The notes beneath the pieces were generated by a model, which was given only the letters and a program-made list of their open reading frames with translations, was not told the origin of the DNA and searched no databases. A program made the translations under genes and the position numbers. Below are positions 1-64,000 of a DNA stretch of 64,000 nt, one piece after another. Within the stretch, counting starts at the first letter, position 1, and every line of letters starts with the position of its first letter. The stretch lies in sequence record OR538032.1; one strand, written 5' to 3'.

Positions 1-55
1 TGTTTGTACTCATATTATTGAAAAGACGCTCACAGAGCGTTTTAGAGAGGAACGT

Positions 56-2366
<2,311 letters not shown>

Positions 2367-2367
2367 T

Positions 2368-2375
2368 TATAAATA
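2368..2375 (+). promoter_or_regulatory. T4-type late promoter TATAAATA
   Basis: exact gp55 consensus upstream of gp18. Confidence 0.9.
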
Positions 2376-2412
2376 TTGAATGAACAAACAACTTAATGGT
2401 AAGGAAAAATAA

Positions 2413-4428
2413 ATGACTCTTTTATCTCCGGGCATCGAAAATAAAGAGATTAACCTTGCAAGTGCTATCGGTCGTGCGGCTACAGGTCGTGCGGCTATGG
2501 TGGGGAAATTTGAGTGGGGTCCAGCTTACAGCATCACTCAGGTAACTTCAGAGTCTGACTTGGTTACTATTTTCGGTCGTCCAAACGACTATACCGCAGC
2601 TTCATTCATGACTGCAAACAACTTCTTGAAGTATGGTAACGATCTGCGTTTGGTTCGTATCTGTGATGCAACAACTGCACAGAACGCGACTCCACTGTAC
2701 AACGCAGTTGAATACACCATCGGTGCTTCAAACGGTTGTGTTGTGGGTGATGACATTACAATCACTTACTCGGGCGTTGGTGCGCTAACTGCAAAGGGTA
2801 AAGTTCTAGAAGTTGACGCTGGTAACAACAACGCTGCATCGAAGATTTTCTTGCCTTCTGCTGAAATCGTCGCTGCTGCGAAAGCTGACGGGAACTACCC
2901 GAGTGTGGGTACTATCACACTTCAGCCAACTCAAGGTGACATTGCACTAACAAACATTGAAATTATCGACACGGGTTCAGTTTACTTCCCTAACATCGAG
3001 CTTGCTTTTGATGCGTTGACAGCAATCGAAACTGAAGGCGGTGCGCTGAAATACGCTGATCTAATCGAGAAGCAAGGTTTCCCACGTCTTTCTGCACGCT
3101 ATGTAGGCGACTTTGGTGATGCAATCTCAGTAGAGATCATCAACTACGCTGATTATCAGACTGCATTTGCATTCGCAGCGGGTCACACACTAGGCGACAT
3201 CGAACTTCCAATCTACCCAGATGGCGGTACACGTTCGATCAACCTATCGAGCTACTTCACATTCGGTCCGTCGAACAGCAATCAATACGCTGTAATCGTT
3301 CGTGTATCTGGTGAAGTTGAAGAAGCGTTCATCGTTTCGACTAACCCAGGCGACAAAGACGTAAACGGTCAATCAATCTTCATTGATGAGTACTTTGAAA
3401 ACAGTGGGTCGGCTTACATCACTGCTATCGCAGAGGGATGGAAAACTGAATCTGGTGCGTACAACTTCGGTGGTGGCTCAGATGCTAACGCAGGTGCTGA
3501 CGATTGGATGTTCGGTCTAGACATGCTATCTGACCCAGAAGTGCTTTACACTAACCTAGTTATTGCGGGTAACGCGGCGGCTGAAGAAGTTTCAATTGCT
3601 TCAACTGTTCAGAAATACGCGATTGACTCAGTTGGTAACGTTCGTCAAGACTGTGTGGTATTCGTATCTCCGCCTCAGTCACTGATTGTTAACAAGCAAG
3701 CAGGTACTGCGGTAGCGAATATTCAAGGCTGGCGTACGGGCATCGACCCTACGAATGGTCAAGCAGTAGTTGACAATCTAAACGTAAGCACAACTTACGC
3801 AGTGATTGACGGCAACTATAAGTATCAATACGACAAGTACAACGACCGCAATCGCTGGGTTCCACTAGCAGGTGATATTGCTGGTCTATGTGCGTACACT
3901 GATCAAGTATCACAACCTTGGATGTCGCCAGCGGGCTTCAACCGTGGTCAGATCAAGGGCGTAAACCGTCTAGCAGTAGACTTGCGTCGTGCGCATCGTG
4001 ATGCACTGTATCAAATCGGTATCAACCCTGTAGTCGGCTTTGCTGGTCAAGGTTTCGTACTGTACGGTGATAAGACTGCTACACAGCAAGCAAGTGCATT
4101 TGACCGCATCAACGTGCGTCGCCTGTTCAACTTGCTGAAGAAAGCAATCTCAGACGCTGCTAAGTACCGCCTATTTGAATTGAACGATGAGTTCACACGC
4201 TCAAGCTTCAAGTCAGAGATCGACGCTTACTTGACTAACATTCAAGATCTAGGTGGCGTATACGACTTCCGCGTTGTGTGTGATGAGACTAACAACCCTG
4301 GCTCTGTCATCGACAGAAACGAGTTTGTGGCAAGTATCTACGTGAAACCTGCTAAGTCAATCAACTTCATTACGCTGAACTTCGTAGCAACGTCAACTGA
4401 CGCTGACTTCGCAGAAATCATCGGTTAA
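2413..4428 (+). CDS. gp18: tail sheath protein
   Basis: MTLLSPGIENKE start, GKFEWGP, PWMSPAG, FDRINVRRLF motifs. Confidence 0.98.
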   Translation: MTLLSPGIENKEINLASAIGRAATGRAAMVGKFEWGPAYSITQVTSESDLVTIFGRPNDYTAASFMTANNFLKYGNDLRLVRICDATTAQNATPLYNAVEYTIGASNGCVVGDDITITYSGVGALTAKGKVLEVDAGNNNAASKIFLPSAEIVAAAKADGNYPSVGTITLQPTQGDIALTNIEIIDTGSVYFPNIELAFDALTAIETEGGALKYADLIEKQGFPRLSARYVGDFGDAISVEIINYADYQTAFAFAAGHTLGDIELPIYPDGGTRSINLSSYFTFGPSNSNQYAVIVRVSGEVEEAFIVSTNPGDKDVNGQSIFIDEYFENSGSAYITAIAEGWKTESGAYNFGGGSDANAGADDWMFGLDMLSDPEVLYTNLVIAGNAAAEEVSIASTVQKYAIDSVGNVRQDCVVFVSPPQSLIVNKQAGTAVANIQGWRTGIDPTNGQAVVDNLNVSTTYAVIDGNYKYQYDKYNDRNRWVPLAGDIAGLCAYTDQVSQPWMSPAGFNRGQIKGVNRLAVDLRRAHRDALYQIGINPVVGFAGQGFVLYGDKTATQQASAFDRINVRRLFNLLKKAISDAAKYRLFELNDEFTRSSFKSEIDAYLTNIQDLGGVYDFRVVCDETNNPGSVIDRNEFVASIYVKPAKSINFITLNFVATSTDADFAEIIG

Positions 4429-4438
4429 GAGCAATCAC

Positions 4439-4458
4439 GAGGGGCTAAAAAGCCCCTC
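4439..4458 (+). terminator. hairpin after gp18
   Basis: GAGGGGC-TAAAAA-GCCCCTC stem; weak U tract; overlaps TCTAAATA. Confidence 0.55.
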
Positions 4459-4464
4459 TAAATA
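4457..4464 (+). promoter_or_regulatory. late promoter variant TCTAAATA
   Basis: one mismatch to TATAAATA, upstream of gp19; the same octamer recurs before other late-type genes. Confidence 0.65.
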
Positions 4465-4478
4465 AAAGGTAAGAGAAA

Positions 4479-4979
4479 ATGGCACTTAATGTAGACAACA
4501 TTAAAAGAGCTTTCAGCAACGGTGATTTCGCTCGTCCTAACTTGTTCGAAGTTGAGATTCCGTATCTGGGACAGAACTTTAAATTTCAATGTCGCGCCTC
4601 TTCAATGCCGCCGGGCAGTGTTGAGAAAGTGGAAGTTTCATATCAAAACCGTAAGTACAACATTGCGGGCGACCGTACGTTCGACGATTGGAACGTTACT
4701 GTGTACAACGATGAAACTCACGACATTCGCAAAGCAATTATGGCATGGCAAGCTCGTGCTGTAGGCTTAGGCAAAGACATTTCAGGTGAAACGCCTGATC
4801 AGTACAAACGTACTGGTACAATCACACAGTTAGACCGTAACGGTGATCCGACTACTTCGGCAACTGTATACGGAATTTTCCCGACTGTGGTGGGTGAAGT
4901 TGCGCTTGACTGGGATTCAAACAACGAAATCGAAACGTTTGAAGTAACATTCAGCCTTGATTACTTCACATTAGATTAA
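4479..4979 (+). CDS. gp19: tail tube protein
   Basis: FARPNLFEVEIP, AGDRTFDDW, LDWDSNNEIETFEVTF. Confidence 0.97.
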   Translation: MALNVDNIKRAFSNGDFARPNLFEVEIPYLGQNFKFQCRASSMPPGSVEKVEVSYQNRKYNIAGDRTFDDWNVTVYNDETHDIRKAIMAWQARAVGLGKDISGETPDQYKRTGTITQLDRNGDPTTSATVYGIFPTVVGEVALDWDSNNEIETFEVTFSLDYFTLD

Positions 4980-4986
4980 GAACAAT

Positions 4987-5003
4987 AGGGGCGTTCAGCC
5001 CCT
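4987..5003 (+). terminator. hairpin after gp19
   Basis: AGGGGC-GTTCA-GCCCCT followed by TTATT. Confidence 0.6.
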
Positions 5004-5018
5004 TTATTGAGGTAAAAT

Positions 5019-6566
5019 ATGTTAGAGTTTATGAAATTCTGGACAAAAGAAGAAGAGCAGGACATTCAAAAAATCGAGAAAAACCCTGTCCGTTCGTTTT
5101 CTGCGCCAGATAACGTAGATGGTGCTAAAGAGATTCATACTAACTTATTAGCACCTCAACTTGGTCATGCAATTATCCCGTCGGATGCTCAATCTGAAGG
5201 GACGATTCCAGTTAAGGAACTAATCAAGAGCTATCGTGCTCTAGCAGAATATCACGAAGTCGATGATGCGATTCAAGAAATCGTCGATGAAGCAATCGTT
5301 TATGAAAACGATAAAGAAGTTGTGTGGTTGAACTTAGACAACACCGACTTTTCAGAAAATATCAAAGCTAAGATCAATGAAGAATTCGACCGCGTTGTAA
5401 GCTTGCTTCAAATGCGTAAACATGGTTACAAGTGGTTTAGAAAGTGGTATGTTGACTCTCGAATCTATTTCCACAAAATCTTAGACAAAGATAACAACAT
5501 TATCGAATTGCGCCCGCTAAACCCGATGAAAATGGAGCTAGTGCGCGAGATTCAGAAAGAAACTATTGATGGCGTAGAAGTTGTAAAAGGAACGCTTGAG
5601 TATTACGTTTACAAGCAGTCTGACTACAAAATGCCGTCATGGATGAGCGCAACAAACCGTGCTCAGACATCATTCAGAATTCCAAAAGATGCAATTGTTT
5701 TCGCTCACAGCGGATTAATGCGCGGTTGTGCCGATGACCCGTACATTATCGGTTATCTTGATCGTGCTATCAAGCCTGCAAACCAGTTGAAAATGCTAGA
5801 AGATGCGTTGGTAATCTATCGTCTAGCACGTGCGCCCGAGCGTCGCGTATTCTATGTTGACGTTGGTAACTTGCCGACTCAGAAAGCACAGCAATACGTA
5901 AATGGTATCATGCAAAACGTTAAAAATCGCGTTGTGTACGACACACAGACTGGTCAAGTTAAAAATACGACTAATGCAATGTCGATGCTTGAAGACTACT
6001 ACCTACCACGCCGAGAAGGTTCGAAGGGTACTGAGGTAAGCACACTACCTGGCGGTCAGTCGCTTGGAGACATCGAAGACGTATTGTACTTCAACCGTAA
6101 GTTGTATAAAGCAATGCGAATTCCGACATCACGTGCAGCGTCTGAAGATCAGACGGGCGGTATTAACTTCGGTCAGGGCGCAGAAATCACACGTGACGAA
6201 TTGAAGTTTACTAAATTCGTGAAGCGTTTGCAAACAAAATTCGAAACTGTAATTACCGATCCGCTTAAACATCAGTTGATTGTAAATAATATCATAACTG
6301 AAGAAGAGTGGGATGCTAATCATGAAAAACTTTACGTTGTATTCAACCAAGACTCATATTTTGAAGAGGCTAAGGAATTAGAGATTCTAAATAGTCGTAT
6401 GAACGCAATGCGTGACATTCAAGATTATGCTGGGAAATATTACAGTCATAAATACATTCAGAAAAACATTTTACGTTTGTCTGACGATCAGATCACTGCA
6501 ATGCAGAGCGAAATTGATGAAGAAGAGACAAACCCACGATTCCAACAAGACGATCAAGGATTTTAG
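5019..6566 (+). CDS. gp20: portal protein
   Basis: LEDALVIYRLARAPERRVFYVDVGNLP, EITRDELKF. Confidence 0.98.
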   Translation: MLEFMKFWTKEEEQDIQKIEKNPVRSFSAPDNVDGAKEIHTNLLAPQLGHAIIPSDAQSEGTIPVKELIKSYRALAEYHEVDDAIQEIVDEAIVYENDKEVVWLNLDNTDFSENIKAKINEEFDRVVSLLQMRKHGYKWFRKWYVDSRIYFHKILDKDNNIIELRPLNPMKMELVREIQKETIDGVEVVKGTLEYYVYKQSDYKMPSWMSATNRAQTSFRIPKDAIVFAHSGLMRGCADDPYIIGYLDRAIKPANQLKMLEDALVIYRLARAPERRVFYVDVGNLPTQKAQQYVNGIMQNVKNRVVYDTQTGQVKNTTNAMSMLEDYYLPRREGSKGTEVSTLPGGQSLGDIEDVLYFNRKLYKAMRIPTSRAASEDQTGGINFGQGAEITRDELKFTKFVKRLQTKFETVITDPLKHQLIVNNIITEEEWDANHEKLYVVFNQDSYFEEAKELEILNSRMNAMRDIQDYAGKYYSHKYIQKNILRLSDDQITAMQSEIDEEETNPRFQQDDQGF

Positions 6567-6578
6567 AGGTAGCAGATT

Positions 6579-6746
6579 ATGAGCTTAGAAACAATGGTAG
6601 CAGCGGCACGCGACGGTAAACTAGCAGATTTTGAAGCGCAATTCCGCCAAGAAATCGGGCAACGTGTAGCGGCTCGCATTGACGACATGAAGCAAGAGCT
6701 TGGTCGCTCAATCAAAGTAGACGGTGAAATCAATCAGGAGGACTAA
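6579..6746 (+). CDS. gp67: prohead core protein, 55 aa (not in ORF track)
   Basis: hand translation MSLETMVAAARDGKLADFEAQFRQEIGQRVAARIDDMKQELGRSIKVDGEINQED; GAGG RBS; canonical position between genes 20 and 68; TAATG coupling to 68. Confidence 0.85.
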   Translation: MSLETMVAAARDGKLADFEAQFRQEIGQRVAARIDDMKQELGRSIKVDGEINQED

Positions 6747-7237
6747 TGAAGTTCATTTCCGAAGCCGTACAAGAGAAAATGGTTGAAGACTTGGTTGAAG
6801 CAGTACTTGGCGGTCATCTTGATCGTCAAGATATTAGCGACACAATCAAGGCGTTCGCCGAAGCTGAAGACATCGGCGTACACAGCAATAAAGACATCAC
6901 AGATGAAGTCAATGTTGTTCTTGACGTGCTGAGTTCTCTTGAAAACGGATTAACATTTGAAGAAGCATGTGCAGAGTTCAATCTGTCTGAAAAACTGGTT
7001 AAGCAAGTATCGGTAGCTAATCAGAAAGCGGGCGGGCCTCTGATCTCTAAGCGCATCGACCGAAAAACTGCCTCACGAAAAGCGACGCAGACAACTGGTC
7101 TAAGTAAATCGAAGAGACAAAAAACGGCTCGCAAAGCAGCTAAAACGCGCAGACGCCAAAAGGGCACAAGTGCAGAGCGAAAAGCTAATAAGTTGCGTAA
7201 AAAGTCGCTGAAGAAGCGTAAGCAAATGGGGCTTTAA
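6746..7237 (+). CDS. gp68: prohead core protein
   Basis: acidic N-half, very basic C-half (LSKSKRQKTARKAAKTRRR ... RKKSLKKRKQMGL); synteny. Confidence 0.9.
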   Translation: MKFISEAVQEKMVEDLVEAVLGGHLDRQDISDTIKAFAEAEDIGVHSNKDITDEVNVVLDVLSSLENGLTFEEACAEFNLSEKLVKQVSVANQKAGGPLISKRIDRKTASRKATQTTGLSKSKRQKTARKAAKTRRRQKGTSAERKANKLRKKSLKKRKQMGL

Positions 7238-7239
7238 TT

Positions 7240-7881
7240 ATGGAATTACAACTCTTAATTGAAGACTGGGGCGTATCGAGCTATGCAACTGCTGAGACTG
7301 GCGAAAAGCCGCTTGTTGAAGCGAAAATGCCCGCTGAAAAAGGCGGCGACTTGTACATTGAGGGTATTTTCATGCAATCGAATGTCGTGAACCGTAATGG
7401 TCGCAGATATCCGAAAAAAGTCATGGAAAATGCCGTATCTAAATACATTCAAGAGCAAGTCAAGACGAATCAAGCGTTGGGCGAGCTTAATCACCCTAGC
7501 CGTTCGAACGTCGATCCTGCTGAAGCTGCAATTCGTATCACTGAGTTGTGGTGGGATGGCGATAACGTAATGGGAAAAGCAATCGTACTAAATACTCCGA
7601 AGGGACAAATCGTACGCGGTCTAATCGAAGGCGGTTGGGTTCCGGGCGTAAGTTCACGAGGTCTTGGTTCAGTTAAGCAAGTTGACGGGATCAACGAAGT
7701 ACAAGACTTTCGTCTTACAGTTGGTGTAGATGTAGTGTGGGGTCCGAGTGCGCCTGCTGCATACGTTAAGCCAGTAACTGAGTCAAATGAAGCTGCTAAA
7801 TCAGTAAAAACAGAAGAAATTACAGAAAGTAATGACGCTGAGTTTGCGAAACTAGCGGAAACGTTAAAAACTCTCTTATAA
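7240..7881 (+). CDS. gp21: prohead protease
   Basis: LYIEGIFMQ, NRNGRRYP, GELNHP, GVSSRGLGS, DVVWGPSAPAA. Confidence 0.97.
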   Translation: MELQLLIEDWGVSSYATAETGEKPLVEAKMPAEKGGDLYIEGIFMQSNVVNRNGRRYPKKVMENAVSKYIQEQVKTNQALGELNHPSRSNVDPAEAAIRITELWWDGDNVMGKAIVLNTPKGQIVRGLIEGGWVPGVSSRGLGSVKQVDGINEVQDFRLTVGVDVVWGPSAPAAYVKPVTESNEAAKSVKTEEITESNDAEFAKLAETLKTLL

Positions 7882-7884
7882 ATA
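7877..7884 (+). promoter_or_regulatory. late promoter TATAAATA
   Basis: exact consensus upstream of gp22. Confidence 0.88.
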
Positions 7885-7913
7885 TATAAAACATATTTAA
7901 GGAATTGAAGAAG

Positions 7914-8756
7914 ATGCAAATCAAAGAGCAACTACTTGAAGCGGTATCAAAAGACGATACTAAAATCACTACTGCTTTGGATGGCATTTTTGAATCAGTT
8001 GAACTTTCCGAAGATGTTCGTAATAAGTTCAGCACTGTTTTCGAAAGTGTAATCAAGACTAAAGCCGTTGAGCTTGCTGAAGCACATATTGCTGAAGCTG
8101 CTGAAAAGGCTGAAGCAGTAATCAACGAACACAAAGAAGAGCTAAATGAAGCTGCTGAAAAATACGGCGAACATCTAGCAGAGCAAATGGCGAACAAACT
8201 TGATTCATACCTAGATCACGTTGTTGAAGCTTGGATGGCTGAAAACAAACTAGCGGTTGAAAATGGTCTGAAAGTTTCTATGTTCGACGGCTTGATGGAA
8301 GGCATGAAAAATGTATTCATCGAGAACAACGTTCACTGCCCAGACGAGAAGATCGACATGATCGAAGCTCTTGAAGAAAACATTCAAGATCTTGAAAGCC
8401 GTCTAGACGCAGTTATCGTCGAAAACCGCCAACACAAAGAATACGCTAACTACGTAGAGAAAAACATCATCATCGAGCGCGTGACTGCTGGTATGGCTGA
8501 ATCTCAAAAAGAGAAAGTTGCTGACCTAGCCGAGTCAATCCGCTTCGACGAGAACTTTGAAGACAATCTAAATAGTGTTATCAAGTTCGCTTCTGGTATC
8601 AAGCTTGCTGAAAAAGAAGATATGGAAGATGACAAGAAGCCGGCTGAGAAAAAAGACGGTGAAGACGACGCTGAGAAGAAAGACGACAAAGAAATGAAAG
8701 AATCCGCAGTACCATCTATGGCTGCATACTTGAAAGCTGCTCGTACTACTCGATAA
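7914..8756 (+). CDS. gp22: prohead scaffolding protein
   Basis: coiled-coil, LDSYLDHVVEAWMAENKLAVENGLK motif; between 21 and 23; ATG 7914 chosen (track starts at TTG 7905). Confidence 0.93.
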   Translation: MQIKEQLLEAVSKDDTKITTALDGIFESVELSEDVRNKFSTVFESVIKTKAVELAEAHIAEAAEKAEAVINEHKEELNEAAEKYGEHLAEQMANKLDSYLDHVVEAWMAENKLAVENGLKVSMFDGLMEGMKNVFIENNVHCPDEKIDMIEALEENIQDLESRLDAVIVENRQHKEYANYVEKNIIIERVTAGMAESQKEKVADLAESIRFDENFEDNLNSVIKFASGIKLAEKEDMEDDKKPAEKKDGEDDAEKKDDKEMKESAVPSMAAYLKAARTTR

Positions 8757-8780
8757 GCAATAAAACGTGATTTCACGTTA

Positions 8781-8788
8781 TATAAATA
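8781..8788 (+). promoter_or_regulatory. late promoter TATAAATA
   Basis: exact consensus upstream of gp23. Confidence 0.9.
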
Positions 8789-8826
8789 CTTTTGTAAATT
8801 TTAGAATTAATTAAGGAATCATTCAA

Positions 8827-10371
8827 ATGAACCTAACTGAAAAATGGAAAGACTTGCTTGAAGCAGAAGGTGCGGATATGCCAGAGATTGCAACTGCAAC
8901 TAAGCAAAAAATCATGTCGAAAATCTTTGAAAACCAAGATCGCGACATCAACAACGATCCGATGTATCGTGACCCGCAACTTGTTGAAGCATTCAATGCT
9001 GGTCTTAACGAAGCTGTAGTTAACGGCGACCACGGTTACGATCCTGCGAATATCGCACAAGGCGTTACTACTGGTGCAGTAACTAACATCGGTCCTACCG
9101 TAATGGGTATGGTACGTCGTGCTATTCCACAGCTTATCGCTTTCGATATTGCTGGTGTCCAGCCAATGACTGGTCCAACTAGCCAAGTATTCACACTTCG
9201 CTCAGTATACGGTAAAGATCCTCTAACTGGCGCAGAAGCATTCCATCCGACTCGTCAAGCTGACGCTTCGTTCTCTGGTCAAGCTGCTGCATCGACGATT
9301 GCAGACTTCCCAACTACTGGTGCTGCAACTGACGGTACTCCGTACAAAGCTGAAGTAACTACTTCTGGTGGCGACGTTTCAATGCGTTACTTCCTAGCAC
9401 TAGGCGCTGTTACTCTAGCAGTAGCTGGTCAAATGACTGCAACTGAATACACTGACGGTGTTGCGGGTGGTCTGCTTGTTGAAATCGACGCTGGTATGGC
9501 AACTTCTCAGGCTGAACTACAAGAGAACTTCAACGGTTCAAGCAACAACGAGTGGAACGAAATGTCATTCCGCATCGACAAACAAGTTGTTGAAGCGAAA
9601 TCTCGTCAATTGAAAGCTCAATACTCAATCGAGCTTGCGCAAGACCTACGTGCTGTACACGGTCTAGACGCTGACGCTGAACTGAGCGGTATCCTAGCTA
9701 ACGAAGTAATGGTTGAACTGAACCGTGAAATCGTTAACCTAGTTAACTCTCAAGCTCAAATCGGTAAGTCTGGCTGGACTCAAGGCGCAGGTGCTGCTGG
9801 TGTGTTTGACTTCTCAGACGCAGTAGACGTGAAAGGCGCTCGTTGGGCTGGTGAAGCTTACAAAGCTCTATTGATCCAAATCGAAAAAGAAGCGAACGAA
9901 ATCGGTCGTCAAACTGGTCGTGGTAACGGTAACTTCATCATTGCATCACGCAACGTAGTTTCTGCACTATCAATGACTGATACTCTTGTTGGTCCTGCTG
10001 CACAAGGTATGCAAGACGGTTCAATGAACACTGACACTAACCAAACTGTGTTCGCGGGTGTTCTAGGTGGTCGCTTCAAAGTGTACATCGACCAATACGC
10101 AGTGAACGATTACTTCACAGTTGGTTTCAAAGGTTCTACTGAAATGGACGCTGGTGTGTTCTACTCACCTTACGTACCGCTGACTCCACTACGTGGTTCA
10201 GACAGCAAGAACTTCCAGCCAGTAATCGGGTTCAAGACTCGTTACGGTGTGCAAGTTAACCCATTCGCAGATCCAACTGCTTCGGCAACTAAAGTTGGTA
10301 ACGGTGCTCCAATCGCTGCATCAATGGGCAAAAACGCTTACTTCCGTCGCGTATTCGTTAAGGGTCTGTAA
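8827..10371 (+). CDS. gp23: major capsid protein
   Basis: RRAIPQLIAFDIAGVQPMTGPT, AKSRQLKAQYSIELAQDLRAVHG, FQPVIGFKTRYG. Confidence 0.99.
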   Translation: MNLTEKWKDLLEAEGADMPEIATATKQKIMSKIFENQDRDINNDPMYRDPQLVEAFNAGLNEAVVNGDHGYDPANIAQGVTTGAVTNIGPTVMGMVRRAIPQLIAFDIAGVQPMTGPTSQVFTLRSVYGKDPLTGAEAFHPTRQADASFSGQAAASTIADFPTTGAATDGTPYKAEVTTSGGDVSMRYFLALGAVTLAVAGQMTATEYTDGVAGGLLVEIDAGMATSQAELQENFNGSSNNEWNEMSFRIDKQVVEAKSRQLKAQYSIELAQDLRAVHGLDADAELSGILANEVMVELNREIVNLVNSQAQIGKSGWTQGAGAAGVFDFSDAVDVKGARWAGEAYKALLIQIEKEANEIGRQTGRGNGNFIIASRNVVSALSMTDTLVGPAAQGMQDGSMNTDTNQTVFAGVLGGRFKVYIDQYAVNDYFTVGFKGSTEMDAGVFYSPYVPLTPLRGSDSKNFQPVIGFKTRYGVQVNPFADPTASATKVGNGAPIAASMGKNAYFRRVFVKGL

Positions 10372-10396
10372 TAGACTCTTAATTGAAACAGACAAC

Positions 10397-10423
10397 AAAG
10401 GGGACTCTTCGGAGTCCCTTTTT
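10397..10423. terminator. bidirectional intrinsic terminator between gp23 and cca
   Basis: AAAGGGGACTC-TTCG-GAGTCCCTTTTT, UUCG loop, convergent genes. Confidence 0.9.
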
Positions 10424-10427
10424 GCGT

Positions 10428-11525
10428 TTATAGACTATGCAAATAATTGTAGGCGATACTGACTCGCTTATCTTCTAGAGCTTCGCCGTATGCAGGTCCC
10501 GGCTCAACGTCAACTTTGATATTTCGAGTTAGTTCAATTAACTCAGTGAGCATTTTACGCTTCACTTCATCTTTTACTTGCGATAATGCAACTTCGAACG
10601 GTAGACCTTCTTTGTATGCCCCTAGTTTACGTAAAACAATGACAATCGTTTCATCAAATGCATTAGCAACGTTTAGACTCATCAAGATCTCAGATGCTTT
10701 ATCAAATTGCTTAGTCGCACCGAATTTTCGAGTGTAACGATTACGATGGTCGAATGATGCCCATTTAGCAATTAGCTGCACATCTTCACACTTGAAAGGC
10801 ATACGATTGTAGAACTTCAATTCAAGCAATTCGCGTGCGCTAGGTACTGCACAGAACCCAATTTGACCTAAAAATGCGAAGTACATGTGCGCGTCTTTCT
10901 CAGACAGTGCTTTTTGAGTCTCTAGCCACACACGTTCTTTAGGTAGATTCTCAAGCATACCGTCATTGATCATCTTCTTGCATAGCTCAATCGTTTCTTC
11001 TGCGACTTTGAATCCCATGCTGTAGTAACGAGCATAGAAACGAGCAACACGCAGAACACGCAATGGGTCTTCAGCAAATGCTTCAGTCGTGTGACGAAGA
11101 ATCTTATTTTTCAAGTCGTCTAGACCCCCGTACGGGTCGATGATGTCATCAGTCGAGCCCCACATGAATAGACTATTCGGTGTCATGTCTGGTATAGCCA
11201 TTGAGTTGATAGTCAGATCTCGACGAGATAAGTCGTCTTCTAACGTAACACCGTCAGTTGTGAAAGTGAAGTCAGTAGTTTTACCGCCAGTGCTACGCTC
11301 TACACGAGCAAGCGCGACTTCATTACCGTCTTTATCAAGCCAAACAGGGAAATCAGCGCCGATTGGTTCGCCGTACATAGCCATCATTTGCTCATGCGTA
11401 CAACCGGTTACTACGTAATCAATGTCTTTCGGGAATCTAGACCAACCCTCGACATGTTTCAGAATGGAGTCGCGTACTGCGCCACCGACAATGTATTTTT
11501 TCATCAAGTTAAGATTCGCTTTCAT
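10428..11525 (-). CDS. cca: tRNA nucleotidyltransferase (class II, CCA-adding-like)
   Basis: YIVGGAVRD, DIDY, LEDDLSRRDLTINSMA, DPYGGLDDL, AFAEDPLRVLRVARF; AGGAG RBS; no recognisable C-terminal HD domain. Confidence 0.95.
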   Translation of the reverse strand: MKANLNLMKKYIVGGAVRDSILKHVEGWSRFPKDIDYVVTGCTHEQMMAMYGEPIGADFPVWLDKDGNEVALARVERSTGGKTTDFTFTTDGVTLEDDLSRRDLTINSMAIPDMTPNSLFMWGSTDDIIDPYGGLDDLKNKILRHTTEAFAEDPLRVLRVARFYARYYSMGFKVAEETIELCKKMINDGMLENLPKERVWLETQKALSEKDAHMYFAFLGQIGFCAVPSARELLELKFYNRMPFKCEDVQLIAKWASFDHRNRYTRKFGATKQFDKASEILMSLNVANAFDETIVIVLRKLGAYKEGLPFEVALSQVKDEVKRKMLTELIELTRNIKVDVEPGPAYGEALEDKRVSIAYNYLHSL

Positions 11526-11557
11526 TGTGCTCTCCTTTTGAACCTATACAGTACATG

Positions 11558-11565
11558 ACTAAATA
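11558..11565 (+). promoter_or_regulatory. possible late promoter ACTAAATA
   Basis: degenerate late consensus about 20 nt upstream of ORF 11585. Confidence 0.45.
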
Positions 11566-11584
11566 ATATAAGTCAACCAGATTT

Positions 11585-11938
11585 ATGGGAAGATTTATGG
11601 AATACACAAAATACGAGATTCAGAAATATCGTAGTCGTCGAAGTCATGGCATCAATCTGCCAGATTACAACGGAGCGATATACATCGACTTGCCAAGTAG
11701 CCCGTGTGGGTCTGATAGCAATTACTTTGCTGTACTGAACAGCGAAGAGCAAATCGCAGTTGAGATTGCATTTGGTGGGTATTACAACGAAACTGAGGGT
11801 GATAGAGACCCTATACCAGAAGATACCGATTTTCATTTGATTGGTTCTCAGGGTCATTATGAAGCTCAGGGTCGAATGTTTAATAGCAACTTGCGCGTAT
11901 GGCTGCGAGGGGCGGGTAAAATCACTATAATTTACTAA
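11585..11938 (+). CDS. hypothetical protein, possibly virion-associated
   Basis: 117-aa ORF cotranscribed with the fiber gene; no motif recognised. Confidence 0.7.
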   Translation: MGRFMEYTKYEIQKYRSRRSHGINLPDYNGAIYIDLPSSPCGSDSNYFAVLNSEEQIAVEIAFGGYYNETEGDRDPIPEDTDFHLIGSQGHYEAQGRMFNSNLRVWLRGAGKITIIY

Positions 11939-11947
11939 GGGAATACT

Positions 11948-13402
11948 ATGTCAAGTATTAATATACCTGGATTCGGTTACTCGGCTGTACCTGAATCGCC
12001 AAACGATGGGCAGCTATACGGTAGACGAAATGCCACATGGGAGTTAATTGCTCTCTCAGACGGTGTGTTAGAAGCACCCGCAGACGGACAAGAATATGTT
12101 CGAAAAGATTTTCAATGGGTTTTGCCAACTTACCCAACTTATACCGCAAGTAATATTAGCCTAACGTCGTCGTTATTCGCGTCAACGAATGTTCACGATG
12201 CGCTTGAGGAACTTTACTACGAAAACCCACTCAATGTCGTACTTGTTCGCAGCGAAGATGATCTGCCAGCCCCACAAGTGATCAATGGTGTGTTGACGCA
12301 CAAACTCGAAGAAAAGGAATATGTCATTGATGGTAATGTTACGATTGCAAATTCACTAGGGTTTCCGGGAGCGGGGATTAGTGCAACGATTAAAGCGATA
12401 AACCGTTCGGTGTTGACTTATACTGGAACCGATGCCATGTTCTATGATCTAGGGGCACAAGGAAATATTGAAATCGCTGGTCAGACTGAGTTCCAAGCCC
12501 CGAATGCCGACATGTTCAATTTGATTTCTGGTGCGGGTGGTTTCTCATTTCAGTCACGGTATGCTGACCGATTCAATAACTGTGACCGTCTAGGTGAAGT
12601 TTACTGCGGCGGATTATCTACGATTGTGTTCAATAACGGTACATTCAGAAACTTCAATCAAGGGCTTGTTGTTCACGACCCGGGCTTTTTTGAAGTAAAC
12701 ACGTTCTTCGTATTCGGTAATAACCAAGCTGGATGCACATATTTCACAGTACAAGGGACATCATCAACTGGCTCGATTAACATCGACACAGTGACATGTT
12801 CTATCGGGACAAATGAGACAATTTTCAATTTCAACCCGAATATTCAGGCAACGATTGATACGATCAACGTTCGAAACTGTAGTCTTCGTGGACCACTGAA
12901 CGGTAAGCTATTTGCACCGGGAAGCTTGACACCGCGTGATTTCAAATTTGAAAGTCTTGGTAACACTCTTATCCCAAATACGGTTCAGGGTGGTTTATTG
13001 TCACTATCTGGCAATGCGACCCCAACTGTAGTCGGTGCAGTAAATACTCCAACACTTGCGGCAGGTACATGGGTTGTTCAAGAAACATCACATTTCATAG
13101 GTTCAACGGGAGGTCGTTTGACTTCTCAAGTAATCAGAGATATTTCGACTAGTATTGATGCGTCAATTACGGTTGAGCCATCATCGGGTCAGGGTATTGT
13201 AATTCGCGCATACTTAGCTAAAAACGGCGTTCCAATTGCCGCTAGTGCGAAAACAACGACGGCTGATAGTGGCAGAGAGGGCTTCTTGTCATTGACATGG
13301 CAAATGGACATATCTAAAGACGATTATATCGAGTTATTTGTTGAAAACCGTTCTGGTTCAACGTCGATCATTGTCACAGATGCTGCGTTACGCATCCCGT
13401 AA
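11948..13402 (+). CDS. putative trimeric fiber/decoration protein (2x foldon, beta-rich middle, C1q/BclA-like tip)
   Basis: VPESPNDGQLYGRRNATW and LEAPADGQEYVRKDFQW resemble the fibritin foldon; STNVHDALEEL fiber motif; C-terminal YLAKNG ... DDYIELFVEN jelly-roll pattern. Confidence 0.7.
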   Translation: MSSINIPGFGYSAVPESPNDGQLYGRRNATWELIALSDGVLEAPADGQEYVRKDFQWVLPTYPTYTASNISLTSSLFASTNVHDALEELYYENPLNVVLVRSEDDLPAPQVINGVLTHKLEEKEYVIDGNVTIANSLGFPGAGISATIKAINRSVLTYTGTDAMFYDLGAQGNIEIAGQTEFQAPNADMFNLISGAGGFSFQSRYADRFNNCDRLGEVYCGGLSTIVFNNGTFRNFNQGLVVHDPGFFEVNTFFVFGNNQAGCTYFTVQGTSSTGSINIDTVTCSIGTNETIFNFNPNIQATIDTINVRNCSLRGPLNGKLFAPGSLTPRDFKFESLGNTLIPNTVQGGLLSLSGNATPTVVGAVNTPTLAAGTWVVQETSHFIGSTGGRLTSQVIRDISTSIDASITVEPSSGQGIVIRAYLAKNGVPIAASAKTTTADSGREGFLSLTWQMDISKDDYIELFVENRSGSTSIIVTDAALRIP

Positions 13403-13438
13403 TAAATATAATTGAATGAATAAATTTGGAGATTCACA

Positions 13439-13930
13439 ATGAGTCAATTGAAAACACACGCAGATTCACTAACTAAAGCCGAACTAGATGAGTTTGCACA
13501 AGAATATTACGGCATCGAGCTTGATCGTCGTAAATCAAAAGGCGCTATGACTAAAGCTCTTCTTGAAGGCGCTGAAGGTAAAACTCCGCTGAAGCAACTT
13601 CCATGGGAAGAACTTCTTCTTGAAGAAACACCTGAGCCAGTCGTAGAGACGAAAGTCAAAGAAGAATCCGAAGCTGTTAAAGTTGAGCTTCCGAAAGATG
13701 ATTCTTTCGAGCCTCTACCACTACCTTTCAAACGCGGTCATGAACGTTTCATGATTGCGTCTGATTCTGCCGTTGAATCGGCAAAGGGAATTGTTGCAGG
13801 TAAAGCCTCGCTTGACGATGTGCTTGCATCAGATCTTCGCGTAGTTAAATCAATCTTGCATTATGTCGAGCAAGACGGCAAGGTGCTAGTGCGTGAAACT
13901 CGCAATAGTCAATTCATCACAATTAAATAG
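13439..13930 (+). CDS. inh: inhibitor of prohead protease, copy 1
   Basis: N-terminal ELDEFAQEYYGIELDRRKSK and C-terminal KSILHYVEQDGKVLVRETRNSQFITIK match T4 Inh; AATAAATA at 13401-13408 upstream. Confidence 0.85.
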   Translation: MSQLKTHADSLTKAELDEFAQEYYGIELDRRKSKGAMTKALLEGAEGKTPLKQLPWEELLLEETPEPVVETKVKEESEAVKVELPKDDSFEPLPLPFKRGHERFMIASDSAVESAKGIVAGKASLDDVLASDLRVVKSILHYVEQDGKVLVRETRNSQFITIK

Positions 13931-13938
13931 GAACTGAA

Positions 13939-14271
13939 ATGACAACACCAATCAATACTGATATGAACCTTGCAGTCACTCTTGATGATTTGACTGTAGC
14001 AGCGGCAATCGCTGCGAAAAGTGGGTACGATGATGTGACAACTTCCGCGCTAAATCACGCGGGTGAGTCATACATCATTGTAGACAAGCAAACTTATGAA
14101 GAGCTTAAAGCTGCGATTGAGACTGCTAGTCCGCTGAGTTCAATTACTGGTCTTTCTCAAGAGTGCATTGACATTCTAGCAGGAGCAGTTGATTCAGCAA
14201 CGACACTTTGCCGCGAACACACTAACAGTCGATTCTTCCGAATCGCATGGACTGTTACAGTAACGCCATAA
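13939..14271 (+). CDS. hypothetical protein
   Basis: 110-aa ORF with AGGA RBS, followed by a terminator. Confidence 0.75.
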   Translation: MTTPINTDMNLAVTLDDLTVAAAIAAKSGYDDVTTSALNHAGESYIIVDKQTYEELKAAIETASPLSSITGLSQECIDILAGAVDSATTLCREHTNSRFFRIAWTVTVTP

Positions 14272-14274
14272 TAG

Positions 14275-14301
14275 AAAAGCCCGCATTTAGCGGGCTTTTT
14301 T
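14275..14301. terminator. bidirectional terminator
   Basis: AAAAGCCCGC-ATTTA-GCGGGCTTTTTT between convergent genes. Confidence 0.88.
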
Positions 14302-14329
14302 GTGTCTACGAGACGCGCTGTAAGCGATT

Positions 14330-15514
14330 CTAAGCGACGAACGCTACGCGCTGTACGATTGTCTGTTTTTCGTCGCGAAACTCGTCGTGAGCTTTTACAG
14401 TCGCTTTTACAGTTACTGTAGTGCCGTTCTCAATCGTTTCGCCGTCTTTGTCACGTAGGCGAGTTGAGCCAAACCACACGATTAGGTTGTTTTGTCCGTC
14501 GCGGAAATGATGAATGAACGTGTCGCCATAGTAGCCTTCAGATACGATGACTTTTTCAAGTGTCACATTGAAGTTTTCACGTTTTTTGATAGTACCGACG
14601 TGCTCAGATTCTGGTAACTCTGCTTTACGTTCAGCTTCGCGTTTAGCTAGAATCTCACGCTCTTTTGCTTTGTTAAAAGCCAAGATAGCTGCTGCAATGT
14701 AACCAGTTTGCTTGTACTCGATGAATGGAGCAGCACATGACGCGATAACATTGTGCATGAAATCGTTCGTCGCTTCTTGAGTTGCAACCCATTCTAAGAT
14801 CTCTTTTGCTTGCTCTTCACACTTATCGTAATCGTATTCAGCAAGCATTGCATCACGCTCTTCACGCAGTGCTGGTGAACCAACATTAATCATGTCGATA
14901 ACCCACTGACGAGTCACGCCACCACCATGGTAACAGCCTTTGTGCTTAACATACATAGCAGCCCATGTAACAATCTGAAGTGCGTTGTATGAGATTTTAC
15001 GAGAACCACCACCCCATGACTCTTCATCGCCGAAATCAGCGATTGCAGTGTAGAACGTAGCTAGTGAGTCGATGGATTTAGTTGGTAGGTAGTATTTCAA
15101 GCATGAACCACCAACGCGCATTTCTTCTTTCGTCTCTTCATTTTGAATGACGTAAGTTACATTACGCTGACGCTTAGAGTTGCAGTGATCGCAAGTTGTG
15201 TCACCTAGAAGATGACGATGATTAGTCTCGTTGTTAGAGCGAACAAGATTTGTTGCGTGGTCAAGTTGAGTCAAGAAAGACCAACCTTTAGTTGACGGGT
15301 ATTCACCGCGAATAGTAACATCAACGTAATATTCACGATATTTTTGATGATTGATGATAATGATTTCTGAGTATACTTCACCGAACTCAAATGTGATTTC
15401 AGCAACACCAAGACGTTTTGCAATCTTGTTAGTAGATGCAACACGCGCTTCGAACTCGCTCATGTAGATTGATTTGATTGTGTAAGTGTTTTCGAATTTG
15501 TTTAGTGAAGTCAT
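14330..15514 (-). CDS. hypothetical protein with CxxC...C motif and C-terminal OB-fold-like domain
   Basis: CDHC ... VGGSCL; C-terminal EHVGTIKKRE ... VKATVKAHDEFRDEKQTIVQRV. Confidence 0.8.
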   Translation of the reverse strand: MTSLNKFENTYTIKSIYMSEFEARVASTNKIAKRLGVAEITFEFGEVYSEIIIINHQKYREYYVDVTIRGEYPSTKGWSFLTQLDHATNLVRSNNETNHRHLLGDTTCDHCNSKRQRNVTYVIQNEETKEEMRVGGSCLKYYLPTKSIDSLATFYTAIADFGDEESWGGGSRKISYNALQIVTWAAMYVKHKGCYHGGGVTRQWVIDMINVGSPALREERDAMLAEYDYDKCEEQAKEILEWVATQEATNDFMHNVIASCAAPFIEYKQTGYIAAAILAFNKAKEREILAKREAERKAELPESEHVGTIKKRENFNVTLEKVIVSEGYYGDTFIHHFRDGQNNLIVWFGSTRLRDKDGETIENGTTVTVKATVKAHDEFRDEKQTIVQRVAFVA

Positions 15515-15556
15515 AATATTCTCTCTTGTTGTGGACGATTCGTTTCGTTGATAGAG

Positions 15557-15585
15557 ATATTACGGCTTTTTGGTATAGTCGTCAA
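15557..15585 (-). promoter_or_regulatory. sigma70-type early promoter
   Basis: TTGACG-N17-TAATAT on the minus strand upstream of the ORF starting at 15514. Confidence 0.8.
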
Positions 15586-15622
15586 CCATTAGATACAAAA
15601 AAAGCGCAAAAATGCGCTTTTT

Positions 15623-16585
15623 TTATTTGTCGAGCATGAATATTGTCACATCATCTTGAGATTCAAACGATGGTTTGTAACCGTATTGCGGTCCAAGACG
15701 TTTGAATAAACGCTTGTACAGACTGATTCGTTTCTCGTTTCCATCTTTGATTGATGTTGCAATTGTCTCACAGTTGTATTTCTTAGCAAAGTTCACTGTT
15801 TCATTGACTACCGTTGCAAATACTTGCATTGGGTTTTCAGAAGCAGTCAGATCATTAGTCCAGCCACTCTCACCGCGAACTTGAAAATGCACCTCAACAG
15901 CTTGTACAAACTCAGGCGGATTGAAATTGAAAATCTCATCATTACCACCCCAATCAATGCCTCGCGGTATTAGAATGACGCGATAAACTTGTTTACCTAT
16001 CTGAAATAGACCCTCGATTGGTTTCTTGTCACCCACGAGAACGTCGCCTTTCGGGTACATGACTTTCGCGGGCTTGTCAAGTGATTCCGTCAAATTAACC
16101 GAAGACAGCCACTCGCGCCATGTCTTTTTATTTCCGATTTTCGCAAACGGAATATCGTCATGGTCTAGCCACTGTGCCGAGCGGTCATACGACTGAGAAG
16201 TATCAAATCCACGGTAATCATCGCCAACCCATAGCCATTTATGATGCCAGATTTGATTGACTTGACGTGGCTTAGAAACAGCACCGTCTTTGTAAGTGAT
16301 CATCATACCCGCGGCTGGTTCCTGTACAGTGTCAAATTCAACTGAGTCATAGAACGCAACGCCACCTTTTTTATAGTCAATTCGGACAATGTTCGGTGTG
16401 AATTGCGGATTTGCTATTGATACTTGAGTACGAGCATCAGCAACCATTTGCTTGAACTCGTCAGGAACATAGTCAACGTGAACATATAATGAACCGCCAA
16501 TGTCTTTACCAACGCCCCATTTGCTGCGTTTTACTGCACTACCTTTTCGGGTTTTTAATGTAGCGCGTTCAAAAATTATGCTCAT
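15623..16585 (-). CDS. two-domain hypothetical protein, putatively capsid-packaged
   Basis: 320-aa ORF in the operon after TCTAAATA; internal LTE-SLDKP junction; C-domain resembles ORF 60736. Confidence 0.8.
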   Translation of the reverse strand: MSIIFERATLKTRKGSAVKRSKWGVGKDIGGSLYVHVDYVPDEFKQMVADARTQVSIANPQFTPNIVRIDYKKGGVAFYDSVEFDTVQEPAAGMMITYKDGAVSKPRQVNQIWHHKWLWVGDDYRGFDTSQSYDRSAQWLDHDDIPFAKIGNKKTWREWLSSVNLTESLDKPAKVMYPKGDVLVGDKKPIEGLFQIGKQVYRVILIPRGIDWGGNDEIFNFNPPEFVQAVEVHFQVRGESGWTNDLTASENPMQVFATVVNETVNFAKKYNCETIATSIKDGNEKRISLYKRLFKRLGPQYGYKPSFESQDDVTIFMLDK

Positions 16586-16587
16586 TA

Positions 16588-17181
16588 TTACCTCGTTGCT
16601 GCGTTTGTGATATTTCTGATCATACGCACTGCGAATTGAGTGTCGCCTGTCATGGCTGCTGACGCCGCCTTATCGACGTAAAACGTGCTATCTTCGATCA
16701 TGTTCAAGTGATGGTAGATTTCACGAAAATCATGGCGGTCGAACTCTTTAGTGGTGAAACGAAGCGCGCCTGCTTTCTTGTCATCGTCGTGAACACGTTT
16801 GTATTCATCAATGACTCGAATCATTTCACTAGCGTATTTCTTCATTTCCATGTTATCGAGCTTCAAACGTTTTGCTGCTTGAATTACCTCGTCACGAGGA
16901 CGCTCAAGTTCAATCGCATCTTTAAGAATGTTCAGGCTGTGAATGGTATTCACTGCTGCCTTTTCCATTTGTAATTTGTGATCTTCAAGCGTTCGATTAT
17001 GCTTTCTCAACTCACCAGTTGCGGTAGCACTTGCAATCAAGCCAGCAAAAACTCCCCAGAACCCGCCTTTACGCTGCAAGCGTTTCTTAACTTCGCCTTT
17101 CGAACCTGCTGTAATTGCTTGAAATTGAGCCCATTTGCCGCTTTTTCTTGCTTTATCCATTTCTGTTAAAAATTCAATCAT
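16588..17181 (-). CDS. hypothetical protein with CTS-like N-terminus
   Basis: MIEFLTE start; hydrophobic GGFWGVFAGLIASATATG; GGGG RBS. Confidence 0.8.
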   Translation of the reverse strand: MIEFLTEMDKARKSGKWAQFQAITAGSKGEVKKRLQRKGGFWGVFAGLIASATATGELRKHNRTLEDHKLQMEKAAVNTIHSLNILKDAIELERPRDEVIQAAKRLKLDNMEMKKYASEMIRVIDEYKRVHDDDKKAGALRFTTKEFDRHDFREIYHHLNMIEDSTFYVDKAASAAMTGDTQFAVRMIRNITNAATR

Positions 17182-17206
17182 AGTTTTAACCCCTTATTGT
17201 TTACTG

Positions 17207-17214
17207 TATTTAGA
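17207..17214 (-). promoter_or_regulatory. late promoter variant TCTAAATA
   Basis: TATTTAGA on + strand, just downstream of a terminator and 26 nt upstream of the ORF starting at 17181. Confidence 0.65.
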
Positions 17215-17222
17215 CGTAAACG

Positions 17223-17249
17223 AAAAAAGGGCGACCGAAGTCACCCTTT
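17223..17249 (-). terminator. intrinsic terminator
   Basis: minus strand AAAGGGTGAC-TTCG-GTCGCCCTTTTTT. Confidence 0.88.
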
Positions 17250-17263
17250 AACAGTTGGTTAAA

Positions 17264-17890
17264 TTAACCGTAGATTGCTTTGATGTTATCAAAGAACGAA
17301 GAAGATTTATTTACCTTCGCGATTACGTAGGTAGCATTCATCCGAACCATGTTCGATACGTTGATTTTTTCAAGCTCTTCTTTATCGAGATTTGCATCAG
17401 TGACAAGTTTTAGAATGTCGCGTGCATTGTCTCGCAATGCAATTGATGTCAGATAGCGAATTTGCTGCTTTGCTTCAAGTGATTTGAATGCATCAATCGC
17501 ATCTTGACCAGCAACTGCAACTGAAAGACCCAGCCCGCGATTAAGTGCGCGAGTCAAAAGCTTCTCCATGCCTTCGATTGGCTTGCGTGGCGTCGCTCGT
17601 TTTGGGATGTCGATAGCTAGACGACCTTTGTTTTTCAGCGAGTAAACGTGAACTTCACGAACGCCGTACTTCTCAAATCGTGTTACGATGATCTCATCAG
17701 AGTTCTGTACGTTATCTTGTACACGTCGTCGTAGAGTTTCGTTGTACTCGCCGCCATTTAGTGCATAGACAAGTTCAGCAACGGTTAGATCACGATGTGA
17801 AAGTAGCTCGATAATCGCAGGGCGAAAGTTTTTGCTGCTAACTTTGTCATTTGAAGCAAGTGCTTTGCGTACGATTTCAACGTTTTTCAT
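17264..17890 (-). CDS. hypothetical protein, possible N-terminal winged HTH
   Basis: IIELLSHRDLTVAELVYAL ... REVHVYSLK pattern; GAGAG RBS. Confidence 0.75.
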   Translation of the reverse strand: MKNVEIVRKALASNDKVSSKNFRPAIIELLSHRDLTVAELVYALNGGEYNETLRRRVQDNVQNSDEIIVTRFEKYGVREVHVYSLKNKGRLAIDIPKRATPRKPIEGMEKLLTRALNRGLGLSVAVAGQDAIDAFKSLEAKQQIRYLTSIALRDNARDILKLVTDANLDKEELEKINVSNMVRMNATYVIAKVNKSSSFFDNIKAIYG

Positions 17891-17906
17891 AATATATTTC
17901 TCTCAA

Positions 17907-18182
17907 TTAAATTTCTTTCTCAACGGGAACTTGAATTTCATCAAATTGCGTATCGTGGTATTGCTCATACGCTTCGTGAAAGCTATCAAGTTCATCGTCA
18001 ACTATAATCTGTTCGCCGGTCTCGAAAACATACATGATGCTATCGTATAAACCAGTGGCAGTATTGTACATTGGTTCAGTTGTGAATCTCACACCGCACG
18101 GCGTGAAAAGCTCAATTCTGACTTCAGGGACTGGGACTTGCTCTGCATTGTGTACTGCAAAGGCTTGTTCTAATCTAGTCAT
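17907..18182 (-). CDS. hypothetical protein (acidic)
   Basis: ATG at 18182 after GAGAG (track starts at 18215). Confidence 0.7.
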   Translation of the reverse strand: MTRLEQAFAVHNAEQVPVPEVRIELFTPCGVRFTTEPMYNTATGLYDSIMYVFETGEQIIVDDELDSFHEAYEQYHDTQFDEIQVPVEKEI

Positions 18183-18243
18183 AATGTGCTCTCTGTATTG
18201 TCTCAACGAAAACAAGTTTAGGTCAAGACAATACTAATGTCAA

Positions 18244-18732
18244 TTACTTTTTGCGCCATTTTGCAAGTTTTTCATCGTATTCACTGTGCTTCCACAAATC
18301 AAACACGATAGTACCGCTCTGGAACCACCACACAAGTGAGATTGTATCATTCAGCTTAGGATCTTTAGGGTTCTTTCCTAAGTAAAGCTCAGTACTCGGG
18401 TGCGAGTGGTAGATTGCTTTTTTGACAGCGAACTTATATCCGCCTTCTGGCATACCAATTTCTTTCGGTGGGTAGATATTACCCAGATACGCTACTTGAT
18501 ATACTGTGTTTTTGAACACAACACGAGCCGAGTCAATATTGAAAAGCAAGTTTTGATACTTAGCAGCATTCGGGGCAATCTTCCATTTATTCTTAGGCTT
18601 GGTTTCGAGTAGTTTATCAATCTCGGGTTCTGGTATCAATTTACCGAGATTGTGATTTCCCCATTCTTCCTCAAGAGAAAGACTAATATGAATGCCGTAA
18701 AGCGTGTTTTCATATTCGTTAAATCGAAGCAT
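18244..18732 (-). CDS. hypothetical protein with CTS-like N-terminus
   Basis: MLRFNEYE start; in the late operon downstream of inh2. Confidence 0.75.
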   Translation of the reverse strand: MLRFNEYENTLYGIHISLSLEEEWGNHNLGKLIPEPEIDKLLETKPKNKWKIAPNAAKYQNLLFNIDSARVVFKNTVYQVAYLGNIYPPKEIGMPEGGYKFAVKKAIYHSHPSTELYLGKNPKDPKLNDTISLVWWFQSGTIVFDLWKHSEYDEKLAKWRKK

Positions 18733-18736
18733 GTTG

Positions 18737-19255
18737 TTACCTCAGATAAGTGAAGCTATTTGAATTGCGTTCATGAACTAACAATTCACCGCGAAGCTTA
18801 ACCCAATGTTCAATTGTCTTTAGATCGTGCGAGTCTCGACGACCGATGTGCCAATCATGAATGATTTCAGCCGATAACGGTTGATATAATTCATCACCGC
18901 GACGATATGTAGGCATCCATTTAGGCTTGAATTCATCTTCAATATCAATTTCGACCTTAATCGCATCAACTGGATCGACTAGAACTACGTCAACACGTTC
19001 TAAATGCTCGTGAGAATCAACGTCAACGCATTCAGCGTCTTTAGCATCTGATTCATCGACTAAATCACAACGAGTCTCAGAATCAATTACAGCGCATTCT
19101 AGCGGTACTTCGGTTTGAGCTACGATTTCATGAGCGATAAGCTCTTCGATCATTTTGCTCTTTGTAAGGGATTTGTCAAGCTCGATGTCATAATGTTTCA
19201 ACGCGAATTCAGCGACCCCTCTCTTAGTCTGTTTCTTTAGATATTCAGTAATCAT
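18737..19255 (-). CDS. inh: inhibitor of prohead protease, copy 2
   Basis: AEFALKHYDIELDKSLTKSKMIEEL and LKTIEHWVKLRGELLVHERNSNSFTYLR; AAGGA RBS before ATG 19255; adjacent to uvsW as in T4. Confidence 0.8.
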   Translation of the reverse strand: MITEYLKKQTKRGVAEFALKHYDIELDKSLTKSKMIEELIAHEIVAQTEVPLECAVIDSETRCDLVDESDAKDAECVDVDSHEHLERVDVVLVDPVDAIKVEIDIEDEFKPKWMPTYRRGDELYQPLSAEIIHDWHIGRRDSHDLKTIEHWVKLRGELLVHERNSNSFTYLR

Positions 19256-19263
19256 ATTATTCC

Positions 19264-19470
19264 TTAGCACGTAATAGTGACCCATTCGTTTTGGTTCAAA
19301 TCAAAGAATGTCAGAGTATCGACACAACGTTCATTCTTCCTCATTTCTTCGCGATTCTTTTCAAGAACAGGCAAATAATGCTTGCACAATGTGCCGTGAT
19401 ATTGGCACCCGTCGCGTTCTAATTTAAGACATCCTTGCGTCATACAGGACATCATTTCTTCTCGTGTCAT
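19264..19470 (-). CDS. small Sm/WYL_2-like hypothetical protein
   Basis: GTL...P ... DTLTFFDLNQNEW pattern recalled from WYL_2 (DUF2693)-like phage proteins. Confidence 0.6.
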   Translation of the reverse strand: MTREEMMSCMTQGCLKLERDGCQYHGTLCKHYLPVLEKNREEMRKNERCVDTLTFFDLNQNEWVTITC

Positions 19471-19483
19471 GATTTTAGACCTC

Positions 19484-19491
19484 TATAAATA
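19484..19491 (+). promoter_or_regulatory. late promoter TATAAATA for uvsW
   Basis: exact consensus. Confidence 0.85.
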
Positions 19492-19501
19492 CAGTTATAC
19501 A

Positions 19502-19509
19502 TATTTAGA
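19502..19509 (-). promoter_or_regulatory. late promoter variant TCTAAATA for the 19470/inh2 operon
   Basis: TATTTAGA on + strand. Confidence 0.65.
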
Positions 19510-19533
19510 CAAAACTCGCATAGAGAGAAAAAC

Positions 19534-21057
19534 ATGACAGATATTAAAATTGAGTACTTCGATGAGAGTTATGCGAGAGTCGTAGCCGAGCCAAGCATTA
19601 CTCATGAAATGATTGATTACTTTTCATTTCTAACTGACGGGTACAAATTCAACCCTAAATTTAAAATGGGCATATGGGATGGCAAGATTCGACTAATGAC
19701 GTATCAAGGTCTATTGCCATACGGTCTAGTCGGTCAAGCTAAAGCGTTTGCATCAAACATGATGTACACGATTGAAACTGATCCACTACTTGATCCGATT
19801 GAGAAAATTTCTCGTGAAGATTTTGAAGCATGGGTTGCTTCTCTTGATATTTACGGTGGCAGCAATAAAATTAGCCCGTACTGGTATCAAATGGATTCAG
19901 TATTTCACGGTATTAACAATCAGCACATCCTTTTGAATCTACCAACATCGGCGGGTAAATCGCTGATTCAGTCACTTTTGACACGTTGGTTTTTAGAAAA
20001 TCACGAAGCTCAGAAAGTGTTGATTATCGTCCCAACGACTGCACTAGTTCAGCAAATGCGTGACGACTTTTTAGACTATCGCTTGTTTGAACACGGTGAC
20101 ATATATCAAATTCGAGGTGGCGTAGATAGAGACGCAATCGGCGACTGCCGTATTGTTGTTTCAACATGGCAATCGGCTGTTAAGCAAGATAAAGCATGGT
20201 TCGATCAGTTCGGTATGCTTCTAGTCGATGAATGTCACTTAGCAACGGGTAAGTCGCTTGACGGCATCATCAAAAAAATGACCAGTTGTGAATACAAAAT
20301 AGGTCTTACTGGTTCACTTAGAGACGGTAAAGCTAATATTCTACAGTACGTGGGTTCATTTGGTGATATTTTCAGACCTGTATCGACTGCACAGCTAATG
20401 GAAGAAGGGCAAGTAACTGATCTGAAGATCAATTGCTTGATGCTTGAATATCCTCAGCCACTACGTGATGAAATGAAAGGCAGTTCATATCAAGAAGAAA
20501 TGAAATTCATTCTTGAGAACAAACAGCGAAATCGTTACCTGATTAAGCTTGCTCATCATCTGAGTGCTAAGAAAGGCGAGAACACGCTATTACTGTTCAA
20601 GAACATTAAACATGGTAAATTGCTCTACGAAGCATTGAAGAAAGTCTACGATCCTGAGAAAGTGTTCTACGTATCAGGTGAAACTAAGACTGACGACCGT
20701 ACGCATGTTAAGAAAATTGCAGAAGATATTGACGGGGCAGTTATTGTCGCATCATACGGTGTATTCTCGACTGGTATCAGTATCAAGAAACTACACAACG
20801 TAATTTTCGCACACCCGACAAAGAGTAAGATCATCAACTTACAGTCTATTGGTCGTATTCTACGTAAGCACGGTTCGAAAGTTACTGCGAAGCTGTTTGA
20901 CATTATCGACAACTTGGCGATCAAGCCGAAACGTAAGAATGCTAAGAAGCCGTATACACATGTCAATTATACTATGAAGCATGGGATGCAGCGTATTGAG
21001 CTTTACAACCAAGAAGAGTTCAAGTACGCAGTCAAAAAAGTTGACCTTGCTGCATAA
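19534..21057 (+). CDS. uvsW: UvsW DNA helicase
   Basis: LPTSAGKS, LVDECH, GLTGS, LQSIGRILR SF2 motifs. Confidence 0.97.
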   Translation: MTDIKIEYFDESYARVVAEPSITHEMIDYFSFLTDGYKFNPKFKMGIWDGKIRLMTYQGLLPYGLVGQAKAFASNMMYTIETDPLLDPIEKISREDFEAWVASLDIYGGSNKISPYWYQMDSVFHGINNQHILLNLPTSAGKSLIQSLLTRWFLENHEAQKVLIIVPTTALVQQMRDDFLDYRLFEHGDIYQIRGGVDRDAIGDCRIVVSTWQSAVKQDKAWFDQFGMLLVDECHLATGKSLDGIIKKMTSCEYKIGLTGSLRDGKANILQYVGSFGDIFRPVSTAQLMEEGQVTDLKINCLMLEYPQPLRDEMKGSSYQEEMKFILENKQRNRYLIKLAHHLSAKKGENTLLLFKNIKHGKLLYEALKKVYDPEKVFYVSGETKTDDRTHVKKIAEDIDGAVIVASYGVFSTGISIKKLHNVIFAHPTKSKIINLQSIGRILRKHGSKVTAKLFDIIDNLAIKPKRKNAKKPYTHVNYTMKHGMQRIELYNQEEFKYAVKKVDLAA

Positions 21058-21066
21058 TAGATACGA

Positions 21067-21093
21067 AAAAGGGAGCAATTTGCTCCCTTTTTT
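21067..21093. terminator. bidirectional terminator
   Basis: AAAAGGGAGCA-ATT-TGCTCCCTTTTTT; identical to 61619-61645. Confidence 0.9.
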
Positions 21094-21094
21094 A

Positions 21095-21205
21095 TTAGTC
21101 AGAAAAGATTGCCGAGAGAATCGCACCGATTAACTCGAACAGAAATTCAAATGGCGCCCAGAGCCAGTCGAAAAACCCACGATCTCGTTTACGATCTCTG
21201 CTCAT
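21095..21205 (-). CDS. 36-aa putative membrane peptide (not in ORF track)
   Basis: hand translation MSRDRKRDRGFFDWLWAPFEFLFELIGAILSAIFSD; AAGG RBS; fills the gap between uvsY.-2 and the terminator. Confidence 0.65.
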   Translation of the reverse strand: MSRDRKRDRGFFDWLWAPFEFLFELIGAILSAIFSD

Positions 21206-21209
21206 ACCT

Positions 21210-21380
21210 TTACCCGTTTAGAAGTTGTGTTTCGACAAGTTGCTGATCGCCGCCAGATTCAGAAATAGCCATTTCTGCTAGATGTTGCTGACATTGACCT
21301 GCGTGAACTGTGCCTTGTGGCGTATCAATCGTGACATCGCCTTCTTTGATAGGTTGCTTGCATACAACACAATGTGCCAT
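21210..21380 (-). CDS. uvsY.-2: UvsY.-2-like small protein
   Basis: MAHCVVCKQPI ... GTVHAGQC ... LVETQLL matches T4 uvsY.-2; start moved from 21455. Confidence 0.85.
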   Translation of the reverse strand: MAHCVVCKQPIKEGDVTIDTPQGTVHAGQCQQHLAEMAISESGGDQQLVETQLLNG

Positions 21381-21553
21381 TAGTCTAACCCCGATTTTGT
21401 AAGTGATTGGTAGAGTGCGAAGTCGTTGACTTGCAATGAGCCATTCAATTCCCACCCGTCGTTTAGTAGCTCTTGCACCTCTTCTTCGAATTCATCTGCG
21501 AACTCGTGACGCCGAGATACTACTTTGTATTTATGTCTAAGCCAGTTCTGCAT
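21380..21553 (-). CDS. small hypothetical protein, 57 aa (not in ORF track)
   Basis: hand translation MQNWLRHKYKVVSRRHEFADEFEEEVQELLNDGWELNGSLQV...; coupled to both neighbours; DUF1737-like GW.L.G pattern. Confidence 0.75.
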   Translation of the reverse strand: MQNWLRHKYKVVSRRHEFADEFEEEVQELLNDGWELNGSLQVNDFALYQSLTKSGLD

Positions 21554-21554
21554 A

Positions 21555-21968
21555 CTACATACCTATTGCTAGTTTGAATAGAGCAGACGCTTTACCACCA
21601 TCGAAAACTTTACCTGTAGCCTTTAGAGCGCCCATTAGTTTGCCCATATCACGCATAGAATCTGCACCAGTTTCTAGCACGAAGTTAGAAACAAACGTGT
21701 CTAGCTCTGAATCAGATATTTTTGCTGGTAGTAAAGACTCAAGAACAGCGTTTTCCGCGTTCAGGATGTCAACATGGTCGCCTTGTGCATGTTCAAGTGC
21801 CAGATTGTTGTTGTCGATTGCGCTTGAGATCACTTTGATGCAAGACTCATCATCGTGTTTTTGACGACGGTCAAGTTCACCCATAATGACACCCAATACG
21901 GACGCAACTGCGTTGTTGCGGTCTTTACGAGCTTGTAGGCGTGTTGATTTGATTGTTTCGATGATCAT
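21555..21968 (-). CDS. YqeY/GatB-domain protein
   Basis: AENAVLESLLP, SMRDMGKLMGALK, DGGKAS. Confidence 0.85.
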   Translation of the reverse strand: MIIETIKSTRLQARKDRNNAVASVLGVIMGELDRRQKHDDESCIKVISSAIDNNNLALEHAQGDHVDILNAENAVLESLLPAKISDSELDTFVSNFVLETGADSMRDMGKLMGALKATGKVFDGGKASALFKLAIGM

Positions 21969-22378
21969 ACTATACCACTCTCAATTTTTCTATTATCAAT
22001 AATGTGTTTAATTGTGAAGCCCATTTGGCTAATGCCTTTCAAAGCTTCTTCGATGAAAGATAACACATCTTTCATGTGTTGAAAACGTGCAATCGCTAAT
22101 TGAAGAGCTTCATCACCAGCGAGTGCGTATTTCATTTCGCTTTTCTCAACGATAAAGTCACAAACTTCATCGTCATGCTTGCCGCTATAAAAGAGCCAGC
22201 GGTCTTTTCTCACTGCTTCCATTTTCATTTCAGCTTTAATAAGAAGCTGTCTTGCATCGGCTCTATATGCAAGCCACTTTGCATGAAGTACTGGGATTCG
22301 AATGGCTGCGGTTTCTAGTGCAGTCGTATCGATCTTAACGTCTTCATGGTATTCTGCTTTTAAATCTTGTAACTTCAT
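21965..22378 (-). CDS. uvsY: recombination mediator UvsY
   Basis: DVKIDTTALE..AIRIPVLHAKWL, LKGISQMGFTIKHIIDNRKIESG; GAGGG RBS before ATG 22378. Confidence 0.92.
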   Translation of the reverse strand: MKLQDLKAEYHEDVKIDTTALETAAIRIPVLHAKWLAYRADARQLLIKAEMKMEAVRKDRWLFYSGKHDDEVCDFIVEKSEMKYALAGDEALQLAIARFQHMKDVLSFIEEALKGISQMGFTIKHIIDNRKIESGIV

Positions 22379-22398
22379 ATAATACCCTCGCTTCATCA

Positions 22399-22427
22399 AG
22401 TATACATATCAAACGTGTTTTTGTAAA
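22399..22427 (-). promoter_or_regulatory. sigma70/T4-early-like promoter of uvsY
   Basis: (G)TTTACA-N17-TATACT on the minus strand. Confidence 0.75.
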
Positions 22428-22436
22428 CACGAATCT

Positions 22437-22473
22437 CACTAATACTTCTAATATCACTAAAAGCACTAATACT
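22437..22473. repeat. direct repeat CACTAATACT x2 within a CTAA-rich tract
   Basis: copies at 22437-22446 and 22464-22473. Confidence 0.6.
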
Positions 22474-22522
22474 ACTAAGATGAGACGGAATTTTTCCGCC
22501 TCTTATCTTTTGCTTCGCGTAT

Positions 22523-22544
22523 AAAAAAAGCCCCGAAGGGCTTT
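22523..22544 (-). terminator. terminator of tail fiber operon
   Basis: minus strand AAAGCCC-TTCG-GGGCTTTTTTT. Confidence 0.9.
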
Positions 22545-22545
22545 C

Positions 22546-25230
22546 TTATTGCATTGCGTAATCAATCGCAGTGATTGTGTCTTCATAGAAACAAGCAACT
22601 TTGACTTCAGACACGATAGGCAAAGCCCACATTGTCTGGCTTTCAGTTACAGATCCCTCATCACGATAGCGCAAGAACATCTTGGCGTGGTCTGATTTCC
22701 ATCTGTAGAAACTAACTGCGTTCGTTGTGTATGAACCAACGCCTTTTGCTGTTAAGCTACTTGGATCATCTTCAGGGTTGTAAACGCCGAAGTAGTTTTC
22801 ATATTTGTCTTGGAACGCTTGATGTTGAGCATCTGTCCACGTATGCGGTAGAATGAATGCTTGCATCAGAATCCATTTTCCGTTAGCGGCAGGGAAGTTA
22901 TCAACACGATCAATCGTTGCAAATGTTGAAGCATCTGTTCCATCGGCTAATTTCAATGTGCTAAACGCATCAGCGCCATCTTTGACTCGACAACTAAAAT
23001 GTAAATAACCCGCGTCTTTATCAATTGAGTTTACCCACAATGACAAGAAGTATGGTCTTGTCGGGTCAATATTGATTTCAGACATTTCAATCATTGATTG
23101 TGTGCCTGTAGAGCGTGTGAAACACTTCTCGCCATTCGAAAGAACATAATTCCCCCAATGAACGTTATCTGTTTCTCTGACTGGCATATTGACATTCTCG
23201 TATAGATTCGAGTTCGAGTTGTATGCATTAAACCAGCTTGTGTCATTCACTACGTTGCCTGATATTGGTGAATTTACAATATCTTGAGCAGCTAGACCAT
23301 TTATATTCGAAATCAAATGAGGTGTTCCGCTAGGAACTGCAAACCCGCCTTTGTAAACGAGTGCATAATCGAAGTACTCTTGGTCAAGATCTGACCAAAC
23401 GCCAAATGTAACTGCACCTGCTGGGACTTGAACAAAAAACTCTTGAGTTTCGAATAATTCCGCTGACCCGAAGAAAATATTCTGCCTTGCAACTTCAGTA
23501 TTCACCGCATTGTACATTCTCAAGTTACACGACTTCGTACCGCCACCGATAGCAGTAGTTCTATCAATACACGCTCTTACTTTGTAGATCAGGTATTGAC
23601 CTTCAACAACACCGAAGTCAGATAGATTGTATCGAGTATCAACGGGTACCGTATCACGTGCTAGAAGCGCGTTTCCGAATCCTGCTGAACCGATTCCGTC
23701 TTTGTCTTCGAATGCAGTATCAACAATGCTGTCGCCGTCAGACGGGTGGTCGAATATACATCTATCATATACAATACCTAAATCAGCACGACCGAACGCC
23801 GCATAACTGTAGCTGTATTGGCTGAAGTACGAACTTCCTCTATACTCGACGGGATTGTATTGATTAATTGCAGCATCAACCGCCGCATCGCCGTACATCG
23901 AACCGTTAGAGACGATGATGAAGATTTCATTCGTCAGGTTATTCAATGCATTGACGAAGTTTCCGCGTTCAGTTGAACTACTCAAAAGATACTTGCTGCT
24001 TGTTTTCACTGTCAAATCATCATTCATAATCAGAAGACGGATTTGATATGCCTGTTTAGTTTCGGGCGTGAAAAGCCTAACATCATTCAAATAACATGAT
24101 GCTAGATTTGAACTTCCGTTTGCAACACCCGTAGCAACTAGACGATAATTGTTATTCGAGAACTCGCGAATGTGTCTAGCCGCAAGTTCATATTCACCGA
24201 CTCGTGATCCTACAGGCGCATATATCCACAATTCAGTTACATTGACTGTTTGTCCGGGACCTGGCGTAGAGCCGCCTGACGCAGCTTGCGCACCGATTGC
24301 ATAATACCAGTTTGAGTGATTCACTGACCCATCAGCAAGCGAGTTTGATCCTGTGTTGTACTCAATACCGCCCCAATACTGAACGTCAGATTGAATTGAA
24401 ATCGCTTCATAGCCACGAACCCCGCCAGTACGAGCATCATAATCCCCTGTGTAGTTTTTAATCAACGGAGCATCAGAAATCATGAAGTTAGTCAACCAAC
24501 GTTTTCCAGTTGGTAGTTTAGCAACATCTGACGTATACCCACAATACCAGTACATATTACTTGTTGACAGAGTACTAGGCGTCGTGAAACGAGCATAATG
24601 ACGCTTCCATAGAATTCCATCAACTATACGTTCATTGCCTGCTGACTCAAACACATCACCCGGTATGTGACCTAGTGTATATGGGTTTGATGCACCGTCA
24701 TACCAGCGAGAATGAAACAGAGCTGCGGTATCATGATCAGTATCGACTTCATATCCAACCCAACATGACATTGTGTATGTTCGATTCGGAAGAAGTCGGG
24801 TTTGTGGAACTGAAAACACAATTTGATCTTTGACCGCCGCAGTTGGCTGCTCGACAACGTATTTTGATGACCCTGGGTTTTCTTTTTCAACAACGACCCA
24901 TGAGCCTGTTTTTGTCGTTTGTTCGGTAACAAATTGACCTCCAGCCAAGTTACCGTTTGTCAGATACTGACCTACGCCTTTCGCTGCGAAGTTGTTACTT
25001 TGTTTCCAAATATTCGTGATGCCGACTTCAGGGTAATGCAGCTTGAATTGAAATTTACCGTCCTCACGACGAAATTCTTCAAGTGAGTTTAACGCACTGA
25101 ATTTGGCTTCAATGTCGGGATCCGTCCCGACACTTCTAGCCTCAGCATCGGAGGTGAAAAATACACCTCCTGTAGAATCATGGCGAAAGATTAGTAACCA
25201 ATCGCCTTCACGTTTAAGTCTTTCGTACAT
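22546..25230 (-). CDS. gp35: long tail fiber hinge connector, extended form
   Basis: immediately downstream of gene 34; central ILEI-like region (FVNALNNL..EIFIIVS ... SYAAFG) as in gp35; extra fibrinogen-like and carbohydrate-binding-like domains. Confidence 0.7.
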   Translation of the reverse strand: MYERLKREGDWLLIFRHDSTGGVFFTSDAEARSVGTDPDIEAKFSALNSLEEFRREDGKFQFKLHYPEVGITNIWKQSNNFAAKGVGQYLTNGNLAGGQFVTEQTTKTGSWVVVEKENPGSSKYVVEQPTAAVKDQIVFSVPQTRLLPNRTYTMSCWVGYEVDTDHDTAALFHSRWYDGASNPYTLGHIPGDVFESAGNERIVDGILWKRHYARFTTPSTLSTSNMYWYCGYTSDVAKLPTGKRWLTNFMISDAPLIKNYTGDYDARTGGVRGYEAISIQSDVQYWGGIEYNTGSNSLADGSVNHSNWYYAIGAQAASGGSTPGPGQTVNVTELWIYAPVGSRVGEYELAARHIREFSNNNYRLVATGVANGSSNLASCYLNDVRLFTPETKQAYQIRLLIMNDDLTVKTSSKYLLSSSTERGNFVNALNNLTNEIFIIVSNGSMYGDAAVDAAINQYNPVEYRGSSYFSQYSYSYAAFGRADLGIVYDRCIFDHPSDGDSIVDTAFEDKDGIGSAGFGNALLARDTVPVDTRYNLSDFGVVEGQYLIYKVRACIDRTTAIGGGTKSCNLRMYNAVNTEVARQNIFFGSAELFETQEFFVQVPAGAVTFGVWSDLDQEYFDYALVYKGGFAVPSGTPHLISNINGLAAQDIVNSPISGNVVNDTSWFNAYNSNSNLYENVNMPVRETDNVHWGNYVLSNGEKCFTRSTGTQSMIEMSEINIDPTRPYFLSLWVNSIDKDAGYLHFSCRVKDGADAFSTLKLADGTDASTFATIDRVDNFPAANGKWILMQAFILPHTWTDAQHQAFQDKYENYFGVYNPEDDPSSLTAKGVGSYTTNAVSFYRWKSDHAKMFLRYRDEGSVTESQTMWALPIVSEVKVACFYEDTITAIDYAMQ

Positions 25231-25238
25231 AAGTCACC

Positions 25239-28200
25239 TTAAATTGCGTGACCGAATGTGAACTCCAGCACGCCTTGATTGTTTGTTGACATTCTTACAG
25301 AGCCAACTTGAATGTAGTCTCTGTATTTAACGTTGTCACCAGTACCGCCATCTGGCGTGAACAAGTCAATTCGCTCAGATAGAGTCTTACCTGCACCAGC
25401 CGATAGAGCTTGGTGTGGGTCTGAAGCATTCACTGGGTCTGCTGTGCGCACATCACTTGTTACTTGAACAATACCTGAGTTCGTACGACTTGACTTGATT
25501 AGTCGGTCGTTCGAGATTGTACCGCTTGTGATGTTCTCACCTGAGTGATTGTGACTATTGTCGTTAACTTGCACGTTTGTAGAAACGTTTCCGCTTCCGT
25601 CAATTGTGAAGTTACCAGTCAAGTCGCCAGTGAACGTCACTGTACGCGCTGTAACCCACTTCTCAGCCGCTTTTGCTACGTTATTGATACCCAAGTACTT
25701 CTGACGAAGTGTACCTGCTGCTGGGCTTGAATAAGTCCCGTATGTTGCATCAACGTTTGCGCTTGATTCGTTTTCAGTAACTGTGCTACCGAAAGTCGCA
25801 CCACTTGCTTGTGTAGTATAACCAGACGAATTAACTTGCCAGCGAACAAAATCAGCCGCGCCTTGAATCGAGAACGTAGCAGTTGATGAAGCACCGCTTC
25901 CCCCGACGCGAATGCGGGGAGCAGAATCAAACCAATCTAGCTTAACAATATCACCAGTCGGTGCATTCTGTACTTGAAGCCAGCCACCTGCATTAATTTC
26001 GACGTTTTTAGCATTGAACGTATAAGTTCCGTTGATCGTTTGATTAATATCACGACGAGCAAACTGAGTACTGTCTAAACCATCTAGCAATTCTGAGTCA
26101 TCAGCCTTTGCATTCAATGGCAAGTAGTTGCGCAATGCATAATGCAAGCTGTACGGCGTAACTGCATACGGTGTACGCAAGTAAGCTGTATATGCTTGAG
26201 TTGAACCGTCAGTGCTGTTACCAACGAATGTTTCTGCTGGCGTAGCTAGACGAACAACACCGAAGCGTGTTTCATCAGAACGTGAATTCGTAGAAGTACG
26301 AGTCCAACGAAGCAAGTCTTTTGGCGATACGTAAACTGGTGTGTTATCAACGCCACCGATTGTCGCAGTGTCAATTTCAGCATTTGTTGCACGACGTGCA
26401 AGACCGTATTGTGTTTCAGTTGCACGACGGCGATCAAGTGTCAATGGTGTGACAATTTTATCGGCTGCTGCTGCTGTGCCGTCCCAAGACGTACCGTTCC
26501 ACGTTTGCTGAACTTTAGCTTCTGTTTCAGTCGCTGTTTCTAGAGTACCGCGTTGCGTTGTTGTTGCAAGTGCGATTTCTAGATTGATGCCGTTCCAAAT
26601 GTCACCTGTATGTGAGATACCCGATACGCCGTAACCCGCGCCTTGAGCAACGCCATCACTAGTAAAGTGATCGTATGCAAGCCATGTTGCAACTTTCAGA
26701 GGCGTAACGATACGTGTATCATCAGTCCCTGCGTCAACTTCGACTTGAGTTGCAATCTCAGCAACCCCGCGACGAGATTCAGTCGCTGTACGACTGTTTA
26801 ATGTCTCAGGTGTAACGAACACAGTTGTCCATGCTTCACCTGTTCCGCTGATTGCGTTTGTTTCAGCTTGAGTTGCTGAACGTGCAATACCGCGAATTGT
26901 TGAGCTTGCTTTCCACGCTGCTAATTTCTTAGGCGTGATGATTGCATCATCAACTGTTGAGTCGTTTACACGAAGCTCAGTGCTCTTAGCAACCCATAGA
27001 GTACCCGGTTGGTTCTCAGTAGCTCGATATTCATCAAGCATTTTTGGAGTTACAATGCGAAGATGATCAGTTTTGTCATATACAGTATCAACAACACCGT
27101 TAACTGTTCTGTCAGAACGCATATTTGCAGTAGAAGCTACTGTGCCATTAGCGTTAATGTTGTTTGACGCCTTGACAAGTTCTGCAACGCCTGTTAAATT
27201 CTCTTCTGCTTGCGCAGCATGAAACTTCTTAGGCGTGATCACTTGCACATCGTTAGTTGTGCTACGTGTTTCAGTCTGTGTCGCAATTTCAACAACACCG
27301 CGACGTGTTTCAGTTGCTGTACGAGCGTTCAAGCTTCTCGGCGTGATCATGATGTCATGACGGAATGCACTATCTGGGTAGCGAACTAACGCGCCAGAAC
27401 GTGATTCTTCAAGTGCTTCATCAACACCAAGAGTTGCGATACGAGCCATACCGACTTGATCTTCGGCTGCACGACGTGCATCTAAAGTTTCAACGGTAAT
27501 TACGTGATCTTTCAACGGACTCTGATCAGCCCATGGTTTTGCAACATCTTCTGGATGTGCATATTCAATGCCGTGAGCTAGAGCCTCAGTTGGGTCAGCT
27601 AGTGGCACGATACCCGGACGTTTACGGTGAAGTTCATCTGCAATGTCGATACGAGTTGCAATGTTACCGAACGACCATACTTTACGAGTGCCGTCATAGT
27701 ACAGTACGAATGAGTAACCGCTGTCATAGTCGCTAATATCGAACGATTCTACGAAGAATGGAACGAAATCGACGTAATGACGATATTTTTGATAACGGTA
27801 AGTCTCGAAGTCCAAGAATACTTTGTATTCATCTGGGCCGTGACCTGGGTCATCATCACCAAAATTCGGGTGAACTTGAACTGTTACAGGTTTGTGCGCA
27901 GTCTTGTTGTGTGAAATCTCGATCCAGTCACCATCAACTGGTTTTTCTGGTAGCGTGATTGTCATTGCACTAACTGCATCAGCGATTTCAATCGCGTAAC
28001 GAGTACGTGGTTTTAGCGTAACTGCACTTGATTCACCTACATAATTCCACAAATGCGGGTTGTTCGCAATAGTGATAACCCAAACGCCAGTGCCGTTGTC
28101 ATCAATAAATGTGATGTCAGCTCCACCGATTGTGTCTAAGCTGATTACTGCACTGCGGTCACCTGAAACAGGGTCTTGAACAACCTGACCTACTGCTGTT

Positions 28201-29009
28201 GGTCGAACGCCGATTTGAATTGTCGTTTGACTTTCAAGATATGCAACATCTTTAAGATGAATTGTATCACCCACGTTCGGGTGTAGCGGTAGAGAGATCG
28301 CGATTGTTTTTACTGAACCTTCGTATGTGACAGTTTCACCTACGTTCGTAAAGTAACCACCAGTAGTTAGATAGCCGCCTTGTTGACTCGGATGGCTGTC
28401 ATCTAGGTACGTGTGGTATAGTTGCTGTTCAATTTGATACGTCCATGCAATCCCGTTGTACACAAGATAAATTGTACTGTTCGGGCGATTGAATGATAGA
28501 CTTGCATCAGATTGAATTCCGCCATTAATGCCATACGACTGAATAGTTAGACCGCCTGCTGCTGCAATCGTACATGGGTAAGTCGATAAGATACCGCGCC
28601 CATCTTTGATTGTAACAGTATCGCCGGTTAATGGCGTTTCTGGTAGTGTAATTGTAATTGCTGAACTAGCTGTCAGCAATAAGAAGTCACCTACGTTTGC
28701 ACCAACTGAAGAATCTGTATCTTCCCACTCTGGGTCGGTACGCATCTTCTTCCACTTCTGTGGGTCAAATGGTTCGGGCGCGGTGATTTCAATGATGTTT
28801 TTGTAGAGACGTTGGTTAAATTCAACGATGAAATCTACTTTGTAGTGCGCTCGTGATGGATCATACTCTTGAACAGTGTTTTCATCAATGAAGTAGCCTT
28901 GGTTAATACCGTCGAGCAATTCATCTACTCGTGGGTTTGCTACGTTAATTACATTTTGACCACTTGCATCAAGACCTGACGCACGAAATGCTCTGCGGAA
29001 TTCCGACAT
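25239..29009 (-). CDS. gp34: long tail fiber proximal subunit
   Basis: MSEFRRAFRASGLDASGQNVINVA and ENTVQEYDPSR match T4 gp34 N-terminus; repeated ATETRRGVAEIATQ units; GGAG RBS before ATG 29009. Confidence 0.95.
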   Translation of the reverse strand: MSEFRRAFRASGLDASGQNVINVANPRVDELLDGINQGYFIDENTVQEYDPSRAHYKVDFIVEFNQRLYKNIIEITAPEPFDPQKWKKMRTDPEWEDTDSSVGANVGDFLLLTASSAITITLPETPLTGDTVTIKDGRGILSTYPCTIAAAGGLTIQSYGINGGIQSDASLSFNRPNSTIYLVYNGIAWTYQIEQQLYHTYLDDSHPSQQGGYLTTGGYFTNVGETVTYEGSVKTIAISLPLHPNVGDTIHLKDVAYLESQTTIQIGVRPTAVGQVVQDPVSGDRSAVISLDTIGGADITFIDDNGTGVWVITIANNPHLWNYVGESSAVTLKPRTRYAIEIADAVSAMTITLPEKPVDGDWIEISHNKTAHKPVTVQVHPNFGDDDPGHGPDEYKVFLDFETYRYQKYRHYVDFVPFFVESFDISDYDSGYSFVLYYDGTRKVWSFGNIATRIDIADELHRKRPGIVPLADPTEALAHGIEYAHPEDVAKPWADQSPLKDHVITVETLDARRAAEDQVGMARIATLGVDEALEESRSGALVRYPDSAFRHDIMITPRSLNARTATETRRGVVEIATQTETRSTTNDVQVITPKKFHAAQAEENLTGVAELVKASNNINANGTVASTANMRSDRTVNGVVDTVYDKTDHLRIVTPKMLDEYRATENQPGTLWVAKSTELRVNDSTVDDAIITPKKLAAWKASSTIRGIARSATQAETNAISGTGEAWTTVFVTPETLNSRTATESRRGVAEIATQVEVDAGTDDTRIVTPLKVATWLAYDHFTSDGVAQGAGYGVSGISHTGDIWNGINLEIALATTTQRGTLETATETEAKVQQTWNGTSWDGTAAAADKIVTPLTLDRRRATETQYGLARRATNAEIDTATIGGVDNTPVYVSPKDLLRWTRTSTNSRSDETRFGVVRLATPAETFVGNSTDGSTQAYTAYLRTPYAVTPYSLHYALRNYLPLNAKADDSELLDGLDSTQFARRDINQTINGTYTFNAKNVEINAGGWLQVQNAPTGDIVKLDWFDSAPRIRVGGSGASSTATFSIQGAADFVRWQVNSSGYTTQASGATFGSTVTENESSANVDATYGTYSSPAAGTLRQKYLGINNVAKAAEKWVTARTVTFTGDLTGNFTIDGSGNVSTNVQVNDNSHNHSGENITSGTISNDRLIKSSRTNSGIVQVTSDVRTADPVNASDPHQALSAGAGKTLSERIDLFTPDGGTGDNVKYRDYIQVGSVRMSTNNQGVLEFTFGHAI

Positions 29010-29049
29010 TTCATTGCTCCTTTGTTTAGATATGCAATTCGCTATGTTA

Positions 29050-29057
29050 TATTTAGA
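29050..29057 (-). promoter_or_regulatory. late promoter variant TCTAAATA for gene 34
   Basis: TATTTAGA on + strand, 41 nt upstream of the gp34 start. Confidence 0.7.
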
Positions 29058-29088
29058 CACACGATATACACATATAGGAAACGGTAAC

Positions 29089-30021
29089 ATGAGTTTAGAG
29101 GGTTTCTTCAAACGAAAGACAAAATCGTTTGACGGCTTGCCAGCGGGGGTTAATCTCGTTGACTTCAGTCAGATTGTTTTGAGTACAATCATGGCGACAT
29201 ACAAGCCAACTGACTTGCTTACAGTCGATTTGATTCGGCATATCGTTTTGAACACGCTACGAAGTAACGTGCTTAAAAACAAGATTAAATATCCACGCAT
29301 CATCTTGTGTATTGATAACGGCAAAGGCGGTTATTGGCGCAAGAAAGAAGCATGGTATTACAAATTCAAGCGTAGTGAACAGCGTGACGAATCTGGTTGG
29401 GATTTTGAGACTATTTTCGATGCCATGGCACAAATCAAAGACGAAATAAAGCAGAATATGCCGTATTACGTCATGGACATTGAAGGCGTTGAAGCCGATG
29501 ACCATATTGGTGTGCTGACTAATTACTACGTGAGCAAAAACGTACCAGTTTTGATTACTTCTTCGGATGGCGACTTTACTCAGTTGCACACAAGCAAACT
29601 TGTAAGTCAATGGTCACCTATTCAGAAGAAGTGGGTCAAGCCAAAACATGGTTCACCAGAAATGGACATCATGTACAAGTGCATCAAAGGCGATAAGAAA
29701 GACGGAATAGCTCCGTTGAAAGCGCCGAGCGATCACTACACGCATGGCGATGGTCGACGAGCGCCTTCTGTTCGCAAAGAAGAGCTCCGCACGCTCATGA
29801 CATCAACGCCAGAAGAGCTTAAAAAGCTTTTAACCGACGAGCAGTACGCTCGTTATGAAGAAAATAGAAAATTGTTAGATTTTGCGTTTATTCCTGAGCA
29901 TATCAGTGATAGTATTATCGAACAGTTTGAAACGCAAAAGCCTGCTCCTCGCAGTAAAATCATGATGTATTTCGCTTCTAAGAAGTTAGATAAGCTGATT
30001 GAGAGCATGAGCGAATTTTAA
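29089..30021 (+). CDS. rnh: RNase H / 5'-3' exonuclease
   Basis: LVDFSQIV, YKFKRSEQR, GVEADDHI, SSDGDFTQL, IKGDKKDGI; ATG at 29089. Confidence 0.95.
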   Translation: MSLEGFFKRKTKSFDGLPAGVNLVDFSQIVLSTIMATYKPTDLLTVDLIRHIVLNTLRSNVLKNKIKYPRIILCIDNGKGGYWRKKEAWYYKFKRSEQRDESGWDFETIFDAMAQIKDEIKQNMPYYVMDIEGVEADDHIGVLTNYYVSKNVPVLITSSDGDFTQLHTSKLVSQWSPIQKKWVKPKHGSPEMDIMYKCIKGDKKDGIAPLKAPSDHYTHGDGRRAPSVRKEELRTLMTSTPEELKKLLTDEQYARYEENRKLLDFAFIPEHISDSIIEQFETQKPAPRSKIMMYFASKKLDKLIESMSEF

Positions 30022-30028
30022 AAAAAGT

Positions 30029-30057
30029 GTTTAGAACGAAACGTGCTGCTGTATAAT
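30029..30057 (+). promoter_or_regulatory. early-type promoter upstream of dsbA
   Basis: GTTTAG-N17-TATAAT. Confidence 0.7.
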
Positions 30058-30103
30058 GAGCAGCACGAAACAACGACATTGAACAAAACATATTGAGGTA
30101 ACG

Positions 30104-30376
30104 ATGGACATTCTTGAATACGAAACAATTTCAACTCCGCAAGACAAGCAAGAAGTAGTTAACATGGTTAAGGAAGCTTCTGCATCTTTGTTGCGTATTG
30201 ATTCTGAGCGCGATCTTATCAAAGACATTGCAAACCGCGCAAAAGAAGAATTTGAGATCAAGCCTGCTGATTTCAATAAAGTTGTGAAAATGTATCACAA
30301 GCAAAACCGCCAAGAAGAACAGGCGAAGTACGAGAAGATCGACAATCTATACGAGAAGCTATTTGATGAAGAGTGA
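30104..30376 (+). CDS. dsbA: dsDNA-binding protein
   Basis: VKEASASLLRIDSERDLIKDI ... FNKVVKMYHKQ; rnh-dsbA-33-59-32 synteny. Confidence 0.9.
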   Translation: MDILEYETISTPQDKQEVVNMVKEASASLLRIDSERDLIKDIANRAKEEFEIKPADFNKVVKMYHKQNRQEEQAKYEKIDNLYEKLFDEE

Positions 30377-30659
30377 AGACTACGTTCTTAAAGAAGAGCT
30401 TGGTGATTTAGTGCCACCTATTAAAGGTAGCCTTAGACAGCAAATCTCTCTAGAAATTGAAGAGATTTACAATAGCTGTCCCGCCATGACCTATCTTGAA
30501 GCGTGTTTATTCTTTATTGAGCAATACGATTACGACATTAGTCGCTTCCCGTATCTGATTAATCAGACGTTGCGAGACAAAATTGAGACTGAGGCGATAA
30601 ATGAAAAGACTATTAGAAGTCGATTTGGTTCTGCCTCGGACTTGGGTCAATGGGTATAG
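30366..30659 (+). CDS. gp33: late transcription coactivator
   Basis: SLEIEE ... TYLEACLFF ... LRDKIETEAINEKTIR; synteny. Confidence 0.88.
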   Translation: MKSEDYVLKEELGDLVPPIKGSLRQQISLEIEEIYNSCPAMTYLEACLFFIEQYDYDISRFPYLINQTLRDKIETEAINEKTIRSRFGSASDLGQWV

Positions 30660-31251
30660 CGTATTTCGCGTCTATTGCGCTGTCAAAGCGCATATGGGTG
30701 GTAAGTACGACATCTCCAAGTACAAACTCGGGATGAAAACACCTAGATCTGCGTTCGAGAAGCGTTCAGATAAGGTGTTTTTTGAACGGCTAGCCAAACG
30801 GCTAACATTGAACGATTGCTATCAGTTGCTTGTTAGCAACTTAGCAGCTAACCCGAACGCTATCTCATACGAGATAGCGGGTGCTGACGCTCATGAATTC
30901 TGGCTGAAACATACAGGATTTATGGAAATTTACAGTCAACACTACAAAAACGAGTTACTTTCGATTTTTACTCTTATAAATAAAGAGAATAAAAAATTCA
31001 AAGATTTGTTTAGAGGCGAAGGGCATCCAGTTATAATGCAACTCGTATTACGAAACACTATCTCGATTGAGACGTTCGTAATTCTGAATAGACTTTTGAA
31101 CTTCGTCCCTGTAATCGACAAGACATACAGTGATGACATTTTCTGGCACGAGTTCAAGACGCGAGCTTTAGCATACGATAAGTTGCTGAAAATCGACGAA
31201 GAACTTGCGAAAGAATTGTTTATTCAAGTAAAAAATCAAAGTAAAATATAA
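30601..31251 (+). CDS. gp59: helicase loader
   Basis: VNGYSVFRVYCAVKAHMGGKYDISKY, KRSDKVFFERL, ISIETFVIL. Confidence 0.92.
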   Translation: MKRLLEVDLVLPRTWVNGYSVFRVYCAVKAHMGGKYDISKYKLGMKTPRSAFEKRSDKVFFERLAKRLTLNDCYQLLVSNLAANPNAISYEIAGADAHEFWLKHTGFMEIYSQHYKNELLSIFTLINKENKKFKDLFRGEGHPVIMQLVLRNTISIETFVILNRLLNFVPVIDKTYSDDIFWHEFKTRALAYDKLLKIDEELAKELFIQVKNQSKI

Positions 31252-31254
31252 AAC

Positions 31255-31306
31255 ACAATACGATACAATATCATACTATACTATACAATACAAGGTAATA
31301 TACAAT
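31255..31306 (+). promoter_or_regulatory. putative gp32 autogenous translational operator (pentamer repeat array)
   Basis: ACAAT ACGAT ACAAT ATCAT ACTAT ACTAT ACAAT ACAAG GTAAT..ACAAT directly before the gp32 ATG. Confidence 0.65.
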
Positions 31307-32218
31307 ATGTCTATGTTCAAACGCAAATCTCCAGCACAACTTCAAGAAAAACTAGAAAAAATGTCAAGCAAAAAGTCATTTGACAACGCTGACGAGTGGA
31401 AACTAACCACTGATAAACTAGGTAACGGTTCTGCGGTGATTCGCTTCCTTCCTGCAAAAGGCGAAGACGACCTACCATTCGTAAAAATCTTCACTCACGG
31501 TTTCAAAGAAAACGGCAACTGGTTCATCGAAAACTGTCCATCGACTATCGATCTTCCTTGTCCATGTTGTGCAGCTAACGGCGAGCTTTGGAAAACTGAG
31601 AACGAAGACAATCAAAACATTGCGCGTAAACGCAAGCGTACTCTTTCATACTGGGCTAATATCGTTGTAATCAAAGATGACGCAGCGCCAGAAAATGAAG
31701 GCAAAGTTTTCAAATACCGCTTCGGTAAGAAAATTCTTGACAAGATCACTCAAGCTGCTCAAGCAGACGAAGATCTAGGTGTACCGGGCATGGACGTGAC
31801 TTGTGTATTCGACGGTGCTAACTTCAGCTTGAAAGCTAAGAAAGTATCTGGTTTCCCTAACTACGACGACTCTAAATTCGGCCCAAGCACTGAGCTATAC
31901 GGCGGTGACGAAGCTAAACTTAAAGAAGTTTGGGATGCAATGCACGATCTGAACGCAATCATTGCGCCTTCAGCTTTCAAATCAGAAGCTGAACTACAGA
32001 AACGCTTCTTGCAAGTAACTGGTGCGGCTCAGCCAAAAGCATCGGCTGCTCAGAATCTTGAAGCGCAACTGAACACTTCTGCACCTGCTCAAGCAAATGC
32101 TCCAAAAGCGGCTGCTAAGCCAGCGGCATCAGTAGACGTTGATTCAGAGCCAGTAACTGACTCTGTTGACGACGAGCTAGACGCACTGCTTGCTGACCTA
32201 GAGCTAGGCGACGATTAA
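31307..32218 (+). CDS. gp32: single-stranded DNA-binding protein
   Basis: GNGSAVIRFLPA, HGFK..G.WFIENCPSTI..PCPCC, KYRFGKKI, NYDDSKF, acidic tail. Confidence 0.97.
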   Translation: MSMFKRKSPAQLQEKLEKMSSKKSFDNADEWKLTTDKLGNGSAVIRFLPAKGEDDLPFVKIFTHGFKENGNWFIENCPSTIDLPCPCCAANGELWKTENEDNQNIARKRKRTLSYWANIVVIKDDAAPENEGKVFKYRFGKKILDKITQAAQADEDLGVPGMDVTCVFDGANFSLKAKKVSGFPNYDDSKFGPSTELYGGDEAKLKEVWDAMHDLNAIIAPSAFKSEAELQKRFLQVTGAAQPKASAAQNLEAQLNTSAPAQANAPKAAAKPAASVDVDSEPVTDSVDDELDALLADLELGDD

Positions 32219-32225
32219 TGAATGG

Positions 32226-32247
32226 AAAGGGGCTTAACAGCCCCTTT
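32226..32247 (+). terminator. terminator after gp32
   Basis: AAAGGGGC-TTAACA-GCCCCTTT. Confidence 0.8.
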
Positions 32248-32268
32248 GTTCTCTCTATAGGAGATTAA

Positions 32269-32814
32269 ATGAAAGTTCAAATCGTTTTTGCACATGCTAT
32301 GAGCAAATCACCACATGCCCCTTTTGGCAATCAAAACGCACTCCCTTGGAAACACAATAAAGAAGACTTAGTACGATTTAAAGCCGCGACAATGAATAGC
32401 GTGCTTGTAATGGGTTCTAAGACGTTTGAATCACTGCCGGGTAAGTTGCCCCATCGTCCTCACATTGTGCTTAGTAGCAGCGATACAGCGACGGCTAGAA
32501 ATGGTCAGCGTGCCGATGTTTACTGTTCGTGTGACGACTTCGGAGCGTTAATTAAGAACATCGAAAATGTTTATCTTATCGAAGGCTTTGATAAAATAAG
32601 TGTTATCGGTGGCCCTAGTGTTATCGAGTCTGCATTACCTTTTGCAGACTGCATATATAAAACTACAATCGTTGAAGAAATTGAATCGTACGACGTTACA
32701 ATTGATTTGACTAAAATATTCTGGCATTTCCCTCACAGAGTGGAATCAGAGGTCGTTGAATGTCAAAATGGCTCAACGATTTTCATTGAAAAGTTAACAA
32801 AGGGTGACTTATGA
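32269..32814 (+). CDS. frd: dihydrofolate reductase
   Basis: GNQNALPWK...EDLVRFK, MGSKTFESLPGKLPHRPHIVLS, VIGGPSV. Confidence 0.95.
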   Translation: MKVQIVFAHAMSKSPHAPFGNQNALPWKHNKEDLVRFKAATMNSVLVMGSKTFESLPGKLPHRPHIVLSSSDTATARNGQRADVYCSCDDFGALIKNIENVYLIEGFDKISVIGGPSVIESALPFADCIYKTTIVEEIESYDVTIDLTKIFWHFPHRVESEVVECQNGSTIFIEKLTKGDL

Positions 32815-33530
32815 TTTTTAAGAACAACATTGGATGGTATGCAGGGGCAGGTTCTGTACGTCATGATTTCTACATCAACGGCCCGATTGAAGAGCCAAGC
32901 GATTATGAAGAAATGCTTCAGATTCTACATACCGCGTCTGAAACGGACTTGGTTTACTTGCACTTGAACACACCTGGCGGTAACTTTGCTGCTGCTTGTC
33001 AAATCTGTGATGCAATCATGCAATCTAAAGCGGGCGCGGTTATTGCGTGCGCTGAAGGTGAAGTATGTAGTGCAGGTACTATGATTTTCCTTGCTTGTAA
33101 CGGCTGGCACGTATCGCCATTTGCAACGTTTATGTTCCACACATCTAGCGGTGGTCAAATCGGTAAAATGCCTGACACGTTGAAACAAGCTAAGGCACAT
33201 GAAGAGCATCTTAACCGCGTTTGTGGTTTGCTTTACGAGCCGTTCTTCGATGCTGACGAAATCGACGAGATCATCAACCATAACCAAGACTTGTGGTTGA
33301 CGCCAGACGAAGTTACTGAGCGTCTACAGCTTATGTCTAAGAAATTCGAATCAGACATGAAAGAAGCTGAAGAAAAAATTGCCGGTGACATCGAAGCTCA
33401 ACTAGAAGAGCAAATTGCCGAGCGTGTTGCTGAAGAGCTTCGCAAGCTGAAAGAAGATCCTGAAGACGAAGAAGTTGAAGAGATTGAAGAAAAGCCGAAG
33501 CGCAAACGCAAAACTGCGAAAAAAGCCTAG
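32811..33530 (+). CDS. ClpP-like (S14) peptidase with acidic tail
   Basis: INGPI, HLNTPGG, EVCSAGTMIFLA (Ser), FMFHTSSGG (His). Confidence 0.88.
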   Translation: MIFKNNIGWYAGAGSVRHDFYINGPIEEPSDYEEMLQILHTASETDLVYLHLNTPGGNFAAACQICDAIMQSKAGAVIACAEGEVCSAGTMIFLACNGWHVSPFATFMFHTSSGGQIGKMPDTLKQAKAHEEHLNRVCGLLYEPFFDADEIDEIINHNQDLWLTPDEVTERLQLMSKKFESDMKEAEEKIAGDIEAQLEEQIAERVAEELRKLKEDPEDEEVEEIEEKPKRKRKTAKKA

Positions 33531-33596
33531 TTTAGTTTCTGTTGTAATTTAAGGGGTGGCAATTTGCTGCTCCTTTCTTAGTTAAAAGGTAAAAAA

Positions 33597-34697
33597 ATGT
33601 CAGATTTAATGAAATCACTGAAAAAGTCTAGCACTTCTGGTTACGCGCAAGTTCTTTCTGAAAGCCAGTTTATGTTTGACAAAGACCACACTCGTACGTA
33701 TGTACCTGCGATTAACATTGCATTCAGTGGTGAAGTAGATGGTGGCTTGACTTCAGGGTTAACTGTTCTAGCGGGTCCATCTAAGCACTTTAAATCAAAC
33801 TTAGGTCTAGTTGGCGTCGCTGCTTATCTGAAGAAGTACCCAGACGCAGTTTGTGTGTTCATTGATACAGAATTCGGTATTACACCGTCATATTTGCGTT
33901 CTCAAGGGGTTGACCCAGACCGCGTTCTTCATATACAATGTGAGAGCGTTGAGCGTATGAAGTTTGAAATGGCTAATCAGCTTAAAGATCTTGCAGAGCG
34001 TAAGCGTGCGAAGAAAGCGGGTGAAGAGCCAGACCGCGTTATCTTCTTCATTGACTCGGTTGGTAACGTAGCATCAGCAAAAGAAATCGACGACGCTCAA
34101 AACGAGAAGTCGGTTGCTGATATGTCACGTGCGAAGCAGTTGAAATCATTGTTTCGTATCATCACGCCGTATTTCACAATGCTAGACATTCCTTGTATTG
34201 CGATCAACCACACGTATCAGACACAAGAAATCTACTCAAAAACTGTCATGTCTGGTGGTACGGGTATCATGTATTCTGCTGATACGGTAATCATTCTTGG
34301 TAAGCAACAAGAAAAAGACGGCAAAGACATCATCGGTTATCACTTCATCATGAACATCGAGAAATCGCGTTTCGTGAAAGAGAAAATGAAAGTTCCGTTG
34401 ACTGTTACATACGAAAACGGTATCGACCCGTTCTCTGGTCTTCTTGACATTGCTCTTCAGACTGGTCACGTTGTTAAGCCGTCTAACGGATGGTATCAGC
34501 GTGCGACTGTTGACGAAGAAACTGGTGAAATGATCGTCGAAGAAAAGAAATATCGCGCAAAAGAAACGCAGACTATTTCTTTTTGGAAAGACATCATCAA
34601 TTCGCCTACGTTCAAAGAAGGCGTCAAGCGCATTTACTGCCTCGGTCAATTAGACGAATCTGAACTATTCGGCGAAGTTGACAGCCTATTCGACTAA
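33597..34697 (+). CDS. uvsX: RecA-like recombinase
   Basis: AGPSKHFKS, FIDTEFG, FFIDSVGN, MSGGTGIMYSAD, IEKSRFVKEK. Confidence 0.97.
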   Translation: MSDLMKSLKKSSTSGYAQVLSESQFMFDKDHTRTYVPAINIAFSGEVDGGLTSGLTVLAGPSKHFKSNLGLVGVAAYLKKYPDAVCVFIDTEFGITPSYLRSQGVDPDRVLHIQCESVERMKFEMANQLKDLAERKRAKKAGEEPDRVIFFIDSVGNVASAKEIDDAQNEKSVADMSRAKQLKSLFRIITPYFTMLDIPCIAINHTYQTQEIYSKTVMSGGTGIMYSADTVIILGKQQEKDGKDIIGYHFIMNIEKSRFVKEKMKVPLTVTYENGIDPFSGLLDIALQTGHVVKPSNGWYQRATVDEETGEMIVEEKKYRAKETQTISFWKDIINSPTFKEGVKRIYCLGQLDESELFGEVDSLFD

Positions 34698-34705
34698 TAC
34701 CCACG

Positions 34706-34734
34706 AGACCCGTTGATTTGTCAGCGGGTCTTTT
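34706..34734 (+). terminator. terminator/attenuator between uvsX and gene 40
   Basis: AGACCCGTTGA-TTTG-TCAGCGGGTCTTTT. Confidence 0.8.
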
Positions 34735-34756
34735 AGCCATTTGAGGACGCCAAATT

Positions 34757-35059
34757 ATGTCACCGACTCAAGCTAGTGAAATACTGACTGAACTACAAGA
34801 ACGAGTGAAATTTAGTATCATGATTGATGATATTGAAGTTTATATCACTGATATTATAGTAGATAATAGCGGGAGACTCAAAATTGAATTTGTTACTCAA
34901 CATCCAGACAAAGAAGATCAAATTCGTCCGCATGTTGAGGCATGTATTATGAAACTTATTAGTGAAGAACAAAAACGTAACGGGGTAGAAGAACAATGCA
35001 AATCGAGAAGTCGATTTTCTCAAATCTTATCGAAAATCAAGAGTACTTTGCTACCGTAA
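34757..35059 (+). CDS. gp40: head vertex assembly chaperone
   Basis: VYIT ... IEFVT..PDKEDQIRPHVEACI; uvsX-40-41 synteny. Confidence 0.85.
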   Translation: MSPTQASEILTELQERVKFSIMIDDIEVYITDIIVDNSGRLKIEFVTQHPDKEDQIRPHVEACIMKLISEEQKRNGVEEQCKSRSRFSQILSKIKSTLLP

Positions 35060-36396
35060 TCCCGCACTTAAAGAAAGAGTATTTTCAGTCAACTGCTCAT
35101 CAGCACATTTTCATGATGATTAAGAATCACGCGGATGAGTATAAACGTCGTGCAACGCCTGAAGTGCTTAAAGTATGTCTTGAATCTCTCACGGGGATTA
35201 GTGAATACGACTATGCGGAAATTCAGCAAACTATTAATGAATTAGATCCACATCCGAGCCATGATTTGCGTTGGCTCATTGACATGACTGAACAGTTTTG
35301 TATTGAACAAAGTGTTTTCAACGCCCTGAGTGAATCATTAGCGATTCAAGAAAACGCAGCAAAGCCACTTGATCAACAAAACAAGCGTATTAAGCCGCTA
35401 GGCGCGATTCCCGAATTAATGCGTGACGCGCTCAACGTGTGTTTTGATACGTCAGTAGGTCATGATTATTTTGAAGACTGGGAACCTCGATACAAATCAT
35501 ATATCGAGAAAGCAGCAAAAATCCCGTTCAAAATGAACATTCTTAACAAGATCACTCAAGGTGGTGTTGAAAGAAGTACTCTGAATCTTCTTCTAGCGGG
35601 TTCTAACGTAGGTAAATCACTTGCATTATGTCACTTAGCGACTGAGTATCTTCTGCAAGGCTACAACGTTCTATACATCAGTATGGAAATGAGTGAAGCG
35701 GCAGTATCGAAGCGTATTGATGCCAACTTAATGGACATCAGTATGGACGATTTCGATACTATTACTGAAAAAACATATGGCAACAAGATTCAGAATCTTG
35801 AGAAGAAAACTCAAGGTAAGTTATTCATCAAACAGTTCCCAACTGCTGGTGCTAACGTAACTCACTTCAACACGCTCATGAACGAGCTTCGTACGAAGAA
35901 GAACGTTATTCCAGACATCGTGATTGTCGATTACTTGGGTATCTGTGCGAGTTCTCGTGTAAGCAGTTCTGAAAACACATACGTACACGTTAAAGCAATC
36001 GCTGAAGAGATTCGTGGTTTTGCTGTTGAACACAACGTAGCTGTTTGGTCTGCTGCTCAGACAACACGTAATGCATGGGATGCAAGCGACATGGGAATGG
36101 GTGACATTGCTGAATCGGCTGGTCTTGCACATACTGCTGACTTGATTCTAGGTATAATGGAAACTGAAGAAACAGTTGCACTTGGACAACAACGAGTCAA
36201 GCAGATTAAGTCGCGTTATGCCGACCGAAATCAAGATCAGACATTTATGATTGCTGTTAATAAAGGCAAACAACGATGGGGTGATATTGATGGTACAGCG
36301 AATTATTCAGCGCCTGCTCAGTCTCAAGCGAAATCGGCGTCTCCTTTCGCGCAGAAGAAAGAATCGTCGGCAAAAGCAGAGGCGGTAAATTGGTAG
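34996..36396 (+). CDS. gp41: replicative helicase
   Basis: AGSNVGKSLALCHLA, LYISMEM, IVDYLGIC, IAESAGL, QIKSRY. Confidence 0.97.
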   Translation: MQIEKSIFSNLIENQEYFATVIPHLKKEYFQSTAHQHIFMMIKNHADEYKRRATPEVLKVCLESLTGISEYDYAEIQQTINELDPHPSHDLRWLIDMTEQFCIEQSVFNALSESLAIQENAAKPLDQQNKRIKPLGAIPELMRDALNVCFDTSVGHDYFEDWEPRYKSYIEKAAKIPFKMNILNKITQGGVERSTLNLLLAGSNVGKSLALCHLATEYLLQGYNVLYISMEMSEAAVSKRIDANLMDISMDDFDTITEKTYGNKIQNLEKKTQGKLFIKQFPTAGANVTHFNTLMNELRTKKNVIPDIVIVDYLGICASSRVSSSENTYVHVKAIAEEIRGFAVEHNVAVWSAAQTTRNAWDASDMGMGDIAESAGLAHTADLILGIMETEETVALGQQRVKQIKSRYADRNQDQTFMIAVNKGKQRWGDIDGTANYSAPAQSQAKSASPFAQKKESSAKAEAVNW

Positions 36397-36635
36397 AGAT
36401 AATCGGGTCTAAGTATTGTCTGGCGTGTCGCAAATTATGTGAGACGCTAGACAAGAGAGACATTAAATACACATTTTATGACGCATTTGTTCCAAATGAA
36501 CGCTATGTGATTCTTCAGAAAATTGCTGAAGACGAAGGTTATATTGCCCACCCGATAGCGTTCTACAACGGCGAATGCCTTGGCGAGGGTGTGAGCGTCT
36601 TATCTCGCATCGACAAACGGTTAGAAGAGGAATGA
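36390..36635 (+). CDS. glutaredoxin-like redoxin
   Basis: GSKYCLACRKL (CxxC), HPIAFYNGECLG; directly before nrdD; GTG start. Confidence 0.8.
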   Translation: MVEIIGSKYCLACRKLCETLDKRDIKYTFYDAFVPNERYVILQKIAEDEGYIAHPIAFYNGECLGEGVSVLSRIDKRLEEE

Positions 36636-38471
36636 ATGAAAGACGACATTTTAGACATTGTTAGCGGTTCGGGTAATATTAAAGAAAATGCCAATAAAGA
36701 CTCGAAAGTGATCCCTACAATGCGTGACTTGGTAGCTGGTACAGTGTCGAAGCAATATGCACTGGAAGAATATCTACCGAAGCACATTGCAGACGCTCAT
36801 ATCGACGGCGATATTCATTTTCACGACCTTGATTATAGCCCACTATTCCCGCAATTCAACTGTATGCTTATCGACATCAAGGGGATGTTCGAAGGTGGGT
36901 TCAAAATGGGTAACGCTGAAATTGAAGAGCCAAATAGCATTGCGACTGCTGCGACTATCGTAACTCAGATCATTCAGCAAGTAAGCAGCCACATCTATGG
37001 CGGCAACACAATCAATCGCATCGACGAAGTGCTTGCTCCTTATGTTCGCAAGTCGTACTACAAATGGTTAGAAATCGGTCGAGAAGAACATCCAGATTCA
37101 GATTCAAAAGCCGCGATCTTTGCTCGTAAACGTGTTGAGAAAGAAACGTATGATGCGTTTCAGACTTTTGAATACCAAGTCAATACAATGCAGACTTCAA
37201 ATGGTCAGACACCATTCACGACAATCAACTTCGGTTTAGGTACTTCGTGGGAAGAGAAACTGATTCAGAAAAGCATTCTGCAAAATCGTATTGCTGGTCT
37301 AGGCAAGACTAAGAAAACTGCTATCTTCCCGAAACTTGTTTTCACGTTGAAAGACGGTGTTAACTTGAAAGAAGGTGATCCTTGTTACGGAATCAAGAAG
37401 CTTGCTCTTGAGTGTGCAAGTAAACGCATGTACCCAGACATTTTGAACTATGAAAAGCTAGTTGAAACAACTGGCGGATTCAAGTCGCCTATGGGATGTC
37501 GTTCATTCTTGGGTGAATGGAAAAATGAAGATGGCGAAACTGTATTCGACGGTCGTAATAACTTAGGTGTTGTTTCTATAAACATCCCGCGTATTGCAAT
37601 CGAAGCGTCGGGAGACACTGAACGTTTCTTCGAGATCTTGCACGAACGTTGTACACTAGCTTACGAAGCGTTGATGTTGCGTATCAAGCGTTTTGACGAT
37701 GTTACTGCATCAGTTGCACCGATTCTGTACTGTGAAGGCGCTATGGGCGTACGCTTGAAGCCAACTGATAAAGTCAGTGAAGTGTTCAAGAACGGTCGCG
37801 CAAGTATCTCACTCGGTTACATCGGTCTGCATGAGGCTGTAACGCTGCTTTCGCCTGACAAAGACATGCACACATTCGAGTCGCAGCACAAGCAATTCCT
37901 TGCTGAAAAGATTGTTGAGACGCTTAGAGCGTACACAGACGCATGGAAAGAACTGACTGGCTACGGATTCAGTCTATACAGCACGCCAAGCGAATCGCTA
38001 TGTGATCGTTTCTGTCGTCTCGATCAAGAGAAATACGGTATCATTACGGGTATCAACGACAAAGACTATTACACGAACTCGTTTCACTTAGATGTGTTCA
38101 AGAAAGTGAATCCGTTCGAGAAGATTGATTTCGAAGCAGCATACCCAATTCATGCGAATGGTGGTTTCATCTGCTATGCTGAATTCCCGAACATGCGAGA
38201 CAACATCAAAGGTCTAGAGCGCGTATGGGATTACGCATATAAGAAAGTTGCGTACTTCGGCACAAACACGCCGATTGACCAGTGTACTTGTGGTTGGTCT
38301 GGTGAAGCACATACAGACTCTGAGGGTTATTCATGTCCTGTATGCGGCGAACGCGACCCTGAAAAACTACACGTGACACGTCGTGTCTGTGGCTATCTCG
38401 GCAACCCAGGTGCTCGTGGATGGAATCACGGAAAGACGGTCGAAATGCAAAATCGAGTTAAACACTGTTAA
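36636..38471 (+). CDS. nrdD: anaerobic ribonucleoside-triphosphate reductase
   Basis: IHFHDLDY, FNCML, PMGCRS, YSTPSESLC, YYTNSFH, RRVCGYLG (glycyl radical); uninterrupted. Confidence 0.98.
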   Translation: MKDDILDIVSGSGNIKENANKDSKVIPTMRDLVAGTVSKQYALEEYLPKHIADAHIDGDIHFHDLDYSPLFPQFNCMLIDIKGMFEGGFKMGNAEIEEPNSIATAATIVTQIIQQVSSHIYGGNTINRIDEVLAPYVRKSYYKWLEIGREEHPDSDSKAAIFARKRVEKETYDAFQTFEYQVNTMQTSNGQTPFTTINFGLGTSWEEKLIQKSILQNRIAGLGKTKKTAIFPKLVFTLKDGVNLKEGDPCYGIKKLALECASKRMYPDILNYEKLVETTGGFKSPMGCRSFLGEWKNEDGETVFDGRNNLGVVSINIPRIAIEASGDTERFFEILHERCTLAYEALMLRIKRFDDVTASVAPILYCEGAMGVRLKPTDKVSEVFKNGRASISLGYIGLHEAVTLLSPDKDMHTFESQHKQFLAEKIVETLRAYTDAWKELTGYGFSLYSTPSESLCDRFCRLDQEKYGIITGINDKDYYTNSFHLDVFKKVNPFEKIDFEAAYPIHANGGFICYAEFPNMRDNIKGLERVWDYAYKKVAYFGTNTPIDQCTCGWSGEAHTDSEGYSCPVCGERDPEKLHVTRRVCGYLGNPGARGWNHGKTVEMQNRVKHC

Positions 38472-38472
38472 G

Positions 38473-38496
38473 AAAGCGCCTTCGGGCGCTTTTTTT
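38473..38496 (+). terminator. terminator after nrdD
   Basis: AAAGCGCC-TTCG-GGCGCTTTTTTT. Confidence 0.92.
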
Positions 38497-38516
38497 GTTT
38501 TTGTCGGAGAAAAAGG

Positions 38517-38545
38517 TTGCAACGCGAATCAGAAGTGCGTAATAT
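38517..38545 (+). promoter_or_regulatory. sigma70-type early promoter
   Basis: TTGCAA-N17-TAATAT with A-rich UP region. Confidence 0.8.
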
Positions 38546-38588
38546 TAACTTCATCGAGACGACATCGACTAACAGAGAGAGAAACATT

Positions 38589-39008
38589 ATGCTATACATC
38601 AACTTGACTACTTGCAGCGTAACCGATGAACATTCAGTAGCTGAACTGTGGCGTATTCGAGAGGGTCACAATGTTGAATCTAGATGGGATTGGGATTCAC
38701 TAGAGCGAGTTACTGAAGTCTGCAATATGCTTGACCAAGATCTATACATGGTGACAGACGCAGGTTCGGGTTGTTCACCGCGCTTTGACATTATCAAAAA
38801 GCCACGTGTAGGTGATTCAGTTAGCTATTGTTTCAATGGTGACAGTCGTCCCGACGGTGAAATCACTAAGATTTCAAAAACAATGAAGATGATTACGACA
38901 TCAACTGGCAGCAAATACTATCGCCGTAAGTTGACTGGTCGATGGGTTCGGGGCGGCTGTTGGACGTTAGTACACGGTCATGTGTCTAAAATGAATGAGG
39001 AATTTTAA
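38589..39008 (+). CDS. hypothetical early protein
   Basis: GAGAGAG RBS before ATG 38589 (track starts at 38517). Confidence 0.8.
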   Translation: MLYINLTTCSVTDEHSVAELWRIREGHNVESRWDWDSLERVTEVCNMLDQDLYMVTDAGSGCSPRFDIIKKPRVGDSVSYCFNGDSRPDGEITKISKTMKMITTSTGSKYYRRKLTGRWVRGGCWTLVHGHVSKMNEEF

Positions 39009-39577
39009 TGTATTTCCCACGAGAACGAAGAGTTCCTGTCATGCAGCCAACGCCTTTAGCTGTTGGCAGTATGGTTCGAGTATACGTTGATCAAAAACAA
39101 TATCTCGGTGCTAAATTTGTGTATCAAGGCGAGTGTGAAGAGTACATTCTGTATGATTACATGAATACTGAGACTTTCATCATCGAGAATGGTCTAATAC
39201 GTACAAACACAAGCGGATTATTGATCTCACGCATCGAAGAGCAAGAAACGTGTCAAGAACTGTTTATGCACGACGGTGTTCTGTCATACAATACAGAAAA
39301 AATTGAAACGAAGATGGAATATGTTCGTATCAAATCGGGCGACAAGATCAAAGTCTATATGAACTGTCAGTTCTCACCTAGACAAGAAGAAGCGACGGTT
39401 GTTTTCTGTAACGACGACTTTCTCACCGTTGTTTGCGACGGTGTACCGTTTACCTTTTCTCGCCGTGAAGTTATGTGCAAAAACATTGTTCATGTGTCTA
39501 ACGACGGTATCAGAGAATCTTGCCGCATAAACGAAGACGTTTTTGTAGGTAGACCTAGTGAAGTATCAAAAAATTAA
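39008..39577 (+). CDS. hypothetical protein
   Basis: 189-aa coupled ORF. Confidence 0.7.
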   Translation: MYFPRERRVPVMQPTPLAVGSMVRVYVDQKQYLGAKFVYQGECEEYILYDYMNTETFIIENGLIRTNTSGLLISRIEEQETCQELFMHDGVLSYNTEKIETKMEYVRIKSGDKIKVYMNCQFSPRQEEATVVFCNDDFLTVVCDGVPFTFSRREVMCKNIVHVSNDGIRESCRINEDVFVGRPSEVSKN

Positions 39578-40034
39578 CGAATTTGATTTTGCAAACGGCG
39601 AAGGTGTTCGATTGAGCATCTTCGTTTCTGGCTGTGAGCACCGCTGTGCGGGCTGCTACAACGAATCGACGTGGGACCCGAACGATGGTATTGATTTTAC
39701 CGAAGAAACGCTTAGAGACGTTCTGACGAGCTTAGAACAGCACGATGGTTTGAGTCTTACAGGCGGCGATCCGTTATATCCGGGTAATCGCGAAGCGATT
39801 TTGCGAATTTGTAAAGCAGTGAAAGAACGTTATCCCGACAAAGACATTTGGATGTGGAGCGGGTACAAGTTATCCCGTGTTGAACATTTAGAGATAATGA
39901 ATTATATTGATGTTTTCATTGATGGACGTTACAAGAGACATCAACCAACACAGAAAGCGTGGCGCGGTTCTGACAATCAAATATTGTACGTTCGGGTAAA
40001 TGATGAATTAGTTATTGACGAAGAGAGAAATTAA
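39558..40034 (+). CDS. nrdG: anaerobic RNR activase (radical SAM)
   Basis: NGEGVRLSIFVSGCEHRCAGCYN, LTGGDPL, WRGSDNQ. Confidence 0.97.
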   Translation: MKYQKINEFDFANGEGVRLSIFVSGCEHRCAGCYNESTWDPNDGIDFTEETLRDVLTSLEQHDGLSLTGGDPLYPGNREAILRICKAVKERYPDKDIWMWSGYKLSRVEHLEIMNYIDVFIDGRYKRHQPTQKAWRGSDNQILYVRVNDELVIDEERN

Positions 40035-40558
40035 TGAGTTGTGTTTGGATTACAAGTGACTTGCATTTAGGTCACAGAAATATCGGTAAGTTTCGCGACG
40101 GGATTGAAGACACTCAAGCGAACACCGACTGGATTGTTGACTTCTGGCTGAAGAACGTTCGCAAGCGTGACACTGTGATCATGCTTGGCGATACTGCATT
40201 CACTGAAGAAGCTATTGGCATTCTTGCGGGTCTACCGGGTCGTAAAGTACAATATGGCGGAAATCACGACGATCTGCCGGTTTCAAGCTACATGCGTGCA
40301 TTTGACGTAATCCGTGGTTGTGAGAAATTCAAGAAGCTGGGATGGTTGAGTCATTTCCCTCTACACCCTGCTGAATTACGTGGTCATTTCAGCATTCATG
40401 GTCACGTGCATTACGAAACAATTGACGACTATCGTTATGTTAACGTTTGCTGTGACAATTTGCAACGTCACATCGGTCAACCGATGATCCGTCTTACCGA
40501 TTTGCGGCAACTTCTTGACAAACGACGCGAGTCTAAAGAGGTCAGTTACGACTTCTAG
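40034..40558 (+). CDS. calcineurin-like metallophosphoesterase
   Basis: TSDLHLGH, LGD, GNHD, LSHFP, IHGHVH. Confidence 0.92.
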   Translation: MSCVWITSDLHLGHRNIGKFRDGIEDTQANTDWIVDFWLKNVRKRDTVIMLGDTAFTEEAIGILAGLPGRKVQYGGNHDDLPVSSYMRAFDVIRGCEKFKKLGWLSHFPLHPAELRGHFSIHGHVHYETIDDYRYVNVCCDNLQRHIGQPMIRLTDLRQLLDKRRESKEVSYDF

Positions 40559-40581
40559 AACGTAGTCTATCTGCATGAACA

Positions 40582-40589
40582 TCTAAATA
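40582..40589 (+). promoter_or_regulatory. late promoter variant TCTAAATA
   Basis: in the short intergenic gap before ORF 40623. Confidence 0.6.
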
Positions 40590-40622
40590 CTGGTATGGTA
40601 TTAAGGATGGTGTTCATGCACT

Positions 40623-41468
40623 ATGATAGATGTTTTGTTAAGATATGACGCAAGGATCATCAATAGCAGAAAGATAGTCATCTATACAGATGAAAATCGT
40701 CTCAGTCTTATTGTGAAACTCGCGAAAGAGCTTAACGGGACGTACAAGAAGTGCGATCCCGGTAGTTCAATTGGTTGTATACAGATGGAAAAATGCAGAG
40801 TATACGTCAAACCAACATCTAATCCTGGCATCGAGAATGAACGCAATTTCTATACTATTGTAAAGCAACACATTGATTCTGGCTGTACGCGGATTAAAAT
40901 TGGTGGGCGTCTTATAAAAGGTGTTCAGTCAATCGAAATGACTGGTCACGACACGAAAAACAATAAGAAAGCCGATATGGTCTTGAAAACAGACAAAGGC
41001 GACTTTCCGATTTCAATCAAAAAATCAAATGCAGAACGTTGGGCGAGTACTGACGTTATTCACGGCACAGAAGCATGTAAGCTGTTAAATCGCATGGTAG
41101 ACAAGAAAATCGTCACACTAACCGATTTCTCAGATGACGGAAAAGTAAAACGACTGAGCCAGCCCATTGCTAGACGACTTAGAGACGATGAGATCAATCA
41201 CGTTGTATTCGGGTCTGATATTCTCGGGAAGGGTCTTGTTGTCGTCAATAGCTTTACTCTAGATGATTTTGTATTCAAGCGCGGTACTTTACATATTAGC
41301 GGTGAAGTGCTTTTAGATTCGAGTGATGTAAAAGACACAATTTACCACCCATATATGATGATTAGAAATGATGCATGTCGCCGCTCGAAGGCATTGCCTT
41401 ATGGTGTACGTGTTGAAGTTGTATTCGAGTCAAGAATTACTAAAAATACGATTGTTTACGAGGAGTAG
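40623..41468 (+). CDS. putative PD-(D/E)XK-family nuclease-like protein
   Basis: E at GIENER, KKADMVL, PISIKK pattern (E ... K-A-D ... S-x-K). Confidence 0.6.
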   Translation: MIDVLLRYDARIINSRKIVIYTDENRLSLIVKLAKELNGTYKKCDPGSSIGCIQMEKCRVYVKPTSNPGIENERNFYTIVKQHIDSGCTRIKIGGRLIKGVQSIEMTGHDTKNNKKADMVLKTDKGDFPISIKKSNAERWASTDVIHGTEACKLLNRMVDKKIVTLTDFSDDGKVKRLSQPIARRLRDDEINHVVFGSDILGKGLVVVNSFTLDDFVFKRGTLHISGEVLLDSSDVKDTIYHPYMMIRNDACRRSKALPYGVRVEVVFESRITKNTIVYEE

Positions 41469-41471
41469 CTA

Positions 41472-42296
41472 ATGGCTATCAAAGATAAATTGGAAGAACT
41501 TATTGCGTCGGTTCACCAATGTACTACAAAAGACGGCGTAGTTGAAATTGAAAAACTATATACGCAAAAGAAAAAAGAACTCGGTGCCAACATCACCCCG
41601 ATGATGGATATTCGCGTTCGTGACGCAATTCGTGGTAAAATCACGATGTTCGATAAAGAAAATGCTGCTGCTAAAGAAGAAGCTAAACGAAAAAAACAAC
41701 AAGAAGAAGCTGAAGCAATTGCGGCTAAACTCGATGAGGGTCTTTTTGTTGTTTCTGAGAAAGAGTTCTTTGAACACGAAACCGTTGTGAATGAGTGTGC
41801 GATTGATGCTGCGTGTATTATGGACGTAGACTCAAGCATCCCTTCTGTTGGTCATAAAGAACTGACTAAAACGCTTTCCGAGGCATGTGAGCATGTTGGT
41901 GCAGTAGGTAAAATATTTGTACCTGAGTCACAGAACAAAGTATTGTCGCTGCAAGAGCGCGTTGAACTATTTGAATCATTCTCAGACGTTGATGTTGCAC
42001 CTAAAGGTGTGATGTTTGCTGAGGTTGAGAACATGATTCAGAAAGGCATTACTCGTGTGTTTGCATTCGTAGAAGCGAATAAAGTCGCTGAGTACCGTCG
42101 CCTCGGTCGCCATTTCTTGCGTGTTGGTGGCACTCGCTTTGAGATTGTTGAAGTCAAGAACAAAGTACCATCTAGCACGATTGAAAATCTGATTCGTGAG
42201 GATAATCTCATTGAGTTTATGCGTAGTGTACCGATGCCATTAAACGAAGCCGAGAAGATCTTTGATCGTCAGCTTGAACAACTACTGGGGGCGTAA
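41472..42296 (+). CDS. cytidylyltransferase-fold-like protein with degenerate HxGH motif
   Basis: IPSVGHKEL, KVLSLQERVELF, VPSSTIENLIREDNLIEFMRSVP parallel the PPTIGH ... SAS.xR...D...F...P pattern; helical N-terminal extension. Confidence 0.55.
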   Translation: MAIKDKLEELIASVHQCTTKDGVVEIEKLYTQKKKELGANITPMMDIRVRDAIRGKITMFDKENAAAKEEAKRKKQQEEAEAIAAKLDEGLFVVSEKEFFEHETVVNECAIDAACIMDVDSSIPSVGHKELTKTLSEACEHVGAVGKIFVPESQNKVLSLQERVELFESFSDVDVAPKGVMFAEVENMIQKGITRVFAFVEANKVAEYRRLGRHFLRVGGTRFEIVEVKNKVPSSTIENLIREDNLIEFMRSVPMPLNEAEKIFDRQLEQLLGA

Positions 42297-42772
42297 TGAG
42301 TGTAGCTAAACGTGGCGCAGATGGGTTTTATGCTCTTCGCTTATCTCGTTTGCTTCATCTTCGTTTTGATCGTTGGGAAGCATATCGAATGGGGATCATC
42401 GACGCAGATGGTAAAAAACTGCGTGACCCTGTAACTGCTCAAGAAAAGAGTAACTGGACGTTATTTCACGTAACTGTGCGCAATATCAAGCGAATGGTTG
42501 GCGCATTGCCGGGTGGTAAGACAGCACTTGATTACGGCGCGTCATATCTGTTGCTAATTGAACTTGCAAAAGAGTACGGTTTATCTGACCAATTTGCAGA
42601 TGAGTGTATTCGAGTAGAAGAATCCGTTGTTGCGGGTGATTCGGGTGGTGATGTAGGCGCTATTGCTTCTGGTGAAACTACTGGTGCAGTTACAAGCGCA
42701 GGGCCCGAGACTCTTGGTGACAAGAAGAAAAAGAAAAAGAAGAAGCTGAAAAAGTTCAGACACTTCGACTAA
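42296..42772 (+). CDS. 61.1: T4 61.1-like conserved protein
   Basis: EAYRMGIIDADGK ... EKSNWTLFHVTVRNIKR; upstream of primase; poly-Lys tail. Confidence 0.75.
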   Translation: MSVAKRGADGFYALRLSRLLHLRFDRWEAYRMGIIDADGKKLRDPVTAQEKSNWTLFHVTVRNIKRMVGALPGGKTALDYGASYLLLIELAKEYGLSDQFADECIRVEESVVAGDSGGDVGAIASGETTGAVTSAGPETLGDKKKKKKKKLKKFRHFD

Positions 42773-42779
42773 TTAAAAT

Positions 42780-42801
42780 GCCTCGTTTTCGGGGCTTTTT
42801 T
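42780..42801 (+). terminator. intrinsic terminator
   Basis: GCCTCG-TTTT-CGGGGC-TTTTTT. Confidence 0.8.
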
Positions 42802-42852
42802 ATGTTTATCGTATCGTGATGCCGTGTAATAATAAGACACGGAGGTTATATT

Positions 42853-43911
42853 ATGCAGATTTTGATTGATATACAATATGCCAAAATGCTTCAGCATCGT
42901 TTGTTATTGCCAAAAGTGCATAGCAATCGACCATTCAAAATAAATGCTCGTTGCCCGATCTGCGGCGACTCAAAAAAGAACAAGTACAAAACTCGTTTCT
43001 GGATTAATGAAGTCAAGACGAAAAGCGGTGAACTTCACTTGCGCTGCTCTTGTTGGAACTGTGACTACAACGAATCGCTGTACACTTTTTTGAAAGATCA
43101 CGAGCCCGCTCTATTTTCTCAATATCGAGTTGATCTTTTCAAAGAACGCAACTCACGCGAACGCAAAGAACGCGAGCCTGAACCAGTCGTTGAAAAGAAA
43201 GAAGCGACGGTTATCGAGAAAGAACAAGAAGAACAGCTTTTTTACAACATCACTGCACTGAAAGAAGGTCATGTGATGCACAAGTATCTTGAATCTCGTA
43301 AAATACCGAAAGACAAGTGGCATTTGCTTGGGTTTACTCGCGGTTGGACTACAATGGCGAAGACATTACGCCCCGACTTGTACGAAGGTGAGATCAAGAA
43401 TGACCACCCGCGCCTTGTAATTCCGATTTACAACAAAGACGGTCTGGTGGCAGTTCAAGGTCGTGCGTTGACGAACAAACATGCTCAACGTTATATGACG
43501 ATTAAAATCGACGATGATTTTGACAAAATCTATGGTACTGAGCGCATCAACGAAGATGATCCTGTAATTTTCGTTGAGGGCCCGATTGATAGTTTATTCC
43601 TATACAATTGCTGTGCTATAGTAGGTGGACAAGTCAGCCCAAACAACGCACCATATGCTGGTAATCGTATATGGGCGCTTGATAATGAGCCACGACATCC
43701 CGACGTTATCAAACGTCTTCAAGTTCTAATCAGAGCGGGTGAACGTGTTGTTATTTGGGATAAGCTCCCACCGCAAATCATTGGTAAGAAAGACATCAAT
43801 GATTTTATCAAAGCTGGCGTATCTGCTGAGTTCATTCAGCAATACATTTATGAAAATGCCGTTAGTGGTCTAATGGCTACAAATCGACTTAACAGATGGA
43901 AGAAAATTTAA
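42853..43911 (+). CDS. gp61: DNA primase
   Basis: RCPICGDSKKNKYKTR, CWNC, RLVIPIY, QGRAL, FVEGPIDSLF, DNEPR, KDIND. Confidence 0.97.
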   Translation: MQILIDIQYAKMLQHRLLLPKVHSNRPFKINARCPICGDSKKNKYKTRFWINEVKTKSGELHLRCSCWNCDYNESLYTFLKDHEPALFSQYRVDLFKERNSRERKEREPEPVVEKKEATVIEKEQEEQLFYNITALKEGHVMHKYLESRKIPKDKWHLLGFTRGWTTMAKTLRPDLYEGEIKNDHPRLVIPIYNKDGLVAVQGRALTNKHAQRYMTIKIDDDFDKIYGTERINEDDPVIFVEGPIDSLFLYNCCAIVGGQVSPNNAPYAGNRIWALDNEPRHPDVIKRLQVLIRAGERVVIWDKLPPQIIGKKDINDFIKAGVSAEFIQQYIYENAVSGLMATNRLNRWKKI

Positions 43912-44408
43912 TGAAGATTATTTACCTGCCGCACTACAAAGAAAACGCTGAACTAGGTCTGGACGCAATTGAGCCAATCGGTGTTAAAGACCCAGATGAC
44001 GCGGGTATTGATCTGCGTGCTGCAATTGAAGAATCAATCGAGTTACAACCGGGTGATTCAGTCGTTATCCCGTCTGGTGTCAAGATTCACATTGGGTCGC
44101 ACCCGCTTCACCAACAATACACTGATTTGGGTGTATACGGTGCAATCGCACCGCGCAGTGGTCTTGGGTTCAAGCACTTCTTGCGTCTAGCAAACACAAT
44201 CGGGATTATCGACGCTAATTATCAAGGCGAAATCATGATCAAAATTCGCAACGAAGGCGACGACGTACTGCATATTGAGCGCGGTGATCGTATCTGTCAA
44301 TTGATTTTCCACACTTACGTGAAGAACGTTCAGTTTGAAGAAGTTGATACTTTTGACGAAGAAACTGACCGTGGTGCTCGTGGGTTTGGTGGTAGCGGGG
44401 TGAAATAA
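43911..44408 (+). CDS. dut: trimeric dUTPase
   Basis: AGIDL, IAPRSGLG, GIIDANYQGEI, GDRICQL, RGARGFGGSG. Confidence 0.97.
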   Translation: MKIIYLPHYKENAELGLDAIEPIGVKDPDDAGIDLRAAIEESIELQPGDSVVIPSGVKIHIGSHPLHQQYTDLGVYGAIAPRSGLGFKHFLRLANTIGIIDANYQGEIMIKIRNEGDDVLHIERGDRICQLIFHTYVKNVQFEEVDTFDEETDRGARGFGGSGVK

Positions 44409-44644
44409 TGCATACACCTATTTCTAGAACTGGTGAGATTCTAGGGTCAATGCGTTCTGTGCTCATGGACGAGCGCATTGAAGCTGCTCTTCGCATGGAT
44501 ATTGCACGCGATCAAGAGCAAAAGGAAAAGATGTTGAATTCGAATCGAACGATGATTTCGGATATTGACAAACAACAACGCAGAATCGAATCTAAGCTCG
44601 ATTTACTACATTCATTACTTGACGTGAAGAAGGAAATATCATGA
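44408..44644 (+). CDS. small coiled-coil hypothetical protein
   Basis: translationally coupled between dut and dexA. Confidence 0.7.
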   Translation: MHTPISRTGEILGSMRSVLMDERIEAALRMDIARDQEQKEKMLNSNRTMISDIDKQQRRIESKLDLLHSLLDVKKEIS

Positions 44645-45333
44645 GTGATAAACCCGTCTATGACATTCTAATCGACTATGAGGGATTCGACGTGACTCCC
44701 GACGCAGCGGTTATCGAACTAGGTGCAGTTGAATTCGAGCACGATTTTACTAAAGTTCCCGATTACCAAGAGCTTGTGAAGAACTCGTTTCGCTGTAAGT
44801 TTGAGATCAAATCTCAAAAAGGCAAACGCAGCATCAATAAAGCGACTGTGCAATGGTGGTCTGAGCAGTCTCAAGAAGCTAAAGAAATTCTAATCCCTAG
44901 CGCAGAAGACGTGACGGTTGAAGAAGGTCATAAGCTTTTTATCGAGTGGATTGAACAAAACACTCGTTACGACGGTCGTTCTCATTTCTACTGCCGTGGC
45001 AACAACTACGATATTCCGCTCATGGCTGATTGTTTCCGTTACAGCGGTTTGCGTCATGCGATCATCGAGCGATTCTGGAAATTCCGTGACGTTCGTACTC
45101 GTATTGAAGCATTGATGCTGCAACGCGACATGTGTAAAGTGCCGATTCGACGTGATGCGATGCCAGGGTTTATTCACCACAACGGCGTTCACGACTGTGC
45201 TAAAGATGCAATGATGCTTATCATGGCAGCGCGTTACGCACTTGACTTAGAAGAACTGCCCGAGAAAATGGAATGCCATGAAGTATCGGTTGACTTCACT
45301 GACGAAGAGAAAGAGGAACTTGGGCTACTATGA
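44641..45333 (+). CDS. dexA: exonuclease A (DEDDh)
   Basis: LIDYE, WWSEQS, YCRGNNYD, FWKFRDVRT, HNGVHDCAKD. Confidence 0.93.
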   Translation: MSDKPVYDILIDYEGFDVTPDAAVIELGAVEFEHDFTKVPDYQELVKNSFRCKFEIKSQKGKRSINKATVQWWSEQSQEAKEILIPSAEDVTVEEGHKLFIEWIEQNTRYDGRSHFYCRGNNYDIPLMADCFRYSGLRHAIIERFWKFRDVRTRIEALMLQRDMCKVPIRRDAMPGFIHHNGVHDCAKDAMMLIMAARYALDLEELPEKMECHEVSVDFTDEEKEELGLL

Positions 45334-45491
45334 TGATTGCTGTACATCTACTATCACAAGCCAAGCCAGTTGTTCATGAGCACGTAAAGAACGCTTACAC
45401 CAAAGACGGTCTTTACTGCTTGATGATGAAAGACGGTATGGTTTACAAATACCCACTGATCAATATTTTCCGAATTACAGAAAATATGTAA
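45330..45491 (+). CDS. small hypothetical protein, 53 aa (not in ORF track)
   Basis: hand translation MMIAVHLLSQAKPVVHEHVKNAYTKDGLYCLMMKDGMVYKYPLINIFRITENM; ATGA overlap with dexA. Confidence 0.65.
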   Translation: MMIAVHLLSQAKPVVHEHVKNAYTKDGLYCLMMKDGMVYKYPLINIFRITENM

Positions 45492-45498
45492 AAAGTGG

Positions 45499-45527
45499 TT
45501 GCGTTGTCGGTGTGACTTGTGTAATAT
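45499..45527 (+). promoter_or_regulatory. sigma70-type early promoter
   Basis: TTGCGT-N17-TAATAT. Confidence 0.75.
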
Positions 45528-45559
45528 ACTCACATCGACAACGAAAAGAGAATATTATT

Positions 45560-45697
45560 ATGACAACGAATCGCCTAGATTGGACAATTGAAAAGAAAGC
45601 TCAGTTCATCGCGACATACAAAGACGGGACTGTTTTAGTTGCGCGAACTCGCGAAGCTCTTAATTCTCAAATCAATGAGTTTGAAAAGACGCTATGA
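45560..45697 (+). CDS. small early hypothetical protein, 45 aa
   Basis: AAGAG RBS before ATG 45560. Confidence 0.7.
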   Translation: MTTNRLDWTIEKKAQFIATYKDGTVLVARTREALNSQINEFEKTL

Positions 45698-46092
45698 ATT
45701 TCCAAACGTTCATGTACAAATGGAAAAGATTTTCATTTGATTTCAACAATTACGCAGTTGAGAAGCAACGCGGGTTAGTCGGGGTTGTTGACTTTGTGAT
45801 GAAGAAACACTTCACGCATCGAGTATATGATCGATTCTGTCCTGCTGAATTCTCGATTCTACGTAGAATGTTGTATCATACTGTTAACAAACACTTAGGT
45901 GAAGTTCTGTTTTGGTACTACAGCACTGATAAGCGTGAACTTGCTATCAAGCGTGAAGATATTTTCATTATCATGCAACGTGGTATCACGGGTTGTATTT
46001 TGATCACTACGGTATATCGTAATGAACGTAAGCAAAACTCTGATAAGTTCTTTTTGGTTGACATAAGCAGAAAGCAAAATGAAGCAGATTAG
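45694..46092 (+). CDS. hypothetical protein
   Basis: coupled ORF, 132 aa. Confidence 0.7.
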   Translation: MNFQTFMYKWKRFSFDFNNYAVEKQRGLVGVVDFVMKKHFTHRVYDRFCPAEFSILRRMLYHTVNKHLGEVLFWYYSTDKRELAIKREDIFIIMQRGITGCILITTVYRNERKQNSDKFFLVDISRKQNEAD

Positions 46093-46324
46093 ACTTGGTG
46101 ACTTCATTGAAGTCACTGAAAGACTTGACCAAGAGAGCTTTTTTGGTCAGTTAATTGATATTGCACCGTGTCTATGGGCACGTGGTGATTTTCTACGACT
46201 TGTCGATGACGCAGGTAATGAAGTTCAAGTGAACACTGTGAACATCGACATGATTAATGGCACTGTTGTGAGCGAAATCATTCGCAACGCTCATGGCTTT
46301 ATGTATTGTGAGGAAAAGATTTGA
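46079..46324 (+). CDS. hypothetical protein
   Basis: 81-aa ORF in tightly packed operon. Confidence 0.7.
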   Translation: MKQIRLGDFIEVTERLDQESFFGQLIDIAPCLWARGDFLRLVDDAGNEVQVNTVNIDMINGTVVSEIIRNAHGFMYCEEKI

Positions 46325-46764
46325 AAGGTTACGTATTTGTAAATCGCTACTGTAAAGGTATTCAAGCTGGTATTCAAGGCGCTCATGCGTTGCTACGTCT
46401 TGCGCGTAAAGCAGAAAATCCGGTTTTCAACACATGGCTAAATGACCACGAGACGATTTGTGTTCTGTCGGCGTCTGGTCACGACCATCTTGAAGAAATC
46501 GAAAAGACCATTCGTGAAATGAATGTTGTAGAAGACATCACGTTTTTTCAAGAAGAAGGTTTACATCACTCTCTAACAGGTGTAGCATTCATTGGTGACG
46601 ACACGCTAATGAAAGTTCAAGCCGAAATGAAAGAATGGCGCGAACTTCGTAAAATTGGCGAAGGTCCGAAGCGTCGAGACTTCGACTCAGATATGTTCTA
46701 CAAGTACGGTCGAACATATGAACTTGCAAAATACTTAGAGGGGTTTCATTCTCATCATGGATAA
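46321..46764 (+). CDS. peptidyl-tRNA hydrolase 2 (Pth2)-fold-like protein
   Basis: GIQAGIQGAHA, W...HETICVL, FFQEEGLHHSLTGVAF parallel Pth2 motifs; TTG start after GAGG. Confidence 0.55.
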   Translation: MKGYVFVNRYCKGIQAGIQGAHALLRLARKAENPVFNTWLNDHETICVLSASGHDHLEEIEKTIREMNVVEDITFFQEEGLHHSLTGVAFIGDDTLMKVQAEMKEWRELRKIGEGPKRRDFDSDMFYKYGRTYELAKYLEGFHSHHG

Positions 46765-46987
46765 CTTAAATCTTAAATTGACTACTGCTTCTCGTTTTGA
46801 AGAATTGATGACGCGCCCTGGCGTCATCGTCAAGAACAGTTCTTCGGGTCCTGAATACATCACGACTGTTTACGATAAAGGCGAGTTAATTGCCGAACGT
46901 GTCCTGTACGTATCGCAAGCAGAGCATTTCGAGCTACAACTTCCTGAAGCAGTAAAAGCAGTTCGAAAGCCTAGTAAACTGCCGTAA
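46757..46987 (+). CDS. hypothetical protein
   Basis: 76-aa ORF with GAGGGG RBS. Confidence 0.7.
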   Translation: MDNLNLKLTTASRFEELMTRPGVIVKNSSSGPEYITTVYDKGELIAERVLYVSQAEHFELQLPEAVKAVRKPSKLP

Positions 46988-47023
46988 AAACTGTTTAACA
47001 ACTAACTTTGTGAGTGTAATATT

Positions 47024-47224
47024 ATGAAATCTAAAGGTTTTACTCTGATCGAATTGATAGTCGTGATTGTGATTTTAGGTGTTTTGGCGTCAATCGGCGC
47101 AGGTGCATTGGGTTTAGGTCAAACTGCATCGTACACGACTCAACCGCAATCAGTGACATATGAAATTGACGGTCAGTTGATGCAATGTACTCCTGTGCAA
47201 TCTGCATGGGACGATGATTTTTAA
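47024..47224 (+). CDS. prepilin-type N-terminal cleavage/methylation mini-protein
   Basis: MKSKG|FTLIELIVVIVILGVLA: class III signal peptide with G-1, F1, E5 and hydrophobic helix; 66 aa total. Confidence 0.85.
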   Translation: MKSKGFTLIELIVVIVILGVLASIGAGALGLGQTASYTTQPQSVTYEIDGQLMQCTPVQSAWDDDF

Positions 47225-47233
47225 AGGTAATTG

Positions 47234-48133
47234 ATGAAAAACTACTTGCAACTATGTACTGAAATTCTCAACGAAGGTGATTTTCTTGAGAATCGAACAG
47301 GCACAAACACTGTTAGCGTGATTTCGCGTGAGCTTCGCTGGGATTTATCGAAAGGTTTCCCGTTACTGACGACTAAGAAAATGGCAACTAAAGCCATCTT
47401 CGGTGAACTTCTATGGTTCTTGAGTGGTTCGGGACTTATCAGCGACTTGCGCAAATACACTGAGCTTTCAGACGAAGATTTCTGCATTTGGCAGCAAAAT
47501 CTCGACGAGCTAAACGAGCGTGCAAAGAAAGCAGGTATTGTTCGAAATGAAGACGATCTCGGTTATGTTTACGGTAAAGTATGGCGTAAGCGTCTATCTG
47601 TGACTGCTGACAAAGAAGTGACTGAGTTCGACCAAATTCATCAATTGCTGTGCGATATTGCAGCGGTTAAAGAAGACCCGACGCAAAGTGCGCAGCGTCG
47701 CATGATAGTTGAAGCATGGGACCCGTACTTCCACACTGAAAGCAACTCGGTTGACGTAGCTCTACCGCCGTGTCACTATGGCTTTCAAGTGTTCGTGCGT
47801 AATGGTAAGATCAGTCTGAAGTGGAATCAGCGTTCAGTTGACACATTCTTGGGTCTGCCGTTCAATATCGCATCGTATGCACTATTGGTTCACATTCTAG
47901 CACAGCTAACTGGCTTGAAAGTAGGTGAACTGATTTTCTCTGGTGGTGATGTTCACATTTATGAAGATCACATTGTGCAGGTACTGAAACAATTGCGACG
48001 TACTCCGCGTGAGTTACCGCAAATTCAACTACCTGAATTTGATACGTTGTCACAATTGTTGACTAAACGTGCAAGCGACTTTGTTGTGTACGACTATGAT
48101 CCGTACCCAGCACTAAAAGGTAAAATGTCATGA
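47234..48133 (+). CDS. td: thymidylate synthase
   Basis: NRTGT, FPLLTTKK, ELLWFL, ALPPCH, QRSVDTFLGLPFNIASY, GDVHIY; no intron. Confidence 0.98.
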   Translation: MKNYLQLCTEILNEGDFLENRTGTNTVSVISRELRWDLSKGFPLLTTKKMATKAIFGELLWFLSGSGLISDLRKYTELSDEDFCIWQQNLDELNERAKKAGIVRNEDDLGYVYGKVWRKRLSVTADKEVTEFDQIHQLLCDIAAVKEDPTQSAQRRMIVEAWDPYFHTESNSVDVALPPCHYGFQVFVRNGKISLKWNQRSVDTFLGLPFNIASYALLVHILAQLTGLKVGELIFSGGDVHIYEDHIVQVLKQLRRTPRELPQIQLPEFDTLSQLLTKRASDFVVYDYDPYPALKGKMS

Positions 48134-48324
48134 TCAGCAAAACCGATTATTTTGAACTGAAAACAGGTACGCCAATCATCGTGATTGAGCGTATTGACAC
48201 AATCGACGGTGAGCTTCTAAAGCTCCCGTTCAGTAAAGTTGTTGCCGCAGATGATCCGAATATCAGCGAATCGTTAGCTGACGGTAAAATTCACTATCTT
48301 TTTGACTTCGAAATAGGTGAGTAA
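48130..48324 (+). CDS. hypothetical protein
   Basis: 64-aa coupled ORF. Confidence 0.65.
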   Translation: MISKTDYFELKTGTPIIVIERIDTIDGELLKLPFSKVVAADDPNISESLADGKIHYLFDFEIGE

Positions 48325-48326
48325 AC

Positions 48327-48533
48327 ATGAACGTTGGTGAGTTCGTAGAAGGGTTGTTGACATTAATGGTATATGGTATCATTGCAGTTTGTCTTATTCT
48401 CGTACTGTCAGTTGGCGGGCTTATCTTCGGAACGTGGCTCATCATTTCGGGTCATACAATCGCTGGGTGGGTTGTTTCTGTTGTCTCGGCGATTATTTTT
48501 GCTTTCATATGCGCATTAATGAGGAATTTGTAA
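48327..48533 (+). CDS. small membrane protein (2 TM)
   Basis: two long hydrophobic stretches. Confidence 0.7.
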   Translation: MNVGEFVEGLLTLMVYGIIAVCLILVLSVGGLIFGTWLIISGHTIAGWVVSVVSAIIFAFICALMRNL

Positions 48534-48823
48534 TGTCTTTACACATTTACGTAGAAGTTGACACCAACGACGGTGATTATGTCGGCGGTCTAACCGCAGC
48601 ATCAAGTGAAGAAATCGAAAGATTTGAAACACTTGTTCATCTTTCGGGTGATAGTCTAGCGAGTTGGACAGAAGGCGAATGCCAAGATCGCCCGAATTCA
48701 GAAGTATACCCGCAGTTTAGCGAAAATGACATCGAGTTCATTTCCGATAAAATGCCTTACTGTGAATACGGCTTTCACACCGTTGAAAAAATTAAAATTG
48801 TTGATGTGTTGAATACGCTATGA
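48533..48823 (+). CDS. acidic hypothetical protein
   Basis: GAGG RBS and TAATG coupling support ATG 48533 (track starts at 48389). Confidence 0.72.
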   Translation: MSLHIYVEVDTNDGDYVGGLTAASSEEIERFETLVHLSGDSLASWTEGECQDRPNSEVYPQFSENDIEFISDKMPYCEYGFHTVEKIKIVDVLNTL

Positions 48824-49140
48824 TCAATGAAATTCTAGCTTCAAGTAAGCGAATCGACAACGGTCGAACTGTTAAAGACGTTCATATGAGCGTTGTTGAA
48901 GAAGTAGGCGAACTAGCAACTGAAGTTCGCGTCAAGTACGGCACGTCGTACAAAAACGCTGACGTTGACGGCATTCTGGGTGAAGCGGTAGACGGGATTT
49001 TGTGTCTCGTTGATCTGATTTACGTTGATAACCCGAACATCACTGAAGCTGAAATCATGAACGTTGTTCGTAACAAGCTCGCCAAATGGGAGCGCAAAGA
49101 AAACGAACACAAAACAAAATCTGAACAAATGGTGAAATAA
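48820..49140 (+). CDS. MazG-like NTP pyrophosphohydrolase
   Basis: VVEEVGELA ... GILGEAVDGILCLVDL. Confidence 0.85.
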   Translation: MINEILASSKRIDNGRTVKDVHMSVVEEVGELATEVRVKYGTSYKNADVDGILGEAVDGILCLVDLIYVDNPNITEAEIMNVVRNKLAKWERKENEHKTKSEQMVK

Positions 49141-49437
49141 ATGACAAATCGTTATACATTCGAAGAAATTCTTGGTGAAGACTACGAAAACAAAGACTAT
49201 CTTGACTTTCTGCTATATGGCGATGGTGACTTCTCGGGCGTAAACTTCATTGAACAAGATGGTGGTGGCGAAGGTGGTTCTGAATACTGCTACACGATTC
49301 TTGAAAAAGACGGTCGTTACTTCAAGACTGAATACAGTTACTACAGCTACCACGGTTACGACAACTACGGTGATTCGTTCGTTGAAGTTTACCCAAAGCA
49401 AGTTACGATCATCCAATACGTGAGCACTCCTCAGTAA
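49141..49437 (+). CDS. acidic Tyr/Gly-rich hypothetical protein
   Basis: 98 aa; GGGEGGSEY ... YYSYHGY. Confidence 0.75.
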   Translation: MTNRYTFEEILGEDYENKDYLDFLLYGDGDFSGVNFIEQDGGGEGGSEYCYTILEKDGRYFKTEYSYYSYHGYDNYGDSFVEVYPKQVTIIQYVSTPQ

Positions 49438-50198
49438 TGCGTATTGTTGTCGGGTCAACTGCGTTGCATCATAATGGTATTCGACTGCGTAAGACCATTA
49501 AAGATCTAGATGTATTCGTAGACTCGCCCGACTCGGCTAACGACGGGGATGATTTTATTGTCATGCCCGTCGAGATATTGCAGATGTTCGATGGTGATAT
49601 AGCAACTGCTGACGAAATCTACACGATTAAGTGCAGTCATCTTGGTTGGGATGAGCATAAAGTCGGATATAGTCAGTTTGGTGGTTCGACATTGTGGGAC
49701 AAGCACAAGCGTGATGTTATTGCGCTATCACGATTCTGCAAAATCAAGCCTGAGCTATACGCAGCGTTGACGAATCATTGGCGAAAAGAGCTTGGCAATA
49801 AAGAGTATCTGTGCTTGAACAAAGACGCAGACGACTTCTTTAATGACAAAGTGAGATACGTGTATGACCATGATGAACTACATCGAATGGTTGCAGCACC
49901 CAATCGCCCGTTGTATGAGAAAATTCTCAAAGACGACTGTGATGTTTTAGTCAGTAAAGAGAAGTTCGAACAATTGTCATTCGAAGACAAGATCAATTTG
50001 TTCCACGAGGAAATTTCGGTGATTGCTATTGAACGATATATTGTTCACGGTATGATGCCGCTGAATGCGTGGAATCATGCGTTGAAGAAGACAATTACAC
50101 GGCTGACCAAGAATTGGGCATGTGATTTCATTTGTGCAAACATGAGTCATTACATGAAGCCGAAATATAATTTGAATATTCTTGAAGAAAAGGGTTGA
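49437..50198 (+). CDS. putative nucleotidyltransferase (Pol beta-like N-terminus)
   Basis: VVGSTAL ... KDLDVF (GS..DxD); HDELH motif. Confidence 0.6.
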   Translation: MRIVVGSTALHHNGIRLRKTIKDLDVFVDSPDSANDGDDFIVMPVEILQMFDGDIATADEIYTIKCSHLGWDEHKVGYSQFGGSTLWDKHKRDVIALSRFCKIKPELYAALTNHWRKELGNKEYLCLNKDADDFFNDKVRYVYDHDELHRMVAAPNRPLYEKILKDDCDVLVSKEKFEQLSFEDKINLFHEEISVIAIERYIVHGMMPLNAWNHALKKTITRLTKNWACDFICANMSHYMKPKYNLNILEEKG

Positions 50199-50224
50199 CT
50201 GCGGTCAGCCCTTTCGCGTATTAT
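50189..50224 (+). promoter_or_regulatory. terminator hairpin overlapping sigma70 promoter
   Basis: AAAGGGTTGAC-TGCG-GTCAGCCCTTT contains -35 TTGACT; -10 TATTAT 18 nt downstream. Confidence 0.7.
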
Positions 50225-50267
50225 AGCTTCATCAACACGACGTTGACCAAAACAAAGAGAGAACATT

Positions 50268-50597
50268 ATGACTGACCTAACTAAATTCGACATCAAATTT
50301 GCTGAAATCAAAGTCGTTTATTCTATGCGTGCAGAACACCAAAAAGTAGCAATGCGCCTTGAAGACGGTACAATCATGCTGCATGAAGTGCTTTTCATGG
50401 ATGCGAAAGGTTCATATTGTGAAAGTCGCAAACTGTGGAGCACTACAGTTGAAAAAGCATGTGCATGGCCAGGTTATGAGTCAGCGCAGCTTATTGACAA
50501 AATCAAAGCAGCGGGTAAAGTGTCACTTAAACACTGGCGCGCAGCATCAAACGGCGACTACGAAATCTTTCGCCTTATCGAATCATTTGAGGGTTAA
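50268..50597 (+). CDS. hypothetical early protein
   Basis: GAGAG RBS downstream of early promoter. Confidence 0.78.
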   Translation: MTDLTKFDIKFAEIKVVYSMRAEHQKVAMRLEDGTIMLHEVLFMDAKGSYCESRKLWSTTVEKACAWPGYESAQLIDKIKAAGKVSLKHWRAASNGDYEIFRLIESFEG

Positions 50598-50599
50598 TC

Positions 50600-51001
50600 A
50601 TGTCAGAAGTTTACCAAATGTGGGAAAAGAAAATCCAACGCCTTGAAGAAATGCACAAGAAAATCTACGACATGGGTCAACTTGCTGCTGGTGATGAAGG
50701 CAAGTATATTTTCAAGACTGAAATGAAGCGTGAACATCTATCACGCGAGATTTCACATGAAATTGACCATAAAGGTCTAGATCTACACCATCTTATGTAC
50801 AAAGGTTTGCATGAGACAGCACGTGAATATCAAAGTGCAATCATGATTTTCTGCAAAGAAATGCCTCTTGAACAGCGTCGAGAACTGTTTGACAAGATTC
50901 GCGCTGTGTTCAATATTGATGCTTACACCGACGAAGCATGGGACGGCGTTCTTAAACGTTTTAAAGATTCACTGTTAAGCCAAGGTATGATTGAGGAGTA
51001 A
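50600..51001 (+). CDS. hypothetical protein
   Basis: GAGGG RBS, 133 aa. Confidence 0.75.
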   Translation: MSEVYQMWEKKIQRLEEMHKKIYDMGQLAAGDEGKYIFKTEMKREHLSREISHEIDHKGLDLHHLMYKGLHETAREYQSAIMIFCKEMPLEQRRELFDKIRAVFNIDAYTDEAWDGVLKRFKDSLLSQGMIEE

Positions 51002-51004
51002 ATT

Positions 51005-51712
51005 ATGAGCAGCTACAATGTCAAGAAAGCAGAGTGTGAAAAGCGCGGCATTGCATTCAACTTCACAGAAGAACAATGGAAAACATTACAAAATATGAAG
51101 AACGGTGGTCGTTGTGCGTACACAAACCACCCGTTTAATCCAAGCAGCAAGAAAATGCGTGCTACAGTCGAGCGCATTGATGAGTCGATGCCGTATGAAC
51201 CAAAGAACTGTGTTCTTGTGACTCAGCTTGCTAACAACGTAAAGTGTAACTACATCGAGCAGAATCAGCCCGTGAGTAAAGCAAATGCTGAAGAAGTTCA
51301 TACATTGAAGCAGATTCAACGTGTTCTTGCTGATGATAAGAAAGTCAAAAGCATCATTCAGACATATATTGAACGCTACAAAGGTGAAGTTATTGAAACT
51401 CCGATGACTGATCTTGAGATCACCAAGCTATACGTGAAGTACGCAACTGAAGCACAGCGCAAAGGTAAGCACTTTGAAATCACGATAGGCGACTTCAAAC
51501 GAACTGTATCGCGTAAACGCTGCCAGGTTAGCAAAGTACTACTGCCGAACATGAAACAGCGCGTAGTGCGCGTTATAGACGATTCTAAGCCTATTACGTG
51601 TGACAACATTCAAGTAACTTCGCGTCAAATCGACGAAATCATGACTGCCATTGAAGAAATGGACATGACACTCGCGCAAAAACGCGCAATGATGAAATCA
51701 ATTGGAGCATAA
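51005..51712 (+). CDS. srd: Srd-like protein (tandem HNH-like domains)
   Basis: KRGIAFNFT ... RCAYTNHPF ... TVERIDESMPYEPKNCVLV resembles T4 Srd; second degenerate copy in the C-half. Confidence 0.65.
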   Translation: MSSYNVKKAECEKRGIAFNFTEEQWKTLQNMKNGGRCAYTNHPFNPSSKKMRATVERIDESMPYEPKNCVLVTQLANNVKCNYIEQNQPVSKANAEEVHTLKQIQRVLADDKKVKSIIQTYIERYKGEVIETPMTDLEITKLYVKYATEAQRKGKHFEITIGDFKRTVSRKRCQVSKVLLPNMKQRVVRVIDDSKPITCDNIQVTSRQIDEIMTAIEEMDMTLAQKRAMMKSIGA

Positions 51713-51713
51713 C

Positions 51714-51974
51714 ATGAGCTATTTGTTATCAATGAACAAAGGTTGTTCAACTGTAGTAATGGTTAGTGGTGTACCGTTAGTTGTTGATCACGAGATCGAG
51801 TACGTGACGGTTGATAAAAACGGTTACGTGACTGGGTGGACTGAACGCCCTTATTTCGACGAAGACGATAAAACGTGGTCATGTTACGAGCTATATGGTG
51901 AACAATGGCATCTTGCAACGATTGCAAATCCAACACCAGAAGCAATTGAAACATTAATTGAGGTATATCCATGA
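51714..51974 (+). CDS. hypothetical protein
   Basis: GGAG RBS before ATG 51714. Confidence 0.72.
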   Translation: MSYLLSMNKGCSTVVMVSGVPLVVDHEIEYVTVDKNGYVTGWTERPYFDEDDKTWSCYELYGEQWHLATIANPTPEAIETLIEVYP

Positions 51975-52339
51975 AAAACGTAATGCAACAACTTGCAGAT
52001 GAGTATCGTAACTCAGATAAAAATGATCCTGAGTTACACTGTGACATTTTTCTTTTACCCGTTAATGAAGACGGTGGGATTGATTCAGAGTATATCAAAG
52101 AGACACTTTCTGCGGTGTATGCTGAAATTCGTCGATTTACGGGAATGACTCTCACTGAAGCAAGAGAATGGTTCTCGAAACAACAATGTGAAACTTGGTT
52201 TGGTGAATCAAAAATCGTAAACGAAAAAGTTTATAAGTCGTTCTACGTGCGATACGATATTCCTGAAGACTTATTGAAACCCGTATTCACGTCAGATTGG
52301 ACACAGGGTCCGTCTGCAACATTTGAGGAAGCAATTTGA
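51971..52339 (+). CDS. hypothetical protein
   Basis: GAGG RBS, 122 aa. Confidence 0.72.
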   Translation: MKNVMQQLADEYRNSDKNDPELHCDIFLLPVNEDGGIDSEYIKETLSAVYAEIRRFTGMTLTEAREWFSKQQCETWFGESKIVNEKVYKSFYVRYDIPEDLLKPVFTSDWTQGPSATFEEAI

Positions 52340-53076
52340 GAATTTTTATTTTTAGTGGTGCTGGACTTGACGCCGAATCAGGTATCAGCACGTTTCGAGA
52401 CGCAAATGGTTTGTGGGAAAATCATGATATTATGCAAGTTTGCAATATCAATACATTCCTCAACAACTACGAGTTGACTCACAAGTTTTACAACCAACGT
52501 CGCGTGCAATTGGCAGATGTTCACCCGAACGCAGCACATTACAAAATTGCTGAACTATGCGAAAAATACGACGTTGACAATTACACTGCGAACGTTTCTG
52601 ATCTATTAGAGCGTGCGGGGTGTAAAGATGTGAAGCACATTCACGGTGAATTGACCAAGATTGTGCAAGATTACACATCAAAAGACAGTACGGTCATTGA
52701 CATTGGTTACAATGAATATGAACTACGCACTGGTCGACGCGATAAACCGGGTGTTGTATTCTTCAATGAAGGCGCGCCGATGTACACGCAGTTCTGGGGT
52801 GATATTGACACTCTATTGCCAAGCGACATTGCTATCGTTGTTGGTTCAACTCTCGAAATCAACCCAATCCATTGGGATTTGGCAAAAACGGGTTGTAAAT
52901 TCATTTTAATTAATCCGACTGGCATTGATACAGAGAAACACACTGAATTGAATGAAGCTATCCGAATGTGTGATATTTTCATCAACAAGCCAGCCACTGA
53001 GGCATTTGATGAAATTGACAAGCATATTGAAGAACATGTTTCTATTCACTTTCCACATGGCATCCCTTCTGTTTGA
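52336..53076 (+). CDS. Sir2/CobB-family NAD-dependent deacylase
   Basis: FSGAGLDAESGISTFRD, PNAAH, HIHG, KPGVVFFNE, VVGSTL; TTG start after GAGG. Confidence 0.93.
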   Translation: MRIFIFSGAGLDAESGISTFRDANGLWENHDIMQVCNINTFLNNYELTHKFYNQRRVQLADVHPNAAHYKIAELCEKYDVDNYTANVSDLLERAGCKDVKHIHGELTKIVQDYTSKDSTVIDIGYNEYELRTGRRDKPGVVFFNEGAPMYTQFWGDIDTLLPSDIAIVVGSTLEINPIHWDLAKTGCKFILINPTGIDTEKHTELNEAIRMCDIFINKPATEAFDEIDKHIEEHVSIHFPHGIPSV

Positions 53077-53239
53077 AGCAATCGGGATTATCATTAGTGC
53101 GAGTGGTGCTGCTGTTTCTTTCATATCAGCGTTTTTACTCATTCTAGATAAGTTGTATATTTTAGCAGTATGTGCGTCTATACTAGGCGCACTGTTAACG
53201 TACTGCTATGTGAAATTGAGTGAGGAACATGATGTCTAA
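53036..53239 (+). CDS. small membrane protein (2 TM)
   Basis: two hydrophobic segments; start uncertain (53036 or later). Confidence 0.6.
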   Translation: MFLFTFHMASLLFEAIGIIISASGAAVSFISAFLLILDKLYILAVCASILGALLTYCYVKLSEEHDV

Positions 53240-55025
53240 GCAAGACAATTTTCAAATTTTATCAGACAAACAACACGTGCTTAAACGCCCGGGCATGTAC
53301 ATCGGGTCAGTTGATAGAGAAGCACATGAACGTTTTGTTCTAGGCGAATACAAGCAAATCGAATATGTACCGGGTCTTGTGAAAATCATCAACGAAGTGA
53401 TTGACAACTCTCTTGATGAAGCGATTCGTACGAAATTCAAATTTGCAAACGTCATCGAAGTCAAGGTTGAAGGCAATCGAATTACTATTGCAGATAACGG
53501 TCGTGGTATTCCGCAAGACAAAGTTATCGACCCGCATGGTAATGAACTTCTTCGACCAGAAGCTGCGTGGACTCGCACAAAGGCAGGTAGCAACTTCGAA
53601 GACGACCGAACAACTGTTGGTATGAACGGGGTGGGTGCTGCATTAACTAACTACTTCAGTCATCAATTCATCGGTAAAACGTGTGACGGTAAGAACACAG
53701 TTACCGTAAGCTGTTCGAACAACGCAGAGCGTATTTTCGTTAGAACTTCGAAAGGTGGTACACAAGGTACGTCGGTTGAATTCATCCCTGATTTCAATCG
53801 TTTTGGTGTCTTCGGTATTTCACCACAAGACGAAGAAATCATCAAAGATCGATTAGCTGCGTTATCAGTAGCATTCCCTGAAATCACGTTCAAGTACAAT
53901 GGTAAGAAGCACGCACCTACGCTGAAGCAATACGCGAAGATGTTCGGGACTGATGTTTCATTTGAGTTTGATAACGTCGCTTTGTTTATTGCTGCGTCGG
54001 ATGAATTCAGACACAATAGTTTCATCAATGGTGTGCATACTATTAATGGTGGTACGCATGTTGATTATTTCTCGAATAAATTAGCCGATGAGCTAATCCC
54101 GATGATTAAGCGTAAGCACAAAATCAACGTGCCGAAACCACAATTGAAGAACGGATTGACAATTGGTCTGTTTATCAGAAACTTTGTTGACCCGAAATTC
54201 GATAGTCAGACAAAAGAGCGTCTAACGAGTTCTCAAGGTGATGTATCGCCATACTTGAAAGACATTTCTTACGACAAAATTGCCAAGAAGATTTTAGCTG
54301 ATGATGACATCATCATGCCAATCATCGAAGCATTGCTTGCAAAGCAACATGCAGCGGAAGCACGCGAGTTAGCACGCAAGCAGAAAAAAGCACAGAACGC
54401 AAAAGTCGTAGACCACATCAAAGCAACTATGCCTGGTGGTACGTTGTTCTTGACTGAGGGTAAGTCAGCGATTGGTTATTTGATCAAAGTTCGTGACAGT
54501 AAGAAACACGGTGGTATTCCGCTGCGTGGTAAAGTACTGAGCACATGGGGCAAACGCCCTGCTAAGATCATGGAAAATAAAGAACTGTGCGATATTATGT
54601 CAGTTCTGAACATTCAGCTTGGTAACGACGACATTCGAGACATGTATTATCACGACATCGGCATTTTAGTTGACGCTGACGTTGATGGTAAAGGTTCGAT
54701 TTTCCCGTTATTGCTTGCGTTTTTCTATAACTGGCCAGAGCTATACAAACAGAAGCGAATCAAATTCGTTCGTACGCCAGTAGTGATTGCGACTAACAAG
54801 AAAGAAACTAAATGGTTCTATTCTATTGATGAGTATCGCAAGGCTAAGCTGTCTAAAACGTGGAAGATTCGTTACATCAAGGGTTTGGGTTCATTGACTG
54901 AAAAAGAATACAAGAAAGTTATTAACGAGCCAGTTTTTGACGAGATTGTAATTGATGACCCATCTTGTTTTGAACTACTATTCGGTGACGACACTGATAA
55001 ACGTAAGGATTGGATGACCCAATGA
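53232..55025 (+). CDS. gp39: type II topoisomerase ATPase/TOPRIM subunit (fused gp39+gp60)
   Basis: HVLKRPGMYIGS, EVIDNSLDE, DNGRGIP, GMNGVG, TEGKSA, PLRGK, DADVDG, YIKGLGS. Confidence 0.97.
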   Translation: MSKQDNFQILSDKQHVLKRPGMYIGSVDREAHERFVLGEYKQIEYVPGLVKIINEVIDNSLDEAIRTKFKFANVIEVKVEGNRITIADNGRGIPQDKVIDPHGNELLRPEAAWTRTKAGSNFEDDRTTVGMNGVGAALTNYFSHQFIGKTCDGKNTVTVSCSNNAERIFVRTSKGGTQGTSVEFIPDFNRFGVFGISPQDEEIIKDRLAALSVAFPEITFKYNGKKHAPTLKQYAKMFGTDVSFEFDNVALFIAASDEFRHNSFINGVHTINGGTHVDYFSNKLADELIPMIKRKHKINVPKPQLKNGLTIGLFIRNFVDPKFDSQTKERLTSSQGDVSPYLKDISYDKIAKKILADDDIIMPIIEALLAKQHAAEARELARKQKKAQNAKVVDHIKATMPGGTLFLTEGKSAIGYLIKVRDSKKHGGIPLRGKVLSTWGKRPAKIMENKELCDIMSVLNIQLGNDDIRDMYYHDIGILVDADVDGKGSIFPLLLAFFYNWPELYKQKRIKFVRTPVVIATNKKETKWFYSIDEYRKAKLSKTWKIRYIKGLGSLTEKEYKKVINEPVFDEIVIDDPSCFELLFGDDTDKRKDWMTQ

Positions 55026-55252
55026 TTACAGCAAAAGAAGCACGAGCACGCAGGAAGAAACTTCCTGCTGCTGTTGAAAAATCGCTTGAGGAACTGGATT
55101 TTGCGGTGCAATGCGCCGCTCAGTCGAAGAACCGTGTCGATTTTCGCACTGACAAACTGACCGAAAGTGAACGCGATCAACTACGGGCTATACTGATTAG
55201 CCTCGGTTATGAAGCGTTTATTGCCGGTGAAAAACTTGAGGTAATGTGGTAA
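55010..55252 (+). CDS. hypothetical protein (paralog family A)
   Basis: ITAKEARAR ... LGY ... LEVMW. Confidence 0.72.
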   Translation: MDDPMITAKEARARRKKLPAAVEKSLEELDFAVQCAAQSKNRVDFRTDKLTESERDQLRAILISLGYEAFIAGEKLEVMW

Positions 55253-55467
55253 TGAGCAATTTTCTTCGAATTCTAGAAGACATGTGTCGCGACTTTCGCG
55301 GCGAACTGAACGAAGCAGCGACTGCCGAGGTTGATTACTACCTCATTCAGATATATGTCGCGTTGCTTTCACTAGGCTTCGGCGTGCAGATTGCGATTTT
55401 CGTTGCATTTTATGCAATTTTTTACATCCCAATGAGTATGATCGGTCGAGTGGTAGGTATTAAATAA
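55252..55467 (+). CDS. small membrane protein
   Basis: GAGG RBS; hydrophobic C-half. Confidence 0.68.
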   Translation: MSNFLRILEDMCRDFRGELNEAATAEVDYYLIQIYVALLSLGFGVQIAIFVAFYAIFYIPMSMIGRVVGIK

Positions 55468-55484
55468 GAGACGGAGGTGGCACT

Positions 55485-55751
55485 ATGCTAAAGTCTTTTA
55501 TTGAAATATCACTGAACGAAATGACATACCAAGAGTTGCGTGATCTCACGATCAATGAGATTCACGCGCTCGTTAAGAAGCTGAAGAAACAGCTTCCGAA
55601 GAAGTACAAAGACATTATCGACGAACTAGAACCAGACATGTATGAAGATCTGATTGCAGAAATCGCATATGATGGTGGGTTAAAAGGTAAAAAATTTGTC
55701 AACTTAAAAATCCCGAAGCGAATCTTAGATAGGTACGCTGACTACTTCTGA
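55485..55751 (+). CDS. hypothetical protein with CTS-like N-terminus
   Basis: MLKSFIEISLNE; GGAGG RBS; ATTAAATA at 55459-55466. Confidence 0.78.
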   Translation: MLKSFIEISLNEMTYQELRDLTINEIHALVKKLKKQLPKKYKDIIDELEPDMYEDLIAEIAYDGGLKGKKFVNLKIPKRILDRYADYF

Positions 55752-55761
55752 GAGAAATATT

Positions 55762-56154
55762 ATGTTTGATGCTGCTAGTATGCGGGCCCGTTATAAGCCG
55801 AAACAACCGTCCGACCTTCAGATGCAGAAAATCGAAGAATTTCAAGATTTTTTGTATAACACACTGCAATCCATTGATAAAATAGCTGATACAGAACTTG
55901 AGATAAAAGTCGGTATAAAAGCTGAATTTTATGAATCAGCGGTTGTGGAATTCGAGAAATTAGGTTACAATATCAGAGCAGTGAAGAAGACATTCGATAT
56001 TGAAAATCGAATCAATCCTCACGAGCCGCCAGAAATCGGTTACTTAAAGTACGAAACTCACAGTTTAGCACTTGCTTATGTGAATCGTATGTTGAGAGAA
56101 CGCGGTTCTGAACACATGATATTGACGATAATTGATTGGAGACGTAAGGCATGA
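55762..56154 (+). CDS. hypothetical protein (paralog family A, divergent)
   Basis: FDAASMRAR ... KLGY ... IIDW. Confidence 0.72.
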   Translation: MFDAASMRARYKPKQPSDLQMQKIEEFQDFLYNTLQSIDKIADTELEIKVGIKAEFYESAVVEFEKLGYNIRAVKKTFDIENRINPHEPPEIGYLKYETHSLALAYVNRMLRERGSEHMILTIIDWRRKA

Positions 56155-56414
56155 TTATGAAAGCCGAAGAAGCACGAGCCCGCAGCATCAAAGTAATGGA
56201 AGAGAAATTTCCAGTTGACGATCTAGAACATCTAGATGAGCGCATTGCACAAGCAACCGACGAAATGCGTTTTGGTATCAATATTCGAATTCGCGACGAA
56301 ATGCCGGGTATCAATAGCCACAGTCTGAAACGACTATTGATTGAATATCTGCGTTTGCACAATTACAACGCATTTTATGTTGATGACATCTTGGAGATTC
56401 GATGGCAAATTTAA
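56151..56414 (+). CDS. hypothetical protein (paralog family A)
   Basis: MKAEEARAR ... HNYNAF ... LEIRW. Confidence 0.72.
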   Translation: MIMKAEEARARSIKVMEEKFPVDDLEHLDERIAQATDEMRFGINIRIRDEMPGINSHSLKRLLIEYLRLHNYNAFYVDDILEIRWQI

Positions 56415-57130
56415 AGGTTTATTACTGTAGTGATATTCATAACGATTATCACGATGAAAACGCGCTAGAACGCATTACAGGCGACAAAGACGCTGTATTG
56501 GTAGTAGCGGGTGACATTAACAGCAAAGGGCGAACAGTGCGCGACTTAGAAGCTGTCGCAGACCGTTGGCGTGCTGTTATCGCAGTGCCGGGAAATCACG
56601 ATTGGTGGGGTCTTGCGATTCACGAGCGACACAAATTTGAAACTTCGGTTGACAATGTTCACGTATTGCTTGAAGATACAGTTCAGATTGACGACGTGAC
56701 ATTCTGCGGGACTACGCTGTGGCACGAAGTCAATGACTGGTTTGAAGGTCAACGCTGGAAAGAAAACATGAACGACCGTCGTAAGATTCGCGGCCCTCAA
56801 TGGCGACCTTTGTATGGTGAAGATGTTCACGCGCTTCATTGCCAATCAGTAAAATTTATCGAGAAATGTCGCGAGATTGAAGGTAAGAAAGTGTTAATAA
56901 CACATCACGCCCCGTCTCTGAAGAGCATTTCATCTTACTATGCGTACTCAAGTACGAATAGTTTTTATTGCACTGACCTTGAGCATTTGCTTGAAGGGTT
57001 CAACTTTGCAATTCACGGTCATGTTCATCAAGAATTTGACTATCACGTAAACGACTGTAATGTACTGTGTAACCCACGTGCATACGGCTCAGAAAACCCG
57101 GATTACGGGCTTAGGATTTTCGACATATGA
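56402..57130 (+). CDS. calcineurin-like metallophosphoesterase
   Basis: SDIHND, VAGDI, PGNHDW, ITHHAP, IHGHVH, CNPRAY. Confidence 0.93.
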   Translation: MANLKVYYCSDIHNDYHDENALERITGDKDAVLVVAGDINSKGRTVRDLEAVADRWRAVIAVPGNHDWWGLAIHERHKFETSVDNVHVLLEDTVQIDDVTFCGTTLWHEVNDWFEGQRWKENMNDRRKIRGPQWRPLYGEDVHALHCQSVKFIEKCREIEGKKVLITHHAPSLKSISSYYAYSSTNSFYCTDLEHLLEGFNFAIHGHVHQEFDYHVNDCNVLCNPRAYGSENPDYGLRIFDI

Positions 57131-57315
57131 CTTTTTTTCTTGGTTACTTACTAATCGGTGCTTTGCTTACTATTGCTATCAACCCTCAATTGAGTAAGCA
57201 CTTTAAGCAAATGGGTGGCGAAAGCATCATTCTTATGAATGTAGCATCGGTAGTACTATCGCCATTATTCGTAGTTATCCTGCTGATTAAAAAGCTGTTT
57301 GGTAAACTAAAATAA
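57127..57315 (+). CDS. small membrane protein
   Basis: hydrophobic N- and C-terminal segments, basic tail. Confidence 0.68.
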   Translation: MTFFLGYLLIGALLTIAINPQLSKHFKQMGGESIILMNVASVVLSPLFVVILLIKKLFGKLK

Positions 57316-57360
57316 CGTATTAAATACGTGCGTCTAATAATAACGTAAAAGGTAATACAA

Positions 57361-57606
57361 ATGACGCACGATTTGAATATGCTTCTTGAGCAGTACAACC
57401 TCGCGAATTACGATTGCGACGGTGATTTTGAAGACTATTACTGGTCGGTGGCAGAATGGATTGGTCAGACTGTCTTCAGTCACGGTACAATTCGTAAACA
57501 CGATATTCTTGAGCTGCTTTGCGATTTACTTGAAATCTCTGAAGACCAAATCAACGTAGATGACGTTGACGATTTTCTAACCGAAGTTTATGAGGTGATT
57601 GAATAA
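57361..57606 (+). CDS. highly acidic small protein
   Basis: 21 D/E versus 2 K/R in 81 aa; AAGG RBS. Confidence 0.78.
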   Translation: MTHDLNMLLEQYNLANYDCDGDFEDYYWSVAEWIGQTVFSHGTIRKHDILELLCDLLEISEDQINVDDVDDFLTEVYEVIE

Positions 57607-57666
57607 TGAAGAAAATTCATCGTAAGGAGCTGTTTCACTGAGTAATTTAACTCGGAGAAACAGCAA

Positions 57667-58179
57667 ATGACTGAAGTCAAAAAATACAAAGGCGTAAAAG
57701 AAAACGAACTACCAATCTACAATTCTCGTGAAATGCGCTACAGATACATTTACAAGGTAGATGAAGGTTCATGGGTACCTGAATGGGCTAGAACATACGT
57801 TCGTTACGAACGTTTCTGGACGATGCGTCTAGAAGTCGGGTTTTACATTGCCGACGAAGCAAGTCGCAAACTAGATCTGATTCGCAAAGCCGAACGTCTT
57901 GCATCATACAAAGGTAACTACGTTTTCCGTTACACGCCAGTGCCACATACAGGTGGCTACAAGAACTGGGTATCAACCATTCGAGGGAAAGGGTTGATGT
58001 CTGAGATCCATCACAATAAGATTTGCAAAGACGAAATTGAGCCAGAATACGGTAATGTCGTACGCAAAAAGCGTGATAAACTAGTGCGCTGTCTTAGAGA
58101 TTGGGATGGTCTAGAGTCGTATCATTCACAGCAACGCGGTTGGAAACGTTCTAAGAAGCGTAAGCAGTGGATGAAATAA
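57667..58179 (+). CDS. hypothetical basic protein
   Basis: GGAG RBS; ends RGWKRSKKRKQWMK. Confidence 0.78.
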   Translation: MTEVKKYKGVKENELPIYNSREMRYRYIYKVDEGSWVPEWARTYVRYERFWTMRLEVGFYIADEASRKLDLIRKAERLASYKGNYVFRYTPVPHTGGYKNWVSTIRGKGLMSEIHHNKICKDEIEPEYGNVVRKKRDKLVRCLRDWDGLESYHSQQRGWKRSKKRKQWMK

Positions 58180-58184
58180 TGAAG

Positions 58185-58220
58185 AAAAGGGTTGCAATTC
58201 GCAGCCCTTTTTAGTATCAT
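58185..58220 (+). promoter_or_regulatory. terminator hairpin overlapping sigma70 promoter
   Basis: AAAAGGGTTGC-AATTC-GCAGCCCTTTTT contains -35 TTGCAA; -10 TATCAT after N17. Confidence 0.75.
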
Positions 58221-58248
58221 ACAGTAGATTCACATTGAGAGATATATT

Positions 58249-58845
58249 ATGACTGATAAGAAACAAAAACCAACTCTAATTTTTGACGTGGATGGTGTTC
58301 TAATTGATTGGGCAAGCCAGCTACCGTTATTCTGCAAACGCTGCGGAATCGACCCTGTTCGTGCGCTGAAGCATTTCACAGCGAAAGAACACGTTGACGT
58401 ACGCGACCTATTCGGCGTTGAACAACGCTCAATTGCATTCGATTTGCTTGAGAAATACAATCTCGAACATGGCAAATACATGACTGCTTTCCCAGATGCT
58501 GTCGAGCACGTACACAAAATCGCCAAAGAGTACAATCTAGTCGCATTGACTAAATTCGGTGACACTACAGATCACTGGCTAGTTCGCAAGTTTAATCTTG
58601 AGACGTTCTTCCCTGGGTGTTTCAGTGAGTTGATCACAATTCGCGGTGATGAGAGCAAAGTCGGGTATGTTGCTGCATTACAAGCAGATCATAATGTAGT
58701 TGGTTTTATCGACGACCAGCTTGAGAATATTCAAGCAATCGGTCGAGCAACGAATCTAAAAACGATTCATCTAAACCGCTACGATGAACGCGCTGATGTT
58801 CATCACATGTCGAAGCTATTAGACTTTCTTCACGAAAAAGTTTAA
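58249..58845 (+). CDS. 30.2: HAD-family phosphatase (T4 30.2-like)
   Basis: LIFDVDGVLIDW, VALT, FIDDQ..NI; upstream of gene 30. Confidence 0.8.
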   Translation: MTDKKQKPTLIFDVDGVLIDWASQLPLFCKRCGIDPVRALKHFTAKEHVDVRDLFGVEQRSIAFDLLEKYNLEHGKYMTAFPDAVEHVHKIAKEYNLVALTKFGDTTDHWLVRKFNLETFFPGCFSELITIRGDESKVGYVAALQADHNVVGFIDDQLENIQAIGRATNLKTIHLNRYDERADVHHMSKLLDFLHEKV

Positions 58846-58869
58846 TACAGCAATAACTCATCGTATAAT
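58841..58869 (+). promoter_or_regulatory. sigma70-like promoter
   Basis: TTTAAT-N17-TATAAT. Confidence 0.55.
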
Positions 58870-58892
58870 AAAGCTCCGTTTGGGGCTTTTTT
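58870..58892 (+). terminator. intrinsic terminator
   Basis: AAAGCTCC-GTTT-GGGGCTTTTTT. Confidence 0.75.
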
Positions 58893-58902
58893 GGATTCGA
58901 AG

Positions 58903-59202
58903 ATGATTAAACGAGCTTATATTATTCACGCAGATAGCGCACTTGCAAAACGCGCAGTCGCGCTTGACAAACGAGAAGCAAAAGGTAAACCGTTCTTCAC
59001 TAGTAAAGAAGAGTGGGAAGCTGAACTGCAAACGGATTGGCAAGAATGGAACAAGGAAGCATGTGATTACATCGTTCACATATACGGCGATCATATCGCT
59101 GGGAAAACATTCTTAGTTACAATTCAAGACGGCAACGTATATTTTGAGGAAAATGATGTTTGCTATACTAATGAAAAGCAACCAAGAAGTGGCGATTATT
59201 GA
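58903..59202 (+). CDS. hypothetical protein
   Basis: ATG 58903 in the frame of track ORF 58891; start uncertain. Confidence 0.65.
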   Translation: MIKRAYIIHADSALAKRAVALDKREAKGKPFFTSKEEWEAELQTDWQEWNKEACDYIVHIYGDHIAGKTFLVTIQDGNVYFEENDVCYTNEKQPRSGDY

Positions 59203-59374
59203 TCTCGGTGATGTTACAATGCCTGCATTGTACATGAAAGAAGATGACGCGCTTCGAGTGTTGTACAAAAATGATTTACACGACCGTTGCTTTGTTGCAC
59301 GTGTTCGTCCTGAAATTTATATAGAGGGTCCAGATGATTCTACCGATTCTAAACAAACTAGCAGCAACGACTAA
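59171..59374 (+). CDS. hypothetical protein
   Basis: short ORF overlapping the ligase start; start uncertain. Confidence 0.5.
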   Translation: MKSNQEVAIIDLGDVTMPALYMKEDDALRVLYKNDLHDRCFVARVRPEIYIEGPDDSTDSKQTSSND

Positions 59375-60677
59375 ACGTACTGAAAAAGAGAAGATTTTGA
59401 AGTCTGAAGCAAGCAACGAATTGCTGAAGCGAGTCTTCCAACTTGCGTACACGCCAACATATCAGTACAACATGAAAAAACTGCCTGAAGTTTGTCATGA
59501 AACTGCTGCTCTACACGTCGATTGCTATCTTCCGCTTGAAGAAGCACTTGAGCATGTGTTTGATGCGCTAGTGACTAAACAAACTCGCGGTCAAGCTGCT
59601 CAGACTGTTGTCTCTAACATCTTGAAGCAAGTAACTGCTGATGATGCTGAGGTGATTCGTCGTGTGATTCTACGCGATTTGCGCACTGGTTGTACTGGCA
59701 GCACTGCTAACAAAGTGTGGAAGAAACTGATTCCTGAGCAGCCACAAATGCTTGCAAGTGCGCATAACGAAAAGCTAATCGACGCGATTCTGACTAAAAT
59801 CGCATACGCGGAACTAAAAGCAGACGGCGCACGCTGTTTCGCTCACGTTGATCTTGACGGTAATATTACGCTGACATCGAGAAACGGCAAACCGTATCTT
59901 GGTTTACAGAAAGTCGAGAAAGCATTGACTGCAATGGGCGTGAATGGCTTTGTAATTGACGGTGAGCTTGTCTATGCACCGAATGGTCTCCACGCAGTTG
60001 AAGACCGTTCAACTGGTAACGGCATCGTTAACAAAGCAAGCAAAGGCACGATTTCTCTAAAAGAGCAAGCTGACATCATCTTCCAAGTATGGGACATCAT
60101 CCCAGAAGATGTGTACTTCGGCAAGTCAAACGAACTCAACATGGCGTACAGCAAGCGTAAGCGTGTTTTAGCAGATGTTGCGCTTAAAGCAAAGGGTGTC
60201 ATTGAGCCTATTCCGTGGCAAACAGTTTCGACTAAAGAACAAGCGTCTGAAATCTACAATCAGTACGTTGCTCAGGGTCTAGAAGGAATCATCTTGAAAG
60301 ATCCAGATGCGCTTTGGGAAAACAAGCGAAGCAAATCACTTGTGAAGTACAAAGAAGTGCATGACGGTGATCTTGAGATCATTGAAGTCATCGAAGGCGA
60401 CAAGAAGAATAAAGGCAAGATGGGTGCTCTTCTATTGCGTTCAGCTTGCGGTAAGTTGATTACTAAAGTTGGTAGCGGGTTCACGGACAAAGATCGCGAA
60501 GAAATTTGGGCGCGTCGTGATGAAGTTATCGGCATGATTGTAGAAATCAACTACAACGCGATTACTCGCGCAAGAAACAAAGACACGTGGTCATGCTTCT
60601 TGCCGATTTTCGTGCAATTCCGTGACGACAAAGACGTTGCGAACACGCTTGAAGAAATGAGCGGGTTCAAGGGTTAA
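59334..60677 (+). CDS. gp30: ATP-dependent DNA ligase
   Basis: QMLAS, ELKADGAR (adenylation Lys), IDGEL, LEGIILK, WENKRSKSLVKYK, VGSGF, FRDDK. Confidence 0.97.
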   Translation: MILPILNKLAATTKRTEKEKILKSEASNELLKRVFQLAYTPTYQYNMKKLPEVCHETAALHVDCYLPLEEALEHVFDALVTKQTRGQAAQTVVSNILKQVTADDAEVIRRVILRDLRTGCTGSTANKVWKKLIPEQPQMLASAHNEKLIDAILTKIAYAELKADGARCFAHVDLDGNITLTSRNGKPYLGLQKVEKALTAMGVNGFVIDGELVYAPNGLHAVEDRSTGNGIVNKASKGTISLKEQADIIFQVWDIIPEDVYFGKSNELNMAYSKRKRVLADVALKAKGVIEPIPWQTVSTKEQASEIYNQYVAQGLEGIILKDPDALWENKRSKSLVKYKEVHDGDLEIIEVIEGDKKNKGKMGALLLRSACGKLITKVGSGFTDKDREEIWARRDEVIGMIVEINYNAITRARNKDTWSCFLPIFVQFRDDKDVANTLEEMSGFKG

Positions 60678-60678
60678 T

Positions 60679-60702
60679 AAAAGGGGCGAAAGCCCCTTTT
60701 TT
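60679..60702 (+). terminator. terminator after ligase
   Basis: AAAAGGGGC-GAAA-GCCCCTTTTTT. Confidence 0.92.
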
Positions 60703-60704
60703 CG

Positions 60705-60712
60705 TATAAATA
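60705..60712 (+). promoter_or_regulatory. late promoter TATAAATA
   Basis: exact consensus immediately after the terminator. Confidence 0.88.
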
Positions 60713-60735
60713 CTTTCATTTAGAGAGAACCGAAA

Positions 60736-61617
60736 ATGATTATATTCGAAGATATTAATCCGCTGTGTGAAGCATTTGATCGCCCAGCACCATACAAATG
60801 GGATTCTATGTACAACGAAGCCCGATTTACGGTTGGGAACGTGCAGTATGTTGCGTTTATCAAAGATAATGACACAGCAAGAGGTTTAAGTCTGTATGTG
60901 GCATTTCAGCGTCGTGATAACGCAACTGGTCAATGGACTCACTCACTTGCTAAAGGCTCGCCGAAAGACGCAATGACGGTATTGAGCACAATACTGGCAG
61001 CAACATTTGACAAGGCATCAAAAGTTGAACCGAATGAAATTACATTCAGTGCATTTCGTGACGCAGAGGACGAAGACGCAAATAAGCGTTTTAGACTGTA
61101 CAAGCGTATGGCTGAGCGATACGCAAAGCAAATGAATTACACAGTTCATATCACTGGTAATAGCTTCACACTAACAAACAACAATCCACCTAAGATCAGA
61201 CGACTGCACAATGACGGCATTCACAAAGAAGATGAACTTACATACGTAAATTTCCCTGCTTGTAATGCATTCACATGGGCGAAGATTTTCTGGCTCGACA
61301 ATGACGGCGATTACATCAAACTTACATTGCCTCACGGTCGTATTCACATTGTGAGAAAATCAAGTGACGTGATTGAAATCGAAGCAATTACACCGAAAGG
61401 TCGTTTTGACAATCTAGATTCAGATGAGATTTGGATGTCGATGTTATCTGATATTAAAGTGAAAGCTAGAGGCGGAAGCACATTTACTATATCAGAGAAA
61501 GGCGCGATTTTAGATGCCGGTGATATGATTTTGTGTGAGCAAGGTACGTTTTATTACCTAAGTTCTGAAGATGATTTCAAAGAAATCTGGGGATATGAAA
61601 TCGACTCGATTGAATAA
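60736..61617 (+). CDS. late hypothetical protein with CTS-like N-terminus
   Basis: MIIFEDINPLCE-AFDRP; own late promoter and terminator. Confidence 0.82.
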   Translation: MIIFEDINPLCEAFDRPAPYKWDSMYNEARFTVGNVQYVAFIKDNDTARGLSLYVAFQRRDNATGQWTHSLAKGSPKDAMTVLSTILAATFDKASKVEPNEITFSAFRDAEDEDANKRFRLYKRMAERYAKQMNYTVHITGNSFTLTNNNPPKIRRLHNDGIHKEDELTYVNFPACNAFTWAKIFWLDNDGDYIKLTLPHGRIHIVRKSSDVIEIEAITPKGRFDNLDSDEIWMSMLSDIKVKARGGSTFTISEKGAILDAGDMILCEQGTFYYLSSEDDFKEIWGYEIDSIE

Positions 61618-61618
61618 G

Positions 61619-61645
61619 AAAAGGGAGCAATTTGCTCCCTTTTTT
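61619..61645. terminator. bidirectional terminator
   Basis: AAAAGGGAGCA-ATT-TGCTCCCTTTTTT between convergent genes; identical to 21067-21093. Confidence 0.9.
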
Positions 61646-61647
61646 GA

Positions 61648-63312
61648 TCATGGTGTCAGAGGACTACGTTCTTTCACTTTGCGGTCTTCGTCGATTTCAA
61701 TATCAACAACTCGCATGAAGTTAGCAACTTGCGCTAACTCACTCAAACGTTCCTGCTTTTTGTAAGCAGACAGGACGCCGCTTTTCGATGAATTGTCTTT
61801 GGCTTTCAAGCGAATCACCGCATCGAATTCTGATAATTGAACAACGTCGGCTTCGAACATCGTATTACGGTTGATGATGAAATCACAATCGCCTTTCTTC
61901 CCGTATTTGCCTGGTGCTAAAACAGGTAACCCGTCAGACTCAATAACAAACACAACGTTCAGTTTTCTGTCAGATTCGAGCATATCACGCATAATTGATT
62001 TGCTATTCTTGCTCGTCGCGTTGACGATTGTTTTCGCGCTAGATTCAACAAAGTCACATACAACAAATGGATCAGTTGATGATGTGATGAACGCAGTTGA
62101 AACGAACGCGCCAGATTCAAGAATCGAGCCGACACGTTTGCTAGACATTTCACAACCACGATATAGCGTAACGCCATTCGACACCTTACCAGCTTCATAG
62201 AAAGCTCGGTCTAAGCGAGAAATTGCATCCCTAACCTTTTCATCACCTGCGCCGTGAACTAACTCTTCATTGACCTTCCACGAATAACGAGACGCAGAAT
62301 AGCGAGAAATTGCAGCTTGAGTAAGAGAAGATAGACCAGCATATGAATCTTCTTGCATCATTTGCAACGATAATTGGTCATATTGCTTCTCAAACGCACG
62401 TGAACGGGCTTTTAACAGTGCGCCGCATACTTCGCTAATCAAGTTAGCTTTAACGCCCTCAGAGCGTGCAGCGTCGATATATGGGTTCATTCGTTCTGCT
62501 ACATCAACAAGGTCGATGTTCATATCAACAATTGCTTGAGCAGCGTTAGCCAATTTCGTTAGACCGTCAGTTGCTGCCGCTTCTGTTAATTGCTGCTTGA
62601 TAGATGCACTGACCCGCGCTTCCATTTGTGGCATTTGTAGAATTTGATTTGGGACGCGAACGGCAGGGTTTTCTTCTACCCATTGACCTAGAACATCATC
62701 TTCATAATCATCATAGCCAGCATCGGCAGTCACGATGATTGTTTTCTTGCTTGAAATGTCAGTCTCTTTCGCCATTTTAGCAGCAAGAATATTGATTGTT
62801 TCTTCGGTTGCTTCGACGAGTTTATCAGCGTCATAGCCGGGTTTCGTGATCACGAAGAAGCTGAAATCTTCAGCCATTTCATTATCACCGACGTTCATGA
62901 TTTTAGTCGTTTCGCAGCCGTATCGAAGTTTCTTGAACAGCGTTTTAACACGCATGTCGAACATTTTACCGCTACCGATCTTTTGAATACGCATAGACAC
63001 AGCGTTGGCACGTGTTTTCAACATGAAACTTTGGATCAATTTAACCAATGTTTCTTGAAACTTTTCTTGGTCTCCCATGTCACGGATGGTTAATCCGCCT
63101 TTTTTGCCTCGCATTGCTGAGACAGTACAGAACCACGAACGTTTTCCACGATTTCCGATGTCTGATTTTGTTTTAGTTGTGAACGAAACTACAACGTCAC
63201 GAGCTTCGCCTTTCATATCGATCACAAAGAATTTGTTTTCTTTGGTCGAGCGAGCCGGATAGTAGTCGTACGTTGCGCTCATGTTTTCAGTTAATTGTTG
63301 AAATCCAATCAT
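61648..63312 (-). CDS. alt: Alt-like ADP-ribosyltransferase-fold protein
   Basis: N-terminus parallels T4 Alt; ART motifs TLYRG, FITSS, VLAPG...DCDFIINRN; downstream of gene 30 as in T4. Confidence 0.75.
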   Translation of the reverse strand: MIGFQQLTENMSATYDYYPARSTKENKFFVIDMKGEARDVVVSFTTKTKSDIGNRGKRSWFCTVSAMRGKKGGLTIRDMGDQEKFQETLVKLIQSFMLKTRANAVSMRIQKIGSGKMFDMRVKTLFKKLRYGCETTKIMNVGDNEMAEDFSFFVITKPGYDADKLVEATEETINILAAKMAKETDISSKKTIIVTADAGYDDYEDDVLGQWVEENPAVRVPNQILQMPQMEARVSASIKQQLTEAAATDGLTKLANAAQAIVDMNIDLVDVAERMNPYIDAARSEGVKANLISEVCGALLKARSRAFEKQYDQLSLQMMQEDSYAGLSSLTQAAISRYSASRYSWKVNEELVHGAGDEKVRDAISRLDRAFYEAGKVSNGVTLYRGCEMSSKRVGSILESGAFVSTAFITSSTDPFVVCDFVESSAKTIVNATSKNSKSIMRDMLESDRKLNVVFVIESDGLPVLAPGKYGKKGDCDFIINRNTMFEADVVQLSEFDAVIRLKAKDNSSKSGVLSAYKKQERLSELAQVANFMRVVDIEIDEDRKVKERSPLTP

Positions 63313-63345
63313 TTTTATAGACTCACCCTTTAGAAAATATATGAG

Positions 63346-63353
63346 TATTTATG
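63346..63353 (-). promoter_or_regulatory. late promoter variant CATAAATA for alt
   Basis: TATTTATG on + strand, 34 nt upstream of the start. Confidence 0.7.
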
Positions 63354-63403
63354 ATGCACATAACACCCGTTGAAAATATTTTAAACTTTTTCGCAAAAAA
63401 AGG

Positions 63404-63433
63404 TTGCACAACGATAGTGTTGTCTCCTATTAT
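63404..63433 (+). promoter_or_regulatory. sigma70-type early promoter
   Basis: A-tract, TTGCAC-N18-TATTAT. Confidence 0.72.
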
Positions 63434-63473
63434 TATCTCATCGAAACGAATTAACAAACAAGAGAGAATAATT

Positions 63474-63977
63474 ATGAATGCACAATCAATGACTAACGCT
63501 CAAATCGCTGAACTATTCGACATGACAGTTGACGCAAACGGTTTTCAAGCAGTTGATGCGAAAGGTCGTCGTCATTACCTGACCGACTTACGTCAAAAAG
63601 CAATGAAAGCTGCTAAGACGAAGAAAGCACGTAAAGTACGCGCTGAAGCACAACCTAAAGCAACTGCCGAAGAACTACTTGCAGAACTACAAAGCGAGTC
63701 GTCAGATTTCTGGGAAATTCGCGAATCTCAGCCAGGGATGGACTCTGAAGAACACGGTCTGAACGTGTACGTGACTGCTGGTCTGCCTGATCGTCACCGC
63801 GTAATGATTCGCTCAAGTGTTTTAACAAACAAAGAGCTTGATCGTGAACTCGGCTACCTGAATCCATCAAAGCAGAAAGAAGAACAGCGTCGCAAAAAAT
63901 CGACAATTATTTTCTCAAACCGTTCAGCGAAAGAAATCGTTGAAATCATTGAAAAAGTGAAGTCAATTAGTGAATAA
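63474..63977 (+). CDS. hypothetical early protein
   Basis: GAGAG RBS before ATG 63474 (track starts at 63351). Confidence 0.8.
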   Translation: MNAQSMTNAQIAELFDMTVDANGFQAVDAKGRRHYLTDLRQKAMKAAKTKKARKVRAEAQPKATAEELLAELQSESSDFWEIRESQPGMDSEEHGLNVYVTAGLPDRHRVMIRSSVLTNKELDRELGYLNPSKQKEEQRRKKSTIIFSNRSAKEIVEIIEKVKSISE

Positions 63978-64000
63978 TGTGAACTAACTCACGAAAAAGT

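Follow-up and report, generated by a model that had tools for sequence, protein, structure and literature searches.

Conserved leaders resembling T4 capsid-targeting sequences suggest a head-packaged set of late proteins in a KVP40-type Vibrio phage

In phage T4, Alt is an injected enzyme, an ADP-ribosyltransferase acting on RNA polymerase. The T4 internal proteins are expressed late, targeted to the prohead core and relieved by gp21 of leaders that read MKTYQEFIAE/A (ipII, ipIII) or MKTFKEF...TITE/A (ipI; slashes mark the end of the leader here and below). T4 gp21 cuts after L/I-X-E, and T4 Alt, too, is packaged and sheds an N-terminal propeptide (PMC9026906). For Schizotequatrovirus, the KVP40-type group, we found nothing on a comparable leader-cargo system in the literature searched. 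We analyzed a 64-kb window (the whole stretch of OR538032.1 under study, which is Vibrio phage PG216 at 100% and is 99-100% identical to KVP40), in which late proteins are probably built into the prohead via a short N-terminal propeptide that would work like the T4 capsid-targeting sequence. Like the T4 internal-protein leaders, those of the candidate ORFs (six in all, named here by their start positions) are short, aromatic at position 4 (and 7) and terminated by (I/L)-x-Glu. The six N-termini read exactly as the initial annotation had given them, and the resemblance it saw to capsid-targeting and gp21-cleavage sequences is supported. MKQFCNFLAE in KVP40.0066 and MIEFIAE in phage D479 are near copies of the T4 leader.

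The prohead core genes lie in the same window (Table 1), and the gp67/gp68/gp21/gp22 core is the scaffold that targeting leaders would bind. We infer for the candidates the same core targeting and removal by gp21 as in T4: affinity for the scaffolding core of gp22, gp67 and gp68 would come from an aromatic side chain at position 4 or 5, in some leaders with another at 7, and the following (I/L/F)-x-Glu would be cut by the window's gp21, the presumed processing enzyme, leaving the mature protein inside the filled head, from which it may be released into the host. The predicted cut residues are E7 (ORF 17181), E6 and E167 (ORF 16585), E5 or E12 (ORF 60736) and E9 (alt). The window's gp21, gp22 (MQIKEQLLE), gp67 and gp68 (MKFISE) have L/I-x-E in their own N-termini, and TATAAATA occurs in this region at 7877 and 8781.

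Table 1. Features of the window. Counts are those of the orthologue in two replicates of 6E35.1a particle mass spectrometry.
Feature	Coordinates	Strand	N-terminus	Counts (orthologue)	Remarks
Prohead core genes gp67, gp68, gp21, gp22	6579..8756	+			Annotated in the identical PG216 record
gp21 prohead protease	7240..7881	+	MELQLLIE	17/28	Annotated in the identical PG216 record
ORF 16585, KVP40.0371 orthologue, 320 aa	15623..16585	-	MSIIFE	9/14 (VP6E351A_0018)	
ORF 17181, KVP40.0372 orthologue, 197 aa	16588..17181	-	MIEFLTE	21/34 (VP6E351A_0019)	Leader codons 17161-17181
Terminator hairpin with T-run, then late-promoter variant TCTAAATA	17207..17246	-			Hairpin about 17223-17246; TCTAAATA 17207-17214
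ORF 18732, KVP40.0375 orthologue, 162 aa	18244..18732	-	MLRFNEYE	17/14 (VP6E351A_0022)	
TCTAAATA	19502..19509	-			Serves genes at 19470, 19255 (Inh-like) and 18732; kept in relatives
ORF 55485, KVP40.0048 orthologue, 88 aa	55485..55751	+	MLKSFIEISLNE	3/0 (VP6E351A_0082)	Counts at noise level
Terminator 3' of ligase gene, directly followed by exact TATAAATA	60683..60712	+			Terminator about 60683-60703; TATAAATA 60705-60712
ORF 60736, KVP40.0058 orthologue, 293 aa	60736..61617	+	MIIFEDINPLCE	16/61 (VP6E351A_0094)	
alt, Alt-like ADP-ribosyltransferase, 554 aa	61648..63312	-	MIGFQQLTE	122/233 (VP6E351A_0095)	PHROG 802, E 7e-89
Late-promoter variant CATAAATA	63346..63353	-			33 nt upstream of alt

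Late-type promoters serve most of these genes, although the TATAAATA-like promoter that the initial annotation placed before each ORF is found as exact or variant copies at some of them and not once per ORF. Among the six candidates, only ORF 60736 has the exact TATAAATA upstream, and this promoter together with the ligase terminator is kept in nt-1, K566, phi-Grn1 and F86. The CATAAATA before alt is conserved in nt-1 and K566. The hairpin and TCTAAATA before ORF 17181 serve a two-gene unit running from 17181 to 15623, in which the gene starting at 16585 abuts its predecessor and has no promoter of its own; both elements are kept in nt-1, K567, phi-Grn1, F86 and 1.081.O, and D479 has CATAAATA at the promoter site of its 17181 orthologue. 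ORF 18732, also without its own promoter, is third behind the other TCTAAATA, which stands back to back with a plus-strand TATAAATA (19484-19491) serving uvsW. We regard the TCTAAATA and CATAAATA variants as credible because they also lie upstream of gp19, gp34, gp48 and a long-tail-fibre gene. Upstream of ORF 55485 there is only ATTAAATA, with two mismatches and overlapping the preceding gene's stop codon.

The leader of ORF 17181 is invariant in six phages and reads MIEFITE in D479; identity falls from 0.95 over residues 2-7 to 0.43 over the following 13, the whole protein standing at 0.62. ORF 16585 is made up of its leader, a conserved N-domain (about residues 8-160), a junction at L165-T166-E167 (junction codon at 16085-16087) and a DUF6934-like C-domain (168-320), and because predicted sites lie both at the leader and at the internal junction, it is probably cut twice. 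Its AlphaFold2 model has a pLDDT below 50 over residues 1-6, with a second dip, to 63, across 161-170. Its orthologues in 1.081.O and D479 terminate right after the junction, exactly at the Glu, that of D479 having its leader swapped for MIEFIAE, where T4 reads ...QEFIAE; VS1 and P0022 have two tandem sites at the DUF6934-like junction. Across orthologues, the leader of ORF 18732 reads M-[LFI]-x-F-[NSA]-E-[YH]-E-N, with aromatics at 4 and 7 and Glu at 6 in the same spacing as T4 MKTYQEF; P3 is occupied by Phe instead of Ile or Leu, and the N-terminus shows no excess of conservation over the remaining protein (0.56 vs 0.78). The alt leader, MIG[FY]Q[QE]L[TN]E, is conserved together with the N-domain. 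ORF 55485 consists of a conserved M[LH]KSFIE, a variable stretch of 2-6 residues ending in Glu and a conserved body starting MTYQELRDLTINE; the late gene KVP40.0290 has a similar leader, MKNLKSFMEELQSLNE. ORFs 17181, 16585 and 60736 are new candidate members of the T4-type capsid-targeting/prohead-protease system and ORF 18732 is probably another, while Alt is the conserved, known member of the packaged set. The weakest candidate is ORF 55485, whose membership in the set is doubtful; its lack of a credible late promoter and its noise-level counts in the proteome weigh against the explanation.

Published particle mass spectrometry of 6E35.1a (Table S4 in PMC12028318), a relative at 45-65% identity and not PG216 itself, lists the orthologues of all six candidates, five of them reaching 9 or more counts in each replicate. 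The unflagged neighbours 0015, 0017, 0020, 0021, 0023 and 0024 are absent from the list; in the candidates' minus-strand cluster, five neighbours are absent and the three of eight genes detected are exactly the flagged ones (1/56). The hypergeometric P for detection of flagged genes is about 6e-4, or 2e-3 without Alt. Because the particles were PEG-precipitated and contaminants are evident at 1-19 counts (gp32, dUTPase, thymidylate synthase, spanins and, at 13/7, GTP cyclohydrolase), counts of 9-34 are suggestive and not proof of an in-head location. Taken together, the leaders and the presence of five of six orthologues in a relative's virions suggest that this KVP40-type phage probably carries a largely unstudied head-packaged set. 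A prospective scan for leaders with late promoters over the remainder of the KVP40 genome picked KVP40.0103 (MIIFEN; orthologue counts 18/25), 0097 (MKLFTEF; 58/109), 0066 (31/79), 0115/0116 (MKFSEYQ...; 37/51) and 0290 (18/4). Most proteins predicted outside the window have orthologues in the 6E35.1a proteome, and the set extends beyond the six; KVP40.0065 has a good leader, yet was undetected in these particles.

The initial annotation had proposed a larger set of packaged effectors. That these are late genes with products in virions is supported. The proteins may, however, be packaged and processed without being injected effectors: they would then be prohead-core, scaffold-like or other structural parts of the head that have done their work once assembly ends or that remain with the capsid. 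We consider this a possible reading, though not the probable one, and it applies especially to the DUF6934 proteins and to ORF 17181, which is coiled-coil-rich. Sites of the same kind are present at the N-termini of T4 gp22, gp67 and gp68, core proteins that are for the most part broken down and expelled (PMC9026906), and in the particle data the candidates reach counts comparable with those of gp21, gp22 and gp68. The genes are conserved genus-wide, unlike the polymorphic T-even internal-protein genes, and Pfam, PADLOC and a PDB fold search yielded no functional assignment and no enzymatic or anti-defence domain in ORFs 17181, 16585, 18732 and 60736. Arguing for effectors, Alt is an enzyme known to be injected, a PARP-type match, though weak, exists for KVP40.0290, and the domain fold of ORF 60736 is seen again in BFVD models, both of Alt-like ADP-ribosyltransferases and of zeta-toxin- or deaminase-domain proteins. 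Moreover, the 16585 orthologue was labelled 'Defense?' by the authors of PMC12028318.

The description of the ORFs as unrelated holds only in part, since ORF 16585 in its C-terminal half and ORF 60736 in its N-terminal half are homologous (PHROG cross-hits; hhalign probability 98.9%, E 3e-17). hhalign pairs PLCE/AFDRPAPYKW, at the leader/body boundary of ORF 60736, with NLTE/SLDKPAKVMY inside ORF 16585, and nt-1 reads LTE/AFDKPSKIHW at the homologous junction. ORF 60736 starts with an invariant MIIF, an optional insert of 7-8 residues and an invariant E12-A13-F14, followed by the DUF6934-like domain (about 14-150) and a second domain. Among its orthologues, MIIF...E-A-F is invariant at 44-55% overall identity, the variable-length insert always ends in L-x-E and three read MIIFEAF without insert; the AlphaFold2 model averages a pLDDT of 84.9 and stays under 50 over residues 1-13. 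The match of ORF 60736 to Pfam DUF6934 (PF22028, a family itself without assigned function) is weak (17.1 bits, cut-off 27), whereas relatives found with the shared-domain profile match it at E 1e-7 to 1e-48, well above the Pfam threshold, and we assign the common domain, by profile comparison, to a divergent DUF6934. Domain copies start after x-x-E in 220 of 230 cases, 156 of them internal (148 relatives), with L/I/V/M at P3 in 84%, and the N-terminal copies bear leaders, one example being MKTYSQFINE from a T4-like contig. The motif (L/I/V)-x-E-[A/L/S]-[F/L]-D could be the first structural element of the DUF6934 fold and not a cleavage site, in which case tandem DUF6934 proteins would not be polyproteins and the packaging of ORFs 60736 and 16585 would be independent of protease-linked leaders. 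The residues after the Glu (F-D-x-P-Y) are indeed as conserved as those preceding it, as expected for a fold element, but we judge this unlikely, given that the motif lies in a low-confidence, unstructured stretch just before the first strand in the models, that one to two L-x-E copies, varying in number, precede the domain, that natural proteins stop exactly at the Glu and that N-terminal copies bear T4-like leaders.

The loose [I/L]-x-E motif near the start is unspecific, being found within the first 13 residues of 23 of the 89 window ORFs (26%), including DsbA, gp33 and gp59, and at a rate of 12% in internal windows. The tighter start M-[I/L]-x-F, defined post hoc after the data had been seen, has five occurrences where 0.5-0.7 would be expected (P about 3e-4 to 9e-4). 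Independent support for the leaders comes from their conservation in orthologues, since MIEFLTE, MIIFE, MIGFQxLxE and MLKSFIE are kept between phages that are 45-65% identical, with variable residues beside them, and control N-termini (0369, 0373, 0377, 0047, Alc) are variable. Despite the commonness of the loose motif, the late definition of the tighter one and the cytoplasmic enzymes listed for the PEG-precipitated preparation, it is very improbable that the leaders are chance or compositional features and their detection due to abundant late proteins carried over into a crude preparation, in view of the invariant leaders beside variable sequence in divergent phages, the D479 leader swap, the motif kept at the internal domain junction of ORF 16585 and at 156 internal junctions in relatives, the selective detection within the minus-strand cluster and the detection of most prospective picks.

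Like T4 Alt (MELITE/L), the window's alt has a short leader ending in L-T-E, adjoins the ligase gene and has a late-type promoter, and its orthologue is abundant in the 6E35.1a particles; unlike T4 Alt (682 aa), the protein is shorter, and sequence comparison of its N-terminal 180 residues detects no similarity to either T4 Alt or DUF6934. Compared with T4 IPI-III, the candidates' mature proteins have no sequence homology, are larger (88-554 aa) and are not obviously basic, most window leaders differ in type (MIIFE, MIEFLTE) and have fewer residues, and the genes are dispersed, conserved across the genus and not gathered in one hyperplastic locus. CTS-bearing internal-protein genes of T-even phages are polymorphic, according to Repoila et al. 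1994 and Comeau and Krisch 2005 as relayed in PMC4122927 and PMC9026906; this polymorphism is described for close T4 relatives, and what the candidates would have in common with it is a conserved leader loading varied cargo into the head. The inner-body and ejection proteins of phiKZ and SPN3US, which are processed by gp21-like proteases, offer a parallel: cleavage follows the Glu of a short motif in many head proteins, and propeptides contain redundant sites (PMC9026906). They belong to a different phage lineage and to different protein families. We know of no inner body for KVP40. The MuF-anchored polymorphic toxins and polyvalent proteins (PMC5512222) embody the same concept of head-packaged variable effectors delivered with DNA; here there is no MuF domain, and targeting would be performed by a cleavable leader instead of a structural anchor domain.

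Over 15000-22000 and 54000-64000, the window matches Vibrio phage PG216 at 100% identity and KVP40, a T4-related Schizotequatrovirus, at 99.3-100%. The gene order opens with gp16 and continues with the head genes gp20, gp67, gp68, gp21, gp22 and gp23 and a minus-strand cluster adjoining inh and uvsW, followed by the tail-fibre genes 34 and 35, a long replication and early block and, at the window end, ligase, alt and alc. The prohead-protease inhibitor Inh, a head protein in T4, has two paralogues here, the second of which is PHROG 8608. A 66-aa ORF among the early genes, unusual for a phage, begins MKSKGFTLIELIV, an N-terminal methylation motif resembling that of type IV prepilins (Pfam N_methyl, E 3e-9).

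Features in the window, leader-bearing genes in the rest of KVP40, and counts of their orthologues (VP6E351A_ numbers) in particles of phage 6E35.1a; flagged ORFs other than alt are named by their start coordinate
Feature	Position (strand)	KVP40 gene	Leader and remarks	6E35.1a orthologue	Counts, replicate 1 / replicate 2
17181	16588-17181 (-)	KVP40.0372	MIEFLTE	_0019	21 / 34
16585	15623-16585 (-)	KVP40.0371	MSIIFE	_0018	9 / 14
18732	18244-18732 (-)	KVP40.0375	MLRFNEYE	_0022	17 / 14
55485	55485-55751 (+)	KVP40.0048		_0082	3 / 0
60736	60736-61617 (+)	KVP40.0058		_0094	16 / 61
alt	61648-63312 (-)	KVP40.0059 (Alt)	MIGFQQLTE	_0095	122 / 233
gp21 protease and gp22/gp67/gp68 core	6579-8756
484-aa ORF after gp23	11948-13402 (+)				414 / 637
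Inh paralogue	13439-13930 (+)
Inh paralogue, second	18737-19255 (-)
Back-to-back late promoters	19484-19509
ClpP-like protease	32811-33530 (+)				2 / 7
Late island	40582-42772 (+)
UvsW.1-domain protein	41472-42296 (+)				7 / 19
158-aa ORF	42296-42772 (+)				11 / 24
Prepilin-like ORF	47024-47224 (+)
Outside window		KVP40.0103	MIIFEN; opposite strand amid early genes; CCTAAATA		18 / 25
Outside window		KVP40.0097	MKLFTEF (cf. T4 IPI MKTFKEF)		58 / 109
Outside window		KVP40.0290	MKNLKSFMEELQSLNE; weak PARP match		18 / 4
Outside window	KVP40 39187-39834 (L017:4288-4935)	KVP40.0066	MKQFCNFLAE (T4: MKTYQEFIAE, NC_000866)		31 / 79
Outside window		KVP40.0115 + 0116	MKFSEYQ...; two more paralogues of the domain shared by 16585 and 60736		37 / 51
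Outside window		KVP40.0065	MLGNFDSFLSE		not in particle list

The initial annotation had likened the N-termini of six ORFs to T4 capsid-targeting and gp21-cleavage sequences and had taken their products for virion cargo. The six N-termini that it quoted all match exactly, and the flagged set bears putative propeptides of about 6-20 residues that end in (L/I)-x-Glu: LTE in 17181 and alt, IFE in 16585, IFE and LCE in 60736, and LNE in 55485, with FNE or EYE only in 18732. The leader Phe stands at position 4 (17181, 60736, alt, 18732) or position 5 (16585, 55485), and a second aromatic at position 7 is found in the window only in 18732 and outside it in KVP40.0097 and 0066. The loose motif, [I/L]-x-E anywhere in residues 1-13, was rejected as a classifier, since it occurs in 23 of the 89 window ORFs (26%, including DsbA, gp33 and gp59; internal windows, 12%). 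A stricter start, M-[I/L]-x-F, which was defined post hoc, is seen 5 times against 0.5-0.7 expected.

Conservation was checked in the syntenic regions of nt-1, K567/K566, phi-Grn1, F86, 1.081.O, D479 and VS2. The 17181 leader is unchanged in six phages and reads MIEFITE in D479, with just 43% identity over the following 13 residues, and its orthologues also retain the terminator and TCTAAATA. In 60736, MIIF and E-A-F are invariant despite 44-55% overall identity, separated either by no insert (MIIFEAF, three orthologues) or by a variable 7-8 residues always ending in L-x-E. Alt orthologues retain MIG[FY]Q[QE]L[TN]E and CATAAATA, and those of 55485 begin M[LH]KSFIE, followed by 2-6 variable residues with a terminal Glu and then a conserved body; 18732 orthologues keep M-φ-x-F-x-E-[YH]-E-N, yet the entire protein is conserved. 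Control genes at these loci (0369, 0373, 0377, 0047, Alc) show freely varying N-termini. The 6E35-type orthologues of the flagged ORFs bear the same leaders. The Alt start is misannotated in public records, at an internal Met in phi-Grn1 (L015:9459-9560) and an upstream Met in F86 (L016:9590-9638); the conserved MIGFQ... start and its CATAAATA are intact in both.

The initial annotation had placed a TATAAATA-like late promoter before each flagged ORF, which holds only in part. Its exact form precedes only 60736, immediately 3' of the ligase terminator, and one-mismatch variants precede alt (CATAAATA) and 17181 (TCTAAATA, downstream of a terminator). Neither 16585, which abuts 17181, nor 18732, the third gene after the one-mismatch variant TCTAAATA at 19502 (19470-to-18732 unit), has a promoter of its own, and just ATTAAATA, unconvincing as a late promoter, lies upstream of 55485. 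The variants are credible because they also occur upstream of gp19, gp34, gp48 and one long-tail-fibre gene. From these sites, late transcription of the gene or its operon from a gp55-type promoter or accepted variant is predicted for the flagged set, though not convincingly for 55485. A candidate promoter directly upstream of 18732, TTCAAATA, was dropped, not being kept in nt-1. Two late promoters between uvsW and the minus-strand operon stand back to back, 11 nt apart, with TATAAATA (+) serving the former and TCTAAATA (-) the latter. Within the replication block, a late island opens with TCTAAATA at 40582 and comprises, in order, a 281-aa ORF, a UvsW.1-domain protein and a 158-aa ORF that some entries label gp23-like or capsid vertex. 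Though they lack leaders, the last two have orthologues in the particle proteome of 6E35.1a.

Particle mass spectrometry of Schizotequatrovirus 6E35.1a lists 94 proteins over two replicates (Table S4, PMC12028318), from crude, PEG-precipitated particles in which cytoplasmic enzymes appear at 1-19 counts (PMC12028318). PHROG numbers in Table S8 of that paper (PMC12028318) agree with the assignments made here. In this crude preparation, virion presence is clear for five of the flagged orthologues and marginal for that of 55485, on a scale where gp21 gives 17/28 counts and gp22 20/14. Of the 96 window-equivalent genes, 30 are listed; chance would place all six flagged genes in that subset with a probability of 6e-4 (2e-3 when Alt is left out). 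Within the eight-gene minus-strand cluster, the particle list holds only the three flagged genes; both Inh paralogues, 0369, 0373, 0374 and 0377 are absent from it. The 484-aa ORF has a weak fibritin-C match. Since no other protein of unknown function reaches the counts of its orthologue in 6E35.1a particles, its product probably decorates the capsid or forms a collar fibre. A ClpP-like protease gene lies among the replication genes (Pfam CLP_protease, E 9e-13), and its orthologue is also listed.

We then scanned the rest of KVP40 prospectively for leaders and for late-promoter variants and checked the candidates against the 6E35.1a particle list (see table). The leader of KVP40.0066, which lies just past the window end beside 0065, is the nearest match to the T4 targeting sequence in the KVP40 genome. 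The third phrog_6387 gene of 6E35.1a (_0242) gives 15/23 counts.

Two of the flagged proteins share a domain: residues ~168-320 of 16585 are homologous to ~14-150 of 60736 (PHROG cross-hits; hhalign probability 98.9%, E 3e-17). The alignment pairs NLTE/SLDKPAKVMY of 16585 with PLCE/AFDRPAPYKW of 60736, and nt-1 has LTE/AFDKPSKIHW (slashes mark the junction). In 1.081.O and D479, the latter with the leader MIEFIAE, the 16585 orthologue ends exactly after the junction Glu, and VS1 and one metagenomic relative have two tandem sites there. AlphaFold2 pLDDT is below 50 at residues 1-13 of 60736 and 1-6 of 16585, and dips at the junction. The N-domain of 16585 (residues ~8-160), which has an invariant block QIWHHKWLWV.DDY and belongs to no Pfam family, occurs in metagenomes as a stand-alone protein of 176-180 aa or, in proteins of 332 and 542 aa, joined to a different C-terminus, every metagenomic copy having an N-terminal extension with [I/L/F]-x-E. 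A homology of the shared domain to the Alt N-domain, alike by eye, was discarded at an hhalign probability below 0.3% against both KVP40 and T4 Alt; the sole hint of such a link comes from Foldseek matches to Alt-like BFVD models (E 7e-5 to 3e-3). Neither model matched a PDB fold at E <= 0.001, weak and non-significant resemblances being to the RNase E DNase-I subdomain and GNAT-like folds, and PADLOC and Pfam gave no useful matches for the candidates.

Against Pfam DUF6934 (PF22028), 60736 scores 17.1 bits, under the gathering score of 27. A profile of the shared domain retrieved 3191 representative proteins at E <= 0.001, of 140-2200 aa, most of which carry 2-5 copies in tandem; all ten that were tested scored as DUF6934 above threshold. 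In the best 148 of the 3191, x-x-E precedes 220 of 230 domain starts, 156 of them internal, with L, I, V or M at P3 in 84% and [A/L/S]-[F/L]-[D/N] after the Glu. Leaders of N-terminal copies include MKTYSQFINE, MKTFQEFFTE and MRAVEFITE, the first on a clearly T4-like contig where the adjoining gene starts MLSFRRFIEE. The motif preceding the domain might be structural instead of a cleavage site. Taking it as a prohead-protease site, (L/I/V)-x-E/(A/L/S)-F-D before each unit, we advance tentatively, at somewhat short of even chances, the proposal that DUF6934 constitutes a family of head-internal proteins, very large and so far unrecognised, in the T4 superfamily and other large myophages. Its ~150-residue units would occur singly, fused to other domains or 2-5 in tandem; long beads-on-a-string precursors with one T4-type leader (e.g. 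MKTYSQFINE) would enter the prohead and then be split into their units by a gp21-type protease, with 60736, 16585, KVP40.0115 and 0116 as first members with virion evidence. Within the literature searched, this link of DUF6934 to leader-bearing head proteins appears new.

Proteins carried in the T4 head, which include the restriction inhibitor IPI and the enzyme Alt, by which host RNA polymerase is reprogrammed, work ahead of any phage gene expression. KVP40-type phages are known for their broad host range and are candidates in aquaculture biocontrol; we know of no characterization of their packaged proteins. The analysis yields at least 10 virion-associated proteins with leaders, each with predicted cleavage sites, and DUF6934 may flag head cargo in thousands of uncultured phages. 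T4 heads have already been loaded with foreign proteins by targeting tags, and these leaders suggest usable tags for Vibrio phage heads.

In T4, gp21 cuts after L/I-X-E, and the propeptides that virion proteins shed range from 7 residues in Alt to 65 (PMC9026906); the first ten residues of IPIII are enough for targeting, the aromatic residues 4 and 7 being needed for targeting and 8 and 10 for processing (PMC9026906). Because the window proteins conform to this pattern and the window also encodes the protease and core, we hold that they probably enter the prohead by way of their leaders and are then trimmed by gp21; 16585 would be cut twice. Injection and effector roles may be suggested by analogy with Alt, the PARP-like relative and fold matches to effector-fused proteins. 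Searched against PHROG and Pfam, none of the window candidates matched an internal-protein family such as T4 IPI, IPII or IPIII. Window alt is homologous to Alt-like ADP-ribosyltransferases in the catalytic C-terminal region, matching PHROG 802 (E 7e-89) over residues 279-553, and has relatives that carry PF03496. The Schizotequatrovirus members are listed in the literature just as hypothetical proteins; the targeting and processing system to which they belong is the known one of T4.

Follow-up and report, generated by a model that had tools for sequence, protein, structure and literature searches.

A two-domain, putatively late gene of a KVP40-like vibriophage and the homology, by profile comparison, of its N-terminal domain with the non-catalytic domain of TIGR04096

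The locus, its candidate transcription signals, and the two-domain gene

The window, i.e., the complete stretch of 64,000 nucleotides of record OR538032.1 that was analysed, represents a KVP40-type schizoT4 vibriophage. Between positions 14000 and 18000 it is 100% identical to the Vibrio phage PG216 and 98.6% identical to KVP40. The KVP40 counterpart of the gene under study, KVP40.0371, is annotated as 'hypothetical protein', and a protein family of unknown function, phrog_16075, matches the encoded protein over its full length. The following features are relevant:

7240..7881, (+) strand: gene for the head-maturation protease gp21 (KVP40.0361 annotation mapped onto the window)
15623..16585, (-) strand: target gene, 320 aa; homolog of KVP40.0371 in Vibrio phage PG216; phrog_16075
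15626..16030, (-) strand: C-terminal domain, aa 186-320; alpha/beta fold resembling GNAT, antizyme, and the RNase E 'DNase I-subdomain'; prone to swapping among vibriophages
16031..16096, (-) strand: inter-domain linker, aa 164-185; candidate relic of a capsid-targeting sequence
16082-16093, (-) strand: candidate gp21 site L165-T-E167/S168 in the linker; kept in 9/9 vibriophage homologs, also where the C-domain has been swapped
16097..16585, (-) strand: N-terminal domain, aa 1-163 (~165 aa); homologous by profile to the TIGR04096 non-catalytic domain
16565..16576, (-) strand: first [LI]xE site, I4-F-E6/R7, in the short N-terminal leader; kept in 9/9 vibriophage homologs
16588..17181, (-) strand: ORF197, conserved upstream partner gene; phrog_16422, unknown function
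17207..17214, (-) strand: late-promoter-like motif TCTAAATA, just past the terminator and 25 nt ahead of the ORF197 ATG
17226..17249, (-) strand: intrinsic-terminator-like hairpin closing the upstream transcription unit; with a T-run after the 10-bp stem

The ATG of the target gene begins one base beyond the end of the ORF197 stop codon, and the hairpin is the sole terminator-like site within positions 14000-19600. The initial annotation had placed the gene under a late promoter. Near the gene, the minus strand lacks the canonical motif TATAAATA, and the proposal is supported only in part, by the variant TCTAAATA, which precedes ORF197. A C at position -12 has been reported as a late-promoter variant for phage Aeh1 (PMC2988020). 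The variant TCTAAATA is over-represented in the window, with eight copies versus 2.55 expected, a number that was reached in none of 100 shuffles. Half of the copies are intergenic, lie 14-33 nt before an ATG, and are placed like the canonical TATAAATA; the other four are intragenic. It seems that ORF197 and the target gene might form an operon that would be transcribed late from TCTAAATA. Three RNA sequencing runs contained no reads from the phage. The phage encodes the head genes gp21, gp22, gp67, and gp68, and no phosphorothioation (PT) genes are present at the phage locus.

The boundary of the N-terminal module (aa 1-165) was derived from an alignment of thirteen close homologs. The module is separable; it stands alone in proteins of 176-180 aa and is joined to unrelated C-termini elsewhere. 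Vibriophages of the nt-1/ValKK3 type have an N-domain that is 93-96% identical and a C-domain that is merely 23-24% identical to that of the target. The proposed division into two domains with a candidate gp21 site between them is in agreement with the comparison of homologs: the target contains only two [LI]xE sites, E6 and E167, the latter within the linker (L-T/S-E/S/A), and both are invariant in nine vibriophage homologs that are 23-75% identical elsewhere.

The best structural match of the C-domain is the RNase E subdomain 6x2d (VIA; Z 9.4, rmsd 2.8 Å over 102 aa; range of the RNase E subdomain matches Z 8.4-9.4), and further matches are the GNAT 3shp (Z 8.7; GNATs Z 7-8.7) and antizyme (Z 8.0). 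With these three it has a beta-beta-beta-alpha-beta-alpha-beta-beta core in common. It differs from GNATs by the absence of the N-terminal GNAT arm and of a CoA pyrophosphate loop that could be recognised by eye, the identity is 6-13%, and Pfam yielded no GNAT match. The C-domain also matches phrog_6387 (E 1.8e-9), and the proteins returned by a search of the ESM Atlas were limited to small viral proteins without names.

Relationship to TIGR04096 proteins and their genomic context

For positions 16106-16546, which correspond to aa 14-160, a likeness to the non-catalytic domain of the 'DNA phosphorothioation-associated putative methyltransferase' family TIGR04096 had been proposed in the initial annotation. 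The ORF and the four motifs quoted at that time are present, namely GVGKDIGGSLYVH (aa 24-36), NIVRID (aa 65-70), FYDSVEFDTVQEP (aa 78-90), and NQIWHHKWLWVGDDY (aa 110-124). The likeness was borne out by a profile check with hhalign, which gave a probability of 99.0% and an E value of 3.3e-18 over 150 columns. An HMM built from six phage-type sequences matches 115 of 120 TIGR04096-family proteins at E<1e-3, and TIGR04096 matches 18 of 55 mid-size relatives of the N-domain at E<=0.01 on the shared region. For example, aa 251-390 of the relative P0071 align with positions 316-460 of the TIGR04096 model (E 2.9e-6). The motif series given for the family in the initial annotation is also found in a bona fide member of the family (L003, 408 bits). 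Judged by these profile matches, the N-domain of the target is a genuine homolog of the TIGR04096 non-catalytic domain. Single-sequence scans gave the following results: with hmmscan the target had no NCBIfam match at E<=1 and did not reach the curated TIGR04096 cut-off (150 bits), the TIGR04096 HMM had no match in the nearest phage record at E<=10, and the Pfam scan of the target yielded nothing useful, DUF6934 at E 0.035 being the sole match.

The full TIGR04096 architecture comprises a methylase, an HNH_repeat segment, a helical linker, and then the shared domain (model positions ~316-474). The domain had been called 'repeated', which is correct because 60 of 87 long members (~660-770 aa) carry an N-terminal and a C-terminal copy. 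These two-copy proteins are mostly cyanobacterial and their copies flank the methylase; short members contain a single C-terminal copy. It had also been stated that no SAM-binding motif is present in the phage protein, and indeed neither Pfam nor NCBIfam detects a methylase in the target, while a methylase HMM built from family members matches 12 of 160 relatives and none of the vibriophage proteins. As the domain is present without the methylase, the target is not a TIGR04096 member itself.

The target and TIGR04096 have in common a domain of about 150 aa with the motifs VGK..LY.H, N(I/V)(V/I)K, PDFD...P, I.H.K...V..DY, and IG....W. In contrast to TIGR04096 proteins, the phage protein is devoid of the SAM methylase, of the HNH_repeat segment, and of PT gene neighbours. 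The phage branch has an additional N-terminal hairpin (T.KGS.IKR), it has E89 where bacterial copies have a His, and HHKW where bacterial copies have HRKE. Furthermore, with median pI values of 8.7 and 6.3, respectively, the domain is basic in phage-type proteins and acidic in the bacterial copies.

The neighbourhood of the bacterial homologs was checked for six TIGR04096 loci. At four of them Ssp-type PT genes are found at a distance of no more than 3.5 kb, and at three of these four the PT genes are immediate, divergently oriented neighbours. The PT genes at the four loci encode a DUF4007 protein, a BrxC-like ATPase of ~1100 aa, and a PAPS reductase (PAPS_reduct), plus a cysteine desulfurase. 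DUF4007, BrxC, and PAPS reductase are the homologs of SspB, SspC, and SspD (PMC12839542). Therefore, the PT association of the family is real, and it is specifically of the Ssp/BREX-4 type. Ssp systems were first characterised in Vibrio (PMC9646914, PMC8092258). Among the six loci, one borders McrBC, one a type I R-M system, and one nothing notable.

The N-domain family is large. Its profile retrieves 1012 representative proteins (clusters at 50% identity) at E<=1e-3, and 810 at E<=1e-10; Pfam contains no model for the family. By tblastn, the domain occurs among isolated phages only in 51 records of Vibrio schizoT4 phages, and the remaining members are metagenomic. A scan of genome contigs with strict motifs revealed a single locus, which is cellular. 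The best 160 of the 1012 matches comprise 54 standalone proteins, 64 mid-size fusions, and 42 giant proteins of 1.2-6.4 kaa.

Split genes, polyvalent proteins, and probable capsid targeting

In a metagenomic T4-like contig (L014, with gp32 and gp59 as neighbours), the module consists of three overlapping genes. The first encodes a 211-aa homolog of KVP40 ORF197 (32% identical, E 5e-29) that starts with MKTFKEYALTE, the second a standalone N-domain (62% identical), and the third, P0282, a protein of 185 aa that is homologous to the KVP40 C-domain (E 7e-5) and starts with MLSYNEFIAE. The genes for the N-domain and the C-domain lie side by side but unfused in this T4-like contig, and the comparison of the two arrangements shows the KVP40 gene to be a fusion of the two.

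The capsid-targeting sequence (CTS) of T4, MKTYQEFIAE, contains one gp21 cut and is sufficient to package any fused protein (PMC8442874). Compared with this sequence, the leaders of the split-module partners P0281 and P0282 have scores of 30 and 19, not necessarily in this order. In a MAFFT alignment the CTS cleavage Glu of P0282 coincides with E167 in the KVP40 linker (SVNLTE/SLD), and the linkers of two further homologs, P0003 and P0002, have kept a longer CTS-like stretch. In five proteins a T4-type CTS directly precedes the N-domain (P0154, P0077, P0130, P0105, and P0109; scores 17-24), one of which sits in a clearly T4-like contig. A CTS score of at least 17 was reached by 5 of 90 N-domain proteins, compared to 0 of 120 bacterial proteins and 1 of 74 ORFs of the window. 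Leaders that end in [LI]xE precede the domain in 24 of 58 proteins with an N-terminal N-domain, nine of the 24 being close vibriophage kin, versus 5.3 +/- 1.9 in control windows.

The initial annotation had called the protein putatively packaged. This is favoured by the CTS that precede the split-gene homologs and some homologs of the N-domain, and by the alignment of the linker site with a CTS cleavage site, but not by the N-terminus of the target itself: the 6-aa leader of the KVP40 protein is not similar to the T4 CTS (score -2). An enrichment of T4-CTS-like leaders across the leftward gene cluster 14330-19470 was also considered and rejected, based on a BLOSUM score against the published CTS (ranks of the target and ORF197 54/74 and 50/74 among the window ORFs). 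Given that the T4 CTS is found on relatives from other phages of the T4 type, packaging of the target protein into the head, followed by its injection, is probable.

The protein resembles the internal head proteins IPI, IPII, and IPIII and the Alt protein of T4 in several respects. It is small and encoded by a putatively late gene in a hyperplastic region of a T4-like phage that has gp21, it contains conserved [LI]xE sites, and its homologs and split-module partners have leaders that are close to the T4 CTS. It differs from the T4 proteins in that there is no sequence likeness beyond the leader, that the leader is cut down to 6 aa in KVP40, and that the main candidate cleavage site is internal, between two domains. 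A functional precedent is the T4 protein IPI*, an injected inhibitor of the type IV restriction enzyme GmrSD.

The second group of proteins to which the target can be compared are the polyvalent proteins, with DarB of phage P1 as the archetype. A giant DarB-like protein of 4757 aa (P0028) contains an Eco57I-type methylase, an SNF2 helicase, ART-PolyVal, Methyltransf_23 followed by the N-domain, and LPD38, and in P0023 the N-domain is located beside a C5 DNA methylase. Thus, the N-domain is a recurrent bead of giant DarB-like phage polyvalent proteins, and it is shared by the target and these giants, where it occurs beside methylases, the SNF2 helicase, ART-PolyVal, and LPD38. Polyvalent proteins of the phage type are packaged in the capsid and injected, and LPD38 is exclusive to this type (PMC5512222). 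Solo versions of the N-domain occur among phage late genes, as is the case for other LPD domains (PMC5512222). The N-domain is absent from the LPD families of Pfam and from the study of Iyer et al. 2017 (PMC5512222). In contrast to polyvalent proteins, the target comprises two domains only and no metallopeptidase, so that processing would fall to the T4-type prohead protease.

Alternatively, the target might be an unpackaged cytoplasmic late protein that acts in the producing cell, e.g., on progeny DNA or on a late abortive-infection system, and LTE/S in the linker would be a mere remnant of the fusion. This would be in accordance with the short KVP40 leader and its dissimilarity to the CTS, with the many standalone homologs that have minimal leaders and no protease site, and with the statistically ordinary occurrence of a single [LI]xE[AGS] site, for which the chance in the target is 29% of shuffles. 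In the literature covered, neither a virion proteome of a KVP40-type phage nor other proteomic support for packaging was found. However, this reading fits poorly with the invariance of the linker site and of E6 across such divergent vibriophage homologs, with the near-perfect T4 CTS on the split-gene partners, and with the recurrence of the N-domain in phage-type polyvalent proteins. Taken together, we regard a purely cytoplasmic role as possible but doubtful.

Conserved residues, fusion partners, and possible functions

The AlphaFold2 model of the N-domain, which was calculated from an alignment of 54 sequences, has a pLDDT of 96 and a pTM of 0.89. The predicted fold consists of an N-terminal beta-hairpin, a mixed sheet packed against one long helix, and a helical tail. 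Among solved structures no relative of the model was found: the best E value of Foldseek against the PDB was 0.34, and the best Z of VIA-align was 3.8 over 48,161 chains. BFVD returned one homolog and the ESM Atlas nothing usable, and searches of the PDB with the single sequence and with profiles had no match. The comparisons revealed no likeness to a known DNA-binding or PT-reading fold. Eight residues are near-invariant in the phage and the bacterial branches, i.e., G26, K27, Y34, H36, F84, P90, H114, and K116, and K27, Y34, and R115 have partly been lost from the second copy in long bacterial TIGR04096 proteins. Such conservation would be compatible with an active site as well as with a pocket for a specific ligand.

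Methyltransf_23 is the domain that most often adjoins the N-domain directly in the 55 mid-size proteins; it is found in 12 of them and abuts the N-domain in both orders. Other fusion partners are a CCA-adding enzyme/poly(A) polymerase with HD (twice), NFACT-R (twice), a Tpt1/KptA-like domain, YafQ, and HAD_SAK_2, and in addition ART-PolyVal, ParB_N, NlpC/P60, GNAT, and DUF5662. As a separate observation, GNAT genes are located near N-domain homologs in the contigs L015 and L017.

Several of these partners are RNA-related, among them the YafQ RNase toxin and the 'Swiss-army-knife RNA repair' domain HAD_SAK_2. The N-domain could thus bind or act on tRNA or other RNA. In the target protein it would bring the C-domain, which is RNase E-like or GNAT-like, into contact with RNA, and the outcome could be the repair or modification of tRNA or an attack on host RNA. 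In this case the TIGR04096 methylase would act on RNA, and it would share no more than its location with the PT genes. The structural matches of the C-domain, with the catalytic subdomain of RNase E at the top, the basic character of the phage-type domain, and the 30 tRNAs of KVP40 (PMC3468402) would also fit. However, it is the methylase that is the most frequent neighbour of the N-domain, the TIGR04096 methylase has a homing-endonuclease-associated repeat and lies in the vicinity of genes for DNA-PT, type I R-M, or McrBC, and other giant proteins bear DNA methylases and the SNF2 helicase. Polyvalent proteins combine functionally unrelated domains (PMC5512222), and therefore fusion in such proteins does not imply a shared substrate. 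Moreover, the two types of vibriophage C-domains do not share the acidic residues on which catalysis in a site like that of RNase E would depend. An RNA-directed module therefore seems unlikely.

It is similarly improbable that the N-domain is itself an enzyme, e.g., a phosphoesterase or a transferase acting via H36, H114, K27, and K116, rather than a binding or decoy module: D85 and Y124 are near-invariant across both branches together with these four residues, the selective decay of conserved positions in the second TIGR04096 copy is reminiscent of duplicated enzymes with one regulatory copy, and a third of the best 160 matches (54) stand alone, but neither the fold nor the motifs could be matched to a known class of enzymes, a likeness of HxK...D to PLD/HKD nucleases has no backing from the predicted fold, and the placement on both sides of the methylase suits substrate recognition. 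A nuclease reading of the conserved residues, either PLD/HKD-like (HxK...D) or PD-(D/E)xK, was dropped because of the lack of a supporting fold match.

The explanation that we favour, with about even chances, sees in the gene product an effector made up of two modules and belonging to the T4 'internal head protein/polyvalent protein' kind. The target protein would enter the prohead, and gp21 would cut the linker, the putative relic of a capsid-targeting sequence, at E167 and perhaps also at E6. Both halves would then be injected together with the DNA. In the host, the conserved Lys/His pocket of the N-domain (K27, H36, H114, and K116) might bind a nucleic-acid or defence-system ligand, and the same ligand may be presented to the methylase by the bacterial cousins of the domain. 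Binding of the ligand would interfere with a host defence, for which PT systems of the Ssp/BREX-4 type or R-M systems are the best candidates. Several observations count against this explanation: the N-terminus of the KVP40 protein is dissimilar to the CTS, four copies of TCTAAATA are intragenic, several fusion partners point to RNA, the bacterial copies of the domain are acidic, its conserved His, Lys, and Asp residues might belong to an enzyme, and it has no likeness to known DNA-binding or PT-reading folds.

A more specific proposal is that the N-domain is a piece of the Ssp-type PT apparatus that recognises a DNA mark or a partner protein, and that vibriophages inject a head-packed copy of it as a decoy or competitor, which would blind the PT-dependent defence. 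We rate this version as quite improbable, and the role against Dnd/Ssp systems that had been put forward in the initial annotation is purely conjectural. If the decoy reading were true, the gene would be the first example of a phage countering Ssp-type systems, and a first function would be assigned to TIGR04096 proteins. An activity against PT systems would also open the study of counter-defence against Ssp systems.

The results connect three things for which no earlier link was found, namely, an accessory gene of Ssp loci, a hitherto undescribed bead of giant injected phage proteins, and a small vibriophage gene in the hyperplastic head region. The N-domain family is large and has neither a Pfam model nor a structural relative, and therefore it is a good target for studies of structure and function. 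With the T4-CTS-like leader that ends in [LI]xE as a simple sequence criterion, metagenomic T4-like phages can be searched for further injected effectors. The putative relic of a capsid-targeting sequence inside the fused gene would be a natural example of how phages of the T4 type recruit and combine injected cargo.

Candidate capsid-related genes and the surroundings of the KVP40.0371 homolog

The N-termini of 74 window ORFs were scored against the published T4 capsid-targeting sequence (CTS), and the highest likeness was found for a 98-aa ORF starting with MTNRYTFEEILGE. Its product may be one more capsid-targeted protein. The leftward cluster that bears the KVP40.0371 homolog is flanked on its two sides by a pair of inh paralogs. 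The phrog_2319 gene of this cluster has the same orientation as the homolog. The middle part of its product is Cys-rich, and the C-terminal region is common to it and four other PHROGs.

Candidate capsid-related and neighbouring genes in the window
11948-13402, +, fibre-like gene at the hoc position, weak Fibritin_C match (E 0.0016), tail-fibre PHROG match
13439-13930, +, inh paralog, prohead-protease inhibitor gene (phrog_8608, E 1e-77)
14330-15514, -, 394-aa gene downstream of the KVP40.0371 homolog (phrog_2319)
18737-19285, -, inh paralog, prohead-protease inhibitor gene (phrog_8608, E 1e-66)
49141-49437, +, 98-aa ORF, N-terminus MTNRYTFEEILGE, CTS score 20

In the intergenic gap downstream of the homolog (15611-15642), a related strain (run X1) has 137 nt in place of 30 nt, and KVP40 has about 107 further bases and an additional 120-nt ORF, KVP40.0370. 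KVP40.0371 itself (KVP40 record, locus L001, 7731-8693) carries the GenBank note "match to PF05480". This match was not recovered with current Pfam, the sole match being a sub-threshold one to DUF6934 (E 0.035), and the PF05480 assignment looks like a legacy false positive.

A putative late-promoter variant

The motif TCTAAATA is enriched in the window, with eight copies observed versus 2.55 expected (positions 4457, 6386, 7438, 8567, 17207, 19502, 29050, and 40582). Because half of these copies (4/8) stand 14-33 nt before an ATG, the motif pattern suggests that TCTAAATA is a putative C(-12) late-promoter variant of KVP40-type phages.

Possible partners and duplicated copies of the N-domain

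In one protein (P0015) the N-domain is fused to DUF5662, which is also encoded close to an N-domain gene on a T4-like contig (L017, 1395-1889). GNAT genes are likewise found close to N-domain genes on this contig and on L015. DUF5662 and GNAT may be further module partners of the N-domain. In long TIGR04096 proteins, e.g., P0256 and P0212, the residues corresponding to K27, Y34, and R115 are retained in the N-terminal copy of the domain and partly lost from the C-terminal copy; this pattern suggests that one copy of the duplicated domain would be active and the other degenerate.
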